From assembly GCA_903836515.1 (NCBI GenBank), contig CAILQW010000004.1, positions 5,036 through 69,035 of the forward strand: a DNA stretch of 64,000 nucleotides. The letters run 5' to 3'. Within the stretch, counting starts at the first letter, position 1, and each line of letters begins with the position of its first letter. The DNA comes from Candidatus Omnitrophota bacterium (GTDB lineage Bacteria > Omnitrophota > Gorgyraeia > Zapsychrales > Fredricksoniimonadaceae). Position numbers and translations under genes: made by a program. This document shows, piece after piece, positions 1-64,000 of the stretch. Under the pieces are notes generated by a model. That model did no database searches. It was not told the origin of the DNA and was given only the letters and a program-made list of their open reading frames with translations.

Positions 1-1038
1 GTGGATCACGGAACCCGCGCCCAAAAAGAGCAACGCCTTGAAAAACGCATGCGTCATCAGATGAAAGGTGCCGGCCGCGTAACCGCCCGCACCCAGGGCC
101 AGCATCATGAGCCCCAGCTGGCTCACGGTGGAATACGCCAGGACTTTCTTGATATCATTGGCCGTGCACGCGATGGACGCGGCCATCACCGCCGAGATAG
201 CGCCGATAACGGCCACGGTTTCAAGCGCAAGCGGGTGCGCTGTAAAAAGCACATAGGAACGCGCCACAAGATAGACGCCGGCCGCAACCATGGTCGCGGC
301 ATGGATGAGGGCAGACACCGACGTGGGGCCTTCCATCGCATCCGGCAGCCAGACGTGCAGCGGGAATTGGGCGGATTTGCCCATGGCACCCAAAAAGATC
401 AGCAATGCGGCCACCGCCATCAACACGTCAGAGCCCGGCAGCCCTCCCATATCGGCAAAACGCAGTGAATGCCCACTGGCCAACAGGATCAATATCCCCA
501 CCAAAAGGCCTGTATCCCCCACGCGGGTCGTCACAAAAGCCTTCACACCGGCCGCGGCGGCCGCGGGTTTTTCATACCAGAAAGCCACCAGCAGGCACGA
601 GCACAACCCCACGCCTTCCCAAAAGATGTATAACATCAGCAGATTATCCGCGAGAACCAGCGCCAGCATTGATGCCATGAACAAAGAAATGTAGGCAAAA
701 TACCTCGAAAAACGGACGTCACCGGCCATATAGCCGATCGAATAGATCTGGATCAGCGTGCCCACCACGGTCACGACCAAAAGCATCATGACCGTCAGGC
801 TGTCCACCATGACGCCCACCGTGATGGGATGGCCATTGATCGTGATCCAGGGCACCAGCTCATACGCCGCCCCGCCCGGCGGAAGGGTGCAAAAAACCAG
901 GACCGCCAGAACCGCCGCCATCAATGAAGCCGCAACCGCGACATACGCCGAACCCAGGCCAAGCCTCCGGCCAAAGGCAATATTCAGCCAGAAGGCCATG
1001 AAAGGAAAAACAGGTATCCAGTGTGCGCTATTTACCAT
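1..1038 (-). CDS. nuoL: NADH-quinone oxidoreductase subunit L (3' part outside window)
   Basis: Minus-strand ORF open to window edge; N-term MVNSAHWIPVFPFMAFWLNIAFGRRL..., antiporter-like multi-TM subunit with LADNLLMLYIFWEGVG and HAFFKALLFLGAGSVIHA motifs; ATG overlaps nuoK stop (ATGGTAA). Confidence 0.85.
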   Translation of the reverse strand, partial: MVNSAHWIPVFPFMAFWLNIAFGRRLGLGSAYVAVAASLMAAVLAVLVFCTLPPGGAAYELVPWITINGHPITVGVMVDSLTVMMLLVVTVVGTLIQIYSIGYMAGDVRFSRYFAYISLFMASMLALVLADNLLMLYIFWEGVGLCSCLLVAFWYEKPAAAAAGVKAFVTTRVGDTGLLVGILILLASGHSLRFADMGGLPGSDVLMAVAALLIFLGAMGKSAQFPLHVWLPDAMEGPTSVSALIHAATMVAAGVYLVARSYVLFTAHPLALETVAVIGAISAVMAASIACTANDIKKVLAYSTVSQLGLMMLALGAGGYAAGTFHLMTHAFFKALLFLGAGSVIH

Positions 1039-1340
1039 TTTAATAAATTGAATTCGTCCATGAACACTGATTTTCTAAGCCGATAAACAGCGATCACAAG
1101 GATCAGCCCCACCACGCTCGCCGCCGCGGCCACACCGATGATCAACAGCGCGAAGACCTGCCCCAGGCCATCGGGTGTTCCCAGATATTTGTTAAAGGCC
1201 ACCAGGTTGATATTGGCGGCATTGAGGATCAGTTCAACCGAGATTAAAAAGCGTATGGCATTGCGCTGGGTCAGCACACCATAAATGCCCACACAAAAAA
1301 GGAACGCACTCAACACCACAATATGGGCTAAAGGGATCAT
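1032..1340 (-). CDS. nuoK: NADH-quinone oxidoreductase subunit K
   Basis: 102 aa, 3 TM, MIPLAHIVVLSAFLFCVGIYGVLTQRNAIRFLISVELILNAANINLVAF typical NuoK. Confidence 0.9.
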   Translation of the reverse strand: MIPLAHIVVLSAFLFCVGIYGVLTQRNAIRFLISVELILNAANINLVAFNKYLGTPDGLGQVFALLIIGVAAAASVVGLILVIAVYRLRKSVFMDEFNLLKW

Positions 1341-1825
1341 CGTTTGACCTTTCCTATCACCACCGCGCCGACCAACGCCGCCAAGAGCAACAGCGAAATG
1401 AATTCAAAGGGCAGCAAATACCCCGTCAAAAGCGACCGGCCAATGGTTTGAAGGTCCGTGACCACCCCGGAAGCCTGGACGCGCATCCACGGCCCGTCCA
1501 TGACGAGCTTGAGCATCACCGCCAGGAGCGTTGCCGTGATCAAAAGCCCGGGCCAGAACTGCCGGTTGACCTGGCGTATCGCGTGATCGCCGATCTTGGC
1601 CGTGAGCATGATCGCAAATACAAAAAGTGCCATGATGCCGCCAACATAAACAAGGATCTGGATCACGCCCAGAAAGCCCGCATCCAGATAAAAATACAAA
1701 AACGCAATGCCCAAAAGGGTCAGGGCCAGCCAGATCGCGCCATGAAAAATATCCCGCACCGTCACGCTCAGGACCGCACTGCCAGCGATAAGGCCAGCGA
1801 TCAGATAAAAAACAGCAGCATTCAT
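1337..1825 (-). CDS. nuoJ: NADH-quinone oxidoreductase subunit J
   Basis: 162 aa multi-TM, position between nuoI and nuoK, 4-nt overlaps with neighbours. Confidence 0.8.
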   Translation of the reverse strand: MNAAVFYLIAGLIAGSAVLSVTVRDIFHGAIWLALTLLGIAFLYFYLDAGFLGVIQILVYVGGIMALFVFAIMLTAKIGDHAIRQVNRQFWPGLLITATLLAVMLKLVMDGPWMRVQASGVVTDLQTIGRSLLTGYLLPFEFISLLLLAALVGAVVIGKVKR

Positions 1826-2286
1826 GTCTTCTGCTCCTTCACCTTCGGCGGCGCCAGGTGAGCATACTTGTCCGCCTTCAACAGGTCGATCTTCGTCAGG
1901 TCATCGTGCGCGTAATAGGCAACCTCGTAACATTTATTCATGTACATGGCCGCCGTGGGACACACCTCCTGGCACAGCCCGCAAAAACAGCACAATTCTC
2001 CGTTATACGTGAACACCGCCGCAGCCCGTTTCTTCGTCTGGGGATTGGTCGTCGTCTCCAGAGCCAGCGCGGCCGTCGGGCAAATCTTGACGCATTGGGA
2101 ACAGGCAATGCACTTCTCCGGGTACAGGTCAACCAGCCCGCGGAACCGTGCTGTCATGGCGGGCTTTTCAAACGGATACTGGATCGTCACCGGTTTGCGG
2201 AACATGTTCTTCCCGGTCACGGCGAGCCCCTTGAGGATGCTGACAAAACCCGACACCATGTCATTGATCTTGGTGAACATAATCAA
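1822..2286 (-). CDS. nuoI: NADH-quinone oxidoreductase subunit I (2x[4Fe-4S] ferredoxin)
   Basis: Two CxxCxxCxxxCP motifs (CIACSQCVKICP, CCFCGLCQEVCP). Confidence 0.9.
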   Translation of the reverse strand: MIMFTKINDMVSGFVSILKGLAVTGKNMFRKPVTIQYPFEKPAMTARFRGLVDLYPEKCIACSQCVKICPTAALALETTTNPQTKKRAAAVFTYNGELCCFCGLCQEVCPTAAMYMNKCYEVAYYAHDDLTKIDLLKADKYAHLAPPKVKEQKT

Positions 2287-3254
2287 CCTTTAATGACCAG
2301 GAGCCACCCGGTCACCAGCACATTAATAAGAGAGACCGGTGTCAGGATCTTCCAGGCAAACGCCATCATCTGGTCCATCCTCACGCGGGGCAATGTCCAG
2401 CGGACCCACATGAGAAAACCGATGATCCCGTACACCTTGAGCAAAAACCACACCGCCGAGGGACGCCACGGCCCCAGCCACCCGCCCAGAAAAAGTGTCG
2501 CGGCCACGGCCGAAATAATAAAAAGATTGGCGTATTCCGCCAGGAAAAACATGGAAAACTTCATGCCTGAATATTCGGTGTGATACCCCGACACCAATTC
2601 CGACTCGGCTTCGGGGATGTCAAAGGGAACCCGGTTGACCTCGGCGGTCGCAGATATAAGGTAGATGAGGAAGGCCACCAGCACATTGGGTTTAAGGAAA
2701 AACCAGCCGACCTCCTGGGCATGCACGATCCCCTGCATGGACAAGGTGCCGGCCTCCATGATAACAACCAGTACCGACAAAAGGAGCGGCACTTCATAGC
2801 TGATGATCTGGGCCGCGGAACGCATCCCGCCCAAGAGCGAATACTTGTTGTTCGATCCCCAGCCCGCCATGAAAACCCCCAGGACACACAAGGAAGTGAT
2901 GGAACAAATAAAAAGGATGCCCACATTCAGATCGCTCACAATCCACGTGGCGCTGAAAGGAATGCAGAGGAATGCGGCGACTGTGGGGACCGCCACAAAG
3001 AACGGGGCCAGCCACCAGACAAACCGGTCCGCCTCGGTGGGCACAATGTTCTCTTTTAACAGAAGCTTGACCGTGTCGGCGATCAGCTGGAGCGACCCGT
3101 GCGGGCCGGTCACCATGGGCCCCAGGCGGTTCTGGATCTTGGCCGATACCTTGCGCTCAAGCCAGATCAGAAACATGGCATTGACCGCAAAGAAAGCCAG
3201 GATACACACCCCCTTGACCACCAGAAAAAGCAGCGCCATCCAGGGATAATTCAT
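2283..3254 (-). CDS. nuoH: NADH-quinone oxidoreductase subunit H
   Basis: 323 aa multi-TM, NuoH/ND1-like motifs (LERKVSAKIQNRLGP, GWGSNNKYSLLGGMR). Confidence 0.9.
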   Translation of the reverse strand: MNYPWMALLFLVVKGVCILAFFAVNAMFLIWLERKVSAKIQNRLGPMVTGPHGSLQLIADTVKLLLKENIVPTEADRFVWWLAPFFVAVPTVAAFLCIPFSATWIVSDLNVGILFICSITSLCVLGVFMAGWGSNNKYSLLGGMRSAAQIISYEVPLLLSVLVVIMEAGTLSMQGIVHAQEVGWFFLKPNVLVAFLIYLISATAEVNRVPFDIPEAESELVSGYHTEYSGMKFSMFFLAEYANLFIISAVAATLFLGGWLGPWRPSAVWFLLKVYGIIGFLMWVRWTLPRVRMDQMMAFAWKILTPVSLINVLVTGWLLVIKG

Positions 3255-4345
3255 CGGTCGATCTCTCCCATGACGATATCAAGGCTGCCCAGCACACACA
3301 CCGTGTCGGAAATATTGAGCCCGCGCACCAAATAGGGCAATACGGAAAGATTGGAGAAAGAAGGCGCACGTATCTTGAGCCTGTAAGGCAGCGGCCCGCC
3401 GTCACCCACCAGATAAAACCCCAGTTCCCCGCGGGGATTCTCGGTGCGCATATAGGTTTCACCCGTCAGGCGAAAGACCTTGTTGACCTTGGCCACAGGA
3501 TCGCCTTCGGGAAGCCCGCCCAGGGCCTGTTCAATGATCTTCAAACTCTCCTCGATCTCGCGCATCCTGACATCATACCGGTCCCAGGAATCGCCCTTCT
3601 GGCCGGTGATCACCTTGAAATCGAACTTGTCATAGACCAGATAAGGCTCGTCCTTGCGCACATCCCAGGCCACACCCGAGGCACGCAGATTCGTACCAGT
3701 CACACCATAATTAACCGCCGCTTCTTTGGAAAGGACACCGATATTCCTGGAACGGGCACAAAAAATAACGTTCCCCGTCAAAAGATCATGATACTCGGCC
3801 AGCATGCGCCGTTCATACGCGATAAAATCCCTGATCAGCTGATCCACCCCCGGCGGAAGGTCGCCGGAGACACCCCCCACCCGCACATAATCGTAGGTCA
3901 GGCGCTGGCCGCAAAGCTGGTCGAATATCTGCACCACCTTTTCACGGTCGCGCAGGGCATAAAAGAGCGGCGTGGCATACGCCCCAAGGTCCTGGGCGAA
4001 CGTGCCGATGGCCAGCAAATGGCTCGCGACACGATTAAGCTCGGCCACAATGACCCTTAAATACTGGGCCCGGGGCGGCGCGCTGATGCCCAGCAATTTT
4101 TCAGCGGCCAGGCAAAAACCGACATTGTTGTTCATGGACGCGATGTAATCGAGGCGGTCGGTGAAAGGGACGAACTGGACCAGCGTACGATTCTCCGCGA
4201 TCTTCTCAATGGAGCGGTGCAGGTACCCGATGTGCGGCTGGCAGTCGACCACCACTTCTCCGTCGAGCTTGAGCTGCAGGAAAAGCACCCCGTGGGTCGA
4301 GGGGTGTTGCGGGCCCATGTTGATGATCAGTTCTTCAAAGTCCAT
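3251..4345 (-). CDS. nuoD: NADH-quinone oxidoreductase subunit D
   Basis: 364 aa, MDFEELIINMGPQHPSTHGVLFLQL..., ends ...VMGEIDR typical NuoD/49kDa. Confidence 0.9.
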   Translation of the reverse strand: MDFEELIINMGPQHPSTHGVLFLQLKLDGEVVVDCQPHIGYLHRSIEKIAENRTLVQFVPFTDRLDYIASMNNNVGFCLAAEKLLGISAPPRAQYLRVIVAELNRVASHLLAIGTFAQDLGAYATPLFYALRDREKVVQIFDQLCGQRLTYDYVRVGGVSGDLPPGVDQLIRDFIAYERRMLAEYHDLLTGNVIFCARSRNIGVLSKEAAVNYGVTGTNLRASGVAWDVRKDEPYLVYDKFDFKVITGQKGDSWDRYDVRMREIEESLKIIEQALGGLPEGDPVAKVNKVFRLTGETYMRTENPRGELGFYLVGDGGPLPYRLKIRAPSFSNLSVLPYLVRGLNISDTVCVLGSLDIVMGEIDR

Positions 4346-4348
4346 GGC

Positions 4349-4801
4349 TTATTTCACCGGCTTGGGGACAACGCCCGCCATTTTAAAATCTTTACGCAAC
4401 GGATGATCGGTCCAGGTATCGGGATTAAGGATGCGGCGCAAATCCGGGTGCCCCGCAAAACGGACACCCAAAAGATCATAAACCTCGCGTTCCAGCCAGT
4501 CAGCCGCTGCCCATAACGGCGTGATGGAATCAATGGTAAGATCCGCGTTGGGGAGGATCACCTTGATGGTCAGCATGACGCGGTGCTCAAAAGAATAAAG
4601 ATGATAGACCACCTCCACCGCTTCCTTGCGGTCGACCCCGGTCAGGCAATGCAGGCTTATGAAGGCCCCCGGGCCGTCCTTGAGAAACGCAACAACAGGC
4701 TTCAGCGCGTCTTTGCCTAGCGTGACCCAGCCGGGCGTCTGCTCCACCACAGCACCTGGGAATTTTTCCTGAATACTCTGAATGATGGCTGTTATATCCA
4801 A
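4349..4801 (-). CDS. nuoC: NADH-quinone oxidoreductase subunit C
   Basis: 150 aa 30-kDa subunit-like, between nuoB and nuoD. Confidence 0.85.
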   Translation of the reverse strand: MDITAIIQSIQEKFPGAVVEQTPGWVTLGKDALKPVVAFLKDGPGAFISLHCLTGVDRKEAVEVVYHLYSFEHRVMLTIKVILPNADLTIDSITPLWAAADWLEREVYDLLGVRFAGHPDLRRILNPDTWTDHPLRKDFKMAGVVPKPVK

Positions 4802-5317
4802 TCAGGCCGTCTTTTCTTTCCGGGTCCGGATCTTTTCCTGGAGCTTGATGATCCCGTGCAGGAGATTCTCGGGGCGCGGCGGGCACCCGGCCACGAACAC
4901 ATCCACGGGAATGCCCAATTCTTCAGCCCCCTTGACCACCGAGTAGGTATCATGATAAAAAATCCCGCCGCTGATGGCGCAATTGCCCATGGCAATGACA
5001 TATTTTGGCTCGGGCATCTGCGCGTAAAGGCGCTGGATGCTTTCTTTCATCTTGATGCAAATGGTGCCGGAAATGATCATGACATCGCACTGGCGCGGGC
5101 TGGCACGAAAGACCCCGGAGCCGAAGCGGTCAATATCGTAATGGGGGCCGCCGGTGACCATCATCTCGATGGCACAGCACGCCAGGCCAAAGGTGAGCGG
5201 CCATAACGAGGCTCCCTTGGCCCAGTTGAAAAGGTCTTCGGTCCTGGCCAGGACAAAGCCCCCGCCGGGAACTTTATCGATGCCTTCAGCGCCCAGGATC
5301 TTTTCATTCACAGCCAT
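4802..5317 (-). CDS. nuoB: NADH-quinone oxidoreductase subunit B
   Basis: 171 aa, [10 protein letters not shown] and [14 protein letters not shown] motifs of NuoB/PSST. Confidence 0.9.
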
Positions 5318-5664
5318 TCCAGGGCTCCCTTCTTCCAGGCATAGACAAGACCCAGCGCCAGAACCACGATGAAAACAACCATCTCCAGATACGCCGCCAT
5401 GCCCATCTGGCGGAACACAACGGCCCAGGGCACAGTGAAAAGTATTTCCACATCGAAAATGACAAAGATGAGCGTGACAAGGTAGAAACGGATATTAAAC
5501 TGGACGCGGGAATTCCCCTTGATGACTTCCCCGCATTCGTAGGGAGCACCCTTGGCCGCTGAGGGGGCCCGCGGGCGGATGAGCCACGACGTGGCAAACG
5601 CCGCACCGACAAAAAAGATGCCTAAAATAAAGAAGAAGATTATATTTAAATAATCAGGAAGCAT
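5308..5664 (-). CDS. nuoA: NADH-quinone oxidoreductase subunit A
   Basis: 118 aa, 3 TM, first gene of operon, PYECGE motif. Confidence 0.85.
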
Positions 5665-5773
5665 GGTGTGTAATATACCCCAGTATCGCGTATAAAAAAA
5701 GAGATTTTAGCGAAAAATCGCAGACGCTGAACTTGTATCCCATGCTTATCTACCCTCATGACCGCTGCCGGCT

Positions 5774-6919
5774 TTAACCGCATACATGCGACACCACCCA
5801 TTCAAACTTCAATAACCCGCTTTTGGTCGTGATCACGCACGGATCATTCATATTTATCCGGTCATAATCCCATGAAGATACCGTGAAACGGTAATCGGCG
5901 AAATCCGGATCCCAGGCTGTCGTCGTAAGGTGATATGAGGTGCTGTTTTTGGAATGGGTGATGTATTTCCCGATGATACGCACATGGTGCAGGGCCTTTT
6001 CCGAAACATCCTGCGCCCCGTTGACGAGGATCATGCCGCCCCAGCCCAAAAGCAGCAGGCCGATCCCTCCCGCGAACGCTGTCACGGTGAAGGCGCGCAA
6101 GGCTATGGATGTCCCTTTAAGCGCATGGAAGGCATAAAACACAAAAAGGCCGGCCGCAAGGACGCTGACCTTCAACGACAGGATGAATATCTTCCCGGGC
6201 GCCACAGGAGGAAAAGACAAAAAACCCCAGATAATCGACACGATGCCGCCAACGACAAAAACAAACGCTGCCCCGATAAACCATGCGGTGAGAGAACGGT
6301 TGGCATCTGTGAGCGGTGTGGCAGAGCTTTGACCGGGTTCAGGGGAAGGCATATGCGCGGTCAACGCCACCATGGATGCGGCAGCAGCCGTCATCTCCTG
6401 GTCATACGCACCCCAGGCGGCATCGCACGGCGTTTTGACCATGCTGCAGGCGGCGCCATTGATCTCCAATGACGTGAAGGTCTTGAGGATATTCTTTAAG
6501 TGATCCTTGGCTTGCGCGGCATTGAGCAAATTGCTGATAAAAGCCTGGTCATCACATTCGACATAAACAGCCGTGTCAAACGCAGGGTCAAACAGCTGGA
6601 TCTCCTGACACAAACCAATGCCTTTGGCCAAACGATCGGCCTGGCTTTCCGTACGAAAAAGGGCATGCGCAAAGAAATTACCGGTCAAACTGGCGTGAAG
6701 GCGTGAAGGCGAATTCTTGCTGGCTGATCTGTAAACAAATGTGACCTTCTGACCCTCAACATCCAGGATGCCGTTGTTTAACCACGACAATGATCCGCTT
6801 CCGCCTTTTAAAAGCGCCATGGCCCCGGGATTTGACATTAAAAATTGGGCAACCGCCGCGATTGCGACCGCGGCAAATAAAATAAACACAATAAAATAAA
6901 AGAAAACCAACGGGCACAT
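5774..6919 (-). CDS. hypothetical multi-TM membrane protein
   Basis: 381 aa ORF with N-terminal TM and ~4 central TM helices; no recognisable family. Confidence 0.45.
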   Translation of the reverse strand: MCPLVFFYFIVFILFAAVAIAAVAQFLMSNPGAMALLKGGSGSLSWLNNGILDVEGQKVTFVYRSASKNSPSRLHASLTGNFFAHALFRTESQADRLAKGIGLCQEIQLFDPAFDTAVYVECDDQAFISNLLNAAQAKDHLKNILKTFTSLEINGAACSMVKTPCDAAWGAYDQEMTAAAASMVALTAHMPSPEPGQSSATPLTDANRSLTAWFIGAAFVFVVGGIVSIIWGFLSFPPVAPGKIFILSLKVSVLAAGLFVFYAFHALKGTSIALRAFTVTAFAGGIGLLLLGWGGMILVNGAQDVSEKALHHVRIIGKYITHSKNSTSYHLTTTAWDPDFADYRFTVSSWDYDRINMNDPCVITTKSGLLKFEWVVSHVCG

Positions 6920-6928
6920 AAAGCCTCC

Positions 6929-8191
6929 TTACGCCAGGCCCCGCAACGTTGCCGCGATATCCTTGTCGGTATGGCTAAACGATACAAACTGCGCCTCGAA
7001 TTGGGAGGGCGGCAGGTTGATGCCGGCCTTGAGCATGGTGTGAAAATACGCGGCGTATCGGGTGGTGTCGGATGCCTTGGCCGTGGTGAAATCCGTGACA
7101 GGGCCAGGGGTAAAAAATACGGTAAAAAGAGAGCCGCAGCGGTTGATGGTGATATTGATCTTCCTGCGGGAAAAACGTTCCTTCAAACCCTGGCAAAGGC
7201 GCTCGGTCCGTTGATCGAGGGCCGCGAAATTTTTAGTCTTGAGCACCTTGAGCATGGCCAGCCCCGCGGCCACAGCCACAGGGTTACCGCAAAGAGTTCC
7301 CGCCTGATAGACCGGCCCGGAGGGCGCGATGCAGGCCATGATCTCTTTTTTCCCGCCGTAGGCGGCAATAGGCAAGCCGCCGCCGATGATCTTGCCCAGA
7401 CAGGTCAGGTCCGGCGTGATCTTTTGCAGTGTCTGCACCCCGCCAAAATGAAAACGGAACCCGGTGATGACCTCATCAAAGATAAGGACAATGCCATGCC
7501 TGGCCGTGAGGTCACGGACTTCCTTGAGGAACGCCGCATCCGGCGTCACAACACCCATGTTGGCCGCGACCGGTTCGATGATCACACAGGCGATAGAGGC
7601 GGCATTCTTGATAACAACCTTGCGAAACGTGTCAATGTCATTATAAGGGCACACCATGGTGTCCCGGCTGAGCGACGCGGTTACCCCCGCGCTCCCGGGA
7701 ATACCCTGCGTGGCCGCCCCTGACCCAGCCTTGACGAGCAGGCTGTCGGCATGGCCGTGATAACACCCGTCGAACTTGATGATCTTGTCGCGCCCCGTGA
7801 ACCCGCGGCTTAAGCGGATGGCGCTCATCGCGGCCTCGGTGCCGGAACTGACAAAGCGCAGCCTTTCCATGGATGGGATCGCTTTGGAAATGACCTGCGC
7901 CAGTTCCGATTCGGCCTGTGTTGGCGCGCCAAAACTCGACCCCAAGCCCACCGCCTTGCGCACCGCGGCCACCACTTCAGGTGCCGCATGCCCCAGGATC
8001 AGGGCGCCCCAGCTCATCACGTAATCAATATAAGTGTTCCCATCGGCATCCGTGATCCTGGCCCCAGCCCCTTTTTTAATGAACAACGGGTTCCCGCCCA
8101 CCGCGCCAAACGCGCGGACCGGACTGTTCACACCGCCGGGAAAATAACGGCACGCCTCCCGATAAAGTTTTCTGGAACATTCCAAGGTCAT
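6929..8191 (-). CDS. hemL: glutamate-1-semialdehyde 2,1-aminomutase
   Basis: 420 aa, YFPGGVNSPVRAF, class-III aminotransferase PLP lysine region (DEVITGFR). Confidence 0.9.
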   Translation of the reverse strand: MTLECSRKLYREACRYFPGGVNSPVRAFGAVGGNPLFIKKGAGARITDADGNTYIDYVMSWGALILGHAAPEVVAAVRKAVGLGSSFGAPTQAESELAQVISKAIPSMERLRFVSSGTEAAMSAIRLSRGFTGRDKIIKFDGCYHGHADSLLVKAGSGAATQGIPGSAGVTASLSRDTMVCPYNDIDTFRKVVIKNAASIACVIIEPVAANMGVVTPDAAFLKEVRDLTARHGIVLIFDEVITGFRFHFGGVQTLQKITPDLTCLGKIIGGGLPIAAYGGKKEIMACIAPSGPVYQAGTLCGNPVAVAAGLAMLKVLKTKNFAALDQRTERLCQGLKERFSRRKINITINRCGSLFTVFFTPGPVTDFTTAKASDTTRYAAYFHTMLKAGINLPPSQFEAQFVSFSHTDKDIAATLRGLA

Positions 8192-8658
8192 GCGAGTATC
8201 CCCTTCAGATCACTTTTTGTTTTTTTAAATTCCTTGAGTGTCGTCCTGATCGTGTAATCCTTGATGCCTGTCTTTTGGGCCATGGCCTTGATCGCCGCGG
8301 CCAGTTCTTTCTTGTTACGCGCATGCACCATCGTATAAAGGCTGTAAGGCCACCGGGGATACGTCTGGCGGACATAACAGTGCGTCACCTGGGGAAACGC
8401 GGCCAGAAGCCTGCCCTGAACCTCCAGGTCATTCTCGGGCACGTTCCAGCTGACAAGCGCATTGCTTTTATACCCGGCCTGAAAATGCCCCAGCACCACC
8501 CCGACACGGCGGATAAGGCCTTCTTTCTTATACTGACCGATTTTCACCAAAAGCGCCGCCTCATCCATGCCCAGCTCCTGCGCGATCGCGGCGTAGGGCC
8601 GGGGCACAAGTTTGAGCGGATCGGCGAGCGCATGGATAATCTTTTTGGGTATCTTCAT
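8188..8658 (-). CDS. ahbB: siroheme decarboxylase subunit (AsnC/Lrp-type, NirD/L/G/H-like)
   Basis: 156 aa Lrp/AsnC-like without classical DNA-binding context, paired with paralog next door, inside haem cluster; A/B assignment arbitrary. Confidence 0.65.
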   Translation of the reverse strand: MKIPKKIIHALADPLKLVPRPYAAIAQELGMDEAALLVKIGQYKKEGLIRRVGVVLGHFQAGYKSNALVSWNVPENDLEVQGRLLAAFPQVTHCYVRQTYPRWPYSLYTMVHARNKKELAAAIKAMAQKTGIKDYTIRTTLKEFKKTKSDLKGILA

Positions 8659-8659
8659 A

Positions 8660-9112
8660 TCATTTCAGTTCAAAAACAGCCTGGCTCTTGAAAACACGAC
8701 GGGTTCTTAAATCCAGAACATCCTTGATCCCGGTTTTCCTGCGGATATCCGCCAAAATGGTTTTCAGCCGGCGTTCAGAAGACGCGCTGACCGTAAACCA
8801 GACATTATATTCCCCCTCACGCAAATAATTGTGGCTTACATGCGGATAATCATTGATGCGGCGCACCGTGGCGGTGAGCTTGTTGACGGGGACACGCATG
8901 CCGATCAGGGTCGAGACAATACCAAGTTTTCTCAAGTCGAACATCGCGGCAATATAACGCAGGACACCTTCCCGGCGAAGCTTCTTGAAATACGCCAGCA
9001 TCCGGGCTTCAGAAACCCCCTGGGCCTCAGCCAAGACGGCAAATGGCCGTGAGGCCAACGGGAAATCCGTCTGCAGTGCCTTGAGGAATTTTTTATCTTT
9101 AGCTGTCAGCAT
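8660..9112 (-). CDS. ahbA: siroheme decarboxylase subunit (AsnC/Lrp-type, NirD/L/G/H-like)
   Basis: 150 aa, ...DYPHVSHNYLREGEYNVWFTVSA... typical NirD/AhbA family; paralog of preceding gene. Confidence 0.65.
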   Translation of the reverse strand: MLTAKDKKFLKALQTDFPLASRPFAVLAEAQGVSEARMLAYFKKLRREGVLRYIAAMFDLRKLGIVSTLIGMRVPVNKLTATVRRINDYPHVSHNYLREGEYNVWFTVSASSERRLKTILADIRRKTGIKDVLDLRTRRVFKSQAVFELK

Positions 9113-9136
9113 TTTCTAATCCGTATAGCACACCTA

Positions 9137-9273
9137 GCTTTTACTGGTTTAAGGCTGAAGGCATGCCGCAGATGCGAGTTCAGAAACCAAGCTTTCCATA
9201 ATTCCTTTTAGAAAAAGCTGTTTCTGCTGTCTGAGCAGCCAGGCATGCCGCAAGCCTTAAAAACCAGTAAAAG
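9137..9273. repeat. large imperfect inverted repeat (~33-bp arms, ~70-nt nested-hairpin spacer) between ahbA and ahbD-like genes
   Basis: gcttttactggtttaaggctgaaggcatgccgca ... aggcatgccgcaagccttaaaaaccagtaaaag; spacer holds gcagaaac/gtttctgc stem and direct repeat aggcatgccgca. Confidence 0.55.
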
Positions 9274-9456
9274 ATCACACTCACAATCGAGAAATGCTCC
9301 ATCTCAATAATTAAAAATTTTTCGTCTGCCTTAACGCGCCACCCTTCCGGCTTCCCTCGGGGCTTGCGAGCCCCTCGTTCCAGGCGGAAGGGGACCATCG
9401 CTTGGCGCGGCGAAAACAACAACTGCCAAGCACGCCCAAGAATCAACTTTAAAATC

Positions 9457-10428
9457 CTAGTAAATACACTCCGGGTCGAAATCCATGTAATCCCCGGTCT
9501 GGGCATACGCCCTGGCGCGGCAGCCGCCGCAAGAGGTCTTGTGCTGGCACCCGCCGCAATTACCGTTATAATCCCCCTGGCGCAATTCTTTGAACAAAGG
9601 ATGACTGCCCCACAGCGCGCTGAATTTATGGTCGCGCACATTCCCGACCTTGATGGGGAAATACGGACAGGGATGCACGTCGCCGTTAGGCAGGATGCAG
9701 CAATAACTGACGCCGGCCAGACACCCGCGCTGAAAACGTGTGGGCTGGTTCATGTCCTGCGCCAGCGGCACGAACTGGGGCGCGCACACCGGCTTCAGTT
9801 CGATAGGGACTTCCCGTTGTTTTTGCATGATCTTCTTGAGAAGCGCCTGATACTCCGCCGAAGGGATAACCGCGGCAAGGTCTTTGCCCCGGCCCGTGGG
9901 GACAAGAAAAAAAATGTGATGCGCCTTGGCCCCCAGCGTGACAGCCAGATCGGTGATCTTGGCCACATCTTTATAGTTATACGTCGTTACCGTGGTGTGG
10001 ATCTGAAAATCGAGGCCTTCATCCAGGCAGGCTTTCATCCCGGCCAGACTGCCCTTCCATGCCCCCGCGTACTGGCGGAAATCATCGTGTACCGCTTCAT
10101 CCGTACTGTCAAGGCTGATCCCCGCCCGTGTCAAGCCGGCGTCCTTGAGCCGGCGCGCCACCCCCCGGTCGATCATGATCCCGTTGGTCCCCAGGACCGG
10201 ACGAAGCCCGCGGGCTTTGGCATGCGCAATGAGGTCATACACATCCGCCCGCATCAGCGGTTCGCCGCCGCTGATGATCAGGATCTTGAATCCGGCCAGC
10301 GCGATCTCATCGATCAGGGCCTTGCCTTCCGCCGGGGTCAGCTCATCGGCTTCTTTGGTGCCGGCATCGCGGTAACAATGCAGGCATTTAAGCTGGCACG
10401 CCTTGGTGATATTCCATGAAATGATCAT
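9457..10428 (-). CDS. ahbD: radical SAM/SPASM enzyme, AhbD-like (Fe-coproporphyrin III to haem b)
   Basis: 323 aa, CQLKCLHC radical-SAM cluster motif near N-term, C-terminal Cys-rich SPASM region (CGGCQHKTSCGGC); context in Ahb cluster. Confidence 0.6.
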   Translation of the reverse strand: MIISWNITKACQLKCLHCYRDAGTKEADELTPAEGKALIDEIALAGFKILIISGGEPLMRADVYDLIAHAKARGLRPVLGTNGIMIDRGVARRLKDAGLTRAGISLDSTDEAVHDDFRQYAGAWKGSLAGMKACLDEGLDFQIHTTVTTYNYKDVAKITDLAVTLGAKAHHIFFLVPTGRGKDLAAVIPSAEYQALLKKIMQKQREVPIELKPVCAPQFVPLAQDMNQPTRFQRGCLAGVSYCCILPNGDVHPCPYFPIKVGNVRDHKFSALWGSHPLFKELRQGDYNGNCGGCQHKTSCGGCRARAYAQTGDYMDFDPECIY

Positions 10429-10429
10429 G

Positions 10430-11416
10430 TTACGTCTCCTTTAACCACCGCGCCGCATCACAAGCATGGTAACTGATAATAATACCGGCTCCCGCGCGCC
10501 TGATGGCCGTAAAGATCTCCAGAACTGTTTTCTTTTCATCCATCCAGCCGTTATGGGCCGCGGCCTTGACCATGGCATATTCGCCGCTCACATTGTACGC
10601 GGCCAAGGGGACGCTCACCTTGTCTTTGACCTGACGGATGATATCCAGATACGCCAGCGCCGGCTTGACCATGACAATATCCGCCCCCTCGCAAATATCC
10701 GCCGCCACCTCTTTGAGCGCGACCCCGGCATCGGCGGGATTCAACTGGTACGCGCTGCGGTCGCCGAATTGGGGCGCCGACAACGCCGCGTCGCGGAAGG
10801 GACCGTAAAACGCCGAAGCATATTTCACGCTGTACCCCATGATGGGGATATGCTGAAACCCGTCCTGGTCCAAGGCCGCACGGATGGCCGCGACCTGGCC
10901 GTGCATCATGGCCGACGGTGCCACCATATCAGCCCCGGCGCGGACCTGGGACAGCGCTGTGGCAACCAAAGACAACAAGGTTTGTTTCACATCAATGAAA
11001 TCCGATAGGGAGCCCGTGGCACCGCCGTTCTTGTAGGTTGGCTTCACAATGCCGCAATGGCCATGACTGGTATATTCACACAAACACACATCGGTAATAA
11101 CAAGGAGGCCCTTCACTGCCTTCTTGATAGCCCGCACGGCCTGCTGAACGATCCCCTCCGGCGCATAAGCACCTGTGCCCAACAGATCCTTGGCCGACGG
11201 GATCCCGAAAAGAATGACCGCGGCAACCCCGAGTTGTTGCGCGACAGCGACTTCCTTGACAAGGTTGTCGATCGACAACTGAAAAACACCAGGCATGGAC
11301 GTGACAGTATTCCTGATGCCCCTGCCTTCGACGACAAAATACGGCATGATCAACGCAAACCCTGATTTTCCGGCAGCCAGTTTCTTCACCAGGGAGCGGC
11401 GGGAGGATCGTGCCAT
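10430..11416 (-). CDS. hemB: porphobilinogen synthase (delta-aminolevulinate dehydratase)
   Basis: 328 aa, CLCEYTSHGHCG active-site/metal region, MVKPALAYLDII. Confidence 0.9.
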   Translation of the reverse strand: MARSSRRSLVKKLAAGKSGFALIMPYFVVEGRGIRNTVTSMPGVFQLSIDNLVKEVAVAQQLGVAAVILFGIPSAKDLLGTGAYAPEGIVQQAVRAIKKAVKGLLVITDVCLCEYTSHGHCGIVKPTYKNGGATGSLSDFIDVKQTLLSLVATALSQVRAGADMVAPSAMMHGQVAAIRAALDQDGFQHIPIMGYSVKYASAFYGPFRDAALSAPQFGDRSAYQLNPADAGVALKEVAADICEGADIVMVKPALAYLDIIRQVKDKVSVPLAAYNVSGEYAMVKAAAHNGWMDEKKTVLEIFTAIRRAGAGIIISYHACDAARWLKET

Positions 11417-11417
11417 G

Positions 11418-12599
11418 TCAGACAGCTTTCACCGGAGGTGTTTGCGTTTCAAAAACTTCCTTGTCCGTCAGATAACACGCCGGATCATCCGCCCACACAT
11501 CCCCGGTGGCCGCCCAGGCACGGACCCGTAAATTGCCGTTACAGATATCCAGAAATTTACAACGCGGGCATCGGCCTTTCAGGAAAGGCTGACGGTCCTT
11601 CAGCCTGGCCATGAGCTCGTTGGAAGTGTCCATCCAGATGTCGCCAAACTTCCTCATCCTCACATTGCCGAAAGACACCTTCTGCCAGAATTGATCGGCA
11701 TGCACATGCCCCTCATTATCGATGTTGGAAATGCCCACGCCCGAAGCATTGCCGCCATTGGCGCGCAGCAAATGATAGATCGCCTCCGCCCTGACCGGGT
11801 CCTCGCGTTTGACTTTCAAATACAAATACGCCCCGTCGGCATGATTATCGACGGTCAGCACTTCCTTGCCGATGCCGCGCTTTTTGAGCGAAAGGACCCA
11901 GTCATAGATCTGGTCGATCGCGCGGCGGGTGTCTTCCAGGCCAAGATCGTTTGGTTTGAGGTCCGACCCGCGGCCCGAATAGGCCAAATGATAAAAACAA
12001 ATGCGGTTGACGGCTTCTTTCTCGACAAGATCGAACAAGCGCGGGATATCGCGGTAATTGTGCCCGGTGATGGTGAAACGCAGGCCTACCTTCTGCCCGA
12101 CATCCACAAGATTCCGGACACCGCTTAACGCCGCGTCAAACGCCCCGATCTTGCCGCGGAAACGGTCGTTATTCTCGCCGATACCGTCCAGGCTGACACC
12201 GATGTATTCAAAACCCGTGTCCTTGATCCTGCGCGCCATCCGGGGGGTGATCAACGTGCCGTTGGTCGAGATCACGGTGCGCAGGCCCCGCTCCCGGGCA
12301 TAGGTGTTCAGTTCAAAGAGATCCTCGCGCATCAACGGCTCGCCGCCCGAGAACAAAAGGACCGGCACATTAAAATCCTTCAGGTCACGGATCATGGCCC
12401 TGGCTTCATCTGTCGTCAATTCCCCGGCATAGGCGGTGTCGCGGGAGTCCGCATAGCAATGCACACAATTGAGGTTGCACCGGCGTGAACAATTCCATAC
12501 CGCGATGGGACGTCGCTGGGAAGCATCCTTGGAACGGCGGTAACGCAAATTATCGCCGTAAGAAGTGATATCGTTTAACAGCCCGCTAAAACTGATCAT
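11418..12599 (-). CDS. ahbC: radical SAM/SPASM enzyme, AhbC/NirJ-like (12,18-didecarboxysiroheme deacetylase)
   Basis: 393 aa, CNLNCVHC radical-SAM motif, SPASM C-term (CPRCKFLDIC); context. Confidence 0.65.
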   Translation of the reverse strand: MISFSGLLNDITSYGDNLRYRRSKDASQRRPIAVWNCSRRCNLNCVHCYADSRDTAYAGELTTDEARAMIRDLKDFNVPVLLFSGGEPLMREDLFELNTYARERGLRTVISTNGTLITPRMARRIKDTGFEYIGVSLDGIGENNDRFRGKIGAFDAALSGVRNLVDVGQKVGLRFTITGHNYRDIPRLFDLVEKEAVNRICFYHLAYSGRGSDLKPNDLGLEDTRRAIDQIYDWVLSLKKRGIGKEVLTVDNHADGAYLYLKVKREDPVRAEAIYHLLRANGGNASGVGISNIDNEGHVHADQFWQKVSFGNVRMRKFGDIWMDTSNELMARLKDRQPFLKGRCPRCKFLDICNGNLRVRAWAATGDVWADDPACYLTDKEVFETQTPPVKAV

Positions 12600-14137
12600 G
12601 CCGCGACTCTTTTCTGTTGCCTGTAATAATCCACCAGGGCCTGGGTCACGCCTTCCATGGTGTACTCCCGGCTCTCGACGGAAACAGGAATGCCGGCCTG
12701 GCGCGCGGTGGCCGCACTGACAGGCCCTATCGCGGCAATCACCACATCTTTAGTCATTTTCCGGCGTTCGTCCTTACCAAAAACACCGGCGAAACTCTCA
12801 ACGCATGAAGAACTGGTCAACACCACCGCATCGATGGTGCCGGCTAAAAACATTTTCCTGACGCGGCTATGGTTGGCCATCAACGGTTCGGCCTTGTAAA
12901 GATCCAGCGTGTCGAGCGCCATGCCTGAAGCCTTCAGGGCCTGCTCCAGGACCGGACGGCTTCCCGCGGCATGCACCAGGAGCACACGGGACTTGCGGGG
13001 CACTTCCTTGATGATGACCTTGGCGAGCGCCTCCTGCACAAAATCCCGGGGCACCAGGGCCACGGGGATCCCGTTCTTTTTCAGATGGTCTGCCGTTTTC
13101 TGCCCGATGGCCGCGAATTTCTTGCCTTCTAAGACCGACGGACTGATCTTGTAACGGCGCATCATCCCGAGGAACACATCGACCCCGTTGGCACTGGTAA
13201 AAACGAGCCATGGATAGGCGTCAAGTCCCTTGAGCACACTTTTGATCCGGGCCGTATCGCGGGAAGGAACGATCTTGATAAGCGGGACAGCGGCCACTTT
13301 GGCCCCCTGGCGTTCAAGCAGGCATTGGAGCGCACCTGCCTGATGCGCGGGGCGGGTCACCAAAATCCGTTTTCCCTCCAAAGGGCGCTGCGGCTTGAAC
13401 CAGTCAAGTTTCCGGCGCAAGTTAACCACCTGGCCGATCACGATGATGGCCGGGGCTTTCATCCCCGATGCCTTGACCCGGCTGACGATATTGGCCAGCG
13501 TCCCGGTCACCACCATCTGATCGGGGCGCGTGCCGTTGCTGATCAAGGCCACAGGTGTTCTTGACGCCTGAGGGGTTGTGCCGATCTGCCGGACGATCTT
13601 GTCAAGATTCCCGAACCCCATCAGGATGACCAGCGTTGCATTCTTGTCGAGGAGTTTTTTCCACGGGATAACGGCCTTGCCCTTGTCCGGGGTTTCATGA
13701 CCTGTCACAATATTGACGCGTGAGGCCACATGACGGTACGTGACAGGGATCCCCGCATACGCCGGCACCGCATAGGCGGAACTGACACCCGGGACGATCT
13801 CGAAAGACACTTTCGCCCTGAAGAGCTCCAGCGCCTCTTCCGCGCCGCGGCCAAAAAGGAGCGGGTCGCCGCCTTTCAACCGCACCACCTTCTTCCCCTG
13901 CCTGGCCTTGGCCACCAGAATACGGTTAGTCTCCTGCTGGGCGAGAATATGATTGCCCGCGAATTTTCCGGCAAAAATGATCTCGGCCTTTGCCGGGGCA
14001 AATGACAGAAGCTCGGGGTTGACCAGCTGGTCATACACGATGACATCCGCCGCCTTGAGGCTCTCGACCGCCTTGAGCGTCACAAGGCCCATGTCACCGG
14101 GACCTGCACCGACGAGAAGAACTTTTCCTGGTTTCAT
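12596..14137 (-). CDS. cobA-hemD: bifunctional uroporphyrinogen-III C-methyltransferase / uroporphyrinogen-III synthase
   Basis: Likely start MKPGKVLLVGAGPGD (AGGTGA RBS); N-terminal SUMT domain then HemD domain; track ORF N-extension rejected. Confidence 0.85.
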   Translation of the reverse strand: MKPGKVLLVGAGPGDMGLVTLKAVESLKAADVIVYDQLVNPELLSFAPAKAEIIFAGKFAGNHILAQQETNRILVAKARQGKKVVRLKGGDPLLFGRGAEEALELFRAKVSFEIVPGVSSAYAVPAYAGIPVTYRHVASRVNIVTGHETPDKGKAVIPWKKLLDKNATLVILMGFGNLDKIVRQIGTTPQASRTPVALISNGTRPDQMVVTGTLANIVSRVKASGMKAPAIIVIGQVVNLRRKLDWFKPQRPLEGKRILVTRPAHQAGALQCLLERQGAKVAAVPLIKIVPSRDTARIKSVLKGLDAYPWLVFTSANGVDVFLGMMRRYKISPSVLEGKKFAAIGQKTADHLKKNGIPVALVPRDFVQEALAKVIIKEVPRKSRVLLVHAAGSRPVLEQALKASGMALDTLDLYKAEPLMANHSRVRKMFLAGTIDAVVLTSSSCVESFAGVFGKDERRKMTKDVVIAAIGPVSAATARQAGIPVSVESREYTMEGVTQALVDYYRQQKRVAA

Positions 14138-14166
14138 ATACGCATCACCTAATATATTTTTTATGA

Positions 14167-14187
14167 GGGCGGGTCTTAGACCCGCCC
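14167..14187. repeat. REP-like GC-rich palindrome, copy 1 (GGGCGGGTCTTAGACCCGCCC)
   Basis: Perfect palindrome in cobA/hemD-hemC intergenic, followed by CTAC. Confidence 0.6.
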
Positions 14188-14240
14188 CTACACACCATGG
14201 GATACATCCATCACGGCATACCTGGGCCACTCACATGTAC

Positions 14241-14261
14241 GGGCGGATCTTAGACCCGCCC
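14241..14261. repeat. REP-like GC-rich palindrome, copy 2 (GGGCGGATCTTAGACCCGCCC)
   Basis: One-mismatch variant 54 nt from copy 1, abutting hemC stop. Confidence 0.6.
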
Positions 14262-14267
14262 CTGCCT

Positions 14268-15197
14268 TCAATAGGGACTTTTCAACGCCGCCCTGATCCA
14301 GGCCCCATCAGAATCCAGAAGTTCTATGGCCAGCCTTTGGCCCAAGGATTCCGCATCATGGATAGCCCCTGCCGCAACCCGCCGGATCATTTTCTTCCCG
14401 TCGGGTTCAACAACCTGGCCTGTCAGCTGAAGCGTGCCATCGGCAATCTCCGCCAAAGCACCGACAGGAAGACTACACCCGCCGCCCAGGTTTTTCAAGA
14501 ATGATCTTTCGGCGGTAATCGCCGCCCTGGTCGGCGCATGGTCGAACTTCCGGACAACGGCCTCAAGACGGCTGTCACCCTCGCGGATCTCCAGGGCCAA
14601 GGCCCCCTGGCAGGGCGCGGGCAGCATGATATCCAGCGGCATCCGCTCGGTAATAAGCTTCTCCTGGCCCAGACGCACCATACCGGCACAGGCAATCACC
14701 AACGCATCCACCTCACCGGACTGGAGTTTGCGCAGGCGTGTATCCACATTGCCCCGCAGCTCAACCACTTTAAGATCAGGCCGTGCCAGAAGGACCTGCG
14801 CCCGGCGCCGCACACTGCTGGTGCCCACACAAGACCCGGCCTTAAGGCCATGGAACCCGGCGCCATCCCTTGACACAAAAGCATCGCGGGAATCTTCACG
14901 CTCACCCACCGCACCCAGGGTGAGCCCTGGGCGGATATCGCAGGGCATGTCCTTGAGGCTGTGAACCCCCAGGTCGATCTCACCCCGCAACAGCGCCTCC
15001 TCGATCTCCTTCACAAAAATGCCCTGGTGGCTGAAAAGCGCTGCAGGGTCCATGGACCGGTCGCCCGCGGTTGAAATGGTCTTTAACGCGAAGGCATGCT
15101 CAGGGAAAAATTTTTCTAAAATAGAAATGACATGCTGCGTCTGGGTAAGCGACAGCTGGCTTTTCCGGGCGCCCACAATAATTTTCTTGTCACTCAT
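14268..15197 (-). CDS. hemC: hydroxymethylbilane synthase (porphobilinogen deaminase)
   Basis: MSDKKIIVGARKSQLSLTQTQHV..., RGNVDTRLRKL, dipyrromethane Cys region (LGGGCSLPVG); start chosen at AGGTGGA-preceded ATG. Confidence 0.9.
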   Translation of the reverse strand: MSDKKIIVGARKSQLSLTQTQHVISILEKFFPEHAFALKTISTAGDRSMDPAALFSHQGIFVKEIEEALLRGEIDLGVHSLKDMPCDIRPGLTLGAVGEREDSRDAFVSRDGAGFHGLKAGSCVGTSSVRRRAQVLLARPDLKVVELRGNVDTRLRKLQSGEVDALVIACAGMVRLGQEKLITERMPLDIMLPAPCQGALALEIREGDSRLEAVVRKFDHAPTRAAITAERSFLKNLGGGCSLPVGALAEIADGTLQLTGQVVEPDGKKMIRRVAAGAIHDAESLGQRLAIELLDSDGAWIRAALKSPY

Positions 15198-15248
15198 AAA
15201 TGTATCCACCTGGAACAACGACCCGTCGATCTTGGCCGATGTTTGTTT

Positions 15249-15269
15249 GGGCGGGTTTGAAACCCGCCC
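15249..15269. repeat. REP-like GC-rich palindrome, copy 3 (GGGCGGGTTTGAAACCCGCCC)
   Basis: Same arms, different loop, immediately after sirC stop codon. Confidence 0.6.
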
Positions 15270-15911
15270 CTACTTTTCATGCAGGATTTCATATAACAAT
15301 ACCTTTGCCTTGGCCTCCTTACCGGCCAAGACAAGGTCTAAAATCTTCGAATCCATGAGCTTGCGATGGATTGCCTTGCGCTGCGGGATCGTGGCATACT
15401 GACGCTTGATCCGTGTACGGACCGCCCCGAGCATCCGGACAAATTCCCCGTGCGCCAGCGTCAGGCATTGCTCGCACTGTTGCCTCAACTTCTGGGCAAA
15501 CATCGGGCTCTGGCCGCCGGTGGATATCCCCAGGACCAACGGTCCTCTTTTGACCACCGATGGCACAATGAAGGTGCACAGCTCCGGCACATCCACCACA
15601 TTGACAAGGATGTTTTGGACCGCAGCATCTTTAAAAACAACCCGGTTGACCAAAGGATCGTCCGTCGCGGCAATGGCCAGGCAGCAGCCCTTGAGCTGTT
15701 TCTTGTGATATTTTCCATGGATATGAATGATCCTGCCCGAACGGACAGACGGCGCCAGCATCCTGTCAATCTGCGGAGACACCACGGTGACCCGGGCACC
15801 AAAGGCCATAAGCGTCCTGGCCTTGCGGCAGGCCACCTTCCCCCCGCCCACAACCAGGCACTTTTTGCCATTCAGATCGAGATTGACCGGATAATACACT
15901 TTAGAGCTCAT
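15270..15911 (-). CDS. sirC: precorrin-2 dehydrogenase / sirohydrochlorin ferrochelatase (Met8/SirC/CysG-N-like)
   Basis: YYPVNLDLNGKKCLVVGGGKVACRKA Rossmann motif typical of siroheme synthase N-domain. Confidence 0.75.
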   Translation of the reverse strand: MSSKVYYPVNLDLNGKKCLVVGGGKVACRKARTLMAFGARVTVVSPQIDRMLAPSVRSGRIIHIHGKYHKKQLKGCCLAIAATDDPLVNRVVFKDAAVQNILVNVVDVPELCTFIVPSVVKRGPLVLGISTGGQSPMFAQKLRQQCEQCLTLAHGEFVRMLGAVRTRIKRQYATIPQRKAIHRKLMDSKILDLVLAGKEAKAKVLLYEILHEK

Positions 15912-15932
15912 GGGCATCCCCGAATTGTGAAA

Positions 15933-15956
15933 ATCCCCGGCCGTAAGGCCGGGGAT
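15933..15956 (-). terminator. intrinsic terminator after the beta-barrel OMP gene
   Basis: atccccggcc-gtaa-ggccggggat perfect 10-bp GC stem with tetraloop, followed on minus strand by UUUCACAAUU. Confidence 0.5.
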
Positions 15957-15994
15957 TGAAATCACCCGACACCCGGACACTCAAGGCGCCTCTG

Positions 15995-18043
15995 TTACCA
16001 CTTCACATCCACATCGAGCCAGACAACATGCGCGCTGTAATTTCCCGTCGACACGCCTTCAAAATTACGGAAAGCATAATAAGCATAATGCGGTTCGATG
16101 GTCAGATTCTTTTTAGGGACCCACTTGATGCCATTGTCAATGTCATACCATTCCTCATCCACCCCCAGGAGCATGGGCCCCATGGCCGACAAGGTTGTCG
16201 TGATGCTTTTTCCGTCAACATTGGTCGGGTTCTTGGCCCTGGAATATTCCAGGTTGTTGAAGAAAATGAAATTCTCCGTTGGCGCATAACTGGTACTCAA
16301 CGCCCAGGTATACACGTTGGCGGTATACGCCGGCGGCGCTGTCACCAACTGGGATCCGATCCCGCCCGTCTTGGACAACTGCAGGGCATATGACAGGTTG
16401 AACATCAGCTGATCCGTTGGGGTCAGCGTCACCCCGTAAACAAAATCACGCTCGCTGCCAGGCATCTTGACAGAATCATAGTCAAGCTGCTGGAGATGAT
16501 ACGTATTCATGGCGGCCTTGACCTTGAAGGAATTCTCCAGCCACTTAAACGGCCTCCAGGCCAGGCGTGTGGAAAGATCGTCGGACGTCGTATTTAACTT
16601 GTTGATATAAATGGCGCTGTCGCCGGTGACCTGATCGTTCTTGTCTTTCTTTTCACTGTGTTTTAACTCGGTGGTCACCGTCACTTTATTAACGGGCGTA
16701 ATGCGCATGCCGAGGGTCGCCGCACTCGCGGGCACACGGTTAACATTTTCCGCATACTCGGTGGGTAACAGCAGGGATTTCCAGTTGCGTTCCTGGCTCA
16801 GATCAAGGTCCGCGTAAAGACTGGTGCGGGGCACCCCGGCATACCTTAATGAAAAACTTTCCCCGGAGCTGGTCACTTTATTTTCATTCGCCTGGTAGGC
16901 ATCAGCGGTAGCCACCTGGGAAATATTCAGGGAATAGACATCGCTGGTGCCATAACTGCTCTTTAGCTCACCTTTAAACCTGGAAATAAACGTCAGCTTG
17001 TCCGTTAAATTGGACAGCATCATCCCGGTCAACGTATGCGTATTCTGGATGTTCTGCGCCACGCCGTTCCTGAATGTCCCGCCCGTCACAAAGCCTGCCG
17101 GCGTAAAATTCCCGGCGCTGGTATAATCCCTGGCGGCATACAGCATGGAATTGCGCAAATGCCCGAAATGATACCCGAAAGAAATATAACTCTTATCATT
17201 TAACGTCCAGCGCTCCGCCCGCAAAGTAGAGGACAACTCTTTGGTCTGGGGTGTCTCTGTCCTGCGGATGATCTCATTCTCCAGGGCCGCGCCAGTACTG
17301 CCATATATCTGTTCCTGACGCGTGTTGTTGGCTTTAAAGAACACATACTTCTCTTCGCCTTTGACCTTAAAACCGTACACATCCGCCTTGCCTTTAACGG
17401 TCACGGTATCTGTGGTCTCATCGTTACGGACAAAGACCGGGGCGATCTTCTTGCGATTCACCGTGGTGTTACCGCTAAAAGCATAATCTTTAACATAACC
17501 CCATGTCGTGCTGTCTTTGGTGCCGTTCTTGGTATCGCGCTCATACGCCAAACTGAGGTCGGCATTATCCGCAGAACCTTTCCCGACTTCAAACGCAAAA
17601 TGACCGAGGTCCATCTGCAGATCCTGGTTCAATGTGTGCAGGTTCATCCCTGCGGAAGGGAACGGATAATACCCGCCCCTGTTTTCATAATACTTGCGGA
17701 AAGAATCGTAATGGACTTTCACATACCCGACATTGTCCTTGGTGATGAGCATGCACCCGGCATAATCAGCATCACCGACCATGCCATTGCCGTCAAAAGA
17801 AACTGTAACATCCTTCCCGGGCTTGGCATCGAGCATCAATTCCCTGATACCTGACTGGGCACCGTCTTTGGTCCAGTTCATGGCCCGGAATTTCGACAGG
17901 TCGCCTTTAACAAAAGCAGTCTGCACGGGTGTCAATGCCAAAAGAACAGTGCTTTCCTGGGCATGCACAGGCAGGCACCACCCCGCCAGGACCACGCCTG
18001 CCACCACATACCTGCTTAACTTGACAAAAAAGTGATATTGCAT
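15995..18043 (-). CDS. large outer-membrane beta-barrel protein (putative porin of a porin-cytochrome conduit; MtrB/PioB/OmbB-like by size and context)
   Basis: ~683 aa, signal peptide MQYHFFVKLSRYVVAGVVLAGWCLPVHAQE, alternating amphipathic strands, C-terminal ...VWLDVDVKW aromatic terminus; start 15 nt after stop of octahaem gene with GGGGGA RBS. Confidence 0.55.
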   Translation of the reverse strand: MQYHFFVKLSRYVVAGVVLAGWCLPVHAQESTVLLALTPVQTAFVKGDLSKFRAMNWTKDGAQSGIRELMLDAKPGKDVTVSFDGNGMVGDADYAGCMLITKDNVGYVKVHYDSFRKYYENRGGYYPFPSAGMNLHTLNQDLQMDLGHFAFEVGKGSADNADLSLAYERDTKNGTKDSTTWGYVKDYAFSGNTTVNRKKIAPVFVRNDETTDTVTVKGKADVYGFKVKGEEKYVFFKANNTRQEQIYGSTGAALENEIIRRTETPQTKELSSTLRAERWTLNDKSYISFGYHFGHLRNSMLYAARDYTSAGNFTPAGFVTGGTFRNGVAQNIQNTHTLTGMMLSNLTDKLTFISRFKGELKSSYGTSDVYSLNISQVATADAYQANENKVTSSGESFSLRYAGVPRTSLYADLDLSQERNWKSLLLPTEYAENVNRVPASAATLGMRITPVNKVTVTTELKHSEKKDKNDQVTGDSAIYINKLNTTSDDLSTRLAWRPFKWLENSFKVKAAMNTYHLQQLDYDSVKMPGSERDFVYGVTLTPTDQLMFNLSYALQLSKTGGIGSQLVTAPPAYTANVYTWALSTSYAPTENFIFFNNLEYSRAKNPTNVDGKSITTTLSAMGPMLLGVDEEWYDIDNGIKWVPKKNLTIEPHYAYYAFRNFEGVSTGNYSAHVVWLDVDVKW

Positions 18044-18057
18044 CACCGTCCCCCTTT

Positions 18058-18849
18058 TTAATACGTAAATTTCGACGCAAAATTTGACCCGTGCGGCTTT
18101 GTATGGCAAGTCCAGCAGGCCCCGGAACGCTTCATATTGTTCGTATGATCGTCATCTTCAACCAATGTCGGGAAGTTAGCCTGGGCATGACATTTCAGGC
18201 ACAGATTAAAATCCCGGGCCAAGAGCATTTTGGCGTTGATGGAACCATGCACCTTGTGGCAGGTGGTGCAGCCTTCGCGCATGGCCGGATGCTCATACAC
18301 AAAAGGCCCCTGCTGATCCTTGTGGCACTTGAAACAGACTTCATTGGGGCCTTCCATGGATGTGGCAGACCATGGCTTGGCATCTTCACTGTGCATGTTA
18401 TGGCAATCGGTGCAGCTCATCTTGCCCTCTAACACGGGGTGATGATTGGGAAGACGGAATTCCATCTTTTTTTCCATATGACAGGTGAAACAAATCGTGG
18501 GATCTTTCTTGGGATTGATGATGGCGTTCCCCTTGCCGCCACCATTCTCCGCATGGATGCTGCCCGGTCCATGACAGATCTCGCACCCGTTGGCCTCATC
18601 CGTGCTGCCCTTGCCCGCGATCTTGGCGTGCGGAGAAAGTTTGAACGTCTTTCCCTGATCCTCGTGACAGCTGAGGCAGGTTTCCGTCCCCACATACGTC
18701 GCGCCCTTTTGGGACACGGCCAGGGGCTTCTGCTCCACCAGCGCCTGCGCGGGTGTTATGCCTCCGGCGCAAGGAACCAGACAGAACAGCACAAGGCCTA
18801 AAAACGCAGCTTGGGTAAAACGCAGGAAAAGAAACCTTTTGGCTTTCAT
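18058..18849 (-). CDS. octahaem c-type cytochrome (periplasmic or lipoprotein)
   Basis: 8 CxxCH motifs (CLSCH CEICH CFTCH CTDCH CFKCH CTTCH CLKCH CWTCH); signal peptide MKAKRFLFL...LVPCAGG (possible lipobox); AAGGAGG upstream. Confidence 0.8.
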   Translation of the reverse strand: MKAKRFLFLRFTQAAFLGLVLFCLVPCAGGITPAQALVEQKPLAVSQKGATYVGTETCLSCHEDQGKTFKLSPHAKIAGKGSTDEANGCEICHGPGSIHAENGGGKGNAIINPKKDPTICFTCHMEKKMEFRLPNHHPVLEGKMSCTDCHNMHSEDAKPWSATSMEGPNEVCFKCHKDQQGPFVYEHPAMREGCTTCHKVHGSINAKMLLARDFNLCLKCHAQANFPTLVEDDDHTNNMKRSGACWTCHTKPHGSNFASKFTY

Positions 18850-18866
18850 AAGCCTCCTTCGATGTG

Positions 18867-19175
18867 TTATTTTTTGAAATCTTCGATCTTGCCCACGTGC
18901 GTATAGGTATCTGTCGTCGGTTCGACTTCTTTCACAGCCTCTTTCCCTGCCTGCGCCAGAACTGCCTTGCCGTAAGCGTTCCATTCATGCGCCCCATCGT
19001 CTTTCTTGGGGATCTTGTCCACATGGCAATCGATGCACTTGACACTGGCGCCGGGAAATGCCTCTTTGTACTTCTTCATTTCTTCAACATTGGCCCGTGC
19101 GGGAGCGCTGAAGGTTATCCCCCCTGCCAAAACCGTAAGCAATATGATCGTTACCTTCACATGTTGGGTGACCAT
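18867..19175 (-). CDS. monohaem c-type cytochrome, secreted
   Basis: 102 aa, signal peptide, single CIDCH. Confidence 0.65.
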   Translation of the reverse strand: MVTQHVKVTIILLTVLAGGITFSAPARANVEEMKKYKEAFPGASVKCIDCHVDKIPKKDDGAHEWNAYGKAVLAQAGKEAVKEVEPTTDTYTHVGKIEDFKK

Positions 19176-19205
19176 AGGATTCCTTTTTTATGATGGGTTA
19201 CAGGC

Positions 19206-20774
19206 TCAAATCCCTTTTCCTTTATAGCCTCTCTTAAAGAAAACAAAACCAAGAAAGCACGCCTCAAAAACAAGAAAATAAATGATCCAGGTCAATCCGC
19301 CGGAACCTGAACCGTAACTGTGCATGCCGCGGCCCAGCACAAAATTAACACCGTACCAGGTCATCAGGACCAGCAAAAACCCTAGGATGCCGCTGACAGC
19401 CAGCGCAAAATTATTGAGCTTCCTGCTGTAGCGCAAATGGAGGATGGCCATATAGCCGAGAAACGTGATAAACGCCCAGGTCTCTTTGGGATCCCATCCC
19501 CAGAACCTGCCCCAGGCCTCATTCGCCCACACCCCTCCCAAAATAGTACCGGCCCCAAGCGCAATAAGCCCCGCCTGCAACAGGCGATAGATCGTGTCCG
19601 CCGACAGCTGTTCTTCCTGAAGTGTCTGCCTGCCCCGCACGGAGAGGAACAAATGCCGGTGGGAAACAGCCATGGCAAACGCAAAAAGGCTGTAACTGGA
19701 AATGATCGTGATCACATGGACCGTGAGCCAGTAACTGCTGCGCAAGACCGGCGATACCACATCGAGCGACTGATCCACGGGCAGAAGCCTGGCGTAGAGC
19801 ATGATCAGCGCGCTCACCAAAGCGCCGCTCGACAAAAAGGCTGTACGTTTTTTAATGATCACAAAGACGCCCACACTGATCATCAAGACCAGATCCATGA
19901 ACACCATGGTTTCATACATGTTGGCGACCGGCGGCCGGAGGAGGATCATCCAGCGCAAGAGTATCCCCGCGGCATGAAAGATAAAACCGGCGGCAATCAG
20001 AAGTTTCCCCGCATGCTGGGGCAAGGGCCGCGGCCACAACAAACAAACGAAGCCCAGCAGATAAAAAATCCAGGCATAATAAAAAGGCTGCAGCTGATAA
20101 TAGGCTGTTTCCATCCGGAGCCTCACCTGCATGCCTTTTCTGATGGAACGGTCAGCCTGGAGGATCCATGATTTGACCTCCTGCTCCCGGGCGGGTGCTT
20201 TGAGGGCGTAATCATGCACCAGCTTCCTGAACATGTCGGCATCAGCCCCGGACACTTTATAGGGCGATGCCCAGGCCCCTTCATCCGCAGGAATGACCGT
20301 GATGCTATCGCCGGAACTCAACGATTGCACAGCCGCCATGCGCTGGTAGAGTATTTCAGCCTGCTGTTCCAGGGCCGAGGGGCGCTTGTCCTGTTGACGC
20401 CGCCCATTCGCGCTTTGCACCAACGACATTAATGTATCCCAGCCAGGCTTGAGCTGTTGATAGGAAACATGGCCCCCTTCAGCCGGAAGCCCGATCAATT
20501 TTCTTAAATCCGGATGATCGACGCGGATGAAAGGGATCTTCAGGAACTGCTGGGGCTGATCCAGATTGGCCAGAAATAATGCGGTTGCCGTTTGCCCGTG
20601 CCAACGGGTTTTACCACTGATGAGCTGCAAGGTTTCCTGCGCGAATGCGGAAAACGGCTTGATCCTGCCATGATGCTGGACAGGAATGCCTTCGGCGGTC
20701 TCACAGGCATACCCACAGCCGCACCACAACGCCGCCGCAACACAAGCCAAGATCAAAAAAATAATTTTTTTCAT
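19206..20774 (-). CDS. ccsA: cytochrome c biogenesis protein CcsA (System II haem handling)
   Basis: 522 aa multi-TM, WGRFWGWDPKE tryptophan-rich WWD motif. Confidence 0.85.
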   Translation of the reverse strand: MKKIIFLILACVAAALWCGCGYACETAEGIPVQHHGRIKPFSAFAQETLQLISGKTRWHGQTATALFLANLDQPQQFLKIPFIRVDHPDLRKLIGLPAEGGHVSYQQLKPGWDTLMSLVQSANGRRQQDKRPSALEQQAEILYQRMAAVQSLSSGDSITVIPADEGAWASPYKVSGADADMFRKLVHDYALKAPAREQEVKSWILQADRSIRKGMQVRLRMETAYYQLQPFYYAWIFYLLGFVCLLWPRPLPQHAGKLLIAAGFIFHAAGILLRWMILLRPPVANMYETMVFMDLVLMISVGVFVIIKKRTAFLSSGALVSALIMLYARLLPVDQSLDVVSPVLRSSYWLTVHVITIISSYSLFAFAMAVSHRHLFLSVRGRQTLQEEQLSADTIYRLLQAGLIALGAGTILGGVWANEAWGRFWGWDPKETWAFITFLGYMAILHLRYSRKLNNFALAVSGILGFLLVLMTWYGVNFVLGRGMHSYGSGSGGLTWIIYFLVFEACFLGFVFFKRGYKGKGI

Positions 20775-22570
20775 GCCGCCGCCGTTTTTTGTCGAGGTCC
20801 ATAAAACTGGAATAACGCCCCCAGACAGGCCAGGATCGAACCGATATAAATCAACGGGATGCCTGGATTCCTGGCCACAGTAAAGACAGACGCCTTGCCA
20901 TACTGCGGATCGGTGAAATAGGAAGACTGGAATATCTTGTAGCCCTGATATTCAAGAGGATGGTTCATGGCAATGGTCCCCTCTAATGAAAGCTTGCGCT
21001 TGGCATCCGCAAGCACCACATCGCTTTCGTAACTTGCCGCGTCCTGGGTGCCGGGATAGTCGATCTTGCGGAATTGTTTGAGCGCCAGCGAAAAGGGCAA
21101 CTCCGCTGTCCTTGGCTTCAGTAAGAAGGTAACCTCACCTTTGGCCAGCCGCACAGGCGTGGTCTTATCCTCGAAAACCCAGTAAACCTGCGAACCGCTC
21201 ACCGAAGGCACCATGAGCGCCGCCGCCAGTCCACCCTGCTGGCCGTCTTTCGATTGAGCCATCGCATAACTCACGTGCACATGGGACAATGCCGCCTCAA
21301 CACAAAAATCAACATCCATCCATCCTGCCGGTACACATGCCCCCGTGGTGAGGGGGCCTTCCGCCAGGATCTTGTCCTGCAGCCGGGACTGGTAACGCCA
21401 GGCATTTTCCTGATCATAATAGAAAGCCACCTGCAATCCTTCAGGGACATTATCAAGGTCCGCAGGGGTGCCGGCGTCGAATTTGATCTGAAGATCATGA
21501 ACAGGAGCCGACGTCTGGGGATGCATGGACTCAAATTCGGGAAAGAAAGCAAATTTAACGTTGCGGACGGCCGTACCTTTGGCATCCACAAGATCAAAGA
21601 CCACCGCTGGATTGAACCTTTTGGCATCCGGAAGATTGATGATCTTTTTCCCGGCCACGGCCGCGTAAGGATAATAGGCAAGCCCCTTGATCGTGAAGCC
21701 TGTCCGGCCAAGCGGGATACTGGCGGCAAGCGGCTTATCCCCCCCCACATCGATCACAGCGATCTCGTGGCCCGCCTTGTCAGATACCCGCAGCACCGGC
21801 TTCTGGGCCGCAGCCGCCTTCGCCTGAGGGCGCAATACAAGTGTGACCGGGCCCGTCATCGTCTTGTCAGCGGCAGCATCCTGCGCGTCATGTTCGACCA
21901 GCCATACGGCGGCGTCCTCCGCCAGCTGCTTGCTTTGTATCCTGACACGCACAGCATGATTAAGCGGTGCCTGGTCATTGCCAGGGACAACCTCCCGGCG
22001 CTCGACCGCGTTTTCTATGATATTGATGATATTAAAATCAACCGGCTGTCCGGTATTGTTCTGGAAGGAACGATCATGCCCATTCCCTGCTTTTAATGAA
22101 CAAAAGGGAACGGATGCATCCAGGCGTTCTTTAGTCAGCATGAACTGGAAGCTGCCCTTGCGCAAGGCAAAGGCCGTCTCTTCCTGGTTGGGAAAAGAGA
22201 CCCCCAGCGTATACCCAGGCTGTTTGATCGCATGGAGGGTCTCCCCTTCAAAGAGCGTCATCTGCCCCTCAACGCCGTGTGTCCGTGCCATGAGAGCCCC
22301 GGCCAAAAGGCCCAGGATCCCCACATGCGTGATCAAAAATCCGATCTGGCTTTTTTTAAACGGGAACCTCAGGATCGTGGAACAAAATATATTGATCCAT
22401 AAAAAAGAAACCAGGATATCGAACCAGCGTGTCTGGTAAAAAGCCTTCTGGACAAAGGCTGTCCCCTGGATGGCTTCCACCGACGTGGATACGATCAAAA
22501 GGACGATCAATGCCGCGCTGATCACAACAGTAAAACTGACCGACCCGAGTTTCTTAATGATCGCCATCAT
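20771..22570 (-). CDS. ccsB: cytochrome c biogenesis protein CcsB/ResB
   Basis: 599 aa, N-terminal TM helices + large periplasmic domain + C-terminal TM, directly upstream of ccsA with 4-nt overlap. Confidence 0.8.
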   Translation of the reverse strand: MMAIIKKLGSVSFTVVISAALIVLLIVSTSVEAIQGTAFVQKAFYQTRWFDILVSFLWINIFCSTILRFPFKKSQIGFLITHVGILGLLAGALMARTHGVEGQMTLFEGETLHAIKQPGYTLGVSFPNQEETAFALRKGSFQFMLTKERLDASVPFCSLKAGNGHDRSFQNNTGQPVDFNIINIIENAVERREVVPGNDQAPLNHAVRVRIQSKQLAEDAAVWLVEHDAQDAAADKTMTGPVTLVLRPQAKAAAAQKPVLRVSDKAGHEIAVIDVGGDKPLAASIPLGRTGFTIKGLAYYPYAAVAGKKIINLPDAKRFNPAVVFDLVDAKGTAVRNVKFAFFPEFESMHPQTSAPVHDLQIKFDAGTPADLDNVPEGLQVAFYYDQENAWRYQSRLQDKILAEGPLTTGACVPAGWMDVDFCVEAALSHVHVSYAMAQSKDGQQGGLAAALMVPSVSGSQVYWVFEDKTTPVRLAKGEVTFLLKPRTAELPFSLALKQFRKIDYPGTQDAASYESDVVLADAKRKLSLEGTIAMNHPLEYQGYKIFQSSYFTDPQYGKASVFTVARNPGIPLIYIGSILACLGALFQFYGPRQKTAAA

Positions 22571-23637
22571 GGGGTATATGCCTCTTTGGACACGCCGGCG
22601 TCCTGCATGAGTTCGAAGAGGGCCGCTTTATCAAGAGCCCGGTAAAACTCGTTGATCTTGGCGGCGATGATCTGCTCGGAGGCCGCCACGGCGGTCTGGC
22701 GCTTGATCATGTTATCCTGCACGGTCTGGGAAAGATCATCCACGGAAACAAGCGCCACGCCCTGAACCTCGGCGACCTGGGGATCGATGTTGCGGGGAAC
22801 CGCAATGTCAATGGCCGCGAGTTTCCTGTGCGGACGGGCTGACATCACCCGCTCCATAAGCTCCTTGTCGACCAGATAATGGGGCGCGCCGGTCGAACAT
22901 ATACAGACATCTGCCTGTTCAAGGATCTCCCGGATCCGCCAGAAAGACACAGCCTCCGCCCCGCATGCATGCGCGAGTTCCTCCGCCTTTTCATGCGTCC
23001 GGTTCATGACATAAATCTTTTTAACACATTTGTGTCTCAACTGCTGGATCGCCAGGGAACCCATTTTCCCGGACCCCAGCACCAGGACCGACTTGTCTTC
23101 CAGCGAGCCCAGGATATCCTGCGCCTTGGAAACCGCGGCCCAGGACACCGACGATCCCCCGCCATCGATGAGCGTTTCCCGGCGGACCTTCTTGCCCGTC
23201 TCAATGGCAAAATTGGAAAGGATGTTCAGCGTGCGGTTGAGCATCCGTTTTTCCTGAGAACTGCCAACGGCCTGCTTGAACTGGCCCAGGATCTGTTTCT
23301 CTCCGAGAATCATGGAGTCCAGGCCGGCCACCACACGGAAAAGATGCAGCACAACATCCTTCTCATAATGTATATAGAAAAATTTCTCAAAATCCGCGGC
23401 AGGCGCAAGGCCTTTGAAAGCAAGGAACAATTCGAGCAGCCGGGATACATCGGCTTCCAGAAGATCGGCGTAAATCTCGGTGCGGTTACATGTGGAAATG
23501 ATGATCGAGGCCAGGACAGACGGCTCGCTCATGAACTCGGCCAGCAAACATTGTTTTTCAACCGGCTGAAGAAAAAACTTTTCTCTGATCTCTAAGGGGC
23601 ATGTCTTGTGATTAACGCCGATCAAAACCAGGGGCAT
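22567..23637 (-). CDS. hemA: glutamyl-tRNA reductase
   Basis: LIGVNHKTCPLEIREKF, STCNRTEIY, NAD-binding GSGKMG. Confidence 0.9.
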   Translation of the reverse strand: MPLVLIGVNHKTCPLEIREKFFLQPVEKQCLLAEFMSEPSVLASIIISTCNRTEIYADLLEADVSRLLELFLAFKGLAPAADFEKFFYIHYEKDVVLHLFRVVAGLDSMILGEKQILGQFKQAVGSSQEKRMLNRTLNILSNFAIETGKKVRRETLIDGGGSSVSWAAVSKAQDILGSLEDKSVLVLGSGKMGSLAIQQLRHKCVKKIYVMNRTHEKAEELAHACGAEAVSFWRIREILEQADVCICSTGAPHYLVDKELMERVMSARPHRKLAAIDIAVPRNIDPQVAEVQGVALVSVDDLSQTVQDNMIKRQTAVAASEQIIAAKINEFYRALDKAALFELMQDAGVSKEAYTP

Positions 23638-23759
23638 CAGGTATCTCCTGAAATAAAAAAACCGTTGCCTGAGTGGGTCTATGGAAATTCAGGCCTATAT
23701 AATATAAAGAAGGGACCTGAAAATCAACCAATTTTTCCGATTGTGCGCTGTTAATGCGC

Positions 23760-25250
23760 TCAAGATCCGCTATGGCAATCCGCGCAATTCATCTGCTTCC
23801 AGGATTCATCTCCGTCAAAAGGATGCCGGAACGGCAGGCCGTCAACACTCTTCTCCATATTGTCAGCCGGCCCCTGGGCAATGATCGCATGGCACACACC
23901 GCAATCACGCGTGATGGTCTTGCCGGAAGACGCATTGTGTTCCCCGTCATGGCAGCGGAAACATCCGGGAGAGATCATGTGGCCGATATTATCCGGATAC
24001 ACATCCCATCTCACTTTCATTTCAGGAAAAATATTGCTCTTAAAGAGCTCCACCACATACGCGATGGCGTCATCTACCTCGTTGCGATGGGCGTTATAAT
24101 ACTCCGCCTGCTTTTCTTTATAATACGCTGACAAAACCGACCGGATCCTGGTCACAGCCTCTTCTTCGCTGGCATATTTTGCCGCCAGCACCTCGACCGC
24201 CCTGGCTTTAATGAGAGGGATACCAGGATTGATCTTGCCTTCGGCCATGGCCCGGTTTACCAGCGGCATGGGCGCCTCGTAATGATGCGATGGCCGGGAA
24301 TGACAATCAATGCAATCCATTCTCCTGATGTTCGCGGGTGACGGGTTAAATTGTTTCTTGGCCGCCTCCTTGGTCATGTAAACGACAGCCTCTCCCTTTT
24401 TATTGACGCTTTTAACCCAGGAAATCTGCTGGCGCTTCTCATCATCCGCCGCATAATAGATCACATGATCACTGTTCATATGCGCGTGAATGCCGCGGTT
24501 CTCCCCTTCTTTCCCGCTGACGTGCATCAGCATGCGGACATCCCAGCGGGATATGGCTCCCGGCTCACCCGGAAAATAACTCCGTTCGAGCTCAATGGCC
24601 CCAAACGACTTCCCGGGCCAGTGGCACTCCTCGCAGGTGTCCTTGGCCGGACGAAGGTCATGCACAGGCACAGGGATGGGCCGGGCGTAATCGTTGAGCA
24701 GGGTCTTGACAACCTGACGGGCCCCGGACAATTTGGAGCGGACATACCACCCCGCACCGGCCCCGATATGGCATTCCACGCACTTCACCCTGGCATGAGG
24801 CGATTTCAGATAGGCGGTATACTCGGGCTTCATGATGTTATGGCAGGTGGTCCCGCAAAAGGGCACGGATTCCGTATAATTGAAAGCTTTATACGATCCG
24901 ACCGCGGTCATCACCATGAAAATGACCGTGATCACAATGAACGCCACCGCGGCATTGCGATGCGCCGCATTGGCCAGATCGAACGTAAAGGTTTCCCGGT
25001 CATCGGATACACGCCCAAGACGGACATCGCGTTTTTTCTTCAACGCCCCCAGCGGGATCAGCAAAAGCCCGATGATCAAAATCGGCGGAAGCACGACATA
25101 GGTGAACAGGCTGAGGTAACTGTTGGTGGAAGGCGTCAGGAAGTCCATGGCAAACAATATCCCCTCGACAACAAACATAACCAGGGACAAGGCTGCCCCC
25201 AAATATGAAATCTTGTTGTAAAAATATTCGGAAAAGATTTTCTGCGCCAT
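23760..25250 (-). CDS. membrane-anchored heptahaem c-type cytochrome (ImcH-like inner-membrane quinol oxidoreductase candidate)
   Basis: 3 N-terminal TM helices, then CGTTCH (CX3CH) + 6 CxxCH (CVECH CEECH CIDCH CFRCH CGVCH CADCH); ~496 aa architecture matches ImcH/NapC-NirT-like proteins. Confidence 0.55.
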   Translation of the reverse strand: MAQKIFSEYFYNKISYLGAALSLVMFVVEGILFAMDFLTPSTNSYLSLFTYVVLPPILIIGLLLIPLGALKKKRDVRLGRVSDDRETFTFDLANAAHRNAAVAFIVITVIFMVMTAVGSYKAFNYTESVPFCGTTCHNIMKPEYTAYLKSPHARVKCVECHIGAGAGWYVRSKLSGARQVVKTLLNDYARPIPVPVHDLRPAKDTCEECHWPGKSFGAIELERSYFPGEPGAISRWDVRMLMHVSGKEGENRGIHAHMNSDHVIYYAADDEKRQQISWVKSVNKKGEAVVYMTKEAAKKQFNPSPANIRRMDCIDCHSRPSHHYEAPMPLVNRAMAEGKINPGIPLIKARAVEVLAAKYASEEEAVTRIRSVLSAYYKEKQAEYYNAHRNEVDDAIAYVVELFKSNIFPEMKVRWDVYPDNIGHMISPGCFRCHDGEHNASSGKTITRDCGVCHAIIAQGPADNMEKSVDGLPFRHPFDGDESWKQMNCADCHSGS

Positions 25251-25273
25251 AACATTCTCCTTCTCGATAGGTT

Positions 25274-26761
25274 TCAGCTTCTTTTTTCTATCGTCCTGAT
25301 CAGATTGTCAAAAATAAAAAGATGGAACGGATAGCACAAAAACCAGTAAACCCTTCCGGCCGCACTGTCGGTATCATAATACGCCGTTACCGAAAGCTTC
25401 CGGGCCCCCTGGATATCATCGATATTGAATTCAAGCCACGCCCTGCCGGGAAGCTTCATTTCAGCCCGAAGCAGAAGGCGTTTGCCGGGCTGAAGGTCCT
25501 CGACACGCCAGAAATCAATGACATCATTGATCTCAAGTTTTGTCTGGCTCTTTCTTCCCCGGGCGGTCCCGACCCCTCCCAGCAATCTGTCCAGGGCCCC
25601 TCTTAACCGCCACAGCCAGTTGGTGTGGAACCAGCCTTGTTTGCCGCCGATCATGCATATCGAACGGAACAGGGCCCCGGCTTCCTTGGACGTGACAAGG
25701 CTGCTGTGCTTCGTGTAGGAGATGCCGGCAGCGATCTCATGAAGTTTCAGCGCCAGTTCATGCGCCGGCGGATAAGCATCCGACCAACGGGTCGCCACCG
25801 TGTCCTGCTCCACGCGGGATATGGCCCTGACAATAGATTCCTTGAAAGACAACGGCGTAAAAGGCAAAAACGCGTGGATCGAGTTCTCCTGGCAAACAAC
25901 CTCGTTGCTCGCCCCCTCCAGCAGGCACTGGATGATCGGCGCCGGCACAGGGGTATAAAGACTCGCGACATAGGCGTAAATATTGATATCAGAAAAAAAA
26001 GACGGAATGAAAACGGTCTTCTTGTTAAGAAGGAGCGCCACAAGCTTGAGCATGCGCTGATACGTCAGAACACTGCGTCCGCCAATATCGAAACTTTTGC
26101 CGGCCGTCTGGGGTATCTCAAGCACACCGACAAGATATTTGATGACATCCCGGACAGCGATCGGCTGGCATTTGCTTTTGGCCCATTCCGGAAGCAGGAT
26201 GAACGGGAGCTTCCTTACGAGGTGATAAATGATCTCGTACGACGCACTGCCGGAACCGATGATGATGGCCGCGCGCAGGATGGTGACAGGGGTCTTGCCC
26301 GAACGCAGCTCCTGGGCGATCTCCATGCGGGAACGCAGGTGCGAGGACAGCACCCCGCGCGTATCCCCCAGGCCCCCCAGATAAATGATCCGCCTGACGT
26401 TCCGGCCTTCGGCCGCCACACGGAAGTTCTTCGCCACCCGAAGGTCCACTCCCTCGAATTCTTTAGGGCCCCGCAGGAGGGAATGCAATAAATAATACGC
26501 CGTGTCGATCCCTTCCAGCGCCCGGGCCAATTGATCCTGGTCGAGCGCGTCGGCGACCACAATTTCGGCCCCGGGCCAGCGCAGGGCATATTCCGGCGAC
26601 GGCGCCCTCACCATGATCCGGACCCGGTAGCCGCGGGCGAGTAATTCAGGAACAAGCCGTCCCCCGATATATCCCGATGCCCCGGTGACCAGAATGCGCC
26701 CGATCTGCGGCTGGAACGCCGAAGACAGATCCGCGCAAAATAAACTTTCCCCCTGCATCAA
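25274..26761 (-). CDS. NAD(P)H-binding SDR-family protein with C-terminal DUF2867-like domain
   Basis: ILVTGASGYIGGRLV Rossmann motif; C-terminal region typical of DUF2867. Confidence 0.65.
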   Translation of the reverse strand: MMQGESLFCADLSSAFQPQIGRILVTGASGYIGGRLVPELLARGYRVRIMVRAPSPEYALRWPGAEIVVADALDQDQLARALEGIDTAYYLLHSLLRGPKEFEGVDLRVAKNFRVAAEGRNVRRIIYLGGLGDTRGVLSSHLRSRMEIAQELRSGKTPVTILRAAIIIGSGSASYEIIYHLVRKLPFILLPEWAKSKCQPIAVRDVIKYLVGVLEIPQTAGKSFDIGGRSVLTYQRMLKLVALLLNKKTVFIPSFFSDINIYAYVASLYTPVPAPIIQCLLEGASNEVVCQENSIHAFLPFTPLSFKESIVRAISRVEQDTVATRWSDAYPPAHELALKLHEIAAGISYTKHSSLVTSKEAGALFRSICMIGGKQGWFHTNWLWRLRGALDRLLGGVGTARGRKSQTKLEINDVIDFWRVEDLQPGKRLLLRAEMKLPGRAWLEFNIDDIQGARKLSVTAYYDTDSAAGRVYWFLCYPFHLFIFDNLIRTIEKRS

Positions 26762-28704
26762 GCTTTTAATCCAAAGGTAAACCCGGACTTGACACGCCTG
26801 ATCAGCGCCGGAAGCGTCTGCAGATAATCCCCGACGACGCCGTAGTCGGCGCAGTTGAACATATGCGACTGGCGGTCCTGGTTGATGGCAATGATCCGCC
26901 CCGATTCCTTCATGCCGCTCACATGCTGAATGGCGCCGGAAATGGCCACCGCGATGTAGAGCTTGGGACGCACGGTCTTGCCGGTCTGGCCGATCTGACG
27001 GCTGTAGGGCGCATACCCGTGGTCGACCGCCTGGCGGGTCGCACCCCAGGCCGCACTGATGCCCTTTTCTTCCAGGGCTTCGACAAGTTCCTTGATAAGC
27101 TTGAAATCATCCAGCTCGCCGCAAGGGCGCCCGCCGGTGACAATGACGCTGGCGCTGAAAAGCCCCTCGTCGCCCGCCTCTTTACGTTCCGTACTGAGGA
27201 TCTCCACGGCAAAAAGGCTGTCATTCAGTTGAGGGACAAACGGCGTGATCTTTCCCTGACGGGAAAGATCTGGCTGGGATGCCTCAAAAGTGCCGGGCCT
27301 GGCCGTAGCCATTTGGGGGCAGCGGAAACCGACAATGGTCGCCAGCTTGCTTTCACCGTATGTCGGACGAATGGCCTCCAGGCAGGGCGACCAGATGGTC
27401 TTTGAGGAGGGCTGAACAAATTCGCCCACCTTGAGGATGGTGCAGTCCGCGGTCACACCGGCACCCAGGCGGCTGCCCAGGCGCGGGGCAAGTTCGCGAC
27501 CCGAGGTGGTTGCCCCAAAGAGGCTGATCTCCGGATGGCGTTCTTTCACGATCTGCTCGATCACGCTGGTAAAAGGCAGGATCGAATATTCCTTGAGGCG
27601 CGAGTCCTCCACCACGATCACCTCATCGGCACCGTGCGCAATGAGGCGCGGGGCCAGACCGGCCACGTGATCCCCGATCAAGACCGATGTCACGGTTGTT
27701 TTCAATTCATCCGCCAGTTTGCGGGCGGGGTTGAGGATCTCGATGGAAGACAACGCCAATTCCGTGGCGACAACCTCGGCCCAGGTGAAAATGCCGCTGG
27801 CGCCGTTGCGGAAATCCTTGCGCGGAAACCTGTCCTGCCTGGGTGTTTCTGCGGCCCCCGGAGCGCTGACAGCCTCCGGCGCTGCCGCGGCATGAAGGCT
27901 GGCGGCGATGTCGAACGTTTTGGCCAGATTGCCGGCCAATTCCTCAGCGGTATTCCCGTTGATCATGCTGACCGGAGGACGATTGCGGGTGATATTGACG
28001 ACCTTGGCCACACTCGTCGGCGACCCGTTCAACCCGACTGACGCCGGGTCCAGTCCGATCTGATCAAGGTTATACGCCTCGATAGAAACCTGGCGGGCTT
28101 TGATCGCACCTGCCAGCGAAGGCCGGCGGACATGGATCGCGGTTGGCGCCACGGAAACGACACACGGCATCGGGACTTTGAGAGTCTGGTGCCCGCCTTC
28201 GATCATGCGCCTGACCACAAGATGTGCCGGGGCGTAATCAACACTGACAGCAAAAGTCACCTGGGCTATCCCCAGGTTCTCTGCCACCTGGGAAGGCACA
28301 TGTGCCGTGTCCCCGTCGCTGGTCTGGCGGCCGGCAAAAATGATATAGGGAGTGTGTGGATCCGCGGGCAATATCTTGCTGCGCAAGAGTGTGGCCAGGG
28401 CCAGTCCCGTCGAAAAAGTATCCGATCCACCCAGGCGGCGGTCCGAAAGAAGGATCGCACGGTCGAAGCCCAGGGAAATCGCCTGGCGCAGGGATTGATC
28501 AAAGCTCGGCGGCCCCATGGACACGACGATCAGCTCCGCGTCCGGAACGTATTTTTTTATCTGAAGGCCCTGCTCAAGGCCAAAACAGCAGTCCACGTTG
28601 ATCATGGACTTCGCCTTGGTGCGGTCCATCAACCCATCCTCGCCCATGCGCATCTGCGAGAACAACGGTACCTGTTTCATCAAGCTGATAACTTTTAATC
28701 CCAT
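26758..28704 (-). CDS. etfBA: electron transfer flavoprotein, fused beta-alpha subunits (EtfB-EtfA)
   Basis: N-term MGLKVISLMKQVP (EtfB-like) ~260 aa, then EtfA-like domain with FAD-binding C-terminus (AISGAIQHVSGM). Confidence 0.8.
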   Translation of the reverse strand: MGLKVISLMKQVPLFSQMRMGEDGLMDRTKAKSMINVDCCFGLEQGLQIKKYVPDAELIVVSMGPPSFDQSLRQAISLGFDRAILLSDRRLGGSDTFSTGLALATLLRSKILPADPHTPYIIFAGRQTSDGDTAHVPSQVAENLGIAQVTFAVSVDYAPAHLVVRRMIEGGHQTLKVPMPCVVSVAPTAIHVRRPSLAGAIKARQVSIEAYNLDQIGLDPASVGLNGSPTSVAKVVNITRNRPPVSMINGNTAEELAGNLAKTFDIAASLHAAAAPEAVSAPGAAETPRQDRFPRKDFRNGASGIFTWAEVVATELALSSIEILNPARKLADELKTTVTSVLIGDHVAGLAPRLIAHGADEVIVVEDSRLKEYSILPFTSVIEQIVKERHPEISLFGATTSGRELAPRLGSRLGAGVTADCTILKVGEFVQPSSKTIWSPCLEAIRPTYGESKLATIVGFRCPQMATARPGTFEASQPDLSRQGKITPFVPQLNDSLFAVEILSTERKEAGDEGLFSASVIVTGGRPCGELDDFKLIKELVEALEEKGISAAWGATRQAVDHGYAPYSRQIGQTGKTVRPKLYIAVAISGAIQHVSGMKESGRIIAINQDRQSHMFNCADYGVVGDYLQTLPALIRRVKSGFTFGLKA

Positions 28705-28710
28705 ACCACC

Positions 28711-30384
28711 TCACATATTCTCGTATTCCGGACCGTCGCCCCCATAAGGCGTCTGCCAGATCACATTGCCGTAAGGATCCCTGATATCACATGTTTTACA
28801 GTGCACGCAATTGGATGGATGCAGTTTGAGGCTCTTCTTGCCTGTCTTTGGATCAGCGCTGATCTCAAAGACCTGGGCCGGACAAAAATGCTGGCACGGG
28901 CCTCCGTAGGTCCGGATACACTCATCGCAAACAGCCGCGCTGGGGACCTGGATATGCGAAGGCTGTTCCTCATCGTGCTTGGTTCCGGAAAAAAAGATGG
29001 CTGTTTCCTTGTCGACGCTAAACCCCGCGGCACATGATCCCGCCGCGGCAGAGGCCTTCGCCTGGGACGTACGCATCGGCCGGCAATGGGCACGGTCTTC
29101 GGCCATGGTGAGCCGCCCGCTCGCGGACAAACCGCGCCCGCCTGTCACCAGCTGGGTCCCGAACTGGAATGCGCCCAGAAGCAGATTGGCTTTAAACGCC
29201 TGCCGGAAATTACGGACAGGATAAAGCTCTTTGTAGATGGGACTTGCCTTGAAAAGTTTTTCGTAAAGCGACAACCGGGAGGCAGAGGCATCATTGGCCT
29301 TGAGAGCATCACACGCCGCCCTGGCGGCCAGCATGCCCGAACGCATGCTGGAATCCACGCCTTTTAAGCTGGGCATGGCCAGGAATCCCGCGGCATCACC
29401 GACGATCATCACCTTGTCGTGATACAATTGCGGCAGCGCAAAGAGGCCGCCCTCGGGAATGGTCTTGGCGCCGTAGCGTAACAATTTCCCGTCCTTGATG
29501 ATCCGGCTGACAAAAGGATGATTCTTGTATATCTGAAGGGCCCGCTGGGTATCAAAGGAAGGATCCGCGATATCCAGCCCCGCCACAACGCCGATGGCCA
29601 CAAGCGTCTTGGTAACTCCGTAGATAAAACCGCCGCCGAACTGATCGATACCCAACGGATACCCCAGGGAATGGACAATACGGCCTTTCTCAAAAGCCCC
29701 CTCGGGGATCTCCCATAATTCCTTGACGCCCAGAGAATAAACCTGCGGGTTACGTCCTTTGGCCAGGTCCAGGGCCTTGATCAAATCCCGGGTCAGGCTG
29801 CCGCGCGGCCCCTCGGCGAGGATCACGAGTTTGGCCCGCACCTCGGTGGGCGGCTGATAATTCGCCATGGGGTTACCCTGGTGATCGATACCCGTCGCCC
29901 CCGTCCGGATGCCGGCCAGTTGGCCGTTCTCAAAAACAAGTTCACGGGCGCTAAAACCGCTAAAAACCTGGACATTCTTTTTTTCGGCAATCTCGGCCAG
30001 CCAGCGGACCAGCTTGCCCAGCATCACAACGTAGTTGCCTTTATTGGACATATACGGGGGAGAAAACGGGAGCTCAAAGGCGCCGTCTTTGGTGAAAATC
30101 ATGGTGTCATCCCGGACAACCGCGGTTTCAAAAGGAAAATCTTTCGCATCAAGATCCGGCAGCAGTTCTCGCAGGGCCGAAGGATTGATCACAGCCCCGG
30201 AGAGCGTGTGGTTGCCGGCCGCGCTGGCTTTTTCCAGCACCATGACACGATCGGGGATCTTGACCGTCTGGGACGCATCCTCATTGTGGCGACGGGCCAT
30301 GTCGGCATAATGAATGGCAAACGCCAGCCCGGCAGGCCCCCCGCCGACAACCAGAACGTCCGTTTCAACAACAGGCATATGCAT
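28711..30384 (-). CDS. electron-transfer flavoprotein:quinone oxidoreductase (FixC/FixX-type, with C-terminal ferredoxin-like 4Cys)
   Basis: DVLVVGGGPAGLA FAD motif, C-terminal CPAQVF...CVHCKTCD Fe-S region; track N-extension rejected. Confidence 0.8.
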   Translation of the reverse strand: MHMPVVETDVLVVGGGPAGLAFAIHYADMARRHNEDASQTVKIPDRVMVLEKASAAGNHTLSGAVINPSALRELLPDLDAKDFPFETAVVRDDTMIFTKDGAFELPFSPPYMSNKGNYVVMLGKLVRWLAEIAEKKNVQVFSGFSARELVFENGQLAGIRTGATGIDHQGNPMANYQPPTEVRAKLVILAEGPRGSLTRDLIKALDLAKGRNPQVYSLGVKELWEIPEGAFEKGRIVHSLGYPLGIDQFGGGFIYGVTKTLVAIGVVAGLDIADPSFDTQRALQIYKNHPFVSRIIKDGKLLRYGAKTIPEGGLFALPQLYHDKVMIVGDAAGFLAMPSLKGVDSSMRSGMLAARAACDALKANDASASRLSLYEKLFKASPIYKELYPVRNFRQAFKANLLLGAFQFGTQLVTGGRGLSASGRLTMAEDRAHCRPMRTSQAKASAAAGSCAAGFSVDKETAIFFSGTKHDEEQPSHIQVPSAAVCDECIRTYGGPCQHFCPAQVFEISADPKTGKKSLKLHPSNCVHCKTCDIRDPYGNVIWQTPYGGDGPEYENM

Positions 30385-30449
30385 GATGTTCTCTCGATTT
30401 AAGGTGTTGGAGGGAGTTCGCTCATCCCCCGATCGAAAAAAGGCCAGGC

Positions 30450-31427
30450 CTAGACAGCCACCCTGTCCGCCAACGCCAGCAAACTTTCCTTGCAGCACGA
30501 CCCTTTTAACAACGCGATACTTTTTTTCGCTTTGTGAACGTAATTGTTTATTTCTTTCCTGGTTTTAACCAGCGCCCCTGAATCCATGAACATTTGACGC
30601 AAGGCTTCAAAGGCCGCCTGTTTATCCGGCTGGCGCATCAAACACGCGATCCGGGCCTTGTCTGCGCCCTCGGCAAGCAGGTTGAATATGGGCAGCGTCC
30701 ATTCCCCCACATTAAAATCCGCCCCCGGGACCTTGCCCAGCTCCGTTGTACTGCCGACCAGGTCCAAATAATCATCCCTGACCTGAAACGCCATGCCGAA
30801 ATTGGCGCCATAATCCTTTAAAGCGCCCTGGACAGCCGCATCGGCGCTGACCAGCATGGTGCCCGCCTGACATGACGCGGCAAACAGCGCGGCGGTCTTC
30901 TTCTTCACCATCATCAGGTACTGCTGTTTGACTAAGGAAGCATTGCCTCTTTCGCAAATCTGGTGCAGTTCCCCTTCGCACATCAATTTGGTCGCCAGGC
31001 CCATGACGTCAAGGACGCCGGCATTGCCGCAGGCCGCGATGAGCCTGAAGGCCTCCGCATAAAAATAATCACCCGCCGCAATGGCGATATCCGGGCCCCA
31101 CGTATGATTGATCGTAGGCTTGGAATGCCGCAGCGTGGCATGGTCGATCACGTCGTCATGGATGAGGGAAGCCCTGTGGATTAGCTCCACCGCTGCCGCA
31201 AGCTCAATAAGCTTTTGATCGGCAACCCGGCCCGCCGGCTTGCCCCTCACGGCTCGGGCGGATAAAAAGACCATGGCCGGCCGTAATTTCTTGCCTCCCG
31301 ATCCAAGCAAGAACCGGTTTATTTCCAGGATCGCCTTGCTGTTACGCCCCCCCAGGGATGCACGAAGGACACCTTCCAGCGTTGCAAATTCTTTTTCAAC
31401 CGGTTGAAAAATCTGTTTAAACTCCAT
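30450..31427 (-). CDS. polyprenyl diphosphate synthase (IspB-like)
   Basis: DDxxD motifs LIHDDVID and QVRDDYLD. Confidence 0.8.
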   Translation of the reverse strand: MEFKQIFQPVEKEFATLEGVLRASLGGRNSKAILEINRFLLGSGGKKLRPAMVFLSARAVRGKPAGRVADQKLIELAAAVELIHRASLIHDDVIDHATLRHSKPTINHTWGPDIAIAAGDYFYAEAFRLIAACGNAGVLDVMGLATKLMCEGELHQICERGNASLVKQQYLMMVKKKTAALFAASCQAGTMLVSADAAVQGALKDYGANFGMAFQVRDDYLDLVGSTTELGKVPGADFNVGEWTLPIFNLLAEGADKARIACLMRQPDKQAAFEALRQMFMDSGALVKTRKEINNYVHKAKKSIALLKGSCCKESLLALADRVAV

Positions 31428-31608
31428 AATACATGAAGATCCTCTGTGACCTTGTCGATGATCCCAACAACCGGATACGTCTCACGCCCATAAGCTCATA
31501 GCTCCGCTATGCATGGCCAGCAATATTCAACCCTGAAACAACAAAGTTATTATATAGAATATCCGAAACATTCCCACATAATAAATGTCTTTTTGAAAGC
31601 TGGAATAC

Positions 31609-31646
31609 AAAAGCCGCCCCGTGGTGTTGCTCCACCGGGCGGCTTT
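31609..31646 (-). terminator. Rho-independent terminator downstream of REC gene
   Basis: aaagccgccccgtgg / ccaccgggcggcttt stem followed on minus strand by UUUUGUAUU. Confidence 0.55.
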
Positions 31647-31688
31647 AATGTGCCGGTCATGACAGCTGGTGTCCTGGTGTTCATACCC

Positions 31689-32129
31689 TCACATCAGGGT
31701 CGATACGATCTCCAGAAGGGATTCCTGGCTGTCCGATTTATCAAAATAGGCGTCAGCATCCTTGATCCTCTCTTTCTGTTCTTCCAAAGGATAAACACTG
31801 GCAACCAGCACTTTCACGTTGGTGTGGAACGCCCGTATGAGTTCAAACAGATCATCCCCGTGCACTTCCGCCATATTGATATCCAGGAAAATGATATCCA
31901 CATGCTGATGCACCAGGATGTCGTTAGCCGCCATCGCATTGGCGGCTGTCAGCACATCGAAGCCGCGGCGGGAAAAAATCCGGTAATACATGTTCCTGAT
32001 ACTGGCCTCATCATCGACCACCAGCAGCCTCGGCAGAAAAAGGCCGTCCATCGGCCGGGGCGCCGGCTCCTCCTGCTGTTCCAGATAATCTAGAATAGTT
32101 TCAATGTAATTTCTACGCATAAGCACCAC
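31689..32129 (-). CDS. stand-alone response regulator receiver (CheY-like)
   Basis: LLVVDDEASIRNMY..., phospho-acceptor Asp region IIFLDINMAEVHG, conserved K near C-term. Confidence 0.75.
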   Translation of the reverse strand: MVLMRRNYIETILDYLEQQEEPAPRPMDGLFLPRLLVVDDEASIRNMYYRIFSRRGFDVLTAANAMAANDILVHQHVDIIFLDINMAEVHGDDLFELIRAFHTNVKVLVASVYPLEEQKERIKDADAYFDKSDSQESLLEIVSTLM

Positions 32130-32252
32130 CTTTCGTTGAACGGTGAATGGGCCCCACAGGACGCAATGACCACAAGCGTCAGCGGGCTTCTTTCAACGGT
32201 GGTTATACCAAAGGGATGATAAAAGGAAGGTTAAAGCAGGATAAAAAAATTT

Positions 32253-32732
32253 TTATGAACGCGCCCCTGCGTTCCATTTGACCTTGAAGACCAGCTTCCT
32301 GACCGTTTCAGGCCCAAGACCCCGCTGGCACATCGGACGATGCGCTTCACCCGGAAAATAAACAACAAATTCTCCCGACCGCACGATAACATCCGTGATG
32401 GCGCTCCCCCCGCCGAAAAAACGGACATCGTTCACCGGGTCCTCGTCTGTTGCGGGCGTCAGGGTATCGGGTGGCGCCGACTGCATGCGCTCGGCACCGC
32501 TGAGCACATACTGCACGTCCATGTACAGGCGATGCGTTTCAAAACGCCCCTCTTCGGGAAGCCGGGAAGTGTATTGAGCCGGACGCACAAAGAGCTCCCG
32601 CCCCTTGATCTCCCGTTCCATGAGCGGCAGGGACAACGCCGGATTCTCCCGGAGAAAGGCCAAAATGTCATTGCCCCCCGGGAGCGCATACCGTGAAAGA
32701 TGTTCAATACGGTCGTGGATCATGCGCCTCAC
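32253..32732 (-). CDS. YhcH/YjgK/YiaL-family (DUF386, cupin-like) protein
   Basis: 159 aa, weak resemblance to EbgC/TabA family; low-certainty call. Confidence 0.4.
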   Translation of the reverse strand: MRRMIHDRIEHLSRYALPGGNDILAFLRENPALSLPLMEREIKGRELFVRPAQYTSRLPEEGRFETHRLYMDVQYVLSGAERMQSAPPDTLTPATDEDPVNDVRFFGGGSAITDVIVRSGEFVVYFPGEAHRPMCQRGLGPETVRKLVFKVKWNAGARS

Positions 32733-33556
32733 AGCACCTTCAGTTTATCCCGCAACAACGGGAAATTCCGTTCGGAAGAAAGGATGTAATGTTCTTTCAG
32801 CCGCCATGAAGCATCGAACATGGCCGGCTCCAGGCGTTCCAGCGGGAGGCCTGTCTTGATCGAACGGAACGTGAGCCCCGCCCGCCCGACAACAGGCCAT
32901 GATCCTGCCAGATCCCATACATAAACCCGCGACAAGGACCCGCAGCCCCGGCCAATCGACGGCCAGCAAAACTCGCTCACCGCGGAAGCGAAGATCATCA
33001 GGCGGCAGTCCTGCGAACGCCACGCAAATTTCTCGACCACCTCATCCGTGGCAATAAAAACCGAACGGCTCGAGATGGTCTCATCGACGCCAGTGATGCG
33101 CACGCGCCGGGCGCCAAACCCAAATGGATTGCTCACAAACCAGGCGTCCGTGCCGTCACAATAAAAAAGCTCCCGCATGGTGGGAAAATAAACCGCACCG
33201 AGCCACGGCTTATGGTCCTTCATGAGCCCCAGCGATACCGCGTACTGGGGCATGCGGTTGGCATATGGGCGGGTGCCGTCAATGGGGTCAAGGGCCCAGA
33301 TGTAGGGCACATCGCGCGAAAGGACATCCTGAGGACTCCCGGTACGGACCACCGTCTCCTCATCGATGAGGAGATGTGCTCCCGTCTTCAAGAACGGCTT
33401 CAACCTTTCCTGGGCCAGCGTCGATACGGCCATATCCGCACGGGTGACCACCGACGCGTCGGCTTTCAGTTCAGGGCGGCAATCGTCCATCATACGCAGC
33501 GCGATCCGGCCTCCGTCACGCACGATCGACAACATGATATCCAATGCCTGCGGCAT
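32729..33556 (-). CDS. inositol monophosphatase family protein (SuhB/CysQ-like)
   Basis: WALDPIDGT motif; start taken at MPQALDIML (GGGGA RBS), 8 nt after BatE stop. Confidence 0.75.
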   Translation of the reverse strand: MPQALDIMLSIVRDGGRIALRMMDDCRPELKADASVVTRADMAVSTLAQERLKPFLKTGAHLLIDEETVVRTGSPQDVLSRDVPYIWALDPIDGTRPYANRMPQYAVSLGLMKDHKPWLGAVYFPTMRELFYCDGTDAWFVSNPFGFGARRVRITGVDETISSRSVFIATDEVVEKFAWRSQDCRLMIFASAVSEFCWPSIGRGCGSLSRVYVWDLAGSWPVVGRAGLTFRSIKTGLPLERLEPAMFDASWRLKEHYILSSERNFPLLRDKLKVL

Positions 33557-33563
33557 AATCCCC

Positions 33564-34316
33564 CTATATCTTTTCCACGGATACGCCAGGCACCCAGCCT
33601 GACTTCCCATCCGGACGTTCGATCTTGACCCACCCGTCTTTCTCCCGCAAAATTTTAAGCTCCGTCCCCTCGGGAACCCTGAAATACACGGTCCCCTGGG
33701 TATTGGGTTCAAAGCGGGCGTCAGATTTCCCCACACAAACAGCGGCCCCCAGCCGGCCGATGGCCTGGCCAAACGCGGCCGCGGAAAAATATCCTGTGAC
33801 TAACGCCAACAGAACCGTGCCCAGCACTATCCGTTTGCGCGGCATACCCGCGTAAAGACCGCTTAACACGAAGAGCCCGGTCAACCCCAGCGCCGCCAGT
33901 GCCAGCCATTGCAATTCGATATCGGTAAAATAACTTTCTGCCGGAGCGGCTATGGACGCGGACTTGCGCGGGACATAATTCTCGACCATGGACCTGGCGT
34001 AAGAAAGATTGGCCCGAAGGTCGCTGTCGCGCGGGGCCAGCTGGCGGGCGCGCAGATAGTTCAGCACAGATTTCCCCGTTCTGCCGGTCTTAAACCACGC
34101 ATTGCCAAGGTTGTAATACACCGCCGGCGACACGAATCCTTTGGCAAGGACGTCCTCATTGAAGGTGACCGCCGCATCGTAATGGGCTTCATGGTAAGCC
34201 TTGACCCCGGCGGCAAACGACGCCGCCGCTGCCCGCTGGTCTGCCTGGGCCCATACGGCGGACGTGGCCGCCGCCAGGATGACCAGACATACACCCCCAT
34301 GCCTCAACACTTTCAT
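33564..34316 (-). CDS. batE: BatE-like protein (TPR + C-terminal SH3b domain)
   Basis: Signal peptide, TPR-like YYNLGNAWFKTG, C-terminal SH3-like KDGWVKIERPDGKSGWV; last gene of Bat operon. Confidence 0.6.
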   Translation of the reverse strand: MKVLRHGGVCLVILAAATSAVWAQADQRAAAASFAAGVKAYHEAHYDAAVTFNEDVLAKGFVSPAVYYNLGNAWFKTGRTGKSVLNYLRARQLAPRDSDLRANLSYARSMVENYVPRKSASIAAPAESYFTDIELQWLALAALGLTGLFVLSGLYAGMPRKRIVLGTVLLALVTGYFSAAAFGQAIGRLGAAVCVGKSDARFEPNTQGTVYFRVPEGTELKILREKDGWVKIERPDGKSGWVPGVSVEKI

Positions 34317-36100
34317 CGCGACCGCCTTTCCACCGCCCGGACAATATCTTCCGCATCGGCCAAATGAGTACGCATGGCGCTCACACCTGCGGGCATCCCC
34401 GCGAAGCGGGCGTGTTCCGCGGCCTTGAAAATATCCCTTACACCGGCGAGATATTTCCCGTCAAGGCGTATTCCCGTCAAGGCTTTTTCGATGGATGCCG
34501 TATCCATTCCCCCCGGCAATACCCCAAGCCTCGCCACAAAATAATCCCTGAGCCCCTTCTCCAGCGCATCATAAAAACCTTTGGTGTCACCCGCGGCAAG
34601 GCGCTCCCCGGCAAGATGGAACATGCGCCGCGCTTCCCGGGCCGACGCGATCTGCCGGGCAAACTTCGGATCATCCAGAAGCCGGCGGCGGCGCAGATAA
34701 AAAACAAGGGCAGCCCCCCAAACCTGCAGGTAGATCGCGATCATCGCATAAAAAACAATCCGCCCTGACATCCCCTGGGTGCGTTGTTCAAGCCTTCCGG
34801 GGTTATCCTTGATGAACACAATATCCCGGCCCAGGGTTTCAGGTGCCAACACGGCGGAAGGCCTGGCAAACCCCATGGCCTGGAATTCATCACCGGAAGC
34901 GGAAGGCGCCACCTTCAGCGGGAACGGCCCGCGTTCAAGGGTGCGGTAAGACCCTGACGGCACATCAAAATACGTGAACTTCAAGGCTGGGACCTCGGTC
35001 ACTTTCGTGTCTGTGGGGATAATGACCTGCTCCAGGACCCTGCGCCCGGCCTCATCCTTGATCTGGGGATCGTAGACCTTGAACCCATCGGCCTTGAATA
35101 CCGGCAAGCTCACGCCTTTCATATTGCCCATACCCGTCAGGATCATGCGCAGGGTCACGGGGTCGCCGGATTTGACCTCACGCGGCGAGGCTTCGACTTT
35201 AAAATCGAATTCACCCACAGCCCCTGAAAAATCCGCCGGCTTCCCTTCTTCCGGCAAGGGCCGCACGTCAAATTTGGCGGCATTGGAGCTGATCGTCACC
35301 GGACGTTTCTGATAAGAAGAAAAGAAATTCCCGAAAAACCCGTCATCAAAGATACCACCGGAAGTATCCCGCGAAGGTTCCGCCTTGAAAAGAAGGCTGC
35401 CCCGGACCAGGGCAGGCGCAATATTCGTCTCCCCCGGTTTCAAGGGATACAGGAGCGTTGAAAACTCGACCACCTGCCAGGCGGATCCATCTGCCGTTTC
35501 CTGGAACTGCTTAGGTTCGGTAAAAGGATCCAGCCGGAAGCCCTCTTGGGCTATCTCGGGAAAAGACAACTCCTGAAGAGAGAGCTGGTTCACATAAAGC
35601 CGGACGGTCAGTGGCACCGCCTCCCCAACATACGCCTTCTCGCGGGCCACTCCCATGAGAAGCTTCATGCGGCTTTCAAGGTCCTTGCCCTTGACACCGG
35701 CATCCGGTGCTGACGACACTTCGGCCCCCGCAGGAAGAACCTCGACAGGAATGGCCTCGGTCGTGAACGTCTGCCCCTTCACATCAACGGGGATTGCCGG
35801 GATCGTGAACTTGCCTTCCTTTAGAGGAATGAAGACATAATTGAACGACTCTTCAACGGCATAGGTATTGTTGATCACGGAAACACGCGTGGCCGGCCCG
35901 CTGTAACGGACATCGAAACCGTCAACAGCCGGCAACACCGGCGGCTGAATATTCTGAATACCGCTCACGGTAATGGTGTACTGCAGGGCCGTACCCAGAG
36001 CCACACGCCCGGCCGTGACCGTGGCCTTGACCCCGATATCCGACGCCCAGGCACTCAACGCCACCGCCGCCAGCATCAGTGTGATCATCGGTTTTCGCAT
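34313..36100 (-). CDS. batD: BatD-like oxygen tolerance protein
   Basis: ~596 aa, signal peptide MRKPMITLMLAAVALSAWA, single C-terminal TM; operon context. Confidence 0.65.
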   Translation of the reverse strand: MRKPMITLMLAAVALSAWASDIGVKATVTAGRVALGTALQYTITVSGIQNIQPPVLPAVDGFDVRYSGPATRVSVINNTYAVEESFNYVFIPLKEGKFTIPAIPVDVKGQTFTTEAIPVEVLPAGAEVSSAPDAGVKGKDLESRMKLLMGVAREKAYVGEAVPLTVRLYVNQLSLQELSFPEIAQEGFRLDPFTEPKQFQETADGSAWQVVEFSTLLYPLKPGETNIAPALVRGSLLFKAEPSRDTSGGIFDDGFFGNFFSSYQKRPVTISSNAAKFDVRPLPEEGKPADFSGAVGEFDFKVEASPREVKSGDPVTLRMILTGMGNMKGVSLPVFKADGFKVYDPQIKDEAGRRVLEQVIIPTDTKVTEVPALKFTYFDVPSGSYRTLERGPFPLKVAPSASGDEFQAMGFARPSAVLAPETLGRDIVFIKDNPGRLEQRTQGMSGRIVFYAMIAIYLQVWGAALVFYLRRRRLLDDPKFARQIASAREARRMFHLAGERLAAGDTKGFYDALEKGLRDYFVARLGVLPGGMDTASIEKALTGIRLDGKYLAGVRDIFKAAEHARFAGMPAGVSAMRTHLADAEDIVRAVERRSR

Positions 36101-36107
36101 AGATCCC

Positions 36108-36971
36108 TCACCAGTCTTTTTCCACAGGACGCGGCGCGCGCGGCTCACGGATGAAATTCAAAAGCCCCTTGGGAAGTTCATTGCGCTCAAAATCATCCAC
36201 CAGGTCATTGGCATCCTTCTGTGATGATATCTGCCGTCCGTCGGTTTGTCCAGATGGAGTATCCTTTTCACCGGTAGGCTGTGGCTGCGGTTTTGCCCCG
36301 GCCTGCTCATCCCCGGGCTTTTCCTGCGGGGACGCCTGAGGCTGATCCTGTCCGGACGTGCCACGTTCCTGCCGGTCCTGGGATGAGGATCCCTTCTGCG
36401 CAGACCCTTTATCTTGCGTATCCTTTGGCGGCTGATCTTTTCCCTGCTGGTCCTTGTTTTGCTGTTGCGACTGTTGCTGCTGTCGCTGTTCTTCCTGTTT
36501 CTTGCGCAGCCGCTCCAGTTCCTGTCGGACAAAATCCCTGTTGTGCGCCGCATCCTGATCGCCGGGATCGATGACCAGGGCTTTTTCAAAACTCCCCACA
36601 GCCCCTTGAAGGCGTTCCATGGCCCCGGCAATATCCTTGTCTTCACGCGCGGTCCCGGACCGATAGAGCGCATTTCCAAGATTATAATGCACATCCCGCC
36701 GGAAATGATCGTCATCCGTCAACAACCCTTGTTGAAAATGCGCCACCGCCCCGTCGAAATCGCCCGCCTTATAAGCCGCGGCACCAATGTCATAGGCTAT
36801 CCCTGCGGCGGCGGGATCCTTGCGTGCGGCGGCCTCGTAACGGGTACGGGCTTCGGCAAAATGGCCCTGCCGGAAAGAATTGTTCCCCGCACGCACATCC
36901 CATGCCCCCGCCGATGCAAAAACCGGAACAGGAACGAAGCACAGCAAAAGCACCAGGCCTGCACGTCTCAT
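36108..36971 (-). CDS. batC: BatC-like TPR protein with Q/P-rich low-complexity tail
   Basis: Signal peptide + TPR repeats; C-terminal QQQQSQQQNKDQQGKDQ... low complexity. Confidence 0.6.
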   Translation of the reverse strand: MRRAGLVLLLCFVPVPVFASAGAWDVRAGNNSFRQGHFAEARTRYEAAARKDPAAAGIAYDIGAAAYKAGDFDGAVAHFQQGLLTDDDHFRRDVHYNLGNALYRSGTAREDKDIAGAMERLQGAVGSFEKALVIDPGDQDAAHNRDFVRQELERLRKKQEEQRQQQQSQQQNKDQQGKDQPPKDTQDKGSAQKGSSSQDRQERGTSGQDQPQASPQEKPGDEQAGAKPQPQPTGEKDTPSGQTDGRQISSQKDANDLVDDFERNELPKGLLNFIREPRAPRPVEKDW

Positions 36972-37975
36972 GGCTTTGGTCTCCTGGACGACAAGCGGGT
37001 CTCGATCAACAAAAGCAGGAACGCCACGAAAAGCGGGAATTGAAAACGCTCATGATACCGCTGTTCCATCCGGCTCTCGATGTCGCGTTTCTCCATCCGC
37101 GCCAGATAATGGTCATAGATATAATCCAGCCCCAGTTCCCCGCCGCTCGAACGCACATACGCACCGCCGGTAATAGCCGCGACCTCCTTCAAGAGGCCTT
37201 CATTGAGCGACGATTTCACAAAATTGCCAGCGGCATCCTTGACAAAGCCCGCGGCACCATTGTCATCGACAACACGGATCAGTTCCCCCTCACGCGTGCC
37301 GATGCCGACCGTATAAACACGGATCTTCTTTTCCGCCGCAACCCTGGCCCAGTGCAGCGGGTCGCCTTCTCCGCTCTCCCCGTCGGTCAGGATCACGATC
37401 GCCTTGTACTGGGCCGGCACATCCGCATACCCTTTAAGCGCCTCCTCGAGGGCCGCGGCAATATTGGTCCCGCCGTGGGGGATCGTCTGGACGCCCAGGT
37501 CATCAAGGCTGAGGAGAAACCCCGCGTAATCGGTGGTCAGCGGGCACGACAAGAACGCGTCGCCGGCAAAAGCGATCAACCCCGCCCTGTCGCCCTTGAG
37601 TTTCTTCACAAGGTCCTTGACCGCAAATTTGGCGCGTTCCAGACGGTTGGGCTTCACATCCTCCGTCAGCATGCTCCTGGAGGTGTCAAGGACCACAAAA
37701 ATATCAAGCCCCTGGCGCCGGACATCCTGCCACTCAAACCCACACTGCGGCCGGGCCAGCGCCACCACGGCAAAGAAAACGGCCCCCACGATCAGGGACT
37801 CTTTCCAGATGAATCTGGTAAGCGAAAAACTGCGCGCCGTCACCCGGGCCAGTTTCTTGTCGCCGAAGCGGTGCATGGTCTTGCGGCGCAAGCGCACCAG
37901 GAAAGCCAGCAGGAGCGCGGCCCAGGCGACCACAAATATCCCGTTCCAGAATAAAGGCTGGGCAAAATGGATCAC
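36968..37975 (-). CDS. batB: BatB-like vWA-domain membrane protein
   Basis: 2 N-terminal TM helices then vWA (DIFVVLDTSRSM MIDAS motif). Confidence 0.75.
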   Translation of the reverse strand: MIHFAQPLFWNGIFVVAWAALLLAFLVRLRRKTMHRFGDKKLARVTARSFSLTRFIWKESLIVGAVFFAVVALARPQCGFEWQDVRRQGLDIFVVLDTSRSMLTEDVKPNRLERAKFAVKDLVKKLKGDRAGLIAFAGDAFLSCPLTTDYAGFLLSLDDLGVQTIPHGGTNIAAALEEALKGYADVPAQYKAIVILTDGESGEGDPLHWARVAAEKKIRVYTVGIGTREGELIRVVDDNGAAGFVKDAAGNFVKSSLNEGLLKEVAAITGGAYVRSSGGELGLDYIYDHYLARMEKRDIESRMEQRYHERFQFPLFVAFLLLLIETRLSSRRPKP

Positions 37976-38967
37976 GGTATCCTCAAGAAAATGGTCCTGG
38001 CCAGAATAACTTCAAGAAAAAGAAGCGCCAACGCCGCAAGCAGGACGATATCAAAATGCGCCTCGACCTGGCGGTAGCCTGTCTCGTCGAATTTCACCTT
38101 TTCCATTTTATCGATACGCTGGTAAATGCTCTTGAGCGAATCCGTATCCGTGGCGCGGAAATAAGCGCCGCCTGTCTTTTCAGCGATCTTGCGCAGAACA
38201 TCCTCATCGATCTCGATCTTCACATTCTGATAGACGGTACGGCCGAAAAGATCCTGCACCGGATACGGCGCCATCTCCCGGGTCCCGGCACCGATGGTGT
38301 AGATCCTGATCCCCAGCGCCGCGGCCGTATCCGCCGCCTCCAGGGGTGCCATCTTCCCCGCATTATTAACGCCGTCCGTCAGAAGCACAATGACCCGGCT
38401 CTTGCCTTCGGCCTTGCGCAGGCGCGCCACCCCGGCGGCAACAGCCGAACCTATGGCCGTGCCGTCTTCCATCAACCCGAAACGCACCCGTTCCAGATTC
38501 TGCAGCAGCCACGCATGATCAGCTGTCAGCGGGCTCACCGTATAGGGCTTTGCCGCAAAAGCGATGAGCCCCAGCCGGTCGTGCTCCCGCGCCGTGATGA
38601 AATCCTTCAGCACGGATTTGATCACATCCAGGCGGTTCATGCGCTTGCCGTTCAGGGTAAAATCCTCAGCCGCCATGCTCGTAGACGTATCCAGCAAAAG
38701 CGCCATATTGATCCCCTGGGCGCTTGACCTGGCGTCCTGCAAAAAGGTCTGCGGGCCTGCGAGGGCCACGATGAACAGGGCAAGGACCACGATCCTCAGC
38801 ACAAAAGGCGTATGCCTCAAGCGGGTCCGCCAGGTCGCAGGCAGGCCGGTAACGAACGCCACCGACGGAAAAAAGAAGGCCGGTGGTTTCAACCGGAAAT
38901 ACACATAAACAAGGGCCGGCAGGACCAGGGGGATCAACAGTAAAAACTGGGGGGTCTGGAAGGTCAT
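37972..38967 (-). CDS. batA: BatA-like vWA-domain membrane protein
   Basis: vWA MIDAS LLLDTSTSM, N- and C-terminal TM helices. Confidence 0.75.
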   Translation of the reverse strand: MTFQTPQFLLLIPLVLPALVYVYFRLKPPAFFFPSVAFVTGLPATWRTRLRHTPFVLRIVVLALFIVALAGPQTFLQDARSSAQGINMALLLDTSTSMAAEDFTLNGKRMNRLDVIKSVLKDFITAREHDRLGLIAFAAKPYTVSPLTADHAWLLQNLERVRFGLMEDGTAIGSAVAAGVARLRKAEGKSRVIVLLTDGVNNAGKMAPLEAADTAAALGIRIYTIGAGTREMAPYPVQDLFGRTVYQNVKIEIDEDVLRKIAEKTGGAYFRATDTDSLKSIYQRIDKMEKVKFDETGYRQVEAHFDIVLLAALALLFLEVILARTIFLRIP

Positions 38968-39491
38968 CGTGTTTCCTCCACAAACACCCTGGCCAGGGCC
39001 ATCACACGACGCATATCATCCTCCGCGGGGATGGAACGGGCGAACTTGACCATGTCACTCCCGTTAAGAAAATCCCGCAGGAAACCCTGCTGGGCCACTG
39101 TCAATTTTTCCGAAAGACGGATCGCATCCATGAATTCTTCGGTCGTCATTTCCGGGGCACGGACATCAAAACGATCCTCGATGTACCTGCGGACGATCCC
39201 GGAAAGCGCCGAATAATATTCCTTCACGCGCCCCTGGCCGATGCACCCGGAATGTTCCAGCTGTGCCATGGCTTCCAGGGCCGCTTCCCAAGCCGGTGGC
39301 ACCGGCGCCGCGGGCTCCGCCGTTTTGGCACGTTGAAAGAAACGGCGTGCCCCCCAACAGAGCCCCGCCAGAACCAAGAGACCCAGGAGTATCCACAACC
39401 AAAGCCATTCCCCCGGAACAGCCACCGGCCCCCGGATGTCATGCAATCCGGCCGCACTGCCAGGCGGCACAGGAGTGGACGGCATACTCAT
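38964..39491 (-). CDS. DUF4381-like small membrane protein of Bat/MoxR operon
   Basis: 175 aa, one TM (WLWLWILLGLLVLAGL), fixed position between DUF58 and batA. Confidence 0.5.
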   Translation of the reverse strand: MSMPSTPVPPGSAAGLHDIRGPVAVPGEWLWLWILLGLLVLAGLCWGARRFFQRAKTAEPAAPVPPAWEAALEAMAQLEHSGCIGQGRVKEYYSALSGIVRRYIEDRFDVRAPEMTTEEFMDAIRLSEKLTVAQQGFLRDFLNGSDMVKFARSIPAEDDMRRVMALARVFVEETR

Positions 39492-40396
39492 CTCATCCTC
39501 TTGCGCCGCCGGGCAAAAAAACGCACCAGGCTGTCGGCATAAGGCACATCGGTCGATATATCAATATGATCCACTTCCATGGACCGAAAAAGCCTGTCCC
39601 GGACGGCCAGGCGCTCCTGCGCCGCGCGGGCGTACGCGTCGCGCACACCGGGATCGCGGGTATCCACGCAGACACACGCCCCTGTCTCGGCGTCCTGAAG
39701 TTCAAGGAGGCCGCACGGCGTGAGGCGCTGCTCGCGGGGATCGTTCAAGGTCACGGCAATGATGTCATGGCGGCGGTTGGCAATGGCCATGGCTTGGGCA
39801 AAACGGCTGCCGCCCGCAGGCTCCAGAAAATCCGAGATAACAAAACACACGGCCCTGCGGGTCGTGACCTTGGTCATGAATTCGAGCGCCGCAGCGATAT
39901 CCGTACCCCTTCCGGCAGACGCAAAACACAAAACCTCGCGGATGAGGCGCAGAACATGGCTGCGGCCCTTGCGGGGCGGGATGAACTTTTCCACGGTGTC
40001 AGTGAATATCTGCAGGCCGATCTTGTCATTGTTACGGATGGCGGCAAAAGAAAGGACGGCCGCGATCTCGGCGGCCAGGCGGCTTTTAAGCTCATGCACC
40101 GTGGAAAACCGGCAAGACGGCGACGCGTCGACCAGCACCATGACCGTCATTTCCCGTTCCTCGACAAACTTCTTCACATGCGGCACGCCTGTGCGGGCGG
40201 TCACGTTCCAGTCGATGCTGCGGATGTCATCCCCCGGCTGGTACTCCCGTACCTCGTCGAATTCCATCCCGCGGCCCTTGAACACACTGTGATACTGGCC
40301 GGCAAAAACGTCGGTGACAAGGCGGTTGGTGGTGATCTCGATGCGGCGGACTTTGTCGAGGATGTCTTTGGGGATCATAACGGGACCCGGGGTCAA
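39488..40396 (-). CDS. DUF58 family protein (vWA-like, MoxR partner)
   Basis: 302 aa, typical MoxR-adjacent DUF58 (YQPGDDIRSIDWNVTAR). Confidence 0.8.
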   Translation of the reverse strand: MTPGPVMIPKDILDKVRRIEITTNRLVTDVFAGQYHSVFKGRGMEFDEVREYQPGDDIRSIDWNVTARTGVPHVKKFVEEREMTVMVLVDASPSCRFSTVHELKSRLAAEIAAVLSFAAIRNNDKIGLQIFTDTVEKFIPPRKGRSHVLRLIREVLCFASAGRGTDIAAALEFMTKVTTRRAVCFVISDFLEPAGGSRFAQAMAIANRRHDIIAVTLNDPREQRLTPCGLLELQDAETGACVCVDTRDPGVRDAYARAAQERLAVRDRLFRSMEVDHIDISTDVPYADSLVRFFARRRKRMR

Positions 40397-40399
40397 CCC

Positions 40400-41395
<996 letters not shown>

Positions 41396-41404
41396 AAACC
41401 CCTC

Positions 41405-42589
41405 CTAGATATTGCCTTGTTCATACAGTTCGACGATCGCGGCCACCGCCGCGGGATGGTACCATACACCGGCATAACGCTTGATCTCGGCGATCGCGTA
41501 TTCCTTGGACAGGCCGGCGCGGTAAGGCCGGTCCGTGGTCATGGCATCAAAGGTGTCCGCCACGGCGATGATCGCCGAGATCATCGGGATCGCATCGCCT
41601 TTAAGGGCATTGGGATAGCCTGACCCGTCAAATTTCTCGTGATGATGCTTCACGCCCTCGATGCAGCCTTCAAAATCCTTAAGCGCCACGAGGATGTCCG
41701 CCCCCCGCGCGGAATGGGTCTTCATCACGGCATATTCCTCCGGCGTCAGGGGGCCTTTCTTGACGAGGATCGACTCCGGGATGCCTATCTTGCCGATATC
41801 ATGCAGGAGGCTGGCGATATAAAGATTCTCAAAGAATTTCTCGGCCACATTAAAAGCGCCTTGCTGCGCCATCGAGCGCGCGATCGCCTGCGCGCATTTG
41901 GTCACGCGTTCCGTATGGCCGTGCGTATAGGAATCCTTGGCCTCAATGGCCGATCCCAACGCGATCGTCGTCTGGATAAAAAGGTTACGGCTGCGGTCCG
42001 CTTCCTGTTTGAGACCTTCAAAGAGCTGGGCATTGCGGATGGCCATCGCCACGTCAGAAGCCAGCGCGGAAAAGAAATCAAGTTCGTCCTGCTCCAGCCG
42101 GGCCCCGTCATGTTTGGCCCCCAGCAAAAGGACCGCCAAAAGCTGGTGGCGGTAAAACGCCGGGACACAGGCCACGCTGTTGAGCATCGGCATCTGTTCA
42201 CTCACCTGACGGAGGATCTCGCGCGAACCATTGGCCGAACCCAGGACCGTCTCGTGCCAGATGAGGCGGTTGATGTCGTCAAAGACCAGCGCGTTGCGGC
42301 TGTCGATGAGGTACTTGTATTCTTTCTGGTGAAAAATGCGGATGATCGGATGCGTATGGTCAAAACGCAGGAAGCGTTCCGGGATACGGTCCCCGGACCC
42401 GCCGCGGGAAATGGCCAGGACATACGAATCACGCGCGGACTCATAGAGGATCATCCCGGCGTGGCGGAGCCTGGCCTTGCGCACGATCATGCGCACCAGG
42501 AGCTTGGTCAGAAGGACATGGTCATGGATCATGATCATGCCCTTGCTGGCGGTCTCAAGTTCTTTCTTGTAATCGATCTGTGTCATCAT
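41405..42589 (-). CDS. GAF domain + HD-GYP c-di-GMP phosphodiesterase
   Basis: HDIGKIGIP and GSGYP motifs, N-terminal GAF-like region. Confidence 0.8.
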   Translation of the reverse strand: MMTQIDYKKELETASKGMIMIHDHVLLTKLLVRMIVRKARLRHAGMILYESARDSYVLAISRGGSGDRIPERFLRFDHTHPIIRIFHQKEYKYLIDSRNALVFDDINRLIWHETVLGSANGSREILRQVSEQMPMLNSVACVPAFYRHQLLAVLLLGAKHDGARLEQDELDFFSALASDVAMAIRNAQLFEGLKQEADRSRNLFIQTTIALGSAIEAKDSYTHGHTERVTKCAQAIARSMAQQGAFNVAEKFFENLYIASLLHDIGKIGIPESILVKKGPLTPEEYAVMKTHSARGADILVALKDFEGCIEGVKHHHEKFDGSGYPNALKGDAIPMISAIIAVADTFDAMTTDRPYRAGLSKEYAIAEIKRYAGVWYHPAAVAAIVELYEQGNI

Positions 42590-42951
42590 GATTGAAGAGA
42601 AAACTCGCGCAGCACGACCTTCTCAAGCTCCTCAAGGATAAGGGGCTTGTGAATAAAGCCCAGCGCTCCCAGCGCGATGGTTTCCTGCACGACCTGTTCG
42701 TCCTCTATGCCCGACACCATGATCACCTTGACGGGATTCTCCAGCCGGCGGAGTTCCCGCAGGACATCAAGACCGGACATGTCTCCCATGCGGATATCCA
42801 AAAGAACCAGGTCCGGGCATTCCCCTGTAATCATGCCCATGGCTTCGGGGCCATTGGCGGCAATAAAAACATCCAGGCCCCGCTTGCGAAAGAAATTCCG
42901 CGCGAATTCCCGGACATCGAGTTCGTCATCCACGATCAATAATTTTGGCAT
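42586..42951 (-). CDS. response regulator receiver domain protein
   Basis: LLIVDDELDVREF, LVLLDIRMGDMSG, 4-nt overlap with HD-GYP gene. Confidence 0.8.
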   Translation of the reverse strand: MPKLLIVDDELDVREFARNFFRKRGLDVFIAANGPEAMGMITGECPDLVLLDIRMGDMSGLDVLRELRRLENPVKVIMVSGIEDEQVVQETIALGALGFIHKPLILEELEKVVLREFSLQS

Positions 42952-42954
42952 AAA

Positions 42955-43106
42955 TCCAGATTTTGAAGTAGCACCATTTTATCGACGAATCCATACGCAC
43001 AAAATGGTGCGGATGCAAAATCGTCGGCTTCCATATCTTTTATCGTCCGGAAAAGCCGGGCTTATCCCGCGTTCCTCTGTTCCTGTGGCAACATGCGGGA
43101 TAAACG
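42955..43106. repeat. copy 1 of a ~150-nt conserved multi-hairpin intergenic element (candidate structured RNA / regulatory repeat)
   Basis: ~88% identical to 56447-56602; nested stems gattttg/caaaatc, gcaccatttt/aaaatggtgc, cggctt/aagccg, ttatcccgc/gcgggataa. Confidence 0.7.
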
Positions 43107-43171
43107 TATTATATTACAAATCGTTTATTTTCAATGGTCTTTATAATAATTCATTGCCTGCAGGAAGGATA

Positions 43172-45325
43172 TTATTCTTTGTTCGCCGCCAGATGAAGGA
43201 TCATATGGGTCCCCTGGCCGTAGACTGAATTCATTTCAACCTTGCCGCCGTGATTGTCCTCGATGATCTTGCGGATCACATACAACCCCAGGCCGGTCCC
43301 TTTCTTGCTTGTCGCCTTGGTTGTGAAAAAAGGCGTAAAAAGCTTGCCGCTGTCCATGGGCTTGACCCCGATGCCGTTATCGCTGAAAATAATTTCCAGC
43401 AGGCCGTCGGCCTCTTTTACACTTACGGTCAACAGCCCGGCATAACCCTCTTCTTTCATCTCGGCCTTCCGCTGGACGGTCGCATCATAGGCATTATCGA
43501 TCAAATTGAAGAAGACCTCCTGCAGCTGCGTGAAATTCCCGCGCACGCAAGGGATCGCGGCAGGATCGAACGCCTTCACGAGCCTGAACTCGGGGGAACG
43601 GATCTTGAACTGCGCCATCTCATAAGCGCTGCGGATGATCTCGTCGATGTTGTGCCCTGCGAAACCTTCTTCGCCCTTGCGCGTATAGCGCATCAACCCC
43701 TGAACAATCTCTCCCCCGCGCGTGACATTCTCCTGAATGCGCGACAAGGAATATTCAAACTCATCGGCAAAGGTCCTCAGGTCGTCTGTCACAAATGAAA
43801 GCCGGCGCAGCTTGAGCGTATCCATCATGTCGCTGGCGATGAAGCCCATGGCATGAAGGCGGTTATTGATCTGATGGGAAAGCCCGTCGGCCATGGTGCC
43901 GATAGTCGCCATTTTTTCCGCCCTGAAAAGCTGTTCCTGCGTTTTTTTCATGTCCTCGTACGACTGGGCATTCTCGATGGCCAGCGATGTCTGGTTGGAC
44001 AGGATGGAGAAAACATTGAGGTCATCTTCCGTATAATTGCGGCCGTTCGATTTTTTCCCCATCACCACAATGGCAATAATATTCATGCGAATGAAGACCG
44101 GGAAGACCACCTCGGCGCCCATGTCTTCCATCGCGGCGTCAATGGCCGCGAACCCCGCATCCTTCTCCTGCCGCGCCCGCTGGGTCACCTCATCACGCAC
44201 AAGCGGCAGCGACACGGTCGACAAGTATTGCACCACAGGGCAAAGCGGCTCCAGCTGTGGTTTCAACGTACCTCCCTGCCGCATCCGCCGTGAGGCCGCC
44301 AGGTGAAAAATCCCTGTATCGCGGTCAATGAAATAAATCATGGCATGATCCAGGCGCACCACGCGTGCCAGGATAAAAACAATCAGATTAAGGAGCCGCT
44401 TCAAATCGCGGATGCGCCCCATCCCGGCGGAAGCCTGGCGGAGGGTGGCCTGATACCGGCGCTGTTCCTGCAAAAGCCGTTCCTCGATCCTTTTCTGAAG
44501 ATACAGGTAAACAAACGGGCCTACCGTCGCCAGTGCAGCCATGGTCGTCACCGGCAGAAGCCACCTGTCCGGATATCTGAACCCGATGATAAAAGGAATC
44601 CCCAAAACCAGCGTATAGACGCTCAGGAATATGCCCAGTTTGGTGAAGGCCACGGACATATCCAGGAGGCGGAACTTGACAATAGCATACGCCATCAGCA
44701 GGCTGTAGGCCGCCACCAAAATGTCGTGGGGAAATATTTCGGGGATGCCGTAAGAGGCCAGGAAATGGATCAACCCGCTGACAAACGCCATGGCAAAGGC
44801 CACGCCAATGTAAAGAAGCTGATTCCGGCGGGCTTCCTTGGCCGATACAAACCGCTCCCATAACTTGATGGAGGCAAAAAGATACATGAAAGCAAAAAAA
44901 GCGATGAAAAACGGATAGCTCTCGCCCGGAACAATCCCGTAACCGTAATCATTGGGCCTGATATCACGGATGAAAAACGGTGTCAGGCTTATCGACAGAA
45001 ATATCATGGACACAAAGAATGAGCCTACCAGGATGGCCTGTGTCACCCGATGCCGTCCCAGCTCAAGGAGCTGGGACATGAAAATAAAGAAGCCTGTGGG
45101 GACAAAGATCGCTGAAACATAAATGCCGCGAAGGATGACAAGAAGAACATCTTTTCCCAACGGAAGGGATGAAACAAACGGCGACATGCTCCAGACCGCG
45201 ATGAGCATGGTCACGCAGGCGAAGGAACGGCGTATGGCTGAAAAACCGGCCCGGAAGATGATGAACACCGCCAACAGCAGGCAGATGCCGGACGCCAGGA
45301 TTGATACCAGCGCATGGTATTTCAT
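43172..45325 (-). CDS. sensor histidine kinase with N-terminal 7TM sensor region and GAF domain
   Basis: ~7 TM helices, GAF, HisKA (GLSHQINNRLH), HATPase_c (GTGLGLYVIRKII); start taken at MKYHALV. Confidence 0.8.
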   Translation of the reverse strand: MKYHALVSILASGICLLLAVFIIFRAGFSAIRRSFACVTMLIAVWSMSPFVSSLPLGKDVLLVILRGIYVSAIFVPTGFFIFMSQLLELGRHRVTQAILVGSFFVSMIFLSISLTPFFIRDIRPNDYGYGIVPGESYPFFIAFFAFMYLFASIKLWERFVSAKEARRNQLLYIGVAFAMAFVSGLIHFLASYGIPEIFPHDILVAAYSLLMAYAIVKFRLLDMSVAFTKLGIFLSVYTLVLGIPFIIGFRYPDRWLLPVTTMAALATVGPFVYLYLQKRIEERLLQEQRRYQATLRQASAGMGRIRDLKRLLNLIVFILARVVRLDHAMIYFIDRDTGIFHLAASRRMRQGGTLKPQLEPLCPVVQYLSTVSLPLVRDEVTQRARQEKDAGFAAIDAAMEDMGAEVVFPVFIRMNIIAIVVMGKKSNGRNYTEDDLNVFSILSNQTSLAIENAQSYEDMKKTQEQLFRAEKMATIGTMADGLSHQINNRLHAMGFIASDMMDTLKLRRLSFVTDDLRTFADEFEYSLSRIQENVTRGGEIVQGLMRYTRKGEEGFAGHNIDEIIRSAYEMAQFKIRSPEFRLVKAFDPAAIPCVRGNFTQLQEVFFNLIDNAYDATVQRKAEMKEEGYAGLLTVSVKEADGLLEIIFSDNGIGVKPMDSGKLFTPFFTTKATSKKGTGLGLYVIRKIIEDNHGGKVEMNSVYGQGTHMILHLAANKE

Positions 45326-46524
45326 GAGGGGATCAGACCAAAGAATTTCTTCTTGGCGTAAGCCATCAGCAGCCCGAAATTGGCCTTGTCGATGGGCGGG
45401 CAAACAATACCGGCGCGCGCCATGGCGGACGCGTAATTCGATGTGTCAAAGAGCATCGGCAGACCGGCCACGTAAGGGTTGAAGATGCGGCCCATGGTGC
45501 GGTAATAAAAATTTTCACGGGCATTTTTCTTGACGGGCACACGATCCACATGGTGCACGCCGGTGATATTCAAATGACGGAGCATCTCATCAAGATAAAA
45601 CTGATGCGGCGTTTCCGCGGGGCTGGTCAGATTAAAACCGTTCCCCGGACAATCCTGGGTGCATATCTGATAAACGGCCTTGGCCACATAATCGACAGGC
45701 ACAATATTCAGCCCGGCCAGGGGATTGGAAAACACGCGGGCATCGACATCGAAGGGTATCTCAAAAATACGCTCCCGGTCAGTCACCTCTTTCATCTTGA
45801 GGGCTAGAAAAAAAGCGCCCCAGCTGTAAAAGACATCGAATTTGTTGATGGTCCCCAGGGGCGGTTCGATCAGCCTCCCGCACACCGATGAAGGACGGAA
45901 TATTCTGATGCGGCGTCCGGTCTTGAGGGAAAAATCCCTCACCATCTTTTCGGATTTCAGTTTCGCCAGTTCGTAAGGATTACGAAATTCACGTTTGAAA
46001 TCCGTATCATCCGGACCTATGTTCCCGCTGGCTATCCCGCAGGCATACGCCGTGCTGACATAACAAAATTCGCGGACATCCATCCCCTCAACCAGGCCAA
46101 GAAGCTTGCCGGTCCCGTCGCTGTTTACACGCTTGACGTACGCCTGGACCGCATCCGAATCGCGCAGGTCCGTGGACGCCGCGCTGTGAAAGAAATGGTC
46201 TATCCGATGGGCCCTCAATAACGCGAGGTCACGGGCGCCGATGCCTATCCCGTCAAAATAAAGATCCATCTCAATGAAATGGACCCTCTGCGCGGCAAAA
46301 TCCTCCAGCTCCCTGGCACCGTGCGCGATCCCGCAATAATCGGCGCCGTCCACCAACAGATCGGCCATGACGCGCGCACGAAAACTGACCCCGCCCTGTT
46401 CGCGGCCCAGCAAAAAAACGTGAAGCCTTCCCAGATCGGCCATATTTTGACGGATATACTCGTAAAAAATATTCCGGCCGATTAACCCCGTGACTCCGGT
46501 AACAGCAATGCGTATGTCTTTCAT
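45322..46524 (-). CDS. SDR-family NAD-binding protein, thioester-reductase / NAD_binding_4-like
   Basis: IAVTGVTGLIGRNI Rossmann, 400 aa, YxxxK-like region. Confidence 0.55.
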   Translation of the reverse strand: MKDIRIAVTGVTGLIGRNIFYEYIRQNMADLGRLHVFLLGREQGGVSFRARVMADLLVDGADYCGIAHGARELEDFAAQRVHFIEMDLYFDGIGIGARDLALLRAHRIDHFFHSAASTDLRDSDAVQAYVKRVNSDGTGKLLGLVEGMDVREFCYVSTAYACGIASGNIGPDDTDFKREFRNPYELAKLKSEKMVRDFSLKTGRRIRIFRPSSVCGRLIEPPLGTINKFDVFYSWGAFFLALKMKEVTDRERIFEIPFDVDARVFSNPLAGLNIVPVDYVAKAVYQICTQDCPGNGFNLTSPAETPHQFYLDEMLRHLNITGVHHVDRVPVKKNARENFYYRTMGRIFNPYVAGLPMLFDTSNYASAMARAGIVCPPIDKANFGLLMAYAKKKFFGLIPS

Positions 46525-46555
46525 GGTGCTCTTTTTCTTGCGCCGCAGCGCGGGT

Positions 46556-47875
46556 CTAAAAATGGTATGTCAGCGTCGCATACAGCAGGTTGATCCACTG
46601 ACGGTATGTCCCGCTGATGGTCCCGGAAGCGACGGCATTGTCGATCTCCCGGGTCTTGTAGTACATCGCGGACCAGGCCAGGTCTATGGTCAGGTCCTTA
46701 CGGATATCGTAACCGACACCCGCCGTGACGCCGTGGGAATCCGCGTCAGGAAGATTGGCTTCCCATGTATTCCCCGGGACCGGGCTTTGATGATAAAAAT
46801 ACCCCGTCCTCAGGCGCAGGCTGTCTGTCAGCGCATACCTGGCCCCAACCGCCGCAGAAATGACGCTGGCCCAGTCACGGGCAATAGGATTGCCGTTATT
46901 AAGGACGGCCCCCCTCATCCCCGCCAGAGGCCCCGAGGGGATCTCCACGAGCCCCGGATACGCCAACTCTTCCTCATTGACCACCGACCAGTTCATCCAC
47001 TCCAGATCAGCGTCCAATGTCCAACGGGATGTCGGCTTGAAAGAATACCCCAGCACCACACTGTCAGGCAGTGTCGATTTCGACACGACATCCGTTTCAT
47101 AGGAAGAACCGCCGAAAATGGTCTGGTAAGGATGCGTGGGATCGGCATCATTGAGGTTGTCGAGATGGACCTTGCCGTGATACTTGTGCTCGATGCGGCT
47201 GCGGTACATCAGACCGAACTGATGTTGATCGTTCACTTTGAACAATCCGGCCAGGCGAAACCCTGCGGCGGTATTCGATCCTTTCAGGCGGAAATTTGCA
47301 TCATCTACCCCCGGGTTGGCCTGGAGTATCTTTTTCTGCTTGTCCACGGACGATGAGTCCACGTCGAGCCCAAGCCCCAGCGACCACTGATCATTGAGCT
47401 TGTAGGCTGTGGTCAAAAGATAATCCTGGTTCTGCAGGACACTGCGGGTGGCGTTGTAACGTGCGAAACTGTCCTGATTCCAGTAGGTCGTCAACCCCCA
47501 TGAAGAGATCGCACCGACACCAAAAGCCATGTTCTTGATGCCGAAATCCGACACATAATATCCGCTGGGGATCAAAAAACTTCCCTGGCGCATCTGTGTT
47601 TCATCGCCCGAGAACGATTTGTAATCCACCTTGGGCTGGATCAAGGACGCCCCGACAGAAATCGCCTGTCCGGATATCTGGGTCAAGCCCGCCGGGTTAA
47701 AATAGACCGCGGCTGGCGTATTCGCCTCACCGACAAACGCCGACCCCTGTCCCGCAACCCCCGCATCCGCAACCTCCAGGCGGTAGGCACCCGAACCGGA
47801 AGCGAAAACCCGCGGGCAGATACACAAAACCGCTAACAGGCCCAGGAGCAGTGAGGTCTTGAATGTTTTATGCAT
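46556..47875 (-). CDS. FadL/TodX-family outer membrane transport protein
   Basis: Signal peptide MHKTFKTSLLLGLLAVLC, beta-strand rich, terminal ...LTYHF. Confidence 0.65.
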   Translation of the reverse strand: MHKTFKTSLLLGLLAVLCICPRVFASGSGAYRLEVADAGVAGQGSAFVGEANTPAAVYFNPAGLTQISGQAISVGASLIQPKVDYKSFSGDETQMRQGSFLIPSGYYVSDFGIKNMAFGVGAISSWGLTTYWNQDSFARYNATRSVLQNQDYLLTTAYKLNDQWSLGLGLDVDSSSVDKQKKILQANPGVDDANFRLKGSNTAAGFRLAGLFKVNDQHQFGLMYRSRIEHKYHGKVHLDNLNDADPTHPYQTIFGGSSYETDVVSKSTLPDSVVLGYSFKPTSRWTLDADLEWMNWSVVNEEELAYPGLVEIPSGPLAGMRGAVLNNGNPIARDWASVISAAVGARYALTDSLRLRTGYFYHQSPVPGNTWEANLPDADSHGVTAGVGYDIRKDLTIDLAWSAMYYKTREIDNAVASGTISGTYRQWINLLYATLTYHF

Positions 47876-48002
47876 TATGTCTCCGTTCTTGATTGGAATT
47901 CTCAATTTTGCTTCATATCTATTTCTCAATTATATAAATATTACCTGCGAAAAACAGCATTTTCGAAAAAATTTTTGATGTATTATGAAAAAAGGCCCCG
48001 GA

Positions 48003-48045
48003 TATTTTACCGCAGCCTTTACATGCAGGACGCTGCGGGCTTCCC
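48003..48045 (-). terminator. possible intrinsic terminator downstream of fabD
   Basis: cccgcagc...gctgcgg hairpin with U-run ~15 nt downstream on minus strand (not adjacent; weak). Confidence 0.3.
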
Positions 48046-48051
48046 TATGGA

Positions 48052-48975
48052 TCAGAAAGGAAGGGCCTGCACATCTTCAAACATCTGGATATTGGATACA
48101 TTAAGCAAAGGATTTATCTTGCGGACAAGCCCCTTGAGCACACGCCCCGGCCCGATCTCCACAAAATCCGTGATGCCCTGCGACGCCATGAACGTCACGC
48201 TGTCCACCCACTGCACCGACGAGTAGATCTGTCTGGGAAGATTGCTGCGGATCTCTTCAGACGAAAGCCCGGGACGGGCGTTCACATTGCTCACGACCTT
48301 GATATCCGTCACCTGAAGCGGCGCATGAACAAGCTCCCGGGCAAACCTGTCCGCCGCAGGACGCATGAGCGATGAATGAAACGCGCCGCTCACGTCCAGG
48401 GGGATCACTTTCTTGCCGCCGGCTTCCGCGATCATCCGGGAGGCCTCCTCGACTGTCGAAGAAGTTCCCGTGATCACAATCTGGTCGGGCGCATTGAAAT
48501 TGGCGATCTCACACCCCGCCGCCGCGCAGATCGCGGCCAGATTATCCTTGTCAAAACCGATCACAGCCGCCATTTTGCCCGGACGCGCCTTTGCCGCTTC
48601 TTCCATCAACGCCCCGCGTTTCTGGATCAGCTTCAGGGTGTCTTCAAACGAAAGCGTACCGGCCGCACACATGGCCCCGTACTCTCCAAGGCTCAGACCT
48701 GCCGTATAGGCCACGGTAACACCCGCATATTTATCGCTCGCCCGGAAAGCGGCCAAGGCCGCCATGCTCATCGTAAAGATCGCAGGCTGGCAATAGGCCG
48801 TTGACATCAATGTCTCTTGGGGGCCTTCAAAAACGACCTTCATCAGATCGTCGCCCAGGACCCTGTTGGCCTGTTCAAAGACCGCTTTGGCCTCGGGGCA
48901 ATGATCATAAAGATCACGTCCCATGCCGACTTTTTGCGCACCCTGCCCGGGGAATATCAATGCGATTTTTTTCAT
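48052..48975 (-). CDS. fabD: malonyl CoA-ACP transacylase
   Basis: FPGQGAQ, GLSLGEY active-site Ser motif. Confidence 0.9.
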   Translation of the reverse strand: MKKIALIFPGQGAQKVGMGRDLYDHCPEAKAVFEQANRVLGDDLMKVVFEGPQETLMSTAYCQPAIFTMSMAALAAFRASDKYAGVTVAYTAGLSLGEYGAMCAAGTLSFEDTLKLIQKRGALMEEAAKARPGKMAAVIGFDKDNLAAICAAAGCEIANFNAPDQIVITGTSSTVEEASRMIAEAGGKKVIPLDVSGAFHSSLMRPAADRFARELVHAPLQVTDIKVVSNVNARPGLSSEEIRSNLPRQIYSSVQWVDSVTFMASQGITDFVEIGPGRVLKGLVRKINPLLNVSNIQMFEDVQALPF

Positions 48976-48976
48976 G

Positions 48977-49960
48977 TCAGTAGGACCACTCCACAATGCT
49001 GGCGGCAGTCACAAGCCCGGCCCCGAAAACAGTCAGGGCGATCTTGTCGCCTTTTTTGATACGCCCCGCCTCGACCGCCTCGCCCAGGGCCACAACCACC
49101 GAAGCCGCGGAAATGTTGCCGTATTTGTCAATATTGATGAAGAACCGCTCCTTGGCAATACCAGCCCTCTTGGCCACACTGGCAATGATGCGGTCATTGG
49201 CCTGGTGCGGGACAACGCAAGCGATATCATCAACGGTCAACCCTGCCCTGGCGGCCGCGATCCCCACCGCTTCCGCCATGCCAGGCACCGCATGCTTGAA
49301 AAGTTCCTGGCCGTTCATGGTCACATAAGGGAGTTTGGCCGCATCCATGTCCTTGTCGTCAGGCGTGCGTGCCCCGCCGGGGACAACGACCATGAGCGGA
49401 GCCCCGGCGCCGTCGGACACAAGATAGTCCGACAGGATCCCCCCCTGCGCCACGGGAGCCAGGATCGCGGCCCCGGCGCCGTCGCCGAAAAGCACACAGG
49501 TGTTGCGGTCCTGCCAGTCGATGATCGACGTAAAACGGTCCGCGGCAATGACCAGGGCGTTTTTCACCATGCCGGTGGCAATGAACTGCCGGGCTGTTGT
49601 CATGGCATATAAAAATCCGGAACAGGCCGCGCTGATATCGTAGGCAAAAGCTTTTGGCGCGCCGATGGCTTTCTGGACAAGACAAGCCACCGATGGAAAG
49701 GCGCTGTCAGGGGTGACGGTGGCCACAAAGATGGCCTCGATGTCCTCTGCTTTAACGGGAGAACCTTTCAGCGCATCGCGCGCGGCGGCCACAGCCAGGT
49801 CGCTGGTCAGCTCGCCCGGCGCCGCGATGCGGCGTTCCCGGATGCCGGTGCGCGAAACGATCCAATCGTCGGATGTTTCCACGAGCGACTCAAGGTCTGC
49901 GTTCGTCAGTTTCCTGGATGGAAGATAACGCCCCAGGGCCACAATGCCGACTCGACTCAT
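48977..49960 (-). CDS. fabH: 3-oxoacyl-ACP synthase III
   Basis: AACSGF active Cys, HQAN, GNISAAS motifs. Confidence 0.9.
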   Translation of the reverse strand: MSRVGIVALGRYLPSRKLTNADLESLVETSDDWIVSRTGIRERRIAAPGELTSDLAVAAARDALKGSPVKAEDIEAIFVATVTPDSAFPSVACLVQKAIGAPKAFAYDISAACSGFLYAMTTARQFIATGMVKNALVIAADRFTSIIDWQDRNTCVLFGDGAGAAILAPVAQGGILSDYLVSDGAGAPLMVVVPGGARTPDDKDMDAAKLPYVTMNGQELFKHAVPGMAEAVGIAAARAGLTVDDIACVVPHQANDRIIASVAKRAGIAKERFFINIDKYGNISAASVVVALGEAVEAGRIKKGDKIALTVFGAGLVTAASIVEWSY

Positions 49961-49969
49961 ATGTCTCCT

Positions 49970-50959
49970 CTAAGCGCCCACGATCGCGGAACGCATTTTC
50001 TCAAGGATCTTGTGCTCCACCTCGCGCATGGCCGCACGGATCGCGTTCTTGATGGCTTTGGGGGTCGAACGGCCGTGACTGATCATCACAATGCCATTGA
50101 CACCCAAAAGCGGCGCTCCGCCGTATTCGGAATAATCCGCCTGCTTCTTGACCTTGCGCAGGGCGCCCATCATCAACAGAGCCCCCACCATGGCCAGCGG
50201 GCTTTTCTTGATCTCGCGCTTCAAGACCGTGGTCGCGGATTCCATCAACCCTTCGGAAACCTTGATGATAACATTGCCGACAAAACCGGTGGAAACGATA
50301 CAGTCGGCCTTGCTGGTAAATAATTCATTGGGTTCAATGTTGCCGACAAAACGGGGAAGTTTTTCCTGCAGCAACTGATAGGCCTGTTTCTCGAAACCGG
50401 ACCCCTTGCCTTCTTCCTCGCCGATATTAACAAGACCGACGGAGGGGTCATTCCTGCCCATGACACTCTGGACATAAACCCTTCCCATCTGGCCGTAGCG
50501 GTAAAGATGCTCGGGTTTCGGCTCGGTATTGGCGCCGACATCGATGAGGAGCGCAAAACCGTTGACCTGCGGGATCACCAGCCCGATACCCGGGCGGTCG
50601 ACCCCTTCGATCATGCGCAGGAAAAACGTGGATGCGGCCACACACGCGCCGGTATTACCCGCGGATATGAACGCGTCGTACCCGGGCTGCTTGAGCAGGT
50701 TGATCCCCACGGTAATGGAACACTCGCGCTTCTTGCGGATGACATCGGTTGGACTGTCGTGCATGTCGACCACCTCGGGCGCATGCACGATCTCGATCCT
50801 GTCCTTGGGATAGTCATACCCCGACAGATGCTTGCGGACCTGCGGCTCGATCCCGACAAGCGTGACCGTGACATCGAATTCCTTCACAGCGTCAACAACA
50901 CCCGCGATGATATTCTGCGGTGCGTAGTCGCCGCCCATGGCGTCAACAACGATCCTCAA
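49970..50959 (-). CDS. plsX: phosphate acyltransferase
   Basis: MRIVVDAMGGDYAPQ N-terminus typical PlsX. Confidence 0.9.
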   Translation of the reverse strand: MRIVVDAMGGDYAPQNIIAGVVDAVKEFDVTVTLVGIEPQVRKHLSGYDYPKDRIEIVHAPEVVDMHDSPTDVIRKKRECSITVGINLLKQPGYDAFISAGNTGACVAASTFFLRMIEGVDRPGIGLVIPQVNGFALLIDVGANTEPKPEHLYRYGQMGRVYVQSVMGRNDPSVGLVNIGEEEGKGSGFEKQAYQLLQEKLPRFVGNIEPNELFTSKADCIVSTGFVGNVIIKVSEGLMESATTVLKREIKKSPLAMVGALLMMGALRKVKKQADYSEYGGAPLLGVNGIVMISHGRSTPKAIKNAIRAAMREVEHKILEKMRSAIVGA

Positions 50960-50984
50960 GGTATTCTCCTCGCTGAAAAGGAAG

Positions 50985-51176
50985 TTACTCGGCCTTCTTC
51001 ACCTTAGGGGCGACAACCTGCCGGCCCTTGTAGCAGCCCGTGATCGGGCATACGCGATGACTGAACCCGGCCTTGCTGCCCGTGCCTGTCGACGCTGCGG
51101 CGATCGTCTCGATGCCCTGATGGGTACGGCGGCGGCGGGAACGCGCTTTTGAATGTTGTCTTTTTGGATGCGGCAT
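50985..51176 (-). CDS. rpmF: 50S ribosomal protein L32
   Basis: 63 aa MPHPKRQHSKARSRRRRTH..., position after yceD and before plsX. Confidence 0.8.
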   Translation of the reverse strand: MPHPKRQHSKARSRRRRTHQGIETIAAASTGTGSKAGFSHRVCPITGCYKGRQVVAPKVKKAE

Positions 51177-51177
51177 A

Positions 51178-51627
51178 TCACTGACTCCTCTTTTTTTTCT
51201 TTGCCCCGTCATGCGGGGCTTCACACTCACATGGTTCTGTATTAAGGTCTGCCCCGCAGTCCGGGCAGATCCCCCGGCAATCTTCACGGCACAAGCGCCG
51301 CGGGGCATCGCCCATGATCATCTCTTCACGGATGCGTCCTCCCAGGTCGATCCACTCATCCCCCGGAGAAAGCGCAAAATCAAGCTCATAACGGGCCGTC
51401 TGTTCCCGGCTCAAATGCTTCAGGCACCGCGCGCAGTGATCTTCACGGACATAAGCGACGTCCGCCTGGGCTATAAGGCTATCGTCGAATTTCTGAAGGT
51501 CGACAGCCACCTTGAGCGGCTTGTCAGGATCAAGGAATTCTTCCGTCTCAAGCCCGATATCCACAGGCTTGACAACAAATTCAAGCTGGATCCCCCCCGC
51601 CACAACATCCCGGACCCTGATCTTCAT
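51178..51627 (-). CDS. yceD: YceD/DUF177 family protein
   Basis: 149 aa, C-terminal CxxC...CxxC, canonical position upstream of rpmF. Confidence 0.75.
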   Translation of the reverse strand: MKIRVRDVVAGGIQLEFVVKPVDIGLETEEFLDPDKPLKVAVDLQKFDDSLIAQADVAYVREDHCARCLKHLSREQTARYELDFALSPGDEWIDLGGRIREEMIMGDAPRRLCREDCRGICPDCGADLNTEPCECEAPHDGAKKKKRSQ

Positions 51628-52106
51628 CCGCCAAGCTTCTGCTTCAGGCGCTTTTCCACACAGCGCGGCACAAACGAGGAAATATCCGCGTTGAACTTCG
51701 CAACCTCCTTGAGCAGCGATGACGACAAGAACGAATGCCGCTCCGAGGGCATCAAAAAAACCGTTTCAATATCTTCCGCCAAGCGCCGGTTGGTGAGCGC
51801 GATCTGAAATTCATACTCGAAATCCGAGGTCATGCGCAGCCCCCGGATAAGGACGTTCGTCTTTTTACGGCGGGCATAGTCAATGACCAGGCCGTCAAAA
51901 CTCTCCACGGTAACACCCCGCATACCGACAGCCGCTTCCTTGAGGAGTTCAACCCGTTCCTCGATGCTAAAGAGGTATTTCTTGCTCGTGTTATTCGCCA
52001 CGGCAATAATGACCCGGCCAAAAATATCTGTCGCACGCTTAAGGACATCCAGATGCCCGTAGGTGACAGGATCAAAACTGCCGGGATAAATCACCACGCG
52101 CCCCAT
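51624..52106 (-). CDS. coaD: phosphopantetheine adenylyltransferase
   Basis: VIYPGSFDPVTYGHLD (HxGH) motif. Confidence 0.9.
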   Translation of the reverse strand: MGRVVIYPGSFDPVTYGHLDVLKRATDIFGRVIIAVANNTSKKYLFSIEERVELLKEAAVGMRGVTVESFDGLVIDYARRKKTNVLIRGLRMTSDFEYEFQIALTNRRLAEDIETVFLMPSERHSFLSSSLLKEVAKFNADISSFVPRCVEKRLKQKLGG

Positions 52107-52112
52107 GGGGCC

Positions 52113-52676
52113 TCACTTTTCCTGGATACGCTCCAGCACAGTCAGACAGGAAGTGCCGTACTTCTTGTCTTTGATGATATTAAAACGACCGCCGGCATCC
52201 TCGATCGCCTCATCCCTTCCATACTGGGCAACAATATAAGAATGAGGCGATAATATATCATGCGCCAAAAGGGTTTTCAAGGCTTTTCTTCCCAGCTTCT
52301 GGTCGAAAGGAGGGTCAAAAAAGACAATGTCAAAAACCCTTTTCTGGCGGGCAAATTCCTTGACCGCGGCAAAGGCATCCTGTTCCAGGACCTCGGCTTT
52401 CAACCCCAGGTCCGCAGGTTTCAGAAGAACCAGGTTTTCCCGGATCACCCGGACGCATCCGGGATCCCGCTCCACCATGCAAACCTCGGACGCTCCGCAG
52501 GAAAGCGCCTCCAGCCCCACCGCCCCGCTGCCAGCGAAAAGGTCCAGGAAGCGTATCCCTTCCAGATCATGGCCGATGATATCGAAAACCGCCTTACGGA
52601 GCATATTCTGTGTGGGACGGATATGCGCCGGCATAAAGAAATTTCGGCCTGACCAGGCCCCAAGAATGATCTTCAT
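52113..52676 (-). CDS. rsmD: 16S rRNA (guanine966-N2)-methyltransferase
   Basis: LDLFAGSGAVGLEALSCGA SAM motif, DPPF motif; coaD neighbour. Confidence 0.85.
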   Translation of the reverse strand: MKIILGAWSGRNFFMPAHIRPTQNMLRKAVFDIIGHDLEGIRFLDLFAGSGAVGLEALSCGASEVCMVERDPGCVRVIRENLVLLKPADLGLKAEVLEQDAFAAVKEFARQKRVFDIVFFDPPFDQKLGRKALKTLLAHDILSPHSYIVAQYGRDEAIEDAGGRFNIIKDKKYGTSCLTVLERIQEK

Positions 52677-54799
52677 CAGAACACCTTCCGTGACATATTA
52701 ACCTGAAATTCGCCTTCATCCCCCTTGTAAACGGGCAATTCTACCACAAAACAGGATCCCCGCCCCTCTCCCTGTGATTCGGCCCAGACCTCTCCGTTAT
52801 GAAAATCAACGATCTTGCGCACGCGGTAGAGCCCCAGCCCTGTGCCTTCTGCCGACCCTTTGGTGGTCACGGAAGGCAAAAATACATCCTTAAGAAGCCA
52901 CGGGGAGATCCCCTGGCCGTTGTCCGTGAACTCAATGCGCAGGATATCCGGCCCCTTGCGGAATATCCGAAGCGTCAGCCGTTTATCCTCACGGTTGCCC
53001 CGAACCGCAAATATCCCGTTGGTGGCAAAATTCATGAAAATCTCCTCCAGCTGAACCTTATCGCCCAGAATGAGGGGCAGGTCGGGCGCGATATCTTTGC
53101 GCAGGACAACCCCATACTTCTTCATCTGGGGATTGATGAGAAACTCGAAAGCATCCACCGCAGGGTCGATCCTGACAGGATTGAGGCCGCCCTGGCCCAT
53201 GCGCGAATACTCCAGGATCGTCTGCACCATGCCGGCCACGCGCCGGGAGGCTTCGATCATATATCCCAGCGACCTTTTGATATCCGCCCTGACCCCTTCG
53301 GGCATCACCACCTCAGGCATATCGATCGTCTCCCCGACAAGCTCAGACTGGCCGATAATGATGGTATTGGGATTATCGATCTCGTGCGCCAGGGAACTGG
53401 CCATGGCATCCAGTGACGCCATCCGCGCCCGCTGGCCGTCCTCTTCCATCCGGCGCATGGCATCCGCCCAATGGCGGCTGTTCTCCATGGCAAGCGCCGT
53501 ATGGTCAGCGATCACCCGCAGCACCATAAGATCGCGTTCGGAAAAAGGGATCCCGTCCATTTTCTCGCCAAGAAATATGATCCCCAGAAGACGGGCGTCA
53601 CGCGTGACGGCAAGCGCTGCCGCTGCAGGATGATCCTTGAAGAAAAGTGCGGCTTCGCGCCCGGCACCGAGCTCATCACGGAGCTCATCGACCAGCACCG
53701 CCCCCGATGACTTCAGGCAGGCCACGATCCGGTTCTCGGAAGGGATCTCGGGGGCGTACACCTCGCCGCCGAAAGAATCCTTCAGGGAAAGCCGCTGGCC
53801 ATCATAGAGGTAAAATGCCGCGCTTTTCAAGCGCATCACTTTGGGGAATACCTGCACCACAAACCGTGTGATCTCTTCGAGCGATTTCAGACGGGAAAAC
53901 CCCTCCGACGCCCTGAGGAGGATATCCTGATAAAGTTTTTGCTCGCTTAGGATCGAATCCTCGGCCCGCTTTTTCAACCGGGCGTAAATGAACGGCGCGG
54001 CCGTGGCCAGCAGAATCGCCAGGAGCAGCGCCTCGAACTTGTAGCCGATATGATGAAAATAAAACGGCATGCCCAACGCCAGCGCATAGGTGAGAAAAAA
54101 TATTCCCGCGCTTGTTACAGCGACACGGATGTCCATGAGACGGTGGCGAATGGTCGCATACGCGATCAACACAACATATAAAGAGACCAAAACCGCGGGA
54201 TAAGGGAACAGATCGATACCGACAACGCCAAAGAACGTTGATCCGCCGCCCAAATAGGCCAGGGCGATCCCGATAAGGATATACCTTGCCTGCTCCCTGA
54301 CAGCTCCCCTGGAATGACGGAATTTCCTGTATAAAAGCAGTGCGGCGCAAATCCATTGATAACTGTACAAAACAGGGAATATCCAGAATAAGGAACCTGC
54401 CGACGGATAATAATCCAGGCCAAACCTGGGAGTCGTTTTCTGGATAAAAGTCCCGGGGAAAATGACAACGGCCAGGAAATATCCGACCGACAGCAAATAA
54501 TTCAATATTAGAAAATGATTATAGTTAGGGTTTTCTTCCGAGAAAAACAAGGAGAACTGTAAAAAAAACAGCGGGATAAAGATCGAGGTGACACTGAGGA
54601 AACGAAACCAGAACAACGCACCCGGCTGATCTGCCGCGCTGAATCCCAAAAAGAAACTCCCCCCCCATAAAGCGACCGCAATATTAAAGAGGGACCATAA
54701 AAATTTGACGTGATCCAGGGAACGGCTGGAAAAAATAAAGATAAAACAACCGATACTGCTTAAGAAAACAACAAGCCCTGAGAACGATAAAAAATTCAT
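52676..54799 (-). CDS. sensor histidine kinase with 7TM sensor region and GAF domain (paralog of 43172-45325)
   Basis: Multi-TM N-term, GAF, HisKA (SSLAHEIDNPN), HATPase (GTGLGLYRVRKIV); start at MNFLSF after GGAG. Confidence 0.8.
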   Translation of the reverse strand: MNFLSFSGLVVFLSSIGCFIFIFSSRSLDHVKFLWSLFNIAVALWGGSFFLGFSAADQPGALFWFRFLSVTSIFIPLFFLQFSLFFSEENPNYNHFLILNYLLSVGYFLAVVIFPGTFIQKTTPRFGLDYYPSAGSLFWIFPVLYSYQWICAALLLYRKFRHSRGAVREQARYILIGIALAYLGGGSTFFGVVGIDLFPYPAVLVSLYVVLIAYATIRHRLMDIRVAVTSAGIFFLTYALALGMPFYFHHIGYKFEALLLAILLATAAPFIYARLKKRAEDSILSEQKLYQDILLRASEGFSRLKSLEEITRFVVQVFPKVMRLKSAAFYLYDGQRLSLKDSFGGEVYAPEIPSENRIVACLKSSGAVLVDELRDELGAGREAALFFKDHPAAAALAVTRDARLLGIIFLGEKMDGIPFSERDLMVLRVIADHTALAMENSRHWADAMRRMEEDGQRARMASLDAMASSLAHEIDNPNTIIIGQSELVGETIDMPEVVMPEGVRADIKRSLGYMIEASRRVAGMVQTILEYSRMGQGGLNPVRIDPAVDAFEFLINPQMKKYGVVLRKDIAPDLPLILGDKVQLEEIFMNFATNGIFAVRGNREDKRLTLRIFRKGPDILRIEFTDNGQGISPWLLKDVFLPSVTTKGSAEGTGLGLYRVRKIVDFHNGEVWAESQGEGRGSCFVVELPVYKGDEGEFQVNMSRKVF

Positions 54800-54993
54800 T
54801 CTTTCTCCAACGTCAAAAAAAATATACATACTTTTAAGATAAGAACTTTATTTTTTTATATTAACATTATCGGCCATGATTAGCCCGTTTTTTAATAGAA
54901 AAACGCCCCCTCTCTTTCCCCCTTGAGTTGCCAGAGCCATAGGATTAAAATAAGAGCAGATAAGATGATGGCAAAGGAAAGGAGCGCCGGATT

Positions 54994-55155
54994 ATGCATA
55001 CCATGAATATGACACGCGATGCCAAGGGGATGCGCAAGATGTGGCGTTTTCAACCGCAGAGTTTCGTGAGCCGGATGGGAAAGATCTTTGCCGCCAGGAC
55101 CCGCGAAGCCATGCTCTACTCCAAACGCCTGGGGCAAAGGTACCAGCCCGCCTGA
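54994..55155 (+). CDS. candidate small basic protein (53 aa), plus strand
   Basis: ATG 9 nt after GGAG, MHTMNMTRDAKGMRKMWRFQPQSFVSRMGKIFAARTREAMLYSKRLGQRYQPA; followed by hairpin+T-run on plus strand; no homology recognised. Confidence 0.2.
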   Translation: MHTMNMTRDAKGMRKMWRFQPQSFVSRMGKIFAARTREAMLYSKRLGQRYQPA

Positions 55156-55173
55156 GGGCCATGCCCGCATCAA

Positions 55174-56214
<1,041 letters not shown>

Positions 56215-56446
56215 GAACAACTCCTTATTCCCGGCCATGTTGGTGCGGCCTAAGCCTTCTTTTCATTATTCAAATAAACAAACAGCCCGGTAAAACTGAA
56301 CAAGCCGAAAGAAACAACACCCAGTTTATTGTAAAGAGCCCTTCTTTCCCGAATAATGTTCCCATTCAGTGCCGCATAGAGCTATGCCTACAATTTAACG
56401 AAATAAACGATTTTATGCAGATTGTATTACATGCTAATAGATTAAC

Positions 56447-56602
56447 CCAGATTTTGCAGTAGCATCATTTTATCGACGAGTCCCTGCGCACAAAATGGTG
56501 CGGATGCAAAATCGTCGGCTTCCGTATCTTTTCCCGTCCAGAAAAGCCGGGGTTATCCCGCGTTCATCTGTTCCTATTGGCGCACCAAAATGCGGGATTA
56601 AA
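56447..56602. repeat. copy 2 of the ~150-nt conserved multi-hairpin element
   Basis: Aligns over full length with 42955-43106; abuts stop of the 50-aa antitoxin-like ORF. Confidence 0.7.
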
Positions 56603-56750
56603 AAGCCTGACTGGCCGGTATTCTTGCAACTTTGCCATTCTTCCAAACGATCACAGGCATACCAAGCCGTTTTCGCTCTTCCACGACTTTATGAACAGCC
56701 GACTTTAACGCATCGAAAGCCTTGTCTGAAATATCTTTCGTCTTGGCCAC
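56598..56750 (-). CDS. small antitoxin-like protein (Phd/YefM-N-terminal-like or AbrB-like motif), 50 aa
   Basis: GTG start 4 nt after stop of zeta-like gene, GGAG 9 nt upstream; VAKTKDISDKAFDALKSAVHKVVEERKRLGMPVIVWKNGKVARIPASQAF; low GC like its neighbour. Confidence 0.35.
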   Translation of the reverse strand: MAKTKDISDKAFDALKSAVHKVVEERKRLGMPVIVWKNGKVARIPASQAF

Positions 56751-56754
56751 AAGA

Positions 56755-57324
56755 TCATCTCCATTTAATTACTTTTTCGAATAATACTTGATCAATAACA
56801 TTAAGTCCGCCGTTCTTCTTTGCAATCAATCGTGGCTGGGCCGCTGAATTATCAAACAAGTCCCATGCATCCAGAAAAGGCTCATAAATTTTCAAAAAGT
56901 TATACATACTCCTGTCAAACCGGCGTAAAACGTCTGCTTTAGGGACATCATGCCCACCCAAAGAAACTCTCTCCTTAATGCGCGCTAACGAAAGATCAGG
57001 ATCAGGAACCCACAAGAAAAACAAACGGATGAAATAACCCTTGGTACACAATACCTTTAATAAAGGAAGATACGTCTTGCCAGATAATGTCGTCTCAAAA
57101 CCAAAGTCTATCTTTCTGTCTGAAAAATCATTAATTTGCTTCAACACAATACGTCCGGCATGAATCGCTGATGTTTGTGGCAAAAACGGTGATAACCCTT
57201 GAGCAATAAGATCCGCGTTAATAAAATTATTACACCGCGCATACTTAGGCAGAAATTCTCGAGCAAAAGTAGTCTTCCCCGATCCGTTAGGCCCTGCAAT
57301 AATATAAAGATTAGGTTTCTTCAT
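56755..57324 (-). CDS. zeta-toxin-like / AAA_33 P-loop kinase family protein
   Basis: 189 aa, Walker A GPNGSGKTT at N-term, size and layout of zeta-toxin/predicted-kinase family; ~40% GC island. Confidence 0.5.
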   Translation of the reverse strand: MKKPNLYIIAGPNGSGKTTFAREFLPKYARCNNFINADLIAQGLSPFLPQTSAIHAGRIVLKQINDFSDRKIDFGFETTLSGKTYLPLLKVLCTKGYFIRLFFLWVPDPDLSLARIKERVSLGGHDVPKADVLRRFDRSMYNFLKIYEPFLDAWDLFDNSAAQPRLIAKKNGGLNVIDQVLFEKVIKWR

Positions 57325-57394
57325 AAAAGAGATTATACCATAAAAAGAAAGGCCGTTTAGCCGGTAATTGTAATGGGCGGAATTCCGGGCGGTG

Positions 57395-59473
57395 TTACCC
57401 CCCTGAAAGGCCTTCCAGATACGCGGGATAACGCTGACGGATGGTATCCCGGACCAGCGGATGGGCCTTCAACAACGGGTCAGCCTTGACCAGGGCCTGC
57501 GCTTCCGCACGCGCGGCTTCAAGCACCTGTCTTTGACCAGCAGGGTTGATGATTTTCAACTCGTCAAGCCCGTGCTGATGCCGGCCGAAATACTGGCCCG
57601 GCCCGCGGATCTCAAGGTCCTGCTGCGCGATCTCAAACCCGTCGTTGGTCCTGACCAGCGCCTCAATGCGTTTTTTTCCATCCTCTGTCCCGGGGTCCCC
57701 CAGAAGAATACATACGGCGTTCTTTTCACTGCGCCCGATGCGGCCCCGCAGCTGGTGAAGCTGGGCCAACCCAAAACGTTCGGCATGTTCGATCACCATG
57801 ACATTGGCATTGGGCACATCGATCCCCACCTCCAGCACCGTCGTTGTCACCAAAATATCGATCTCATGACGCTGGAAGCTGTCCATGACCCGCCGTGCGT
57901 CTTCCCGGGGCATACGGCCATGTACCAGGCCCACCCGAAGCCCCTTAAACTCATGCTCCAGAAAGTGTGCGTACATATCCACAGCCGCCTTGATATCCAG
58001 CTTCTCCGACTCTTCAATGATCGGATAAACGATATACGCCTGGGTTTTACGTTCCGCCACCCATTCCGCCACCCGCCGGTAAACCCCTTCAGCCTGGTCT
58101 CCCGTAAAATGATAGGTCTTCACCTTGCCACGGCCTTTGGGTTTTTCATCGATCGTCGAGACATCCAGATCGCCGTAAAGCGTCAAGGACAACGTGCGCG
58201 GGATCGGCGTAGCGGTCATGACCAGCACATCGGGATTTTTTCCCTTGGAAGACAAGATCGCCCTTTGTTTAACGCCAAACTTATGCTGCTCGTCAATGAC
58301 AACATAGCTAAGCGCCTTGAAGCGCACCCCCTCTTCAATGAGCGCATGTGTCCCGACCACCACATCCACCTCCCCCGCAGCGATGGCCGTGTACAGTGCC
58401 GCACGGTCCTTCTTCTTCAGTGCACTATTCAGGAGAGCCACCCTCACCTGGCCAAAAGGCGAACGGGCCAGATATTTCAGGATGGTCCGAAAATGCTGTT
58501 CCGCGAGAATTTCCGTCGGGGCCATGACCGCAGCCTGTTTGCCGCTCACAACAGCGGCCATGCACCCGAAAAGCGCCACCGCGGTCTTGCCGCACCCCAC
58601 ATCCCCCTGCAGGAGCCTCAGCATGGGACGCTTATTGCTCATGTCGGAGGTTATGGTGGCGATGACCTTCTCTTGGGCCTGGGTCAGGGCAAATGGAAAA
58701 AGACCGGAAAAACGCTTCCTCATGTCTGCAGGGATCGTATGGGCAAAACCCGGCTTGCGTGCCAGATGCATGCGCCGCAGCATGACACATACCTGGAAAA
58801 AAAAGAACTCCTCGAATGAAATGCGCCGGCTGCCTTCATCCTGCGCCTGTTCATCATCGGGGAAATGGATCTGCACGATGCTCCTGGCGATAGGCCCCAG
58901 GTGCTGGCGCTGGCGCACATCGGATGGAATGACATCATCAAGGCCGGCGGCATGATGTTCCAGGGCAAAAAAAATGAGTTTGCGCAGGTAGCGCTGGCCC
59001 ATCCCTTTGGTCAAGGGGTACACCGGGACAATGCGCCCCACACTCAGGCGCGTATCCCCCGCGGCCATGAGTTCGTATTCAGGCGCAACGATCTGCAGGC
59101 GGTCCTTAAAAAGCTCCACCCGTCCGTGAAGGACAACCTTATCGCCGACATGGAAATATTTGTCGAGATACGGCTGGTTGAACCACACGCAGTGCACCCG
59201 CGCCTGCGCGTCCCCGAATTCCATTTCAAAAACATGCTTTTTATTGAAAAAAACCCTGCGTCCGCCCTTGGCCAGGACTTCGCCTTCAACCGTCTGCCAC
59301 TCCCCCGGCTTCAGGCTGGCCACAGGCGTCATGTGACGGCGGTCTTCATATCTCAGGGGAAAAAGATAAAGGAGATCCTCGACGGTACGAACACCAAGTT
59401 TTTCGAACAGTTTGGCGCGTGCAGGCCCTACCCCTTTCAGGAACTGGATGGGGATGTCATGCGGGGATCCCAT
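57395..59473 (-). CDS. recG: ATP-dependent DNA helicase RecG
   Basis: 692 aa, wedge domain + DEQHKFG (DExH) + GDVGCGKT Walker A + helicase C. Confidence 0.9.
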   Translation of the reverse strand: MGSPHDIPIQFLKGVGPARAKLFEKLGVRTVEDLLYLFPLRYEDRRHMTPVASLKPGEWQTVEGEVLAKGGRRVFFNKKHVFEMEFGDAQARVHCVWFNQPYLDKYFHVGDKVVLHGRVELFKDRLQIVAPEYELMAAGDTRLSVGRIVPVYPLTKGMGQRYLRKLIFFALEHHAAGLDDVIPSDVRQRQHLGPIARSIVQIHFPDDEQAQDEGSRRISFEEFFFFQVCVMLRRMHLARKPGFAHTIPADMRKRFSGLFPFALTQAQEKVIATITSDMSNKRPMLRLLQGDVGCGKTAVALFGCMAAVVSGKQAAVMAPTEILAEQHFRTILKYLARSPFGQVRVALLNSALKKKDRAALYTAIAAGEVDVVVGTHALIEEGVRFKALSYVVIDEQHKFGVKQRAILSSKGKNPDVLVMTATPIPRTLSLTLYGDLDVSTIDEKPKGRGKVKTYHFTGDQAEGVYRRVAEWVAERKTQAYIVYPIIEESEKLDIKAAVDMYAHFLEHEFKGLRVGLVHGRMPREDARRVMDSFQRHEIDILVTTTVLEVGIDVPNANVMVIEHAERFGLAQLHQLRGRIGRSEKNAVCILLGDPGTEDGKKRIEALVRTNDGFEIAQQDLEIRGPGQYFGRHQHGLDELKIINPAGQRQVLEAARAEAQALVKADPLLKAHPLVRDTIRQRYPAYLEGLSGG

Positions 59474-59482
59474 GCGCTAAGC

Positions 59483-61069
59483 CTAAGCCTGGAGGGGGTG
59501 TTCAAGTTCGTAAAGGTATTGCAACACTTCCAGCTCATCCTTGTCGAACCAGACCCTGCCGCAGGCGCGGCACTTGTCCACTTCAACGGGAAACTTCGGA
59601 TTGACGAACCGGCGCTGCATGCGCGGGGCATCTCCCAGGCACGAGGGACACACGATGCTTTTTTCATCATAAATGCCGTCAAAAGGATTCTGCCTGAGCG
59701 GCCTGGCCTGACGGCGGATCAATTCAGCCTGCGCGCCAATGCGCGGATCAAATGTTTGTTCCCGGGTGTGGACAATGTGCAGGACATCAAGTTCCCGGAC
59801 AAGGGCCCCGCCGCAGGCCGTACAGAAGAAGACTGAAACCCCCTCGTACATCTCCGGGGACAGCGGCACATGACAACGCGGGCAGGAATCTTTGGCCGTT
59901 ACCACCGCGGAGGCCGCCGCCATCAGCCCCGGGCCAAGCCGGGGATCGCAACGCGCCTCGGCCTGCGCCGGAGGGGCATAAAAGGCCTCGAAACGCGTTT
60001 TAGCCTGGGCCAGCGCGGCATCAAGGTCCTTTTCACTGCCATGGGCCATATCGAGGAGAATAGCAATGCGCTTTTCCGCCGGAGGATGTGTCGTAAAGAT
60101 GTCGGCGAAGAGATTGCTCGCCTCTTCAAGGGAATTGCGGCGGGGATTGGCAATGAAAATGGCTTCCATATTCTGCCCCGGCATGCCCGCCCCCTTCCAG
60201 CGCGTGCTGATGATATGCAGGGCTTCGGCCAGGGCCATGGGATTGCGGGTCAACTTGGCCGAAAGCGCATCGGCGCGGTATTCCCTCTGGCGGGAAATGA
60301 ACATCGCCCCCAGATAACCGATGAAACGCAAAAGGGATGCCAGAATAAAAAGCATCAGGAAAAAAAGGACAAGCCGCCCGTCATTGCTGCGCCGCTCCCG
60401 GCTGCCGGCATAGGCCGCGCCCACCATCCCCACACGGCCCGAAGACATGACCAGCCGCAGGGTGATGTCGCAAATATTGTCAAACGTCTTGAACAGCGCG
60501 CTTATGGTCGTCGTTTCCCGGCAGTCACCGCTGGCGATATGCCCGGCCTCGTGCCCCACCACCCCTTCAAGCTGTTCACGGTTCAGGCGCATGAGAAGGC
60601 CTTCGGTGATACCGATCACACAGCGCCCCTGGGCATCCTGGAGGGCAAAAGCATTCATGGCCGCGGTCGGAATGATATACGGTTCAATACGGTACTTGCC
60701 GCCCGTTGCCACAGACGCCTCCTCGACCACGTTCCGGAACATCTTTTCATCAGAGGCCTGTTCATCCGCCAGGCGCCCCCCCATCATCTGGAGGACCCCG
60801 TCAATGAGCGCATACTGGGAATACTGCCAATGCACCGCGCCCGCCGCTACCGCCCCCAGCAGGGTCCATCCCGCCGTGGGAAGGTCCAGCAACGGCCAGG
60901 AAACGCCCCCCGCAATATCCACCGATGTCAGGGACGAAAAATAAAAGAATGCCTTCGCCGCATAAACCAGCGCCAGCGCCGAAAGAAAATAAAATGAAAG
61001 AAGGAAAACCAGCGACAACTGGATCGTCGCTGTTTTTTCCTTCTCGATCTGTGTGAATGAAAACGGCAT
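59483..61069 (-). CDS. M48-family zinc metallopeptidase with two C-terminal zinc-ribbon modules
   Basis: HEAGH + downstream E, 4 TM; C-terminal CPRC...CTAC and CPSC...CRAC. Confidence 0.75.
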   Translation of the reverse strand: MPFSFTQIEKEKTATIQLSLVFLLSFYFLSALALVYAAKAFFYFSSLTSVDIAGGVSWPLLDLPTAGWTLLGAVAAGAVHWQYSQYALIDGVLQMMGGRLADEQASDEKMFRNVVEEASVATGGKYRIEPYIIPTAAMNAFALQDAQGRCVIGITEGLLMRLNREQLEGVVGHEAGHIASGDCRETTTISALFKTFDNICDITLRLVMSSGRVGMVGAAYAGSRERRSNDGRLVLFFLMLFILASLLRFIGYLGAMFISRQREYRADALSAKLTRNPMALAEALHIISTRWKGAGMPGQNMEAIFIANPRRNSLEEASNLFADIFTTHPPAEKRIAILLDMAHGSEKDLDAALAQAKTRFEAFYAPPAQAEARCDPRLGPGLMAAASAVVTAKDSCPRCHVPLSPEMYEGVSVFFCTACGGALVRELDVLHIVHTREQTFDPRIGAQAELIRRQARPLRQNPFDGIYDEKSIVCPSCLGDAPRMQRRFVNPKFPVEVDKCRACGRVWFDKDELEVLQYLYELEHPLQA

Positions 61070-61088
61070 CGTCAGTGTCCGGAAAGGC

Positions 61089-61643
61089 CTAGAACTTCAC
61101 CTGGGGCACATTGCGTTCTTCCGGGATCTCCAGCTGAAAAAACTCGGCCGCCTTGAACCCGAACTGCGCCGCGATAAGGTTGGAGGGAAAAGACTGCACC
61201 GTGGTATTGAGGCGGTTGACCTCGTCATTGTAATACTGGCGCGCAAAACTGATCTTGTTCTCGGTGGTGGTCAGCTCTTCCTGGAGGCGCATCATGGTCT
61301 GATCAGCCTTGAGATTAGGATAATTCTCGGAGACAGCCATCAGGCTCCTTAGAGTCGATGTGAGCATATTCTCCGCCGCGAGCTTGTCCTTGAGCGTGCT
61401 GGCATCAATGGCCATTTGACGGGCTTTGGTAACACCTTCGAGGGTACCCCGCTCATGGGCCATATAGCCCTTGGCCGTTTCAACGAGATTGGGGATCAAG
61501 TCATGCCGGCGCTTGAGCTGAACGTCGATCTGCGACCACGCATTCTGCACACTGACACGCAGCTGAACCAACCCGTTATACGCACCGATCACCATGAGGA
61601 CCAGCACAACAACCACACCCAATATGATCCATAGCGTCATCAT
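61089..61643 (-). CDS. lemA: LemA family protein
   Basis: N-terminal TM then LemA core (YNGLVQLRVSVQNAWSQIDVQLKRRHDLIPNLVETAKGY). Confidence 0.85.
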   Translation of the reverse strand: MMTLWIILGVVVVLVLMVIGAYNGLVQLRVSVQNAWSQIDVQLKRRHDLIPNLVETAKGYMAHERGTLEGVTKARQMAIDASTLKDKLAAENMLTSTLRSLMAVSENYPNLKADQTMMRLQEELTTTENKISFARQYYNDEVNRLNTTVQSFPSNLIAAQFGFKAAEFFQLEIPEERNVPQVKF

Positions 61644-61770
61644 ACAACCCTCCTGTGTTATTTATGTCATCCCGGGCATCAACGTGACGCAACCCCGGCA
61701 TCACACGCCGCGCCTGTTAAAGATTCAAAAATATTCCCTTTAATAAAGTCTTTTATTTTACAATAAACCC

Positions 61771-62205
61771 ATGCGTTTGCCAACCAATCTCGGATTAAAA
61801 CTTTACCTGATCCTGTTCACCATCTTTGCAACGGGATCCCTCATCTCTCTGGCCATCCCCGAAGGCGGCACCTTTACCTATTATAATATCATCATAGGCC
61901 TCTGGGATACGGCCAGGATCTGGTATATCCTGGCCCTGCTGGACGCGATCCTGTCCTGCGTCACATTCATCCCCCTGTTCCGGCGCGCTTTTACGCTTGC
62001 GCCGCGCTGGACCCGCCTTTTCCGCTGCCTTTTCATCCTGCGCGTGGCGACATTCTTTTGGGGCCACAATTATGAATTCCTTGTCGTCCGTGCCGCGTTT
62101 CACGGAACACCCTACATCGGAGGCATCACGCTGGGTGTCTGGCTCCTGTTCATCTATCCCTCATTCAGGGAACACCACACCTACGCCTTTGGTCCCAAAA
62201 AATAA
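61771..62205 (+). CDS. hypothetical 4-TM membrane protein (only clear plus-strand gene)
   Basis: 144 aa, hydrophobic helices; no family recognised. Confidence 0.4.
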   Translation: MRLPTNLGLKLYLILFTIFATGSLISLAIPEGGTFTYYNIIIGLWDTARIWYILALLDAILSCVTFIPLFRRAFTLAPRWTRLFRCLFILRVATFFWGHNYEFLVVRAAFHGTPYIGGITLGVWLLFIYPSFREHHTYAFGPKK

Positions 62206-62298
62206 TCCCCGCCTGACCGAGGGTCAAACGGGGAACGTTATATATTAAAAACACCGATAGAAAAGGGGGACCCATCGGGTCGCCCCTACTACAAAACT

Positions 62299-64000
62299 TC
62301 AAACTTGTCCTTTTGCCAATAGTTTCTCCGCCGGACCTGCTTCCATGCCTAACAAGGGCAACGGGCTTTCGATGGGGACGATCTTCAAGATGATGCCCTC
62401 AACCCCCGTGAAATTACCCTTCTGAAATTCCGCGACCATGGCCGGATCAAAGGGCATCTCCACCCCCTTGCCATCCCTGACCACATCCAGGCTCATCTTC
62501 CCGGCATTCAAATCGATACCGCCGTCTATTGCTTGGTCTGAAACTTTTTCATCAGGCCGCTGCGCCTTGTCTTTTCCCCCACCCGGAAGTTTCTGCAATG
62601 CCGCATTTATCGCCTGGATATTTGCGTTGATCTCAATCAATCTCTTGTTCGCATCGTTCTTACTACGGCCAATCACCAAATCAAGCGCGATTCGCCTCTT
62701 AAGCTCCTTTTCCTGAGAATTCTCTTGTTGCCGCTGAGCAATCCTGGCAAGCTCAGCCGTCACTCCCGCATGTTCTTGGACTAGCTTATTTAATTTATAA
62801 TGCAATTGCTCAGCAGTGTCTCCTGACACAACACGCAACGCTTCCAATCTTTCCAAATCCGGTATCTTCGAAGGGGCACATCCGTAAAAACTCCCTCCCA
62901 ATACCGCCCACAATAGTAACCGCATTGCCATTGTTTTGCTAACAACGCTACTCTTGAACTGCGCCGCGTCAAAAGAAATGAGCTTGATCGAATTTAAAGG
63001 CAATGACCTGGCCGCTTCCAAAGAATCTGTCTGCAAACGATAAGAAAAAGTATTCCCCACAGAATTCACGAAAAACAGCCCCCTGCGCCACTTACCTTCA
63101 GAATAAATATCAATTTCAAGCCCAGGTTTCTTCCGTGGATCCTTCAAAAACGCATCAACAGTCATCGAGGTCTTCCCAAACATACTTCCAAACATCGTGG
63201 TTTTCCCGTTAGCCAGCACAGATCCCAAAACACGTATGGCCTTGCCCTGAACAACATCATTAGACGGACCATCATACACACTCACCAAGTTTGCCCCGGG
63301 ACGCATTTCCTTCCATATGTCCAGAGGTAGAGAAAACTCCTCCGCCGCGTCAAACGTCTGAATGGTTTTAGAAACTTGTTCAATCTCGGTCAAGAAAAAC
63401 TCTGTGTTGAAATTGCCTGATTTATACGGCGATTCGTAAATAACTTTTCCCTTCTCAACGCCTTTGAATATCGCACCCGGGATCACATTTTCCTTATTCA
63501 TGGCATGTGGAACCTTTTCTCTTCCCTCTGGTGCAATGAGCAAATCAATACGCTCGCCAGGCTTGATCTTCCCATGCGCGGCATACGTGACAAAGACCTG
63601 CGGGCTCATCATGCCCAAAGGTGTTGCTGATTGCAGGTCCGTATAAAACCCTGTCAACGACCGTGCTATGGTTTGTAAAACACTTCGCATGGCAAGTATC
63701 CTGTTACGGCGAACTTCCGGCCATCGTAATCCCTTCAACCGCGTTCCCCAACGTAATTTCAACCGGACATTAAATGCATCATGCTTTGAACGTAGGAGCA
63801 CCACCCTGACACCCTGAACCTCGCCCATGATATTGTTCATAAAACCAAGAAAATCCCTGGCATCCGCCTCCTGGCCTGAGAACACATTTATCGACGGAGA
63901 CTTGCCATCCTGGAAGATGTTCAACCGATCCCATAATTCATTGATACGGCCGATATCCGTTTCAAACTGACGTTTTAAAAAACCGGTCTGTTGCGCCGTT
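62299..64000 (-). CDS. large hypothetical protein, N-terminus outside window, low GC; internal lipoprotein-signal-like helix
   Basis: Reading frame open from 64000 down to stop at 62299 (>566 aa); ~47% GC vs ~60% elsewhere; internal MAMRLLLWAVLGGSFYGC. Confidence 0.45.
   Translation of the reverse strand, partial: TAQQTGFLKRQFETDIGRINELWDRLNIFQDGKSPSINVFSGQEADARDFLGFMNNIMGEVQGVRVVLLRSKHDAFNVRLKLRWGTRLKGLRWPEVRRNRILAMRSVLQTIARSLTGFYTDLQSATPLGMMSPQVFVTYAAHGKIKPGERIDLLIAPEGREKVPHAMNKENVIPGAIFKGVEKGKVIYESPYKSGNFNTEFFLTEIEQVSKTIQTFDAAEEFSLPLDIWKEMRPGANLVSVYDGPSNDVVQGKAIRVLGSVLANGKTTMFGSMFGKTSMTVDAFLKDPRKKPGLEIDIYSEGKWRRGLFFVNSVGNTFSYRLQTDSLEAARSLPLNSIKLISFDAAQFKSSVVSKTMAMRLLLWAVLGGSFYGCAPSKIPDLERLEALRVVSGDTAEQLHYKLNKLVQEHAGVTAELARIAQRQQENSQEKELKRRIALDLVIGRSKNDANKRLIEINANIQAINAALQKLPGGGKDKAQRPDEKVSDQAIDGGIDLNAGKMSLDVVRDGKGVEMPFDPAMVAEFQKGNFTGVEGIILKIVPIESPLPLLGMEAGPAEKLLAKGQV

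Follow-up and report, generated by a model that had tools for sequence, protein, structure and literature searches.

A Candidatus Omnitrophota gene supercluster with System II cytochrome c maturation genes and a predicted electron conduit nested among siroheme-route haem synthesis genes

A supercluster of ~19.5 kb on the minus strand of a contig from an uncultured Candidatus Omnitrophota bacterium (5774/6929 to 25250 of the window, meaning the whole stretch of 64,000 nucleotides analyzed), with all genes in the same direction, likely unites three layers: haem synthesis by the siroheme route, haem attachment by cytochrome c maturation System II, and electron-conduit genes as the clients. Between 6929 and 23637, the order on the minus strand was hemA, resB, ccsA, three inserted genes, a CysG-N-type gene (sirC), hemC, cobA-hemD, the gene for an AhbC-type radical SAM protein, hemB, the gene for an AhbD-type radical SAM protein, ahbA, ahbB, and hemL (Table 1). 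The inserts encode a monohaem cytochrome (102 aa), an octahaem cytochrome (263 aa), and a haem-free porin-like protein (682 aa). A preliminary description had claimed a complete, contiguous, and co-oriented glutamate-to-haem-b (Ahb) set, and this was confirmed: all of the genes that it named lay side by side on this strand, at the coordinates given.

Table 1. Positions in the window and principal matches of the supercluster features, listed from the upstream end.
Feature	Coordinates	Strand	Evidence or remarks
ImcH-type inner-membrane heptahaem cytochrome (quinol oxidoreductase), 496 aa	23760..25250	-	Pfam Cytochrom_NNT
hemA, glutamyl-tRNA reductase, short form, 356 aa	22567..23637	-	TIGR01035, 360 bits (cut-off 209)
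ResB/Ccs1, System II haem-handling subunit, 599 aa	20771..22570	-	PF05140
CcsA/ResC, System II cytochrome c synthetase subunit, 522 aa	19206..20774	-	PF01578 and TIGR03144
Monohaem c-type cytochrome, 102 aa	18867..19175	-	Signal peptide; one CXXCH (CIDCH); N-terminal hydrophobic segment
Periplasmic octahaem cytochrome, MtrA homologue, 263 aa	18058..18849	-	Eight CXXCH
Porin-like outer-membrane beta-barrel, haem-free, 682 aa	15995..18043	-	Signal peptide; C-terminal W
CysG-N-terminal-type precorrin-2 dehydrogenase/sirohydrochlorin ferrochelatase, 236 aa	15270..15980	-	TIGR01470, 187 bits (cut-off 62)
hemC, hydroxymethylbilane synthase	14268..15218	-	TIGR00212, 328 bits (cut-off 164)
cobA-hemD fusion (SUMT and uroporphyrinogen-III synthase)	12596..14230	-	NF004790/TIGR01469, residues 34-280; UroS models, 286-538
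AhbC-type (NirJ1) radical SAM protein, 393 aa	11418..12599	-	TIGR04054 NirJ1, 560 bits; TIGR04546 AhbC, 522 bits (cut-off 650 for both)
hemB, porphobilinogen synthase	10430..11416	-	NF006762, 433 bits (cut-off 297)
AhbD-type (NirJ2) radical SAM/SPASM haem b synthase, 323 aa	9457..10428	-	TIGR04055 NirJ2, 470 bits; TIGR04545 AhbD, 345 bits (cut-off 500 for both)
ahbD-ahbA spacer, non-coding, 344 nt	9113..9456	-	Strong predicted RNA structure; lineage-specific
AhbA, siroheme decarboxylase alpha	8660..9112	-	NF040708, 137.1 bits (cut-off 140); Pfam NirdL-like_HTH and AsnC_trans_reg2
AhbB, siroheme decarboxylase beta	8188..8658	-	NF040707, 167.1 bits (cut-off 125)
hemL, glutamate-1-semialdehyde 2,1-aminomutase	6929..8191	-	TIGR00713, 592 bits (cut-off 527)
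Membrane protein, function unassigned, 381 aa	5774..6919	-	9 nt past hemL; cluster membership uncertain

The hemA/resB overlap noted in the preliminary description (there as hemA/ccsB) was real (4 nt, 22567-22570), and overlaps of the same length were found at resB/ccsA (20771-20774), cobA-hemD/ahbC, and ahbB/hemL. The haem route is thus joined physically to the resB-ccsA pair, and the coupling probably extends to translation. Most of the remaining junctions were gaps of 1 to 30 nt, with just 14 to 30 nt between neighbors from ccsA through sirC. Gaps of ~120 to 130 nt at imcH-hemA (122 nt) and hemC-cobA leave room for internal promoters or terminators; scans of the array for promoters and terminators returned counts at or below chance. 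The array is probably co-transcribed, with hemA, resB, and ccsA translationally coupled, in which case haem production, export and ligation, and apocytochrome supply would rise and fall together.

An identical ResB protein was encoded on 12 independently assembled contigs, with the same gene order at the six places shown, and the array order recurred in at least eight other MAGs, at ResB identities of 50 to 63%; the arrangement is thus neither an assembly artefact nor a product of chance. The full array was kept in at least seven species-level MAGs. The same order was found at loci L005, L006, L009, L011, L012, and L058, and the ImcH-type gene adjoined hemA in L005, L006, L012, and L058. Despite the modest ResB identity, the overlap of the hemA stop and resB start was kept in seven related loci, and the overlapping resB-ccsA junction was likewise conserved across MAGs. 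The hemA-linked ResB sequences formed one clade in a neighbor-joining tree, and the array was conserved across a single Omnitrophota clade, with magnetotactic MAGs among its members. The nesting is a new, lineage-specific arrangement of known parts.

The inserted genes, together with the ImcH-type gene, carry 16 haem sites in total. The preliminary description had c-type cytochromes following ccsA; these were present, but so was the porin-like gene, and the set corresponds to an MtrA/porin conduit with an ImcH-type cytochrome encoded upstream of hemA. The octahaem cytochrome matched MtrA, which is chain A in the 6R2Q structure of the Mtr complex (E = 1.6e-30), and Pfam Paired_CXXCH_1 and scored 163.8 bits against the NCBIfam DmsE-family decahaem model, below the cut-off of 192.2; in relatives, too, its gene adjoins that of the monohaem cytochrome. 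The ImcH-type protein has three N-terminal transmembrane segments, one CX3CH motif (CGTTCH at 132), and six CX2CH motifs, exactly the features listed for homologues of the inner-membrane quinol oxidase ImcH (PMC6295460). Sequence searches of the porin-like protein against Pfam, NCBIfam, and the PDB returned no match, MtrB_PioB included. Its AlphaFold2 model was all-beta with ~27 strands, at low to moderate confidence (pLDDT, 59.6; pTM, 0.52), and Foldseek matched the model only to large outer-membrane barrels, including MtrB (6r2q_B; E = 2.9e-5), at a TM score (~0.28) that does not tell MtrB from TonB-dependent transporters or LptD. The barrel family comprised 674 representatives, some of them with a fused monohaem PSCyt1 domain or with sub-threshold MtrB_PioB matches.

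As in MtrAB, MtoAB-MtoD-CymA, and Geobacter Pcc conduits, an MtrA-homologous periplasmic multihaem cytochrome is encoded beside a large outer-membrane barrel, and, as in these systems (Pcc with ImcH), genes for a small monohaem cytochrome of the periplasm and for a NapC/NirT-related one of the inner membrane lie nearby. The Omnitrophota set differs in having eight haems rather than ten in the MtrA homologue, in a barrel lacking significant sequence similarity to MtrB, PioB, or any Pfam family, and in the absence from the window of a gene for an extracellular cytochrome of the MtrC/OmcB type. A 2018 survey found no mtrAB adjoining imcH (PMC6295460), whereas genes for the MtrA homologue and porin adjoin imcH here and in many Omnitrophota. 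The clients of the haem pathway would form an envelope-spanning conduit made up of an inner-membrane heptahaem quinol oxidoreductase of the ImcH type, the periplasmic monohaem cytochrome, and an octahaem MtrA homologue sheathed by the outer-membrane barrel.

In distant relatives, resB-ccsA was paired with the octahaem cytochrome, porin, and imcH genes and not with hemA. In other Omnitrophota, a resB-ccsA(-cytochrome-porin) cassette adjoins the porin/ImcH module; in one clade, this cassette may have become nested directly behind hemA, at the position within the hemA-sirC-hemC-hemD operon that hemX occupies in other bacteria. That resB-ccsA travels with the conduit in related genomes suggests that haem supply is tied to a specific extracellular-electron-transfer apparatus. 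The earlier proposal that haem supply is coordinated with cytochrome output accordingly holds for the link to cytochrome genes, with the conduit in place of cytochrome output in general, and the co-regulation itself is probable.

The same distribution could reflect a mosaic of historical origin, its units transcribed independently, in which a mobile resB-ccsA-cytochrome-porin cassette landed in a haem operon and adjacency has no regulatory logic. Locus L010 held the cassette by itself, L008 held the haem array without the conduit insert, and the separation of the cassette from hem genes in distant relatives fits such a history, as do a slight dip in G+C content (0.51 to 0.52 across 16 to 20 kb versus 0.57 on both flanks) and the sizeable ahbD-ahbA and hemC-cobA spacers. 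Against this stand the conservation of both overlaps across MAGs, the short gaps from ccsA through sirC with terminator counts not above chance, and the retention of the full array in several species, which together make a mosaic of this kind unlikely.

By sequence, the products of resB and ccsA are a genuine System II synthetase rather than a HemX: the WWD motif is present, as are all four histidines. Such a synthetase would export haem and attach it to CXXCH motifs. ResB has four transmembrane segments and a periplasmic domain of ~475 aa, and its invariant H82 aligned with the transmembrane histidine of CcsBA 25vk. CcsA keeps the WWD motif WGRFWGWDPKETW, the transmembrane histidine (HLRY), and the periplasmic histidine (MHSYG), and its residues 34 to 493 aligned with residues 412 to 905 of Helicobacter hepaticus CcsBA (7S9Y; phmmer, E = 1.9e-47). 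The likeness to CcsBA/ResBC systems extends to the ResB topology, the WWD domain, and even the periplasmic stretch that precedes the CcsA core. The H. hepaticus protein is a fusion, whereas the Omnitrophota pair, like those of Bacillus and plastids, is made as two separate polypeptides and is encoded inside a haem biosynthesis operon; no ResA/CcdA thiol-reduction partner was found in the window.

Linkage of hemA to cytochrome c haem lyase genes had been called unusual, which overstates the case: hemX, a CcsA-family gene (PF01578), adjoins hemA in 106 of 113 hemX-carrying genomes, siroheme-pathway organisms included (PMC5801465). In hemAX(CDBL)-type operons (Bacillus subtilis and Staphylococcus aureus, with homologues in Chlorobium, Aquifex, Desulfovibrio, and Geobacter), a CcsA-family gene likewise lies directly 3' of hemA, ahead of sirC/cysG, hemC, hemD, hemB, and hemL, in a conserved co-localisation (PMC5801465). 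The main role of the pair could accordingly be HemX-like, in the post-translational control of glutamyl-tRNA reductase levels, and not (only) in cytochrome c synthesis. Such a role would fit the shared family and position of hemX, the conserved hemA-resB overlap, and the order hemA-resB-ccsA-sirC in L008, which mirrors DVU1461 (hemA)-DVU1462-DVU1463 (precorrin-2 dehydrogenase) in Desulfovibrio vulgaris (locus tags, PMC3004389). It would also fit the short HemA, which covers profile positions 2 to 343 of the 416 in TIGR01035, matches only GlutR_N and Shikimate_DH in Pfam, and lacks the C-terminal dimerisation domain; the short form was kept in relatives (348 to 356 aa). However, HemX is a protein of ~270 aa with eight transmembrane segments and no ResB partner, and in S. 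aureus it acts in a cell without c-type cytochromes, whereas the Omnitrophota slot holds both ResB and a CcsA that retains the haem-handling motifs and aligns with CcsBA over 460 residues. CcsA did not resemble YpjD, a small protein of PF01578, and orthologous resB-ccsA genes elsewhere in Omnitrophota adjoin multihaem cytochrome and porin genes, not hemA. A mainly regulatory role is therefore improbable, and the new element relative to hemX operons is the linkage of hemA to a resB-ccsA pair whose CcsA, judged by its motifs, is a true haem-handling protein.

The haem synthesis layer would lead from glutamyl-tRNA to uroporphyrinogen III (HemA, HemL, HemB, HemC, and HemD), on to siroheme through CobA and the bifunctional CysG-N-type dehydrogenase/ferrochelatase, and then, with AhbA/B, AhbC, and AhbD, by way of didecarboxysiroheme and Fe-coproporphyrin III to haem b. 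The CysG-N-type protein was closer to Salmonella CysG (1PJQ, 130 bits) than to Bacillus megaterium SirC (67 bits) or Met8p (38 bits), and it keeps Pro133 and the catalytic Asp104 of the DAPK loop (DVPE here; residues per PMC7018833); it is thus a putative chelatase that would cover the ferrochelatase step. The AhbC-type protein has a CX3CX2C motif at residue 41 and four C-terminal cysteines, and the AhbD-type protein has this motif at residue 11 and a cysteine-rich SPASM tail; homologues ~60% identical to the latter are annotated as "AdoMet-dependent heme synthase" or NirJ2. AhbC, AhbD, and AhbA all scored below the NCBIfam equivalog cut-offs, although the best-matching families of the two radical SAM proteins were unambiguous by profile score. 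NirJ1/AhbC and NirJ2/AhbD exceeded NirJ (435 and 186 bits, respectively) by 90 to 280 bits and PqqE by more than 300 bits. The alternative that these proteins are unrelated SPASM maturases was discarded, as PqqE/anSME-type models reached only 97 (AhbC-type) to 121 (AhbD-type) bits. In line with the preliminary description, which had no late classical genes in the cluster, Pfam and tblastn searches for hemE, hemH, hemN, and nir genes found none in the window, nor in related loci totalling 1.25 Mb.

Synthesis of haem d1, the cd1 nitrite reductase cofactor, by NirDL/GH and NirJ instead of haem b synthesis is very improbable: AhbB was closer to Hydrogenobacter thermophilus NirDL (4CH7, E = 1.4e-42) than to Desulfovibrio AhbB (4CZD_B, E = 1.3e-26), a match that is uninformative because NirDL and AhbAB catalyze the same reaction, and the best NCBIfam matches bear the legacy names "putative heme d1 biosynthesis NirJ1/NirJ2," but NirJ1 is AhbC and NirJ2 is AhbD (PMC10991733), two distinct radical SAM proteins are encoded, the AhbD type scored far lower with true NirJ, searches of the window turned up no nirS, nirF, nirN, nirE, or nirC, and the cluster has every early hem gene along with haem b-requiring cytochrome c machinery.

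The enzyme set for haem b (HemA/L/B/C/D, SUMT, precorrin-2 dehydrogenase, AhbA/B, and two NirJ-like radical SAM proteins) is shared with the Ahb clusters of Pyrobaculum aerophilum, Methanosarcina barkeri, and D. vulgaris. In P. aerophilum, 10 of 11 genes form a single uninterrupted cluster; in D. vulgaris, SUMT and HemD share one locus tag (DVU0734), and hemA and the precorrin-2 dehydrogenase gene are two genes apart (PMC3004389; PMC3942049). The D. vulgaris haem genes are spread over ~5 loci, whereas all steps are encoded in one array in this Omnitrophota member, a PVC-group bacterium, the putative CysG-N-type chelatase included. System II and cytochrome/porin genes are missing from the archaeal clusters.

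The membrane protein encoded past hemL has four hydrophobic segments; it had no Pfam match and only a weak match to the MAB_1171c transporter. The ahbD-ahbA spacer had no match in Rfam, and its minimum free energy was -127 kcal/mol, compared with -108 ± 5.6 kcal/mol for shuffled sequences (z = -3.4). The corresponding gap in L008 was just ~7 nt, and the structured spacer could house an internal promoter or terminator.

Every large ORF from position 3251 to 31427 is on the minus strand, and those predicted to direct haem synthesis, cytochrome c maturation and the assembly of an electron conduit form one array (table below). Gene identities in the array were assigned by NCBIfam and Pfam scans. 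Together with the ORF map, these scans reproduced the gene list, the coordinates and the 4-nt overlap between hemA and the adjoining ResB gene reported in the preliminary description. Its mention of "c-type cytochromes" after ccsA held for two cytochromes (with one and eight haems), the third of the three genes encoding a haem-free, porin-like protein. Besides haem synthesis and maturation, the cluster encodes its own client conduit, consisting of an ImcH-like protein, the two cytochromes and the porin-like protein. Overlaps of 4 nt were found at the hemA/resB, resB/ccsA, cobA-hemD/ahbC and ahbB/hemL junctions, and the majority of the remaining gaps were 1 to 30 nt. An ORF overlapping ahbD (9180-9641, 153 aa) was rejected as spurious, having a low-complexity translation and no family match. 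The 381-aa membrane protein ORF, which begins 9 nt past hemL, received no family assignment and may belong to the cluster.

Genes of the haem synthesis, maturation and conduit array, listed in the direction of transcription
Feature	Position	Strand	Remark
ImcH-like heptahaem cytochrome	23760-25250	minus	122-nt gap to hemA
hemA	22567-23637	minus	
ResB	20771-22570	minus	
CcsA	19206-20774	minus	
Monohaem cytochrome, 102 aa	18867-19175	minus	
Octahaem cytochrome, 263 aa	18058-18849	minus	
Porin-like protein, 682 aa, haem-free	15995-18043	minus	
CysG-N-type dehydrogenase/chelatase, 236 aa	15270-15980	minus	
hemC	14268-15218	minus	
cobA-hemD fusion	12596-14230	minus	
AhbC-type radical SAM protein, 393 aa	11418-12599	minus	
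hemB	10430-11416	minus	
AhbD-type radical SAM protein, 323 aa	9457-10428	minus	followed by 344-nt spacer
AhbA	8660-9112	minus	
AhbB	8188-8658	minus	
hemL	6929-8191	minus	
Unassigned membrane protein, 381 aa	5774-6919	minus	
nuoA onward	from 5664 downward	minus	

An identical ResB protein is encoded on 12 metagenome contigs (ENA, Logan), each assembled independently, with the same neighbours at all six places shown among these contigs, and ResB homologues came nearly all from "Candidatus Omnitrophota" MAGs. Together, these findings rule out chimeric assembly.

The proposal that the array encodes a siroheme-dependent (Ahb) route to haem was well supported by gene content, by the ranking of the radical SAM families and by the lack of late classical haem genes in the window. 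The early haem enzymes cleared curated NCBIfam cut-offs comfortably, and the cobA (SUMT) domain of the cobA-hemD fusion was identified with NCBIfam. AhbB passed its model (NF040707, 167.1 bits; cut-off, 125), AhbA just missed (NF040708, 137.1 bits; cut-off, 140; about 3 bits short), and both contained the Pfam domains NirdL-like_HTH and AsnC_trans_reg2. The 393-aa radical SAM protein scored 560 bits to NirJ1, 522 to AhbC (cut-off for both, 650), 435 to NirJ and 97 to PqqE, and the 323-aa protein scored 470 to NirJ2, 345 to AhbD (cut-off for both, 500), 186 to NirJ and 121 to PqqE. Both were under every curated NCBIfam equivalog cut-off, and the family ranking was nonetheless clear; they are therefore assigned as AhbC and AhbD from the best-matching family and the surrounding genes. 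NirJ1 and NirJ2 are legacy labels for AhbC and AhbD, respectively, according to a recent review (PMC10991733), although archaeal papers numbered them the opposite way (PMC3942049). Both proteins carry a CX3CX2C motif and C-terminal Cys clusters, and homologues that share about 60% identity with the AhbD-type protein, many of them from Omnitrophota, are labelled "AdoMet-dependent heme synthase" in JGI data.

The 236-aa CysG-N-type protein matched the bifunctional N-terminal module of CysG (1PJQ, 130 bits) better than the dehydrogenase-only SirC of Bacillus megaterium (67 bits) or Met8p (38 bits). Asp104, within the "DAPK" loop (D-V-P-E in this protein), was retained in the alignment, as was a Pro equivalent to P133. 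Pennington et al. found this Asp to be essential for both activities and conserved in bifunctional enzymes, with SSFS in its place in SirC; Asp104 and Pro133 mark bifunctional enzymes, and neither occurs in monofunctional SirC (PMC7018833). Its closer similarity to CysG and the retention of both residues therefore make it plausible that the predicted sirohydrochlorin ferrochelatase step is covered inside the cluster, by this protein.

Among window ORFs scanned with Pfam, no uroporphyrinogen decarboxylase (URO-D), ferrochelatase, HemN, protoporphyrinogen oxidase or nir family was found, nor was HemF or ChdC detected in the 64-kb window. The absence of hemE, hemN, hemY and hemH noted from the sequence was thus borne out by Pfam within the window, and for hemE, hemH and hemN also by tblastn, the Escherichia coli proteins matching nothing across the window and 1.25 Mb of related loci from Omnitrophota. 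Synthesis of haem d1 was considered as another role for these genes, and among PDB entries AhbB indeed matched Hydrogenobacter thermophilus NirDL (4CH7, E = 1.4e-42) more strongly than Desulfovibrio AhbB (4CZD_B, E = 1.3e-26). That match is uninformative because NirDL and AhbB both decarboxylate siroheme; NirJ was outscored by NirJ1/AhbC and by NirJ2/AhbD, nirS, nirF and nirN were absent from the 64-kb window (Pfam), and the d1 reading was rejected. The low PqqE scores relative to those for NirJ1 and NirJ2 spoke against unrelated maturases. The siroheme-dependent haem route is thereby placed in Omnitrophota, a largely undescribed candidate phylum whose metabolic surveys barely mention haem.

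The maturation genes were compared with System II synthetases of known structure. CcsA residues 34 to 493 aligned with residues 412 to 905 in the cryo-EM structure of Helicobacter hepaticus CcsBA (7S9Y; E = 1.9e-47), and the alignment took in the periplasmic region ahead of the membrane core. The WWD motif (WGRFWGWDPKETW) was conserved in this alignment, HLRY (transmembrane His) aligned with H858, MHSYG (periplasmic His) aligned with H897, and TVHV aligned with the P-His1 region. ResB matched PF05140 and has transmembrane segments at residues 9 to 27, 49 to 67, 76 to 94 and 571 to 589, the third and fourth being separated by about 475 periplasmic residues; its H82 was invariant in 17 homologues and aligned with the transmembrane His of CcsBA 25vk. 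From these alignments, CcsA is predicted to be a genuine System II protein that comes with its ResB partner. No thioredoxin-like or DsbD-family Pfam match that could represent the thiol-reduction partners ResA/CcsX and CcdA/DsbD was found among scanned window ORFs, and ResA/CcdA-type partners may be encoded elsewhere.

To place the array in a wider context, all window proteins were compared by tblastn with 80 ResB-homologue loci from species-representative genomes, mostly Omnitrophota MAGs (designated L005, L058, and so on). The same array was present in six of them (L005, L006, L009, L011, L012 and L058; ResB, 50 to 63% identical), and a short contig (L007) carried hemA-resB. The order hemA-resB-ccsA-cyt1-cyt8-porin-imcH, where cyt1 and cyt8 are the monohaem and octahaem cytochrome genes, was found in L014 (ResB, 42% identical), and resB-ccsA-cyt1-cyt8-porin alone was found in L010. 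L008 lacked the cytochrome/porin insert and read hemA-resB-ccsA-sirC-hemC-cobA/hemD-ahbC-hemB-ahbD-ahbA-ahbB-hemL, where sirC is the CysG-N-type gene. An overlap of the hemA stop and resB start codons (ATGA or TGATG/TAATG) was shared by the window and seven relatives. In more distant Omnitrophota loci (ResB, <40% identical), hemA was not beside resB. Nine distant loci (L019, L025, L027, L029, L036, L042, L043, L044 and L063) had an octahaem gene within 9 kb of resB-ccsA, accompanied by the porin gene in seven and by imcH in five. In a neighbor-joining tree of ResB, the hemA-linked sequences all fell in one clade, adjoining conduit-linked clades. These patterns are most simply explained if, in one lineage, a cassette of maturation and conduit genes came to be nested behind hemA.

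The array is thus a derived trait, conserved in a single Omnitrophota clade with magnetotactic members, within which haem synthesis, cytochrome c maturation and the outer-membrane conduit are inherited as one unit. L009 (Cal1bin1) and L073/L082 (MBPbin6) belong to published magnetotactic Omnitrophica MAGs (PMC5955933); no magnetosome genes were seen in the window by Pfam. A second, shortened ResB was observed in two MAGs (L052:1074-2054, ELA167; L082:10001-10678, MBPbin6), with most of the periplasmic domain gone (roughly residues 190 to 410 or 170 to 470). In L052, it is placed between imcH and cyt1-sirC-hemC. The shortened form could represent a paralogue or a deletion variant, or it could reflect heterogeneity between strains.

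The close coupling of hemA to haem lyase genes had been described as unusual, which proved only partly right because a CcsA-family gene beside hemA has a precedent in HemX. Of the 113 hemX-carrying genomes of Choby et al., 106 had hemX (PF01578) beside the gene for glutamyl-tRNA reductase, across phyla and all three haem pathways, often with hemC, hemD, hemB, hemL or cysG as neighbours (PMC5801465). The position of a PF01578 gene near hemA in the siroheme operon here (hemA-resB-ccsA-[insert]-sirC-hemC and onward) fits that pattern. In Desulfovibrio vulgaris, the locus tags are DVU1461 for hemA and DVU1463 for the precorrin-2 dehydrogenase gene (PMC3004389), and the insert-free layout of L008 maps onto this D. 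vulgaris/HemX-type template. The difference is that the HemX slot is held here by a full, motif-complete ResB and CcsA. HemX has about 270 aa, eight transmembrane segments, no ResB partner and no cytochrome c requirement, whereas this CcsA has 522 aa, an N-terminal periplasmic domain (about 250 aa) with homology to CcsBA, and a ResB partner. CcsA had no detectable similarity to the small PF01578 protein YpjD of E. coli, which was taken to represent the HemX-like subfamily.

HemA was short (348 to 356 aa) across the clade (L005-L014, L058 and L082). The profile match of the window HemA stopped at position 343 of 416, no GlutR_dimer Pfam match was obtained, and the protein is predicted to be without the C-terminal dimerisation domain. 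It is conceivable, if rather improbable, that ResB/CcsA, translationally coupled to HemA, would sense haem flux and control glutamyl-tRNA reductase, HemX being a degenerate CcsA that kept the feedback function only. Were this so, the mechanism of HemX, so far unsolved, could be approached through a tractable system. As a natural intermediate, the array bears on how HemX regulators relate to true CcsA haem-handling proteins.

The 263-aa protein contains eight CXXCH motifs and matched MtrA of Shewanella (6R2Q, Mtr complex, chain A) with an E value of 1.6e-30; it scored 163.8 bits against the NCBIfam DmsE-family model, under the cut-off of 192.2. The 682-aa protein encoded next to it starts with a signal peptide, ends in Trp and contains just two cysteines. 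It had no Pfam match (including PF11854), no NCBIfam match and no PDB match, either as a single sequence or as an 18-sequence profile. An AlphaFold2 model of modest quality (10-sequence alignment; pLDDT, 59.6; pTM, 0.52) was all beta, with about 27 long strands, and Foldseek matched it to large outer-membrane barrels only (TonB-dependent transporters, MtrB and LptD; TM, about 0.28), the MtrB match (6r2q_B, E = 2.9e-5) being at a low TM-score.

An exhaustive profile search yielded 674 representative proteins in the barrel family. Among the best 150 of these 674 matches, 24 of 28 longer members had an N-terminal CXXCH. A PSCyt1 cytochrome c domain (Pfam) was present in 8 longer members of 10 scanned (entered as P0131, P0145, P0156, P0164, P0169, P0170, P0192 and P0193), and two PSCyt1-fused members had sub-threshold MtrB_PioB (PF11854) matches within the barrel. 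One cytochrome-fused cluster holds proteins of Roseibacillus (Verrucomicrobiota) named only "c-type cytochrome domain-containing protein"; no multihaem genes were adjacent to the fused gene in Roseibacillus (L086). Similarity between the monohaem cytochrome and the PSCyt1 domains of distant barrel homologues was not significant (E ≥ 0.065). The recurrent cytochrome-domain fusion and the adjacent MtrA homologue support a putative cytochrome-sheathing or electron-transfer barrel, which is at most a candidate member of the MtrB family. Possibly, the barrel is a member of a large unnamed family of cytochrome-partnered porins, with at least 674 representative clusters and both split and fused forms.

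The ImcH-like protein (496 aa) has transmembrane segments at residues 17 to 35, 52 to 70 and 100 to 118, a CX3CH motif (CGTTCH) at residue 132, six CX2CH motifs and a Pfam Cytochrom_NNT match. ImcH proteins were delimited in a 2018 survey by a length of about 495 to 519 aa, three N-terminal transmembrane segments, one CX3CH near them, six CX2CH and similarity to NapC/NirT (PMC6295460), and the 496-aa protein agrees with that definition in every respect. That survey found no mtrAB or mtoAB adjacent to imcH (PMC6295460). In contrast, imcH adjoins MtrA-homologue and porin genes here and in many Omnitrophota (L014, L025, L027, L036, L042 and L043), an association absent from the survey. Seymour et al. 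went no further than noting metal-reduction-type periplasmic cytochromes in 10 of 23 Omnitrophia species (PMC10066038). Homologues of ImcH have been linked to reducers (PMC6295460). The window encodes proteins with one, seven and eight haems only, with no MtrC/OmcB-type extracellular multihaem cytochrome among them. A two-component MtrA/porin system without a surface cytochrome resembles the oxidiser-type MtoAB/PioAB. The conduit could serve either metal reduction or Fe(II) oxidation.

Alongside the observed gene content, motifs, junction overlaps and conservation, a mechanism can be outlined in which a single long transcript, or a few of them, would cover the array and HemA, ResB and CcsA would be translationally coupled. 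Haem production would then be matched to haem export and ligation and to the making of 16 haem-binding sites, and a chain from ImcH through the monohaem cytochrome to the MtrA-like protein and porin would link the quinone pool with the cell exterior. Promoter and terminator scans of positions 5600 to 25500 found 8 promoters (shuffled expectation, 13.5) and 27 terminators (shuffled expectation, 22.5); these counts did not rise above chance, and the scan therefore cannot define operon boundaries. The 344-nt spacer between ahbD and ahbA (9113-9456, minus strand) folded more stably than shuffled sequence (minimum free energy, -127 versus -108 ± 5.6 kcal/mol; z = -3.4), with a GC-rich nested hairpin at about 9340-9395, and its sequence is unique in the window. 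Nothing in the window reached the Rfam gathering thresholds, and the spacer had no Rfam match even at E ≤ 1. The corresponding gap is about 7 nt in L008, versus 344 nt here. The spacer could act in regulation or processing, or it could mark an internal boundary. All components are of known kinds, and the arrangement is well supported and informative without overturning current understanding; with about 18 genes, it constitutes a compact, clonable module for the anaerobic building of multihaem electron conduits.

Other genes in the window were also annotated. A 541-aa ORF at the window edge (62299-63924, minus strand) had no family assignment, and a Bat-type (aerotolerance) operon (34313-41395, minus strand) encodes BatD-like, TPR, two VWA/BatA, DUF4381 and DUF58 proteins and a MoxR AAA ATPase. 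Directly downstream of the array, a complex I operon (1032-5664, minus strand) comprises nuoA-B-C-D followed by nuoH-I-J-K, with no nuoE, nuoF or nuoG between nuoD and nuoH, as in the 11-subunit type of complex I without an NADH-oxidising module. Upstream of imcH (25274-30498, minus strand) are genes for an NmrA/DUF2867 protein, a 648-aa electron transfer flavoprotein (ETF) polypeptide and an ETF-quinone oxidoreductase, a set conserved in L005, L006, L012 and L058. The 648-aa polypeptide has two ETF-domain matches and an ETF_alpha FAD-binding domain and is possibly a fused ETF beta-alpha. The set may feed electrons into the quinone pool drawn on by ImcH.

Follow-up and report, generated by a model that had tools for sequence, protein, structure and literature searches.

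Results

The cytochrome locus lies on the minus strand of the window, the whole 64,000-nucleotide stretch analysed from a Candidatus Omnitrophota bacterium, an uncultured organism. All the open reading frames described by an earlier sequence-only reading were recovered there with the same coordinates. Read along that strand, the locus begins with an ImcH-family heptahaem cytochrome gene (23760-25250), and continues through hemA, encoding glutamyl-tRNA reductase (22567-23637; TIGR01035, E=1.5e-107, above cutoff), a ResB/CcsB gene of System II cytochrome c maturation (20771-22570; PF05140, E=1.2e-26), and a gene for a CcsA-type haem-handling protein of the same system (19206-20774; PF01578, E=3.7e-32; TIGR03144, E=2.2e-46, below cutoff). 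The NCBIfam model matched by this last gene bears the name CcsB. These are followed by genes for a small secreted monohaem cytochrome c (18867-19175), an MtrA-like periplasmic octahaem cytochrome (18058-18849) and a predicted MtrB-fold outer-membrane β-barrel (15995-18043), then by a GC-rich hairpin (15932-15957). Beyond it, sirC/cysG-N, hemC and a cobA-hemD fusion (12596-15917; TIGR01470, E=3.6e-55; TIGR00212, E=5.6e-98; NF004790, E=1e-89) are context, outside the conduit proper; the likely start of sirC/cysG-N is the ATG at 15917.

Hence the four cytochrome and outer-membrane protein genes do share one orientation, as had been proposed, but not an uninterrupted run, as hemA, resB/ccsB and ccsA intervene between the heptahaem and monohaem genes. 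By their coordinates, resB/ccsB overlaps hemA by 4 nt, ccsA overlaps resB by 4 nt, and 30 nt separate the ccsA stop from the monohaem start. This very tight spacing suggests that, in the window’s lineage, the conduit genes are probably co-transcribed with these haem-supply and cytochrome-maturation genes. The octahaem and barrel genes are separated by 14 nt (18044-18057; stop at 18060-18058, ATG at 18043), rather than the 15 nt originally counted, and the GGGGGA ribosome binding site that had been noted is present at 18054-18049, 5 nt before the ATG. Gaps in orthologous loci are mostly 12-24 nt, and the arrangement is consistent with the two proteins being translated together.

The hairpin was also found as described, 38 nt past the barrel stop, with an 11-bp stem (AATCCCCGGCC / GGCCGGGGATT at 15957-15932), a TTAC loop, and then TT..TT (region minimum free energy -35.4 kcal/mol, z = -2.4). 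However, it does not end the run of genes on this strand, as sirC, hemC and the following genes carry on along the same strand. A consensus terminator scan did not call this hairpin, because its T-tail is short; an equivalent hairpin and T-run, with compensatory stem changes, is found in related loci L001, L002, L004, L007, L008 and L009. It is probably a partial terminator or 3′ stabiliser marking the end of the conduit genes.

The heptahaem protein has every feature by which the ImcH family has been defined (PMC6295460), and its sequence thereby confirms the membership suggested previously. Three hydrophobic segments (residues 14-41, 44-72 and 95-123) are accompanied by seven haem motifs, the first being CGTTCH (CX3CH, residue 132), and the remaining six CxxCH. 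Geobacter sulfurreducens ImcH (GSU3259; 507 aa, compared with 496 aa here) is alike in its three N-terminal transmembrane helices, its CX3CH beside the third helix followed by six CxxCH motifs, and its NapC/NirT similarity over that helix and the first haems. By published coordinates, its motifs (132/156/205/311/428/448/486) lie within three residues of those in the window (132/157/206/313/430/450/489), and its helix boundaries within about seven. Residues 100-188 matched PF03264 NapC/NirT (E=9.8e-11), with further matches to NrfH TIGR03153 (E=3.2e-15) and PDB 2j7a_C (E=2.5e-4). We propose that the protein is a quinol:cytochrome oxidoreductase.

The monohaem cytochrome (102 aa, about 75 aa when mature) has one CIDCH at residue 47 and a signal-like N-terminal segment ending in ARA, and had no Pfam, NCBIfam or PDB match in profile searches. 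One to three paralogues are found per related locus, sharing the invariant pattern K.YK..KC..CH...PKK..G.H...Y. As a single invariant histidine lies outside the haem motif, ligation is probably bis-His.

The octahaem cytochrome, 263 aa from MKAKRF, has the eight CxxCH motifs originally counted. It gave a full-length match to PDB 6r2q_A (E=1.6e-30), and matched the DmsE/MtrA family TIGR03508 (164.7 bits, cutoff 192.2; E=2.8e-48), its top NCBIfam match being NF041028, the decahaem model of the GSU2203/OmcK family (180.1 bits, cutoff 325; E=6.1e-53). At the sequence level it is thus a homologue of MtrA. Whereas MtrA, MtoA and PioA all carry ten haems (PMC4245776), this protein has eight; in a local alignment with MtrA, its six C-terminal motifs pair with six in MtrA residues 173-327, and its motifs 1-2 with MtrA motifs 1-2, implying that the net loss is an internal haem pair. 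Nine further histidines would be enough for bis-His ligation of the eight haems. The string LVPCAGG, previously considered a possible lipobox, is present, but the conserved cysteine of the orthologues has phenylalanine at -1, and an AxA cleavage site (AQA/AHA/AQA/AYA) is kept a few residues past it in all those examined, so that a lipobox is not supported. Instead, this conserved Sec/SPase I signal peptide predicts a periplasmic, not a cytoplasmic, location.

The barrel protein has 682 aa, in line with the approximately 680 aa expected, a signal peptide cleaved between VHA and QE, and the anticipated aromatic C-terminus (...WLDVDVKW). Its confident structural model (pLDDT 90.7) has 26 strands, of which the N-terminal ones are shorter, and a helix within the loop joining strands 1 and 2, all features of MtrB, whose 26 strands form a pore of about 30 Å that holds MtrA (PMC7198977). 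The predicted strand count therefore argues against a barrel too narrow to hold a cytochrome. MtrB was the closest solved structure by two methods, with the next Foldseek match six orders of magnitude behind, and TonB-dependent barrels aligned over at most about 456 residues, at a TM-score of about 0.4. This inference is sensitive to model quality, as a shallow first model (13 sequences, pLDDT 63.7) ranked TonB-dependent barrels above MtrB. The window barrel matched no MtrB/PioB sequence model at E=10, none of the 58 family members matched TIGR03509, one of the 58 matched PF11854, and the family profile did not recover MtrB from PDB sequences. Hence it is on predicted structure that the relationship to MtrB rests, and as a prediction the fold is MtrB-like.

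Neither did the window barrel match unrelated families, with no hit to TonB-dependent receptor, Plug, phosphate-porin or alginate-export models even at E=10. The GSU2204-family model weakly matched 6/58 family members (best E=6.3e-12), though not the window barrel itself; in the one member examined, the match fell in the barrel region and was weak (E=0.002). PSCyt1, a domain characteristic of Planctomycetes and Verrucomicrobia, is fused to some of the members that the family profile search reached.

The gene set recurs across Omnitrophota. An orthologous eight-haem cytochrome (43-78% identity) is encoded directly upstream of the barrel in all 23 related loci that have upstream sequence, including those where the barrels are only 20-23% identical and one where the barrel is fused to a PSCyt1 cytochrome domain. 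Such strict pairing of a barrel with an MtrA homologue is a hallmark of porin-cytochrome complexes. With eight CxxCH motifs per 263 aa, and the gene order kept in 24 independent related loci, neither the haem count nor the order is attributable to chance. Of the 24 related loci, 20 carry a same-strand ImcH-like gene no more than about 8 kb away. Two arrangements occur, with hemA a conserved neighbour in both; in the second of these, arrangement B, the module adjoins imcH, outside the haem cluster. This conserved linkage goes beyond what the window alone could tell. It also differs from Geobacter imcH and the 71 homologues surveyed previously, which have no adjacent porin-cytochrome pair (PMC6295460). 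In agreement with the sequence-only reading, no outer-surface multihaem partner was found in the window, nor in any related locus.

Discussion

The core proposal, of a periplasmic multihaem cytochrome and an MtrB/PioB-sized barrel tied to an ImcH-like cytochrome, is supported by homology, predicted fold and linkage. Judged from these sequences and models, the most likely role of the gene set is to move respiratory electrons through the envelope, and we consider it probable that the locus encodes a complete, compact Mtr-type path, running outward to an extracellular acceptor. Firstly, the ImcH-family protein would oxidise quinol at the inner membrane, this being supplied by the complex I and ETF-QO encoded nearby. 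Secondly, the small monohaem cytochrome, with its probable bis-His ligation, would accept the electrons and act as a periplasmic shuttle. Thirdly, they would reach the MtrA-like octahaem cytochrome, proposed to be a haem wire inserted in the 26-strand MtrB-fold barrel, which would serve as its insulating sheath across the outer membrane. Fourthly, they would leave directly at the surface, with no part played by an MtrC-type protein, for an acceptor that is extracellular or surface-accessible; candidates are Fe(III) in chelated or colloidal form, Mn(IV) and humic quinones.

This arrangement resembles MtrAB (PDB 6R2Q), the core of Shewanella MtrCAB, in that an MtrA-homologous periplasmic cytochrome is encoded directly upstream of the barrel. 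However, Shewanella adds a surface decahaem MtrC/OmcA, its inner-membrane partner is CymA rather than an ImcH-type protein, and the barrel described here is undetected by the sequence models of MtrB/PioB. The Geobacter Pcc systems (OmaB/OmbB/OmcB and the Ext clusters) also place an octahaem cytochrome and a porin side by side, and share the concept of a conduit fed by ImcH or CbcL, but their porins are much smaller, with 18-22 predicted strands, and an outer-membrane multihaem lipoprotein is normally part of their clusters. Hence, of the two types originally suggested, the Mtr type stands, while the 26 strands and the demonstrably MtrA-like cytochrome are contrary to an OmaB/OmbB type. Geobacter OmcK (GSU2203) and GSU2204, which we take to be its neighbour by locus-tag order, are raised with hematite or magnetite, and the GSU2204 family is listed among the β-barrels of the MtrB/PioB family. 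The octahaem’s top NCBIfam family and the weak matches among the barrels are points of likeness to this pair, but the scores fall far short of the curated thresholds, GSU2203 has ten haems, and the window barrel is without the CXXCH or selenocysteine motif carried by the GSU2204 family.

The assumption of outward flow is weakened by MtoAB of Sideroxydans and Gallionella, and PioAB of Rhodopseudomonas palustris, as these two-component systems also have no surface cytochrome, and serve Fe(II) oxidation. They appear analogous in architecture, with small monohaem periplasmic and NapC/NirT-related inner-membrane cytochromes encoded alongside, as in the Sideroxydans mtoD-mtoA-mtoB-cymA cluster. It is therefore conceivable, though unlikely, that the module is an inward conduit for Fe(II) oxidation or electron uptake, in which the electron donor to the octahaem cytochrome would be dissolved Fe(II), reduced humics or a surface mineral, and the monohaem cytochrome would play the role of MtoD. 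The recipient would be the ImcH-like protein, or a complex such as that in locus L006, where a Rieske/cytochrome b and a membrane-anchored nonahaem cytochrome are linked to the module. Multihaem chains conduct in both directions, but the ImcH homologues of the 71-member 2018 survey were confined to Fe(III) reducers, and were never adjacent to mtoAB (PMC6295460). The Mto and Pio cytochromes are decahaem, their barrels are recognised by MtrB/PioB models, and no Pfam or PDB cytochrome is detectably similar to the monohaem protein of the window. Furthermore, neither a terminal oxidase nor a nitrate reductase is encoded in the window, and its annotated open reading frames include no genes of carbon fixation; of the complex I, fused ETF, ETF-QO and polyprenyl synthase genes that the window does encode, the first three would fill the quinone pool, rather than drain it.

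A speculative and improbable alternative is that the surface-exposed end of the octahaem cytochrome exchanges electrons with a partner or host cell, instead of a mineral. Such an exchange would fit the lack of a mineral-contacting cytochrome at the surface, a usual component of metal reducers, and the mostly ultra-small cells, host-dependent traits and scattered predicted conductive pilins reported for Omnitrophota; yet the same study placed respiratory lifestyles, which this gene set fits, in the class Omnitrophia, and the strongest signals of symbiosis in another class (Seymour et al., PMC10066038), and there are no hints of attachment or host interaction in the window. It is slightly less probable still that the barrel is a channel for the uptake of solutes or of iron/haem, a plugless relation of TonB-dependent types, with the cytochromes performing periplasmic redox chemistry such as ferric reduction supplying iron for haem synthesis: this would account for the genes’ position in the window’s lineage between ccsA and sirC, within a haem-biosynthesis and cytochrome-maturation run, and Porin_O_P weakly matched 3/58 barrel-family members, but the confident model puts MtrB clearly first, Plug and TonB_dep_Rec were unmatched at E=10, the N-terminal 120 residues are modelled as barrel strands rather than a plug, no tonB or exbBD was seen among the called genes of related loci, arrangement B places the module beside imcH, and the barrel is strictly paired with an MtrA homologue.

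The gene set can also be compared with two earlier reports. Freshwater Verrucomicrobia, of the PVC group, from anoxic humic water encode a large novel porin of at least 20 strands next to a periplasmic cytochrome in which eight haem sites are conserved (He et al. 2017, PMC5615132); compared by description only, these putative ‘novel porin-MHC’ clusters are alike, although several include an extracellular multihaem cytochrome. Within Omnitrophia, FeGenie-type ‘metal-reducing cytochromes’ have been flagged, and 10 of 23 species have homologues of the periplasmic cytochromes of D. ferrophilus (Seymour et al. 2023, PMC10066038). To these reports, the present analysis adds the predicted MtrB fold, the link to ImcH, the small monohaem cytochrome, and the embedding of what is most likely a respiratory conduit among genes for haem synthesis and cytochrome maturation.

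Gene organisation and transcription

The sequence-only reading had grouped four minus-strand genes, encoding a heptahaem membrane cytochrome (23760-25250, 496 aa), a monohaem cytochrome (18867-19175, 102 aa), an octahaem cytochrome (18058-18849, 263 aa) and an outer-membrane barrel protein (15995-18043, 682 aa). The coordinates and haem-motif counts were correct, but three further genes on the same strand had been left out between the heptahaem and monohaem genes: hemA (22567-23637), resB/ccsB (20771-22570) and ccsA (19206-20774). Continuing on the minus strand, 3' of the barrel gene, are sirC, hemC and a cobA-hemD fusion, and the whole gene run spans ~1.3 kb to 31.4 kb of the window. Given the 4-nt overlaps of hemA with resB and of resB with ccsA, and a monohaem gene that starts 30 nt after the ccsA stop, the conduit and cytochrome maturation genes probably share a transcript. 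The 122-nt gap 3' of imcH contains a weak promoter-like site. The gap between the octahaem and barrel genes is 14 nt, rather than the 15 nt originally counted, and the GGGGGA motif reported there is present, 5 nt 5' of the ATG.

The stable hairpin following the barrel gene (15932-15957) recurs in six other loci with the same gene order (arrangement A, described below), with a T-run and compensatory stem changes. This is a genuine element, which most likely acts as a partial terminator or 3' stabiliser; it had been thought to close the unit, but the haem genes continue beyond it on the same strand.

The inner-membrane cytochrome

The Geobacter inner-membrane cytochrome ImcH is essential for high-potential extracellular respiration, yet how electrons travel from it to the cell exterior is still undefined, as its partners in the periplasm and outer membrane are redundant and scattered. 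Members of this family have been characterised as proteins of 495-519 aa, with three N-terminal transmembrane (TM) helices, an atypical CX3CH motif beside the TM domain plus six CX2CH motifs, and similarity to NapC/NirT around TM3 and the first haems (Zhong and Shi, PMC6295460). Every one of these features was found in the window's heptahaem cytochrome. Its 496 aa compare with 507 aa for Geobacter ImcH, GSU3259; its haem motifs start at residues 132 (CGTTCH), 157, 206, 313, 430, 450 and 489, the last six all being CxxCH, compared with 132, 156, 205, 311, 428, 448 and 486 (Table S3 of Zhong and Shi). The TM segments are similarly placed, at residues 14-41, 44-72 and 95-123, relative to 13-35, 45-67 and 100-122 in GSU3259. 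The PF03264 match covers residues 100-188, and NapC/NirT/NrfH similarity extends over residues 100-211. Three Omnitrophica proteins of the same pattern already feature in the published list of ImcH homologues (PMC6295460). Judged by length and the positions of TM segments and motifs, the heptahaem protein can be classed as ImcH, in line with the ImcH-like architecture first noted.

The octahaem cytochrome

Over its full length, the octahaem cytochrome aligned with 6r2q_A, chain A of the Mtr complex structure 6R2Q from Shewanella baltica (E=1.6e-30), in two overlapping stretches that span query residues 17-259. We take this chain to be MtrA, although its molecule label in the PDB table differs. 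The assignment is also supported by PMC7198977. The protein additionally matched the TIGR03508 (DmsE/MtrA) model (E=2.8e-48; 164.7 bits, below the curated cutoff of 192.2) and the GSU2203/OmcK-family decahaem model (180.1 bits, relative to a cutoff of 325). As both matches fall below the respective cutoffs, this cytochrome is a relative of the MtrA/DmsE and GSU2203/OmcK families, rather than a canonical member of either. It has eight haem motifs, not the ten present in all known MtrA, MtoA and PioA proteins (PMC4245776). In local alignments, the first two motifs fall on the first two of MtrA, and the last six on six motifs within MtrA residues 173-327; relative to MtrA, the protein lacks an internal unit of two haems. 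Outside the motifs, the mature protein has nine histidines for its eight haems, which would be enough for bis-His ligation of them all.

An AxA signal-peptidase I site is kept in the octahaem orthologues of four loci, and the cysteine that precedes this site in the orthologues always has phenylalanine at -1. From these sequence features, the product is predicted to be a soluble periplasmic protein, as MtrA is. The possible lipobox noted earlier is unsupported, and lipoprotein status was rejected, as the context of the cysteine is not conserved as a lipobox and the AxA site is.

The eighth motif varies between orthologues. It is CxxCH in the window (residue 245) and in the related loci L002 and L007-L009, and CX4CH (for example, CWASGCH or CFSGGCH) in other orthologues, those cited for this motif being L001 9329-9976, L004 9330-9986, L005 9240-9983, L026 174-1001 and L027 2168-2950.

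A divergent barrel with a predicted MtrB fold

Sequence comparisons revealed little about the barrel protein. It had no Pfam, NCBIfam or PDB sequence matches, even at E=10, and MtrB was not found among PDB sequences with either the single barrel sequence or a 110-sequence profile. Within 58 members of the barrel family, PF11854 matched one (2.2e-7), TIGR03509 none, and the GSU2204-family model six (best 6.3e-12). The MtrB/PioB relationship first suggested thus went unmatched by these models for the window protein, and the sequence-level link is thin. A selenoproteome review describes the GSU2204 family as MtrB/PioB-family beta-barrels, and both GSU2204 and GSU2203 (OmcK) are upregulated in Geobacter grown with hematite or magnetite. 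By locus-tag order, GSU2204 would adjoin GSU2203. Given this expected position beside OmcK, and the GSU2204-family matches, the Geobacter OmcK/GSU2204 pair is, among named sequences, the nearest relative of the octahaem-barrel pair.

The predicted structure was more informative. The model built from a 110-sequence alignment (pLDDT 90.7, pTM 0.86) has 26 strands across residues 32-681, as parsed from its secondary-structure string, with tight turns of 2-5 residues alternating with longer loops, shorter N-terminal strands, and a small helix (residues 49-56) between strands 1 and 2. MtrB itself has 26 strands, of which the first four are shorter, and a small capping helix in the surface loop joining strands 1 and 2 (Edwards et al., PMC7198977). 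The confident model therefore shares the strand count, short N-terminal strands and helix of MtrB, and the protein is predicted to be an MtrB-fold barrel missed by sequence models. The alternative of a TonB-dependent transporter was rejected: neither Plug nor TonB_dep_Rec matched the window barrel at E=10, residues 32-119 form barrel strands in the confident model, and so leave it without a plug domain, and TonB-dependent barrels ranked beneath MtrB in structure comparison, with a TM-score of about 0.4.

The C-terminal residue is aromatic in all orthologues examined except that of L025, in which a glycine follows the tryptophan. The window barrel is without a haem motif, with cysteines only at residues 23 and 97, and was rejected as a Cyc2-type fused cytochrome-porin, as it has no N-terminal CxxCH haem domain. 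In 13/58 distant members of the family, the barrel is fused at its N-terminus to one or two PSCyt1 ("planctomycete cytochrome c") monohaem domains, creating large cytochrome-porins (~800-900 aa) conceptually like Cyc2; P0216, P0237 and 11 other members of the diverse barrel alignment, A3, are of this kind, as is L026 1020-3482. In the one PSCyt1-fused case examined, an 8-haem MtrA-like gene was still directly upstream.

The small monohaem cytochrome

The small monohaem family had no Pfam, NCBIfam or PDB match. Most related loci encode one to three paralogues, for instance at L001 8526-9171, L006 8591-9170 and 15158-15454, and L024 1847-2122 and 7592-7924. The family's invariant pattern, K.YK..KC..CH...PKK..G.H...Y, includes one invariant histidine outside the motif and no conserved methionine, and the haem is probably bis-His ligated. 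A relationship to the fused PSCyt1 domains was discarded, as the motifs were unrelated on inspection.

Conservation of the module across Omnitrophota

The window proteins were mapped onto 24 distinct related loci, derived from barrel-homologue lookups, a scan of species-representative genomes (16 loci), three ImcH-like homologues picked solely by the length of their contigs, and two very distant barrel relatives. The scan used the closer barrel alignment, A1, as the diverse A3 had no sufficiently conserved stretch, and its 16 loci came almost entirely from Omnitrophota MAGs from lakes, groundwater and sediments. The barrel family is not very rare: that impression was a sensitivity artefact of the word-indexed search, which returned 13 relatives and then 10, whereas exhaustive HMMER searching with a profile recovered 673 cluster representatives, of which 258, for the most part full-length, had E<=1e-30.

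The pairing of octahaem and barrel, originally proposed from their close spacing, was borne out: in 23/23 loci with upstream sequence, the barrel gene is immediately preceded by one for an 8-haem MtrA-like cytochrome. These orthologues have eight CxxCH motifs, or seven plus one CX4CH, and the gap to the barrel gene is mostly 12-24 nt. The pairing persists where barrel identity is 20-23%, the cytochromes there being 43-54% identical. In 20/24 loci, an ImcH-like gene lies no more than about 8 kb away on the same strand, always encoding a protein of about 500 aa with six CxxCH and one CX3CH, and every sampled ImcH locus carried the barrel gene. The window and its closest relatives share arrangement A (imcH-hemA-resB-ccsA-mono-octa-barrel-sirC...), and more divergent lineages have arrangement B (hemA-mono-octa-barrel-imcH). 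That linkage survives this rearrangement is good evidence that the module is a functional unit.

In L020, L026 and L027, the octahaem-barrel pair is present and no ImcH-like gene was found in the flanks covered; L026 has an ECF sigma/anti-sigma pair encoded nearby on the other strand, and L027 two-component regulators. Elsewhere, the module is accompanied by CbcL-like proteins, in which a multihaem domain is fused to a Ni_hydr_CYTB dihaem cytochrome b (L001 1-1382, L004 1-1059 and L023 9513-11393), or by multihaem/4Fe-4S (Fer4)/NrfD sets (L002 1-2300 and L024 5111-7591). Such alternative inner-membrane quinol oxidoreductases across lineages are reminiscent of the several potential-specific routes of Geobacter. 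In L006 (12271-15454), the barrel and ImcH-like genes are separated by genes for a 406-aa nonahaem cytochrome, a Rieske protein, a cytochrome b and a third monohaem paralogue, and L010, L014 and L022 also have similarly sized nonahaem genes. The L006 nonahaem was rejected as a surface cytochrome, given its C-terminal TM anchor and the company of Rieske and cytochrome b proteins. In L001, a RHH/PIN toxin-antitoxin pair (12892-14487) lies between sirC and hemC, the latter being called as two pieces (177 and 91 aa), which could reflect a frameshift or an assembly error.

No MtrC/OmcB-type surface cytochrome was found in any related locus. The earlier observation that the window has no outer-surface dodecahaem partner also holds, as none of its other ORFs across 64 kb has more than one CxxCH.

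Genomic context

Downstream of the conduit genes is the rest of a siroheme-dependent haem pathway, followed by a minus-strand run of complex I subunit genes (1337-5317). The siroheme-dependent (alternative) haem-biosynthesis genes form a contiguous minus-strand cluster (6929-15980), comprising hemL, two NirDL/AhbAB-like genes (8188-9112), an AhbD-like radical-SAM/SPASM gene (9457-10428), hemB, an AhbC-like radical-SAM gene (11418-12599), and the cobA-hemD fusion, hemC and sirC. A longer plus-strand ORF overlapping the AhbD-like gene (9364-10419), without a Pfam match, is probably spurious. Immediately upstream of the ImcH-like gene (25274-31427, minus strand) are genes for a 495-aa DUF2867/NmrA-like protein, a single-polypeptide ETF-beta/ETF-alpha fusion (648 aa), an ETF-quinone oxidoreductase and a polyprenyl synthase. 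As complex I, ETF, the ETF-quinone oxidoreductase and the polyprenyl synthase are all encoded, the respiratory chain of this organism is quinone-based. The annotated window ORFs include no terminal oxidase.

The remaining window genes are housekeeping. They are accompanied by BatD-like and BatA/VWA genes of the aerotolerance-operon type (34313-38967), an HD-GYP-like/GAF protein (41405-42589), a FadL/TodX-family outer-membrane protein (46556-47929), and two paralogous minus-strand sensor histidine kinases in which a GAF domain accompanies an N-terminal 7TM region (43172-45403 and 52676-54829). ORFs without a Pfam match are found between hemL and the nuo genes (5774-6919, minus strand, 381 aa) and at 36824-37954 (plus, 376 aa), 39263-40573 (plus, 436 aa) and 62299-63924 (minus, 541 aa).

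Discussion

The original interpretation of these genes as an electron conduit is supported by computation, with the corrections described. Alongside the homology, predicted fold and gene linkage demonstrated here, we infer a route in which ImcH would oxidise quinol at the inner membrane, the small cytochrome, probably bis-His ligated, would ferry electrons over the periplasm, and the MtrA-like octahaem, inserted in the MtrB-fold barrel, would deliver them through the outer membrane to an acceptor accessible at the surface. Outward flow is favoured because of the association with ImcH (PMC6295460) and the neighbouring quinone-reducing enzymes. However, the known conduits without a surface cytochrome, MtoAB and PioAB, belong to Fe(II) oxidisers, and an inward flow of electrons is kept as a less likely reading. 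As several of the homologous loci presumably come from MAGs of magnetic enrichments, a role in magnetite biomineralisation was considered but set aside: no magnetosome-related families are present among the window ORFs annotated, and the other MAGs that carry the module are mostly from ordinary lake and groundwater metagenomes.

This module does not fit neatly within the existing classes of conduit. Mtr-type systems combine a large barrel with a cytochrome that is always decahaem, whereas Pcc-type systems have porins of 18-22 strands and cytochromes of 5-14 haems, those of Geobacter including an outer-membrane multihaem lipoprotein (Shi et al., PMC4245776). The Omnitrophota module is a hybrid, with an Mtr-fold barrel and an MtrA homologue, yet eight haems. 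The module is not of the OmaB/OmbB type once suggested, as the barrel is predicted to have 26 strands and, in contrast to Geobacter OmbB-OmaB-OmcB, no surface-type multihaem protein was found in the window or related loci; the haem number (eight) is shared with OmaB. The module is also an exception to the 2018 survey in which no imcH had mtrAB or mtoAB beside it (Zhong and Shi, PMC6295460), as here imcH is linked to an MtrAB-like pair.

The general idea of such conduits in these groups is not new, as clusters encoding a putative novel porin and an eight-haem cytochrome were described in Verrucomicrobia from a humic bog (He et al. 2017, PMC5615132), and "metal-reducing cytochromes" were flagged in 10/23 Omnitrophia species (Seymour et al. 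2023, PMC10066038). None of the papers searched describes, for Omnitrophota, the small cytochrome, the linkage to ImcH or an MtrB fold for this barrel. The prediction that MtrB-fold barrels exist far outside the reach of current MtrB/PioB sequence models means that model-based surveys are likely to under-count such conduits.

The linkage of one MtrAB-like pair and one small cytochrome to imcH in 20/24 loci defines a compact four-gene module, which could be transferred to E. coli or Shewanella for studying the hand-off of electrons from ImcH. Omnitrophota are an uncultured, abundant phylum of mostly ultra-small cells, found in anoxic lakes, groundwater and sediments. The extracellular electron transfer predicted by the module would bear on iron and humic cycling in these environments, and on how the cells live. 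A more ambitious and improbable reading is that this is a self-sufficient minimal pathway, from ImcH via a novel bis-His monohaem to an 8-haem MtrA that reaches the surface through a divergent MtrB-fold barrel without an MtrC-type partner, widespread in ultra-small Omnitrophota for respiring humics or Fe(III), or exchanging electrons with a partner or host. The main interest lies in a compact, transplantable pathway from ImcH to the outside, predicted electroactivity, and barrels that may escape sequence models; were the minimal pathway real, it would define genetically, for the first time, how ImcH connects to an outer-membrane conduit, and Omnitrophota would be an unrecognised electroactive group.

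Follow-up and report, generated by a model that had tools for sequence, protein, structure and literature searches.

Two copies of a 145–151 bp intergenic repeat are probable miniature transposons in an uncultured Candidatus Omnitrophota bacterium

Two repeated segments in a 64,000-nucleotide stretch of DNA from an uncultured Candidatus Omnitrophota bacterium (hereafter the window) are very probably copies of a non-autonomous DNA transposon (MITE) of 145–151 bp. By exact-protein look-ups, the organism occurs in many metagenomes, and the named homologues of the HD-GYP and pyruvate kinase proteins encoded in the window were almost all annotated as Candidatus Omnitrophota or Omnitrophica. An initial annotation had left three readings of the pair side by side: a small structured RNA, a cis-regulatory RNA and a miniature mobile element. 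The mobile element is favoured by terminal inverted repeats, target-site duplications, additional copies and an empty site in related genomes, and neither RNA reading was supported. The inverted repeats, the duplications and the additional copies argue against an RNA, as the initial annotation itself had specified in advance.

Copy 1 occupies positions 42955–43099 (145 bp) and copy 2 positions 56446–56596 (151 bp), both on the plus strand, as delimited by alignments and an inverted-repeat search. The size and the lack of a transposase gene are those of a MITE. The copies were identical in 130 of 145 ungapped columns (89.7%) and differed in addition by a 6-nt indel, while BLAST returned 85.7% identity over 161 columns including this indel (E ~6e-48). 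These values agree with the end-to-end identity of about 88% noted previously. On the same strand, about 42950–43104 aligned with 56441–56601, with sharp borders and unrelated flanks. Searches by blastn, nhmmer and self-BLAST revealed no further whole or partial copy in the 64-kb window, and copies 1 and 2 were the sole dispersed repeat pair in its self-comparison. The sequence beyond both window ends contained no additional copy.

The element is bounded by 17-bp terminal inverted repeats, as is characteristic of a MITE: CCCAGATTTTGCAGTAG at the left end and CCCGCATTTTGCAATAG, the reverse complement of the right end, match ungapped at 14 of 17 positions. The end-to-end match score was reached by 5 of 2000 shuffles for the copy on contig L023 and by 39 of 2000 for the copy on contig L021, both described below. 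The left repeats in the window are TCCAGATTTTGAAGTAG for copy 1 (42955–42971) and CCCAGATTTTGCAGTAG for copy 2 (56446–56462). At the right end, the repeat has degenerated in both window copies, by three substitutions in copy 1 (43083–43099; reverse complement CCCGCATGTTGCCACAG) and by a 6-nt insertion that splits it in copy 2 (56574–56596). The core GATTTTGCA is present three times, namely at the left end, inverted in the middle (about nt 59–68) and inverted at the right end. Because this core recurs inverted at about nt 59–68, the left 68 nt fold alone into a long hairpin. The internal hairpins largely reflect repeated inverted-repeat-like sequence; they would be a by-product of transposition or a requirement for it, and not evidence of an RNA gene. 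The 17-bp repeats would be bound by a transposase that is presumably supplied in trans. The window and the 317 kb of fetched loci yielded neither an autonomous parent or transposase with matching ends nor a second inverted-repeat pair. A lone 14/17 match to the left end, TCCAGATTCTGCAGCAG, lies at window positions 38492–38508 with no partner end nearby, and is probably due to chance.

The initial annotation had proposed to look for target-site duplications, and 5-bp AT-rich direct repeats were indeed found flanking the copies. Copy 1 lies between ATAAA (42950–42954) and ATAAA (43100–43104), the latter recognized from the sequence and the alignment of relatives, and copy 2 lies between ATTAA (56441–56445) and ATTAA (56597–56601). 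The L023 copy is flanked by ATTAA on both sides and the L021 copy by ATAAA on the left and ATAAT on the right. As in MITEs, the repeats differ between copies, and all duplications of the four complete copies fit ATWAA. The A/T agreement between the flanks could partly be due to shared descent of the copies. A DDE-type transposase would cut AT-rich ATWAA targets with a 5-bp stagger and leave a duplication of this length. The left duplication of copy 1 overlaps the start codon of a receiver-domain gene (CAT at 42949–42951, i.e., ATG on the minus strand), and the right duplication of copy 2 holds the stop codon of a 50-aa open reading frame (ORF; TAA on the minus strand, 56598–56600).

Additional copies, for which the initial annotation had proposed a BLASTN/nhmmer search, were found in different contexts. 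A metagenome scan with the conserved core returned four contigs, all from one sample (L021, L022, L023 and L024), in a collection that evidently does not cover other samples with this organism, such as the source of L018. Contig L024 is the copy-2 locus itself and terminates within the element, while L021, L022 and L023 carry differently flanked copies that are 89–96% identical to the window copies. Together with the two loci in the window, at least five differently flanked loci were found, i.e., the multiple dispersed copies in unrelated contexts that are expected of a MITE. Ends, flanks and folds were compared among the four complete copies (copy 1, copy 2, L021 and L023). Copy 1 was present at the same site in the same-species contigs L016–L020, and copy 2 in the same-species contigs L029, L030, L035, L042 and L043. 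Five contig ends from several independent assemblies fall inside the element (L022, L024/L032, L031, L033 and L044), as expected of a multi-copy repeat.

The orientation of the element to genes was not consistent. In L023 it has the same sense as its neighbours: a small gene on that strand precedes it, and the start of a 420-aa ORF follows after 33 nt (28 nt counting the right target duplication). The window copies, as stated before, and the L021 copy are antisense to their neighbouring genes. The L021 copy is inserted within the 3' end of a 173-aa ORF (L021:2924–2945), the frame of which continues 17 nt into the element; by reconstruction, its predicted C-terminus would have changed from ...KQLSLVR to ...KQLSRILQ.

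No copy was detected by nhmmer in about 70 kb from the related genomes L025–L028 and L036–L040. A scan of a genome collection that seems to lack the source genome, with a 22-nt degenerate core pattern, gave 15 matches, all of them chance matches and none extending past the seed. A viral collection scanned with a 22-mer from the element core gave no match, nor did a BLAST search of a plasmid collection with the element.

Copy 1 allowed the occupied site to be compared with the empty one. It lies between a 7TM-GAF histidine kinase gene (43172–45403, minus strand), the stop of which adjoins the copy 1 spacer, and the receiver-domain gene (42586–42951, minus strand; PF00072, 5e-28), the ATG of which abuts copy 1. 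The context assigned before, between a histidine-kinase stop and the start of a REC/HD-GYP operon, was verified by Pfam. The receiver gene is the first in a run of receiver, HD-GYP and MoxR-like ATPase genes, and HD-GYP orthologues of 81–84% identity in the same gene order are present in three related genomes. The kinase-to-receiver spacer is 220 nt long in the window, versus 53 nt in L025, 69 nt in L026 and 64 nt in L027, and the element is absent at the orthologous spacer in L025, L026 and L027/L028, all of them from related Omnitrophota genomes.

Read in gene sense, the relatives show TTGAAA-N15-TATAAT-AAG-TAT-ATG (...TATAATAAG-TAT-ATG), and the window shows TTGAAA-N15-TATAAT-ACG-TTTAT-(145-nt element)-TTTAT-G (...TATAATACG-TTTAT-(element)-TTTAT-G). 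Taking out the element and one TTTAT yields TATAAT-ACGTTT-ATG, with a 6-nt spacing as in L025 and L027; one reconstructed empty junction, lacking the element, joins CGTATTATA to ATAAA and CAT. The receiver ATG draws on the last two bases of the duplicated target, and the relatives hold the target motif just once, as TAT before ATG. Judged from these alignments, copy 1 was inserted precisely and duplicated 5 bp of its target. It entered between TTTAT and G, exactly between the -10-like TATAAT box and the receiver start codon.

The box TTGAAA-N15-TATAAT (43108–43134, minus strand) is the putative promoter of the receiver/HD-GYP operon. The two hexamers are conserved at the same distance of 15 nt in the window and in L025, L026 and L027, with a different spacer sequence in L026; the conserved box lies in L025:6697–6749, L026:6021–6089 and L027:8569–8632. 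A promoter scan at spacings of 16–18 nt does not report the box at 43108–43134. Since TATAAT lies only 6–9 nt before the receiver ATG in the relatives, with no Shine-Dalgarno sequence, the arrangement suggests that the receiver operon is leaderless in these Omnitrophota and has an unusually short 15-nt promoter spacer. After the insertion, just a weak GGA precedes the receiver AUG. A transcript from the old promoter would carry the whole element as its leader (minus strand, -54 kcal/mol), and read-through from the kinase gene would be an alternative source of receiver expression. The receiver protein (121 aa) was identical across the 17 metagenome contigs read, and therefore the gene is evidently still maintained.

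In a second strain, represented by contig L019 (94.8% identical overall), the element occupies this site too, between identical duplications, and differs at 6 of 145 positions. At four of these six positions the deviation from the family consensus is in the window copy and not in L019, and one of these four changes breaks the outer stem. With 6/145 differences between strains that are 5.2% apart, copy 1 is not visibly decaying faster than its flanks. In one of the related genomes, a tandem duplication precedes the HD-GYP gene (L027:8633–10004 and L028:1600–2971), in the order receiver gene, 181-aa GAF fragment and second receiver gene.

Copy 2 lies in the region upstream of the pyruvate kinase gene (55174–56238, minus strand), next to the stop of the 50-aa ORF (56598–56750, minus strand), which follows a zeta-like gene. 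This is the context given originally, between a low-GC zeta-like/antitoxin-like pair and the pyruvate kinase upstream region. Copy 2 would have inserted at the stop codon of the small ORF, within a variable toxin-antitoxin islet between recG and the pyruvate kinase gene. The spacer between these two genes measures 43 nt in L039, 648 nt in L036 and 1157 nt in the window (L039:9958–10000, L036:2164–2811 and window 56240–57395). The islet holds the zeta-like gene and the 50-aa ORF in the window, and several toxin-antitoxin and AAA_14 genes in another relative. In the nearest relative, L036, whose pyruvate kinase is 90% identical, 256 nt of unrelated sequence stand where the window has the toxin pair, the element and a further 48 nt. 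Because the region is wholly replaced there, no exact empty junction is available for copy 2. The same spacer of L036, a sister lineage without copy 2, contains a solitary 17-mer, CCCGCATTTTTTAATAG (L036:2329–2345, minus strand), which differs from the MITE right end by two mismatches and is inverted relative to copy 2. About 0.05 chance matches of this kind are expected in all sequence examined, and the 17-mer may be a remnant of another insertion at a hot spot.

Hairpins and AT-rich flanks could also belong to an IS200/IS605-type palindrome-associated element. Its Y1 TnpA would insert 3' of ATWAA without a duplication, and the right ATWAA would be the element's own cleavage site. Strong local hairpins do lie at or near both ends, ATWAA stands on both sides of every copy, and the lone ATWAA-like motif at the empty site fits this mode of insertion as well as it fits a duplication. 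However, the ends are mutual inverted repeats (14/17), which that family lacks, and its typical combination of subterminal hairpins with neither terminal inverted repeats nor a duplication was found here only as regards the hairpins. In addition, the W base agrees between left and right in 4/4 complete copies, for which the chance is 1/16 if the two sides are independent, and no TnpA or TnpB gene was seen near any copy. An element of this type is thus very unlikely.

Equally improbable is a structured non-coding RNA whose hairpins would be the functional product, whether as a small RNA encoded by a multi-copy gene or as a cis-regulatory leader. Both strands fold better than dinucleotide shuffles (z-scores of -2.9 to -4.5), and the four stems predicted in the initial annotation were recovered in the RNAalifold consensus fold. 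In the fourth stem, the outer base pairs (ttat/ataa) are formed between the element and the flanking duplicated target. Stems were better conserved than loops, with substitutions in 7/80 paired versus 16/65 unpaired columns (Fisher p = 0.012, the structure having been predicted from the same sequences as were tested). Fewer substitutions in paired columns would also be predicted by selection on either RNA or DNA structure, and conservation of the inverted-repeat-like pairing is equally expected if the paired sequences are transposase-binding sites. If transcription still starts at the old promoter, copy 1 would, on the minus strand, make up a 5' leader of the receiver gene. Yet the element is missing from the same operon in three relatives and is therefore not a conserved regulator of that operon, and an RNA gene would leave the inverted repeats and the duplications unexplained.

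The sequence changes among the copies did not favour an RNA either. The C-to-T substitution in the 10-bp stem, from which transcription of the plus strand had been argued, indeed leaves a G-U pair on that strand; the argument is offset by a C-to-A change in copy 1 that breaks the outer stem, with A.G on the plus and C.U on the minus strand. The covariation check proposed along with it gave no support: among the four copies, one or two stem changes were wobble-compatible and several were breaks, and none of the 40–42 predicted pairs showed a compensatory change on either strand, in a comparison that has low power with copies about 90% alike. No covariance model of a known structured RNA family matched: Rfam gave no hit at the gathering score in the whole window and none at E <= 1 over copy 1, in line with the earlier failure to assign the element to a riboswitch class. 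No intrinsic terminator was found around copy 1, and no promoter is common to both copies; the sole promoter-like match spans the copy 1 right end and flank and, for this reason, cannot be shared by copy 2. Nor does the element keep a fixed position and orientation relative to genes.

A passive repeat, i.e., segmental duplication or gene conversion between intergenic regions without mobility, would suit the two copies in the 64-kb window, but it is hardly credible given the sharp borders with unrelated flanks, at least three further copies in other contexts, the inverted repeats with flanking 5-bp repeats and the precise insertion relative to the empty site.

Three further candidates were rejected. 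In all copies, two frames on the plus strand are free of stops, and the indel preserves the frame; as a coding sequence, the element would have its starts and stops in unrelated flanks, and the translated stop-free frame had no homologue among 5.8 billion proteins. By inspection, a Sigma-54 promoter or enhancer site was dismissed because its GG/GC elements are wrongly spaced and the indel makes the spacing unequal between copies. An integron attC site was likewise dismissed, as the RYYYAAC/GTTRRRY core sites are absent and copy 1 lies outside any cassette array.

The MITE interpretation places the element among well-known bacterial repeats. Correia elements of Neisseria, RUP of Streptococcus pneumoniae and ERIC/IRU of enterobacteria are MITEs of about 100–150 bp that are non-coding and have terminal inverted repeats. 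They are flanked by short target duplications, lie in intergenic regions near gene starts and stops, form stable hairpins when transcribed and in some cases change the expression of adjacent genes. The element resembles them in size, lack of coding capacity, inverted repeats, duplications, intergenic spread and hairpins. It differs from Correia elements and RUP, which duplicate TA, by its 5-bp duplication at ATWAA, and from all three families by its third, internal inverted-repeat-like copy. The Rfam and plasmid searches disclosed no similarity to a described MITE family, the distinction from Correia, RUP and ERIC being one of features, and no literature linking MITEs with Omnitrophota was found. 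The element is thus an undescribed MITE family in Omnitrophota, of a well-known kind.

With regard to the source of the transposase, the IS1380 family is a lead only, taken from the CC ends and the 5-bp duplication. In IS1247, a member of this family, the inverted repeats are 16 bp long and the direct repeat 5 bp (PMC3281130, Table 2). The ends of ISEcp1 begin with CC (left CCTAGATTCTACGT, right as reverse complement CCTAAATTCCACGT, confirmed in plasmid pC15-1a), and the MITE left end CCCAGATTTTGCAG matches its left end weakly (9/14). A 5-bp duplication, inverted repeats of similar length and a CC start (CCC in the MITE) are shared with this family. These features, a duplication of 4–5 bp and inverted repeats of about 14–16 bp beginning with CC, are not exclusive to it, since other families also generate 4–5 bp duplications. 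Neither the surroundings of the copies nor the fetched sequence yielded a transposase of the IS1380 type. The IS1380 family is known to use alternative downstream right-end-like sequences (PMC9330008), and, by analogy, this could explain an element with two right-end-like repeats.

Tn3-family elements form another group for comparison; their ends are about 38 bp long and begin with GGGG. Tn3-derived inverted-repeat miniature elements (TIMEs) are non-autonomous, insert into AT-rich sequence with 5–6 bp duplications and, among those captured, measure 262 bp or more (PMC4133298). The element described here likewise is non-autonomous and has AT-rich targets and a 5-bp duplication, but its ends of 17 bp start with CCC and its length is about 150 bp.

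Two further short palindromic repeat families lie side by side in the window (9133–9276 and 9310–9418), the first with inverted ends of about 19 bp (CTTTTACTGGTTT..AAGGC). Copies with 87–95% identity occur at L021:175–318, L022:3977–4085 and L022:4144–4234, and the genome seems to carry several MITE-like families. At window position 9275/9276 (L045:3980), exactly at the end of the 9133–9276 repeat, synteny between independent assemblies of the same organism breaks, and three different gene contexts precede one and the same set of downstream genes. This break could be due to either a strain rearrangement or a repeat-induced chimeric assembly.

The described element leaves the current understanding of mobile elements unchanged. 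What it adds is a new family, marked by its clear 5-bp ATWAA target and by inverted-repeat-like sequence at three sites. In uncultured phyla, an intergenic repeat with several hairpins can easily pass for a new RNA family, and here the comparison with the empty site settles the question between MITE and RNA. Since the element breaks metagenome assemblies, it also bears on the quality of genomes binned from these samples.

A role of copy 1 at its present site may be considered separately. The insertion might have given a leaderless receiver/HD-GYP operon of c-di-GMP signalling a leader of about 150 nt that consists entirely of the MITE, the hairpins of which would now be under selection for control of translation or stability. 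Although rather doubtful, this is consistent with the better conservation of the stems and the low divergence between strains. If true, copy 1 would be a MITE exapted by its host, in a phylum from which none has so far been described. Copy 1 represents a natural experiment, in which an apparently leaderless operon tolerates or exploits an inserted structured leader while its protein remains intact.
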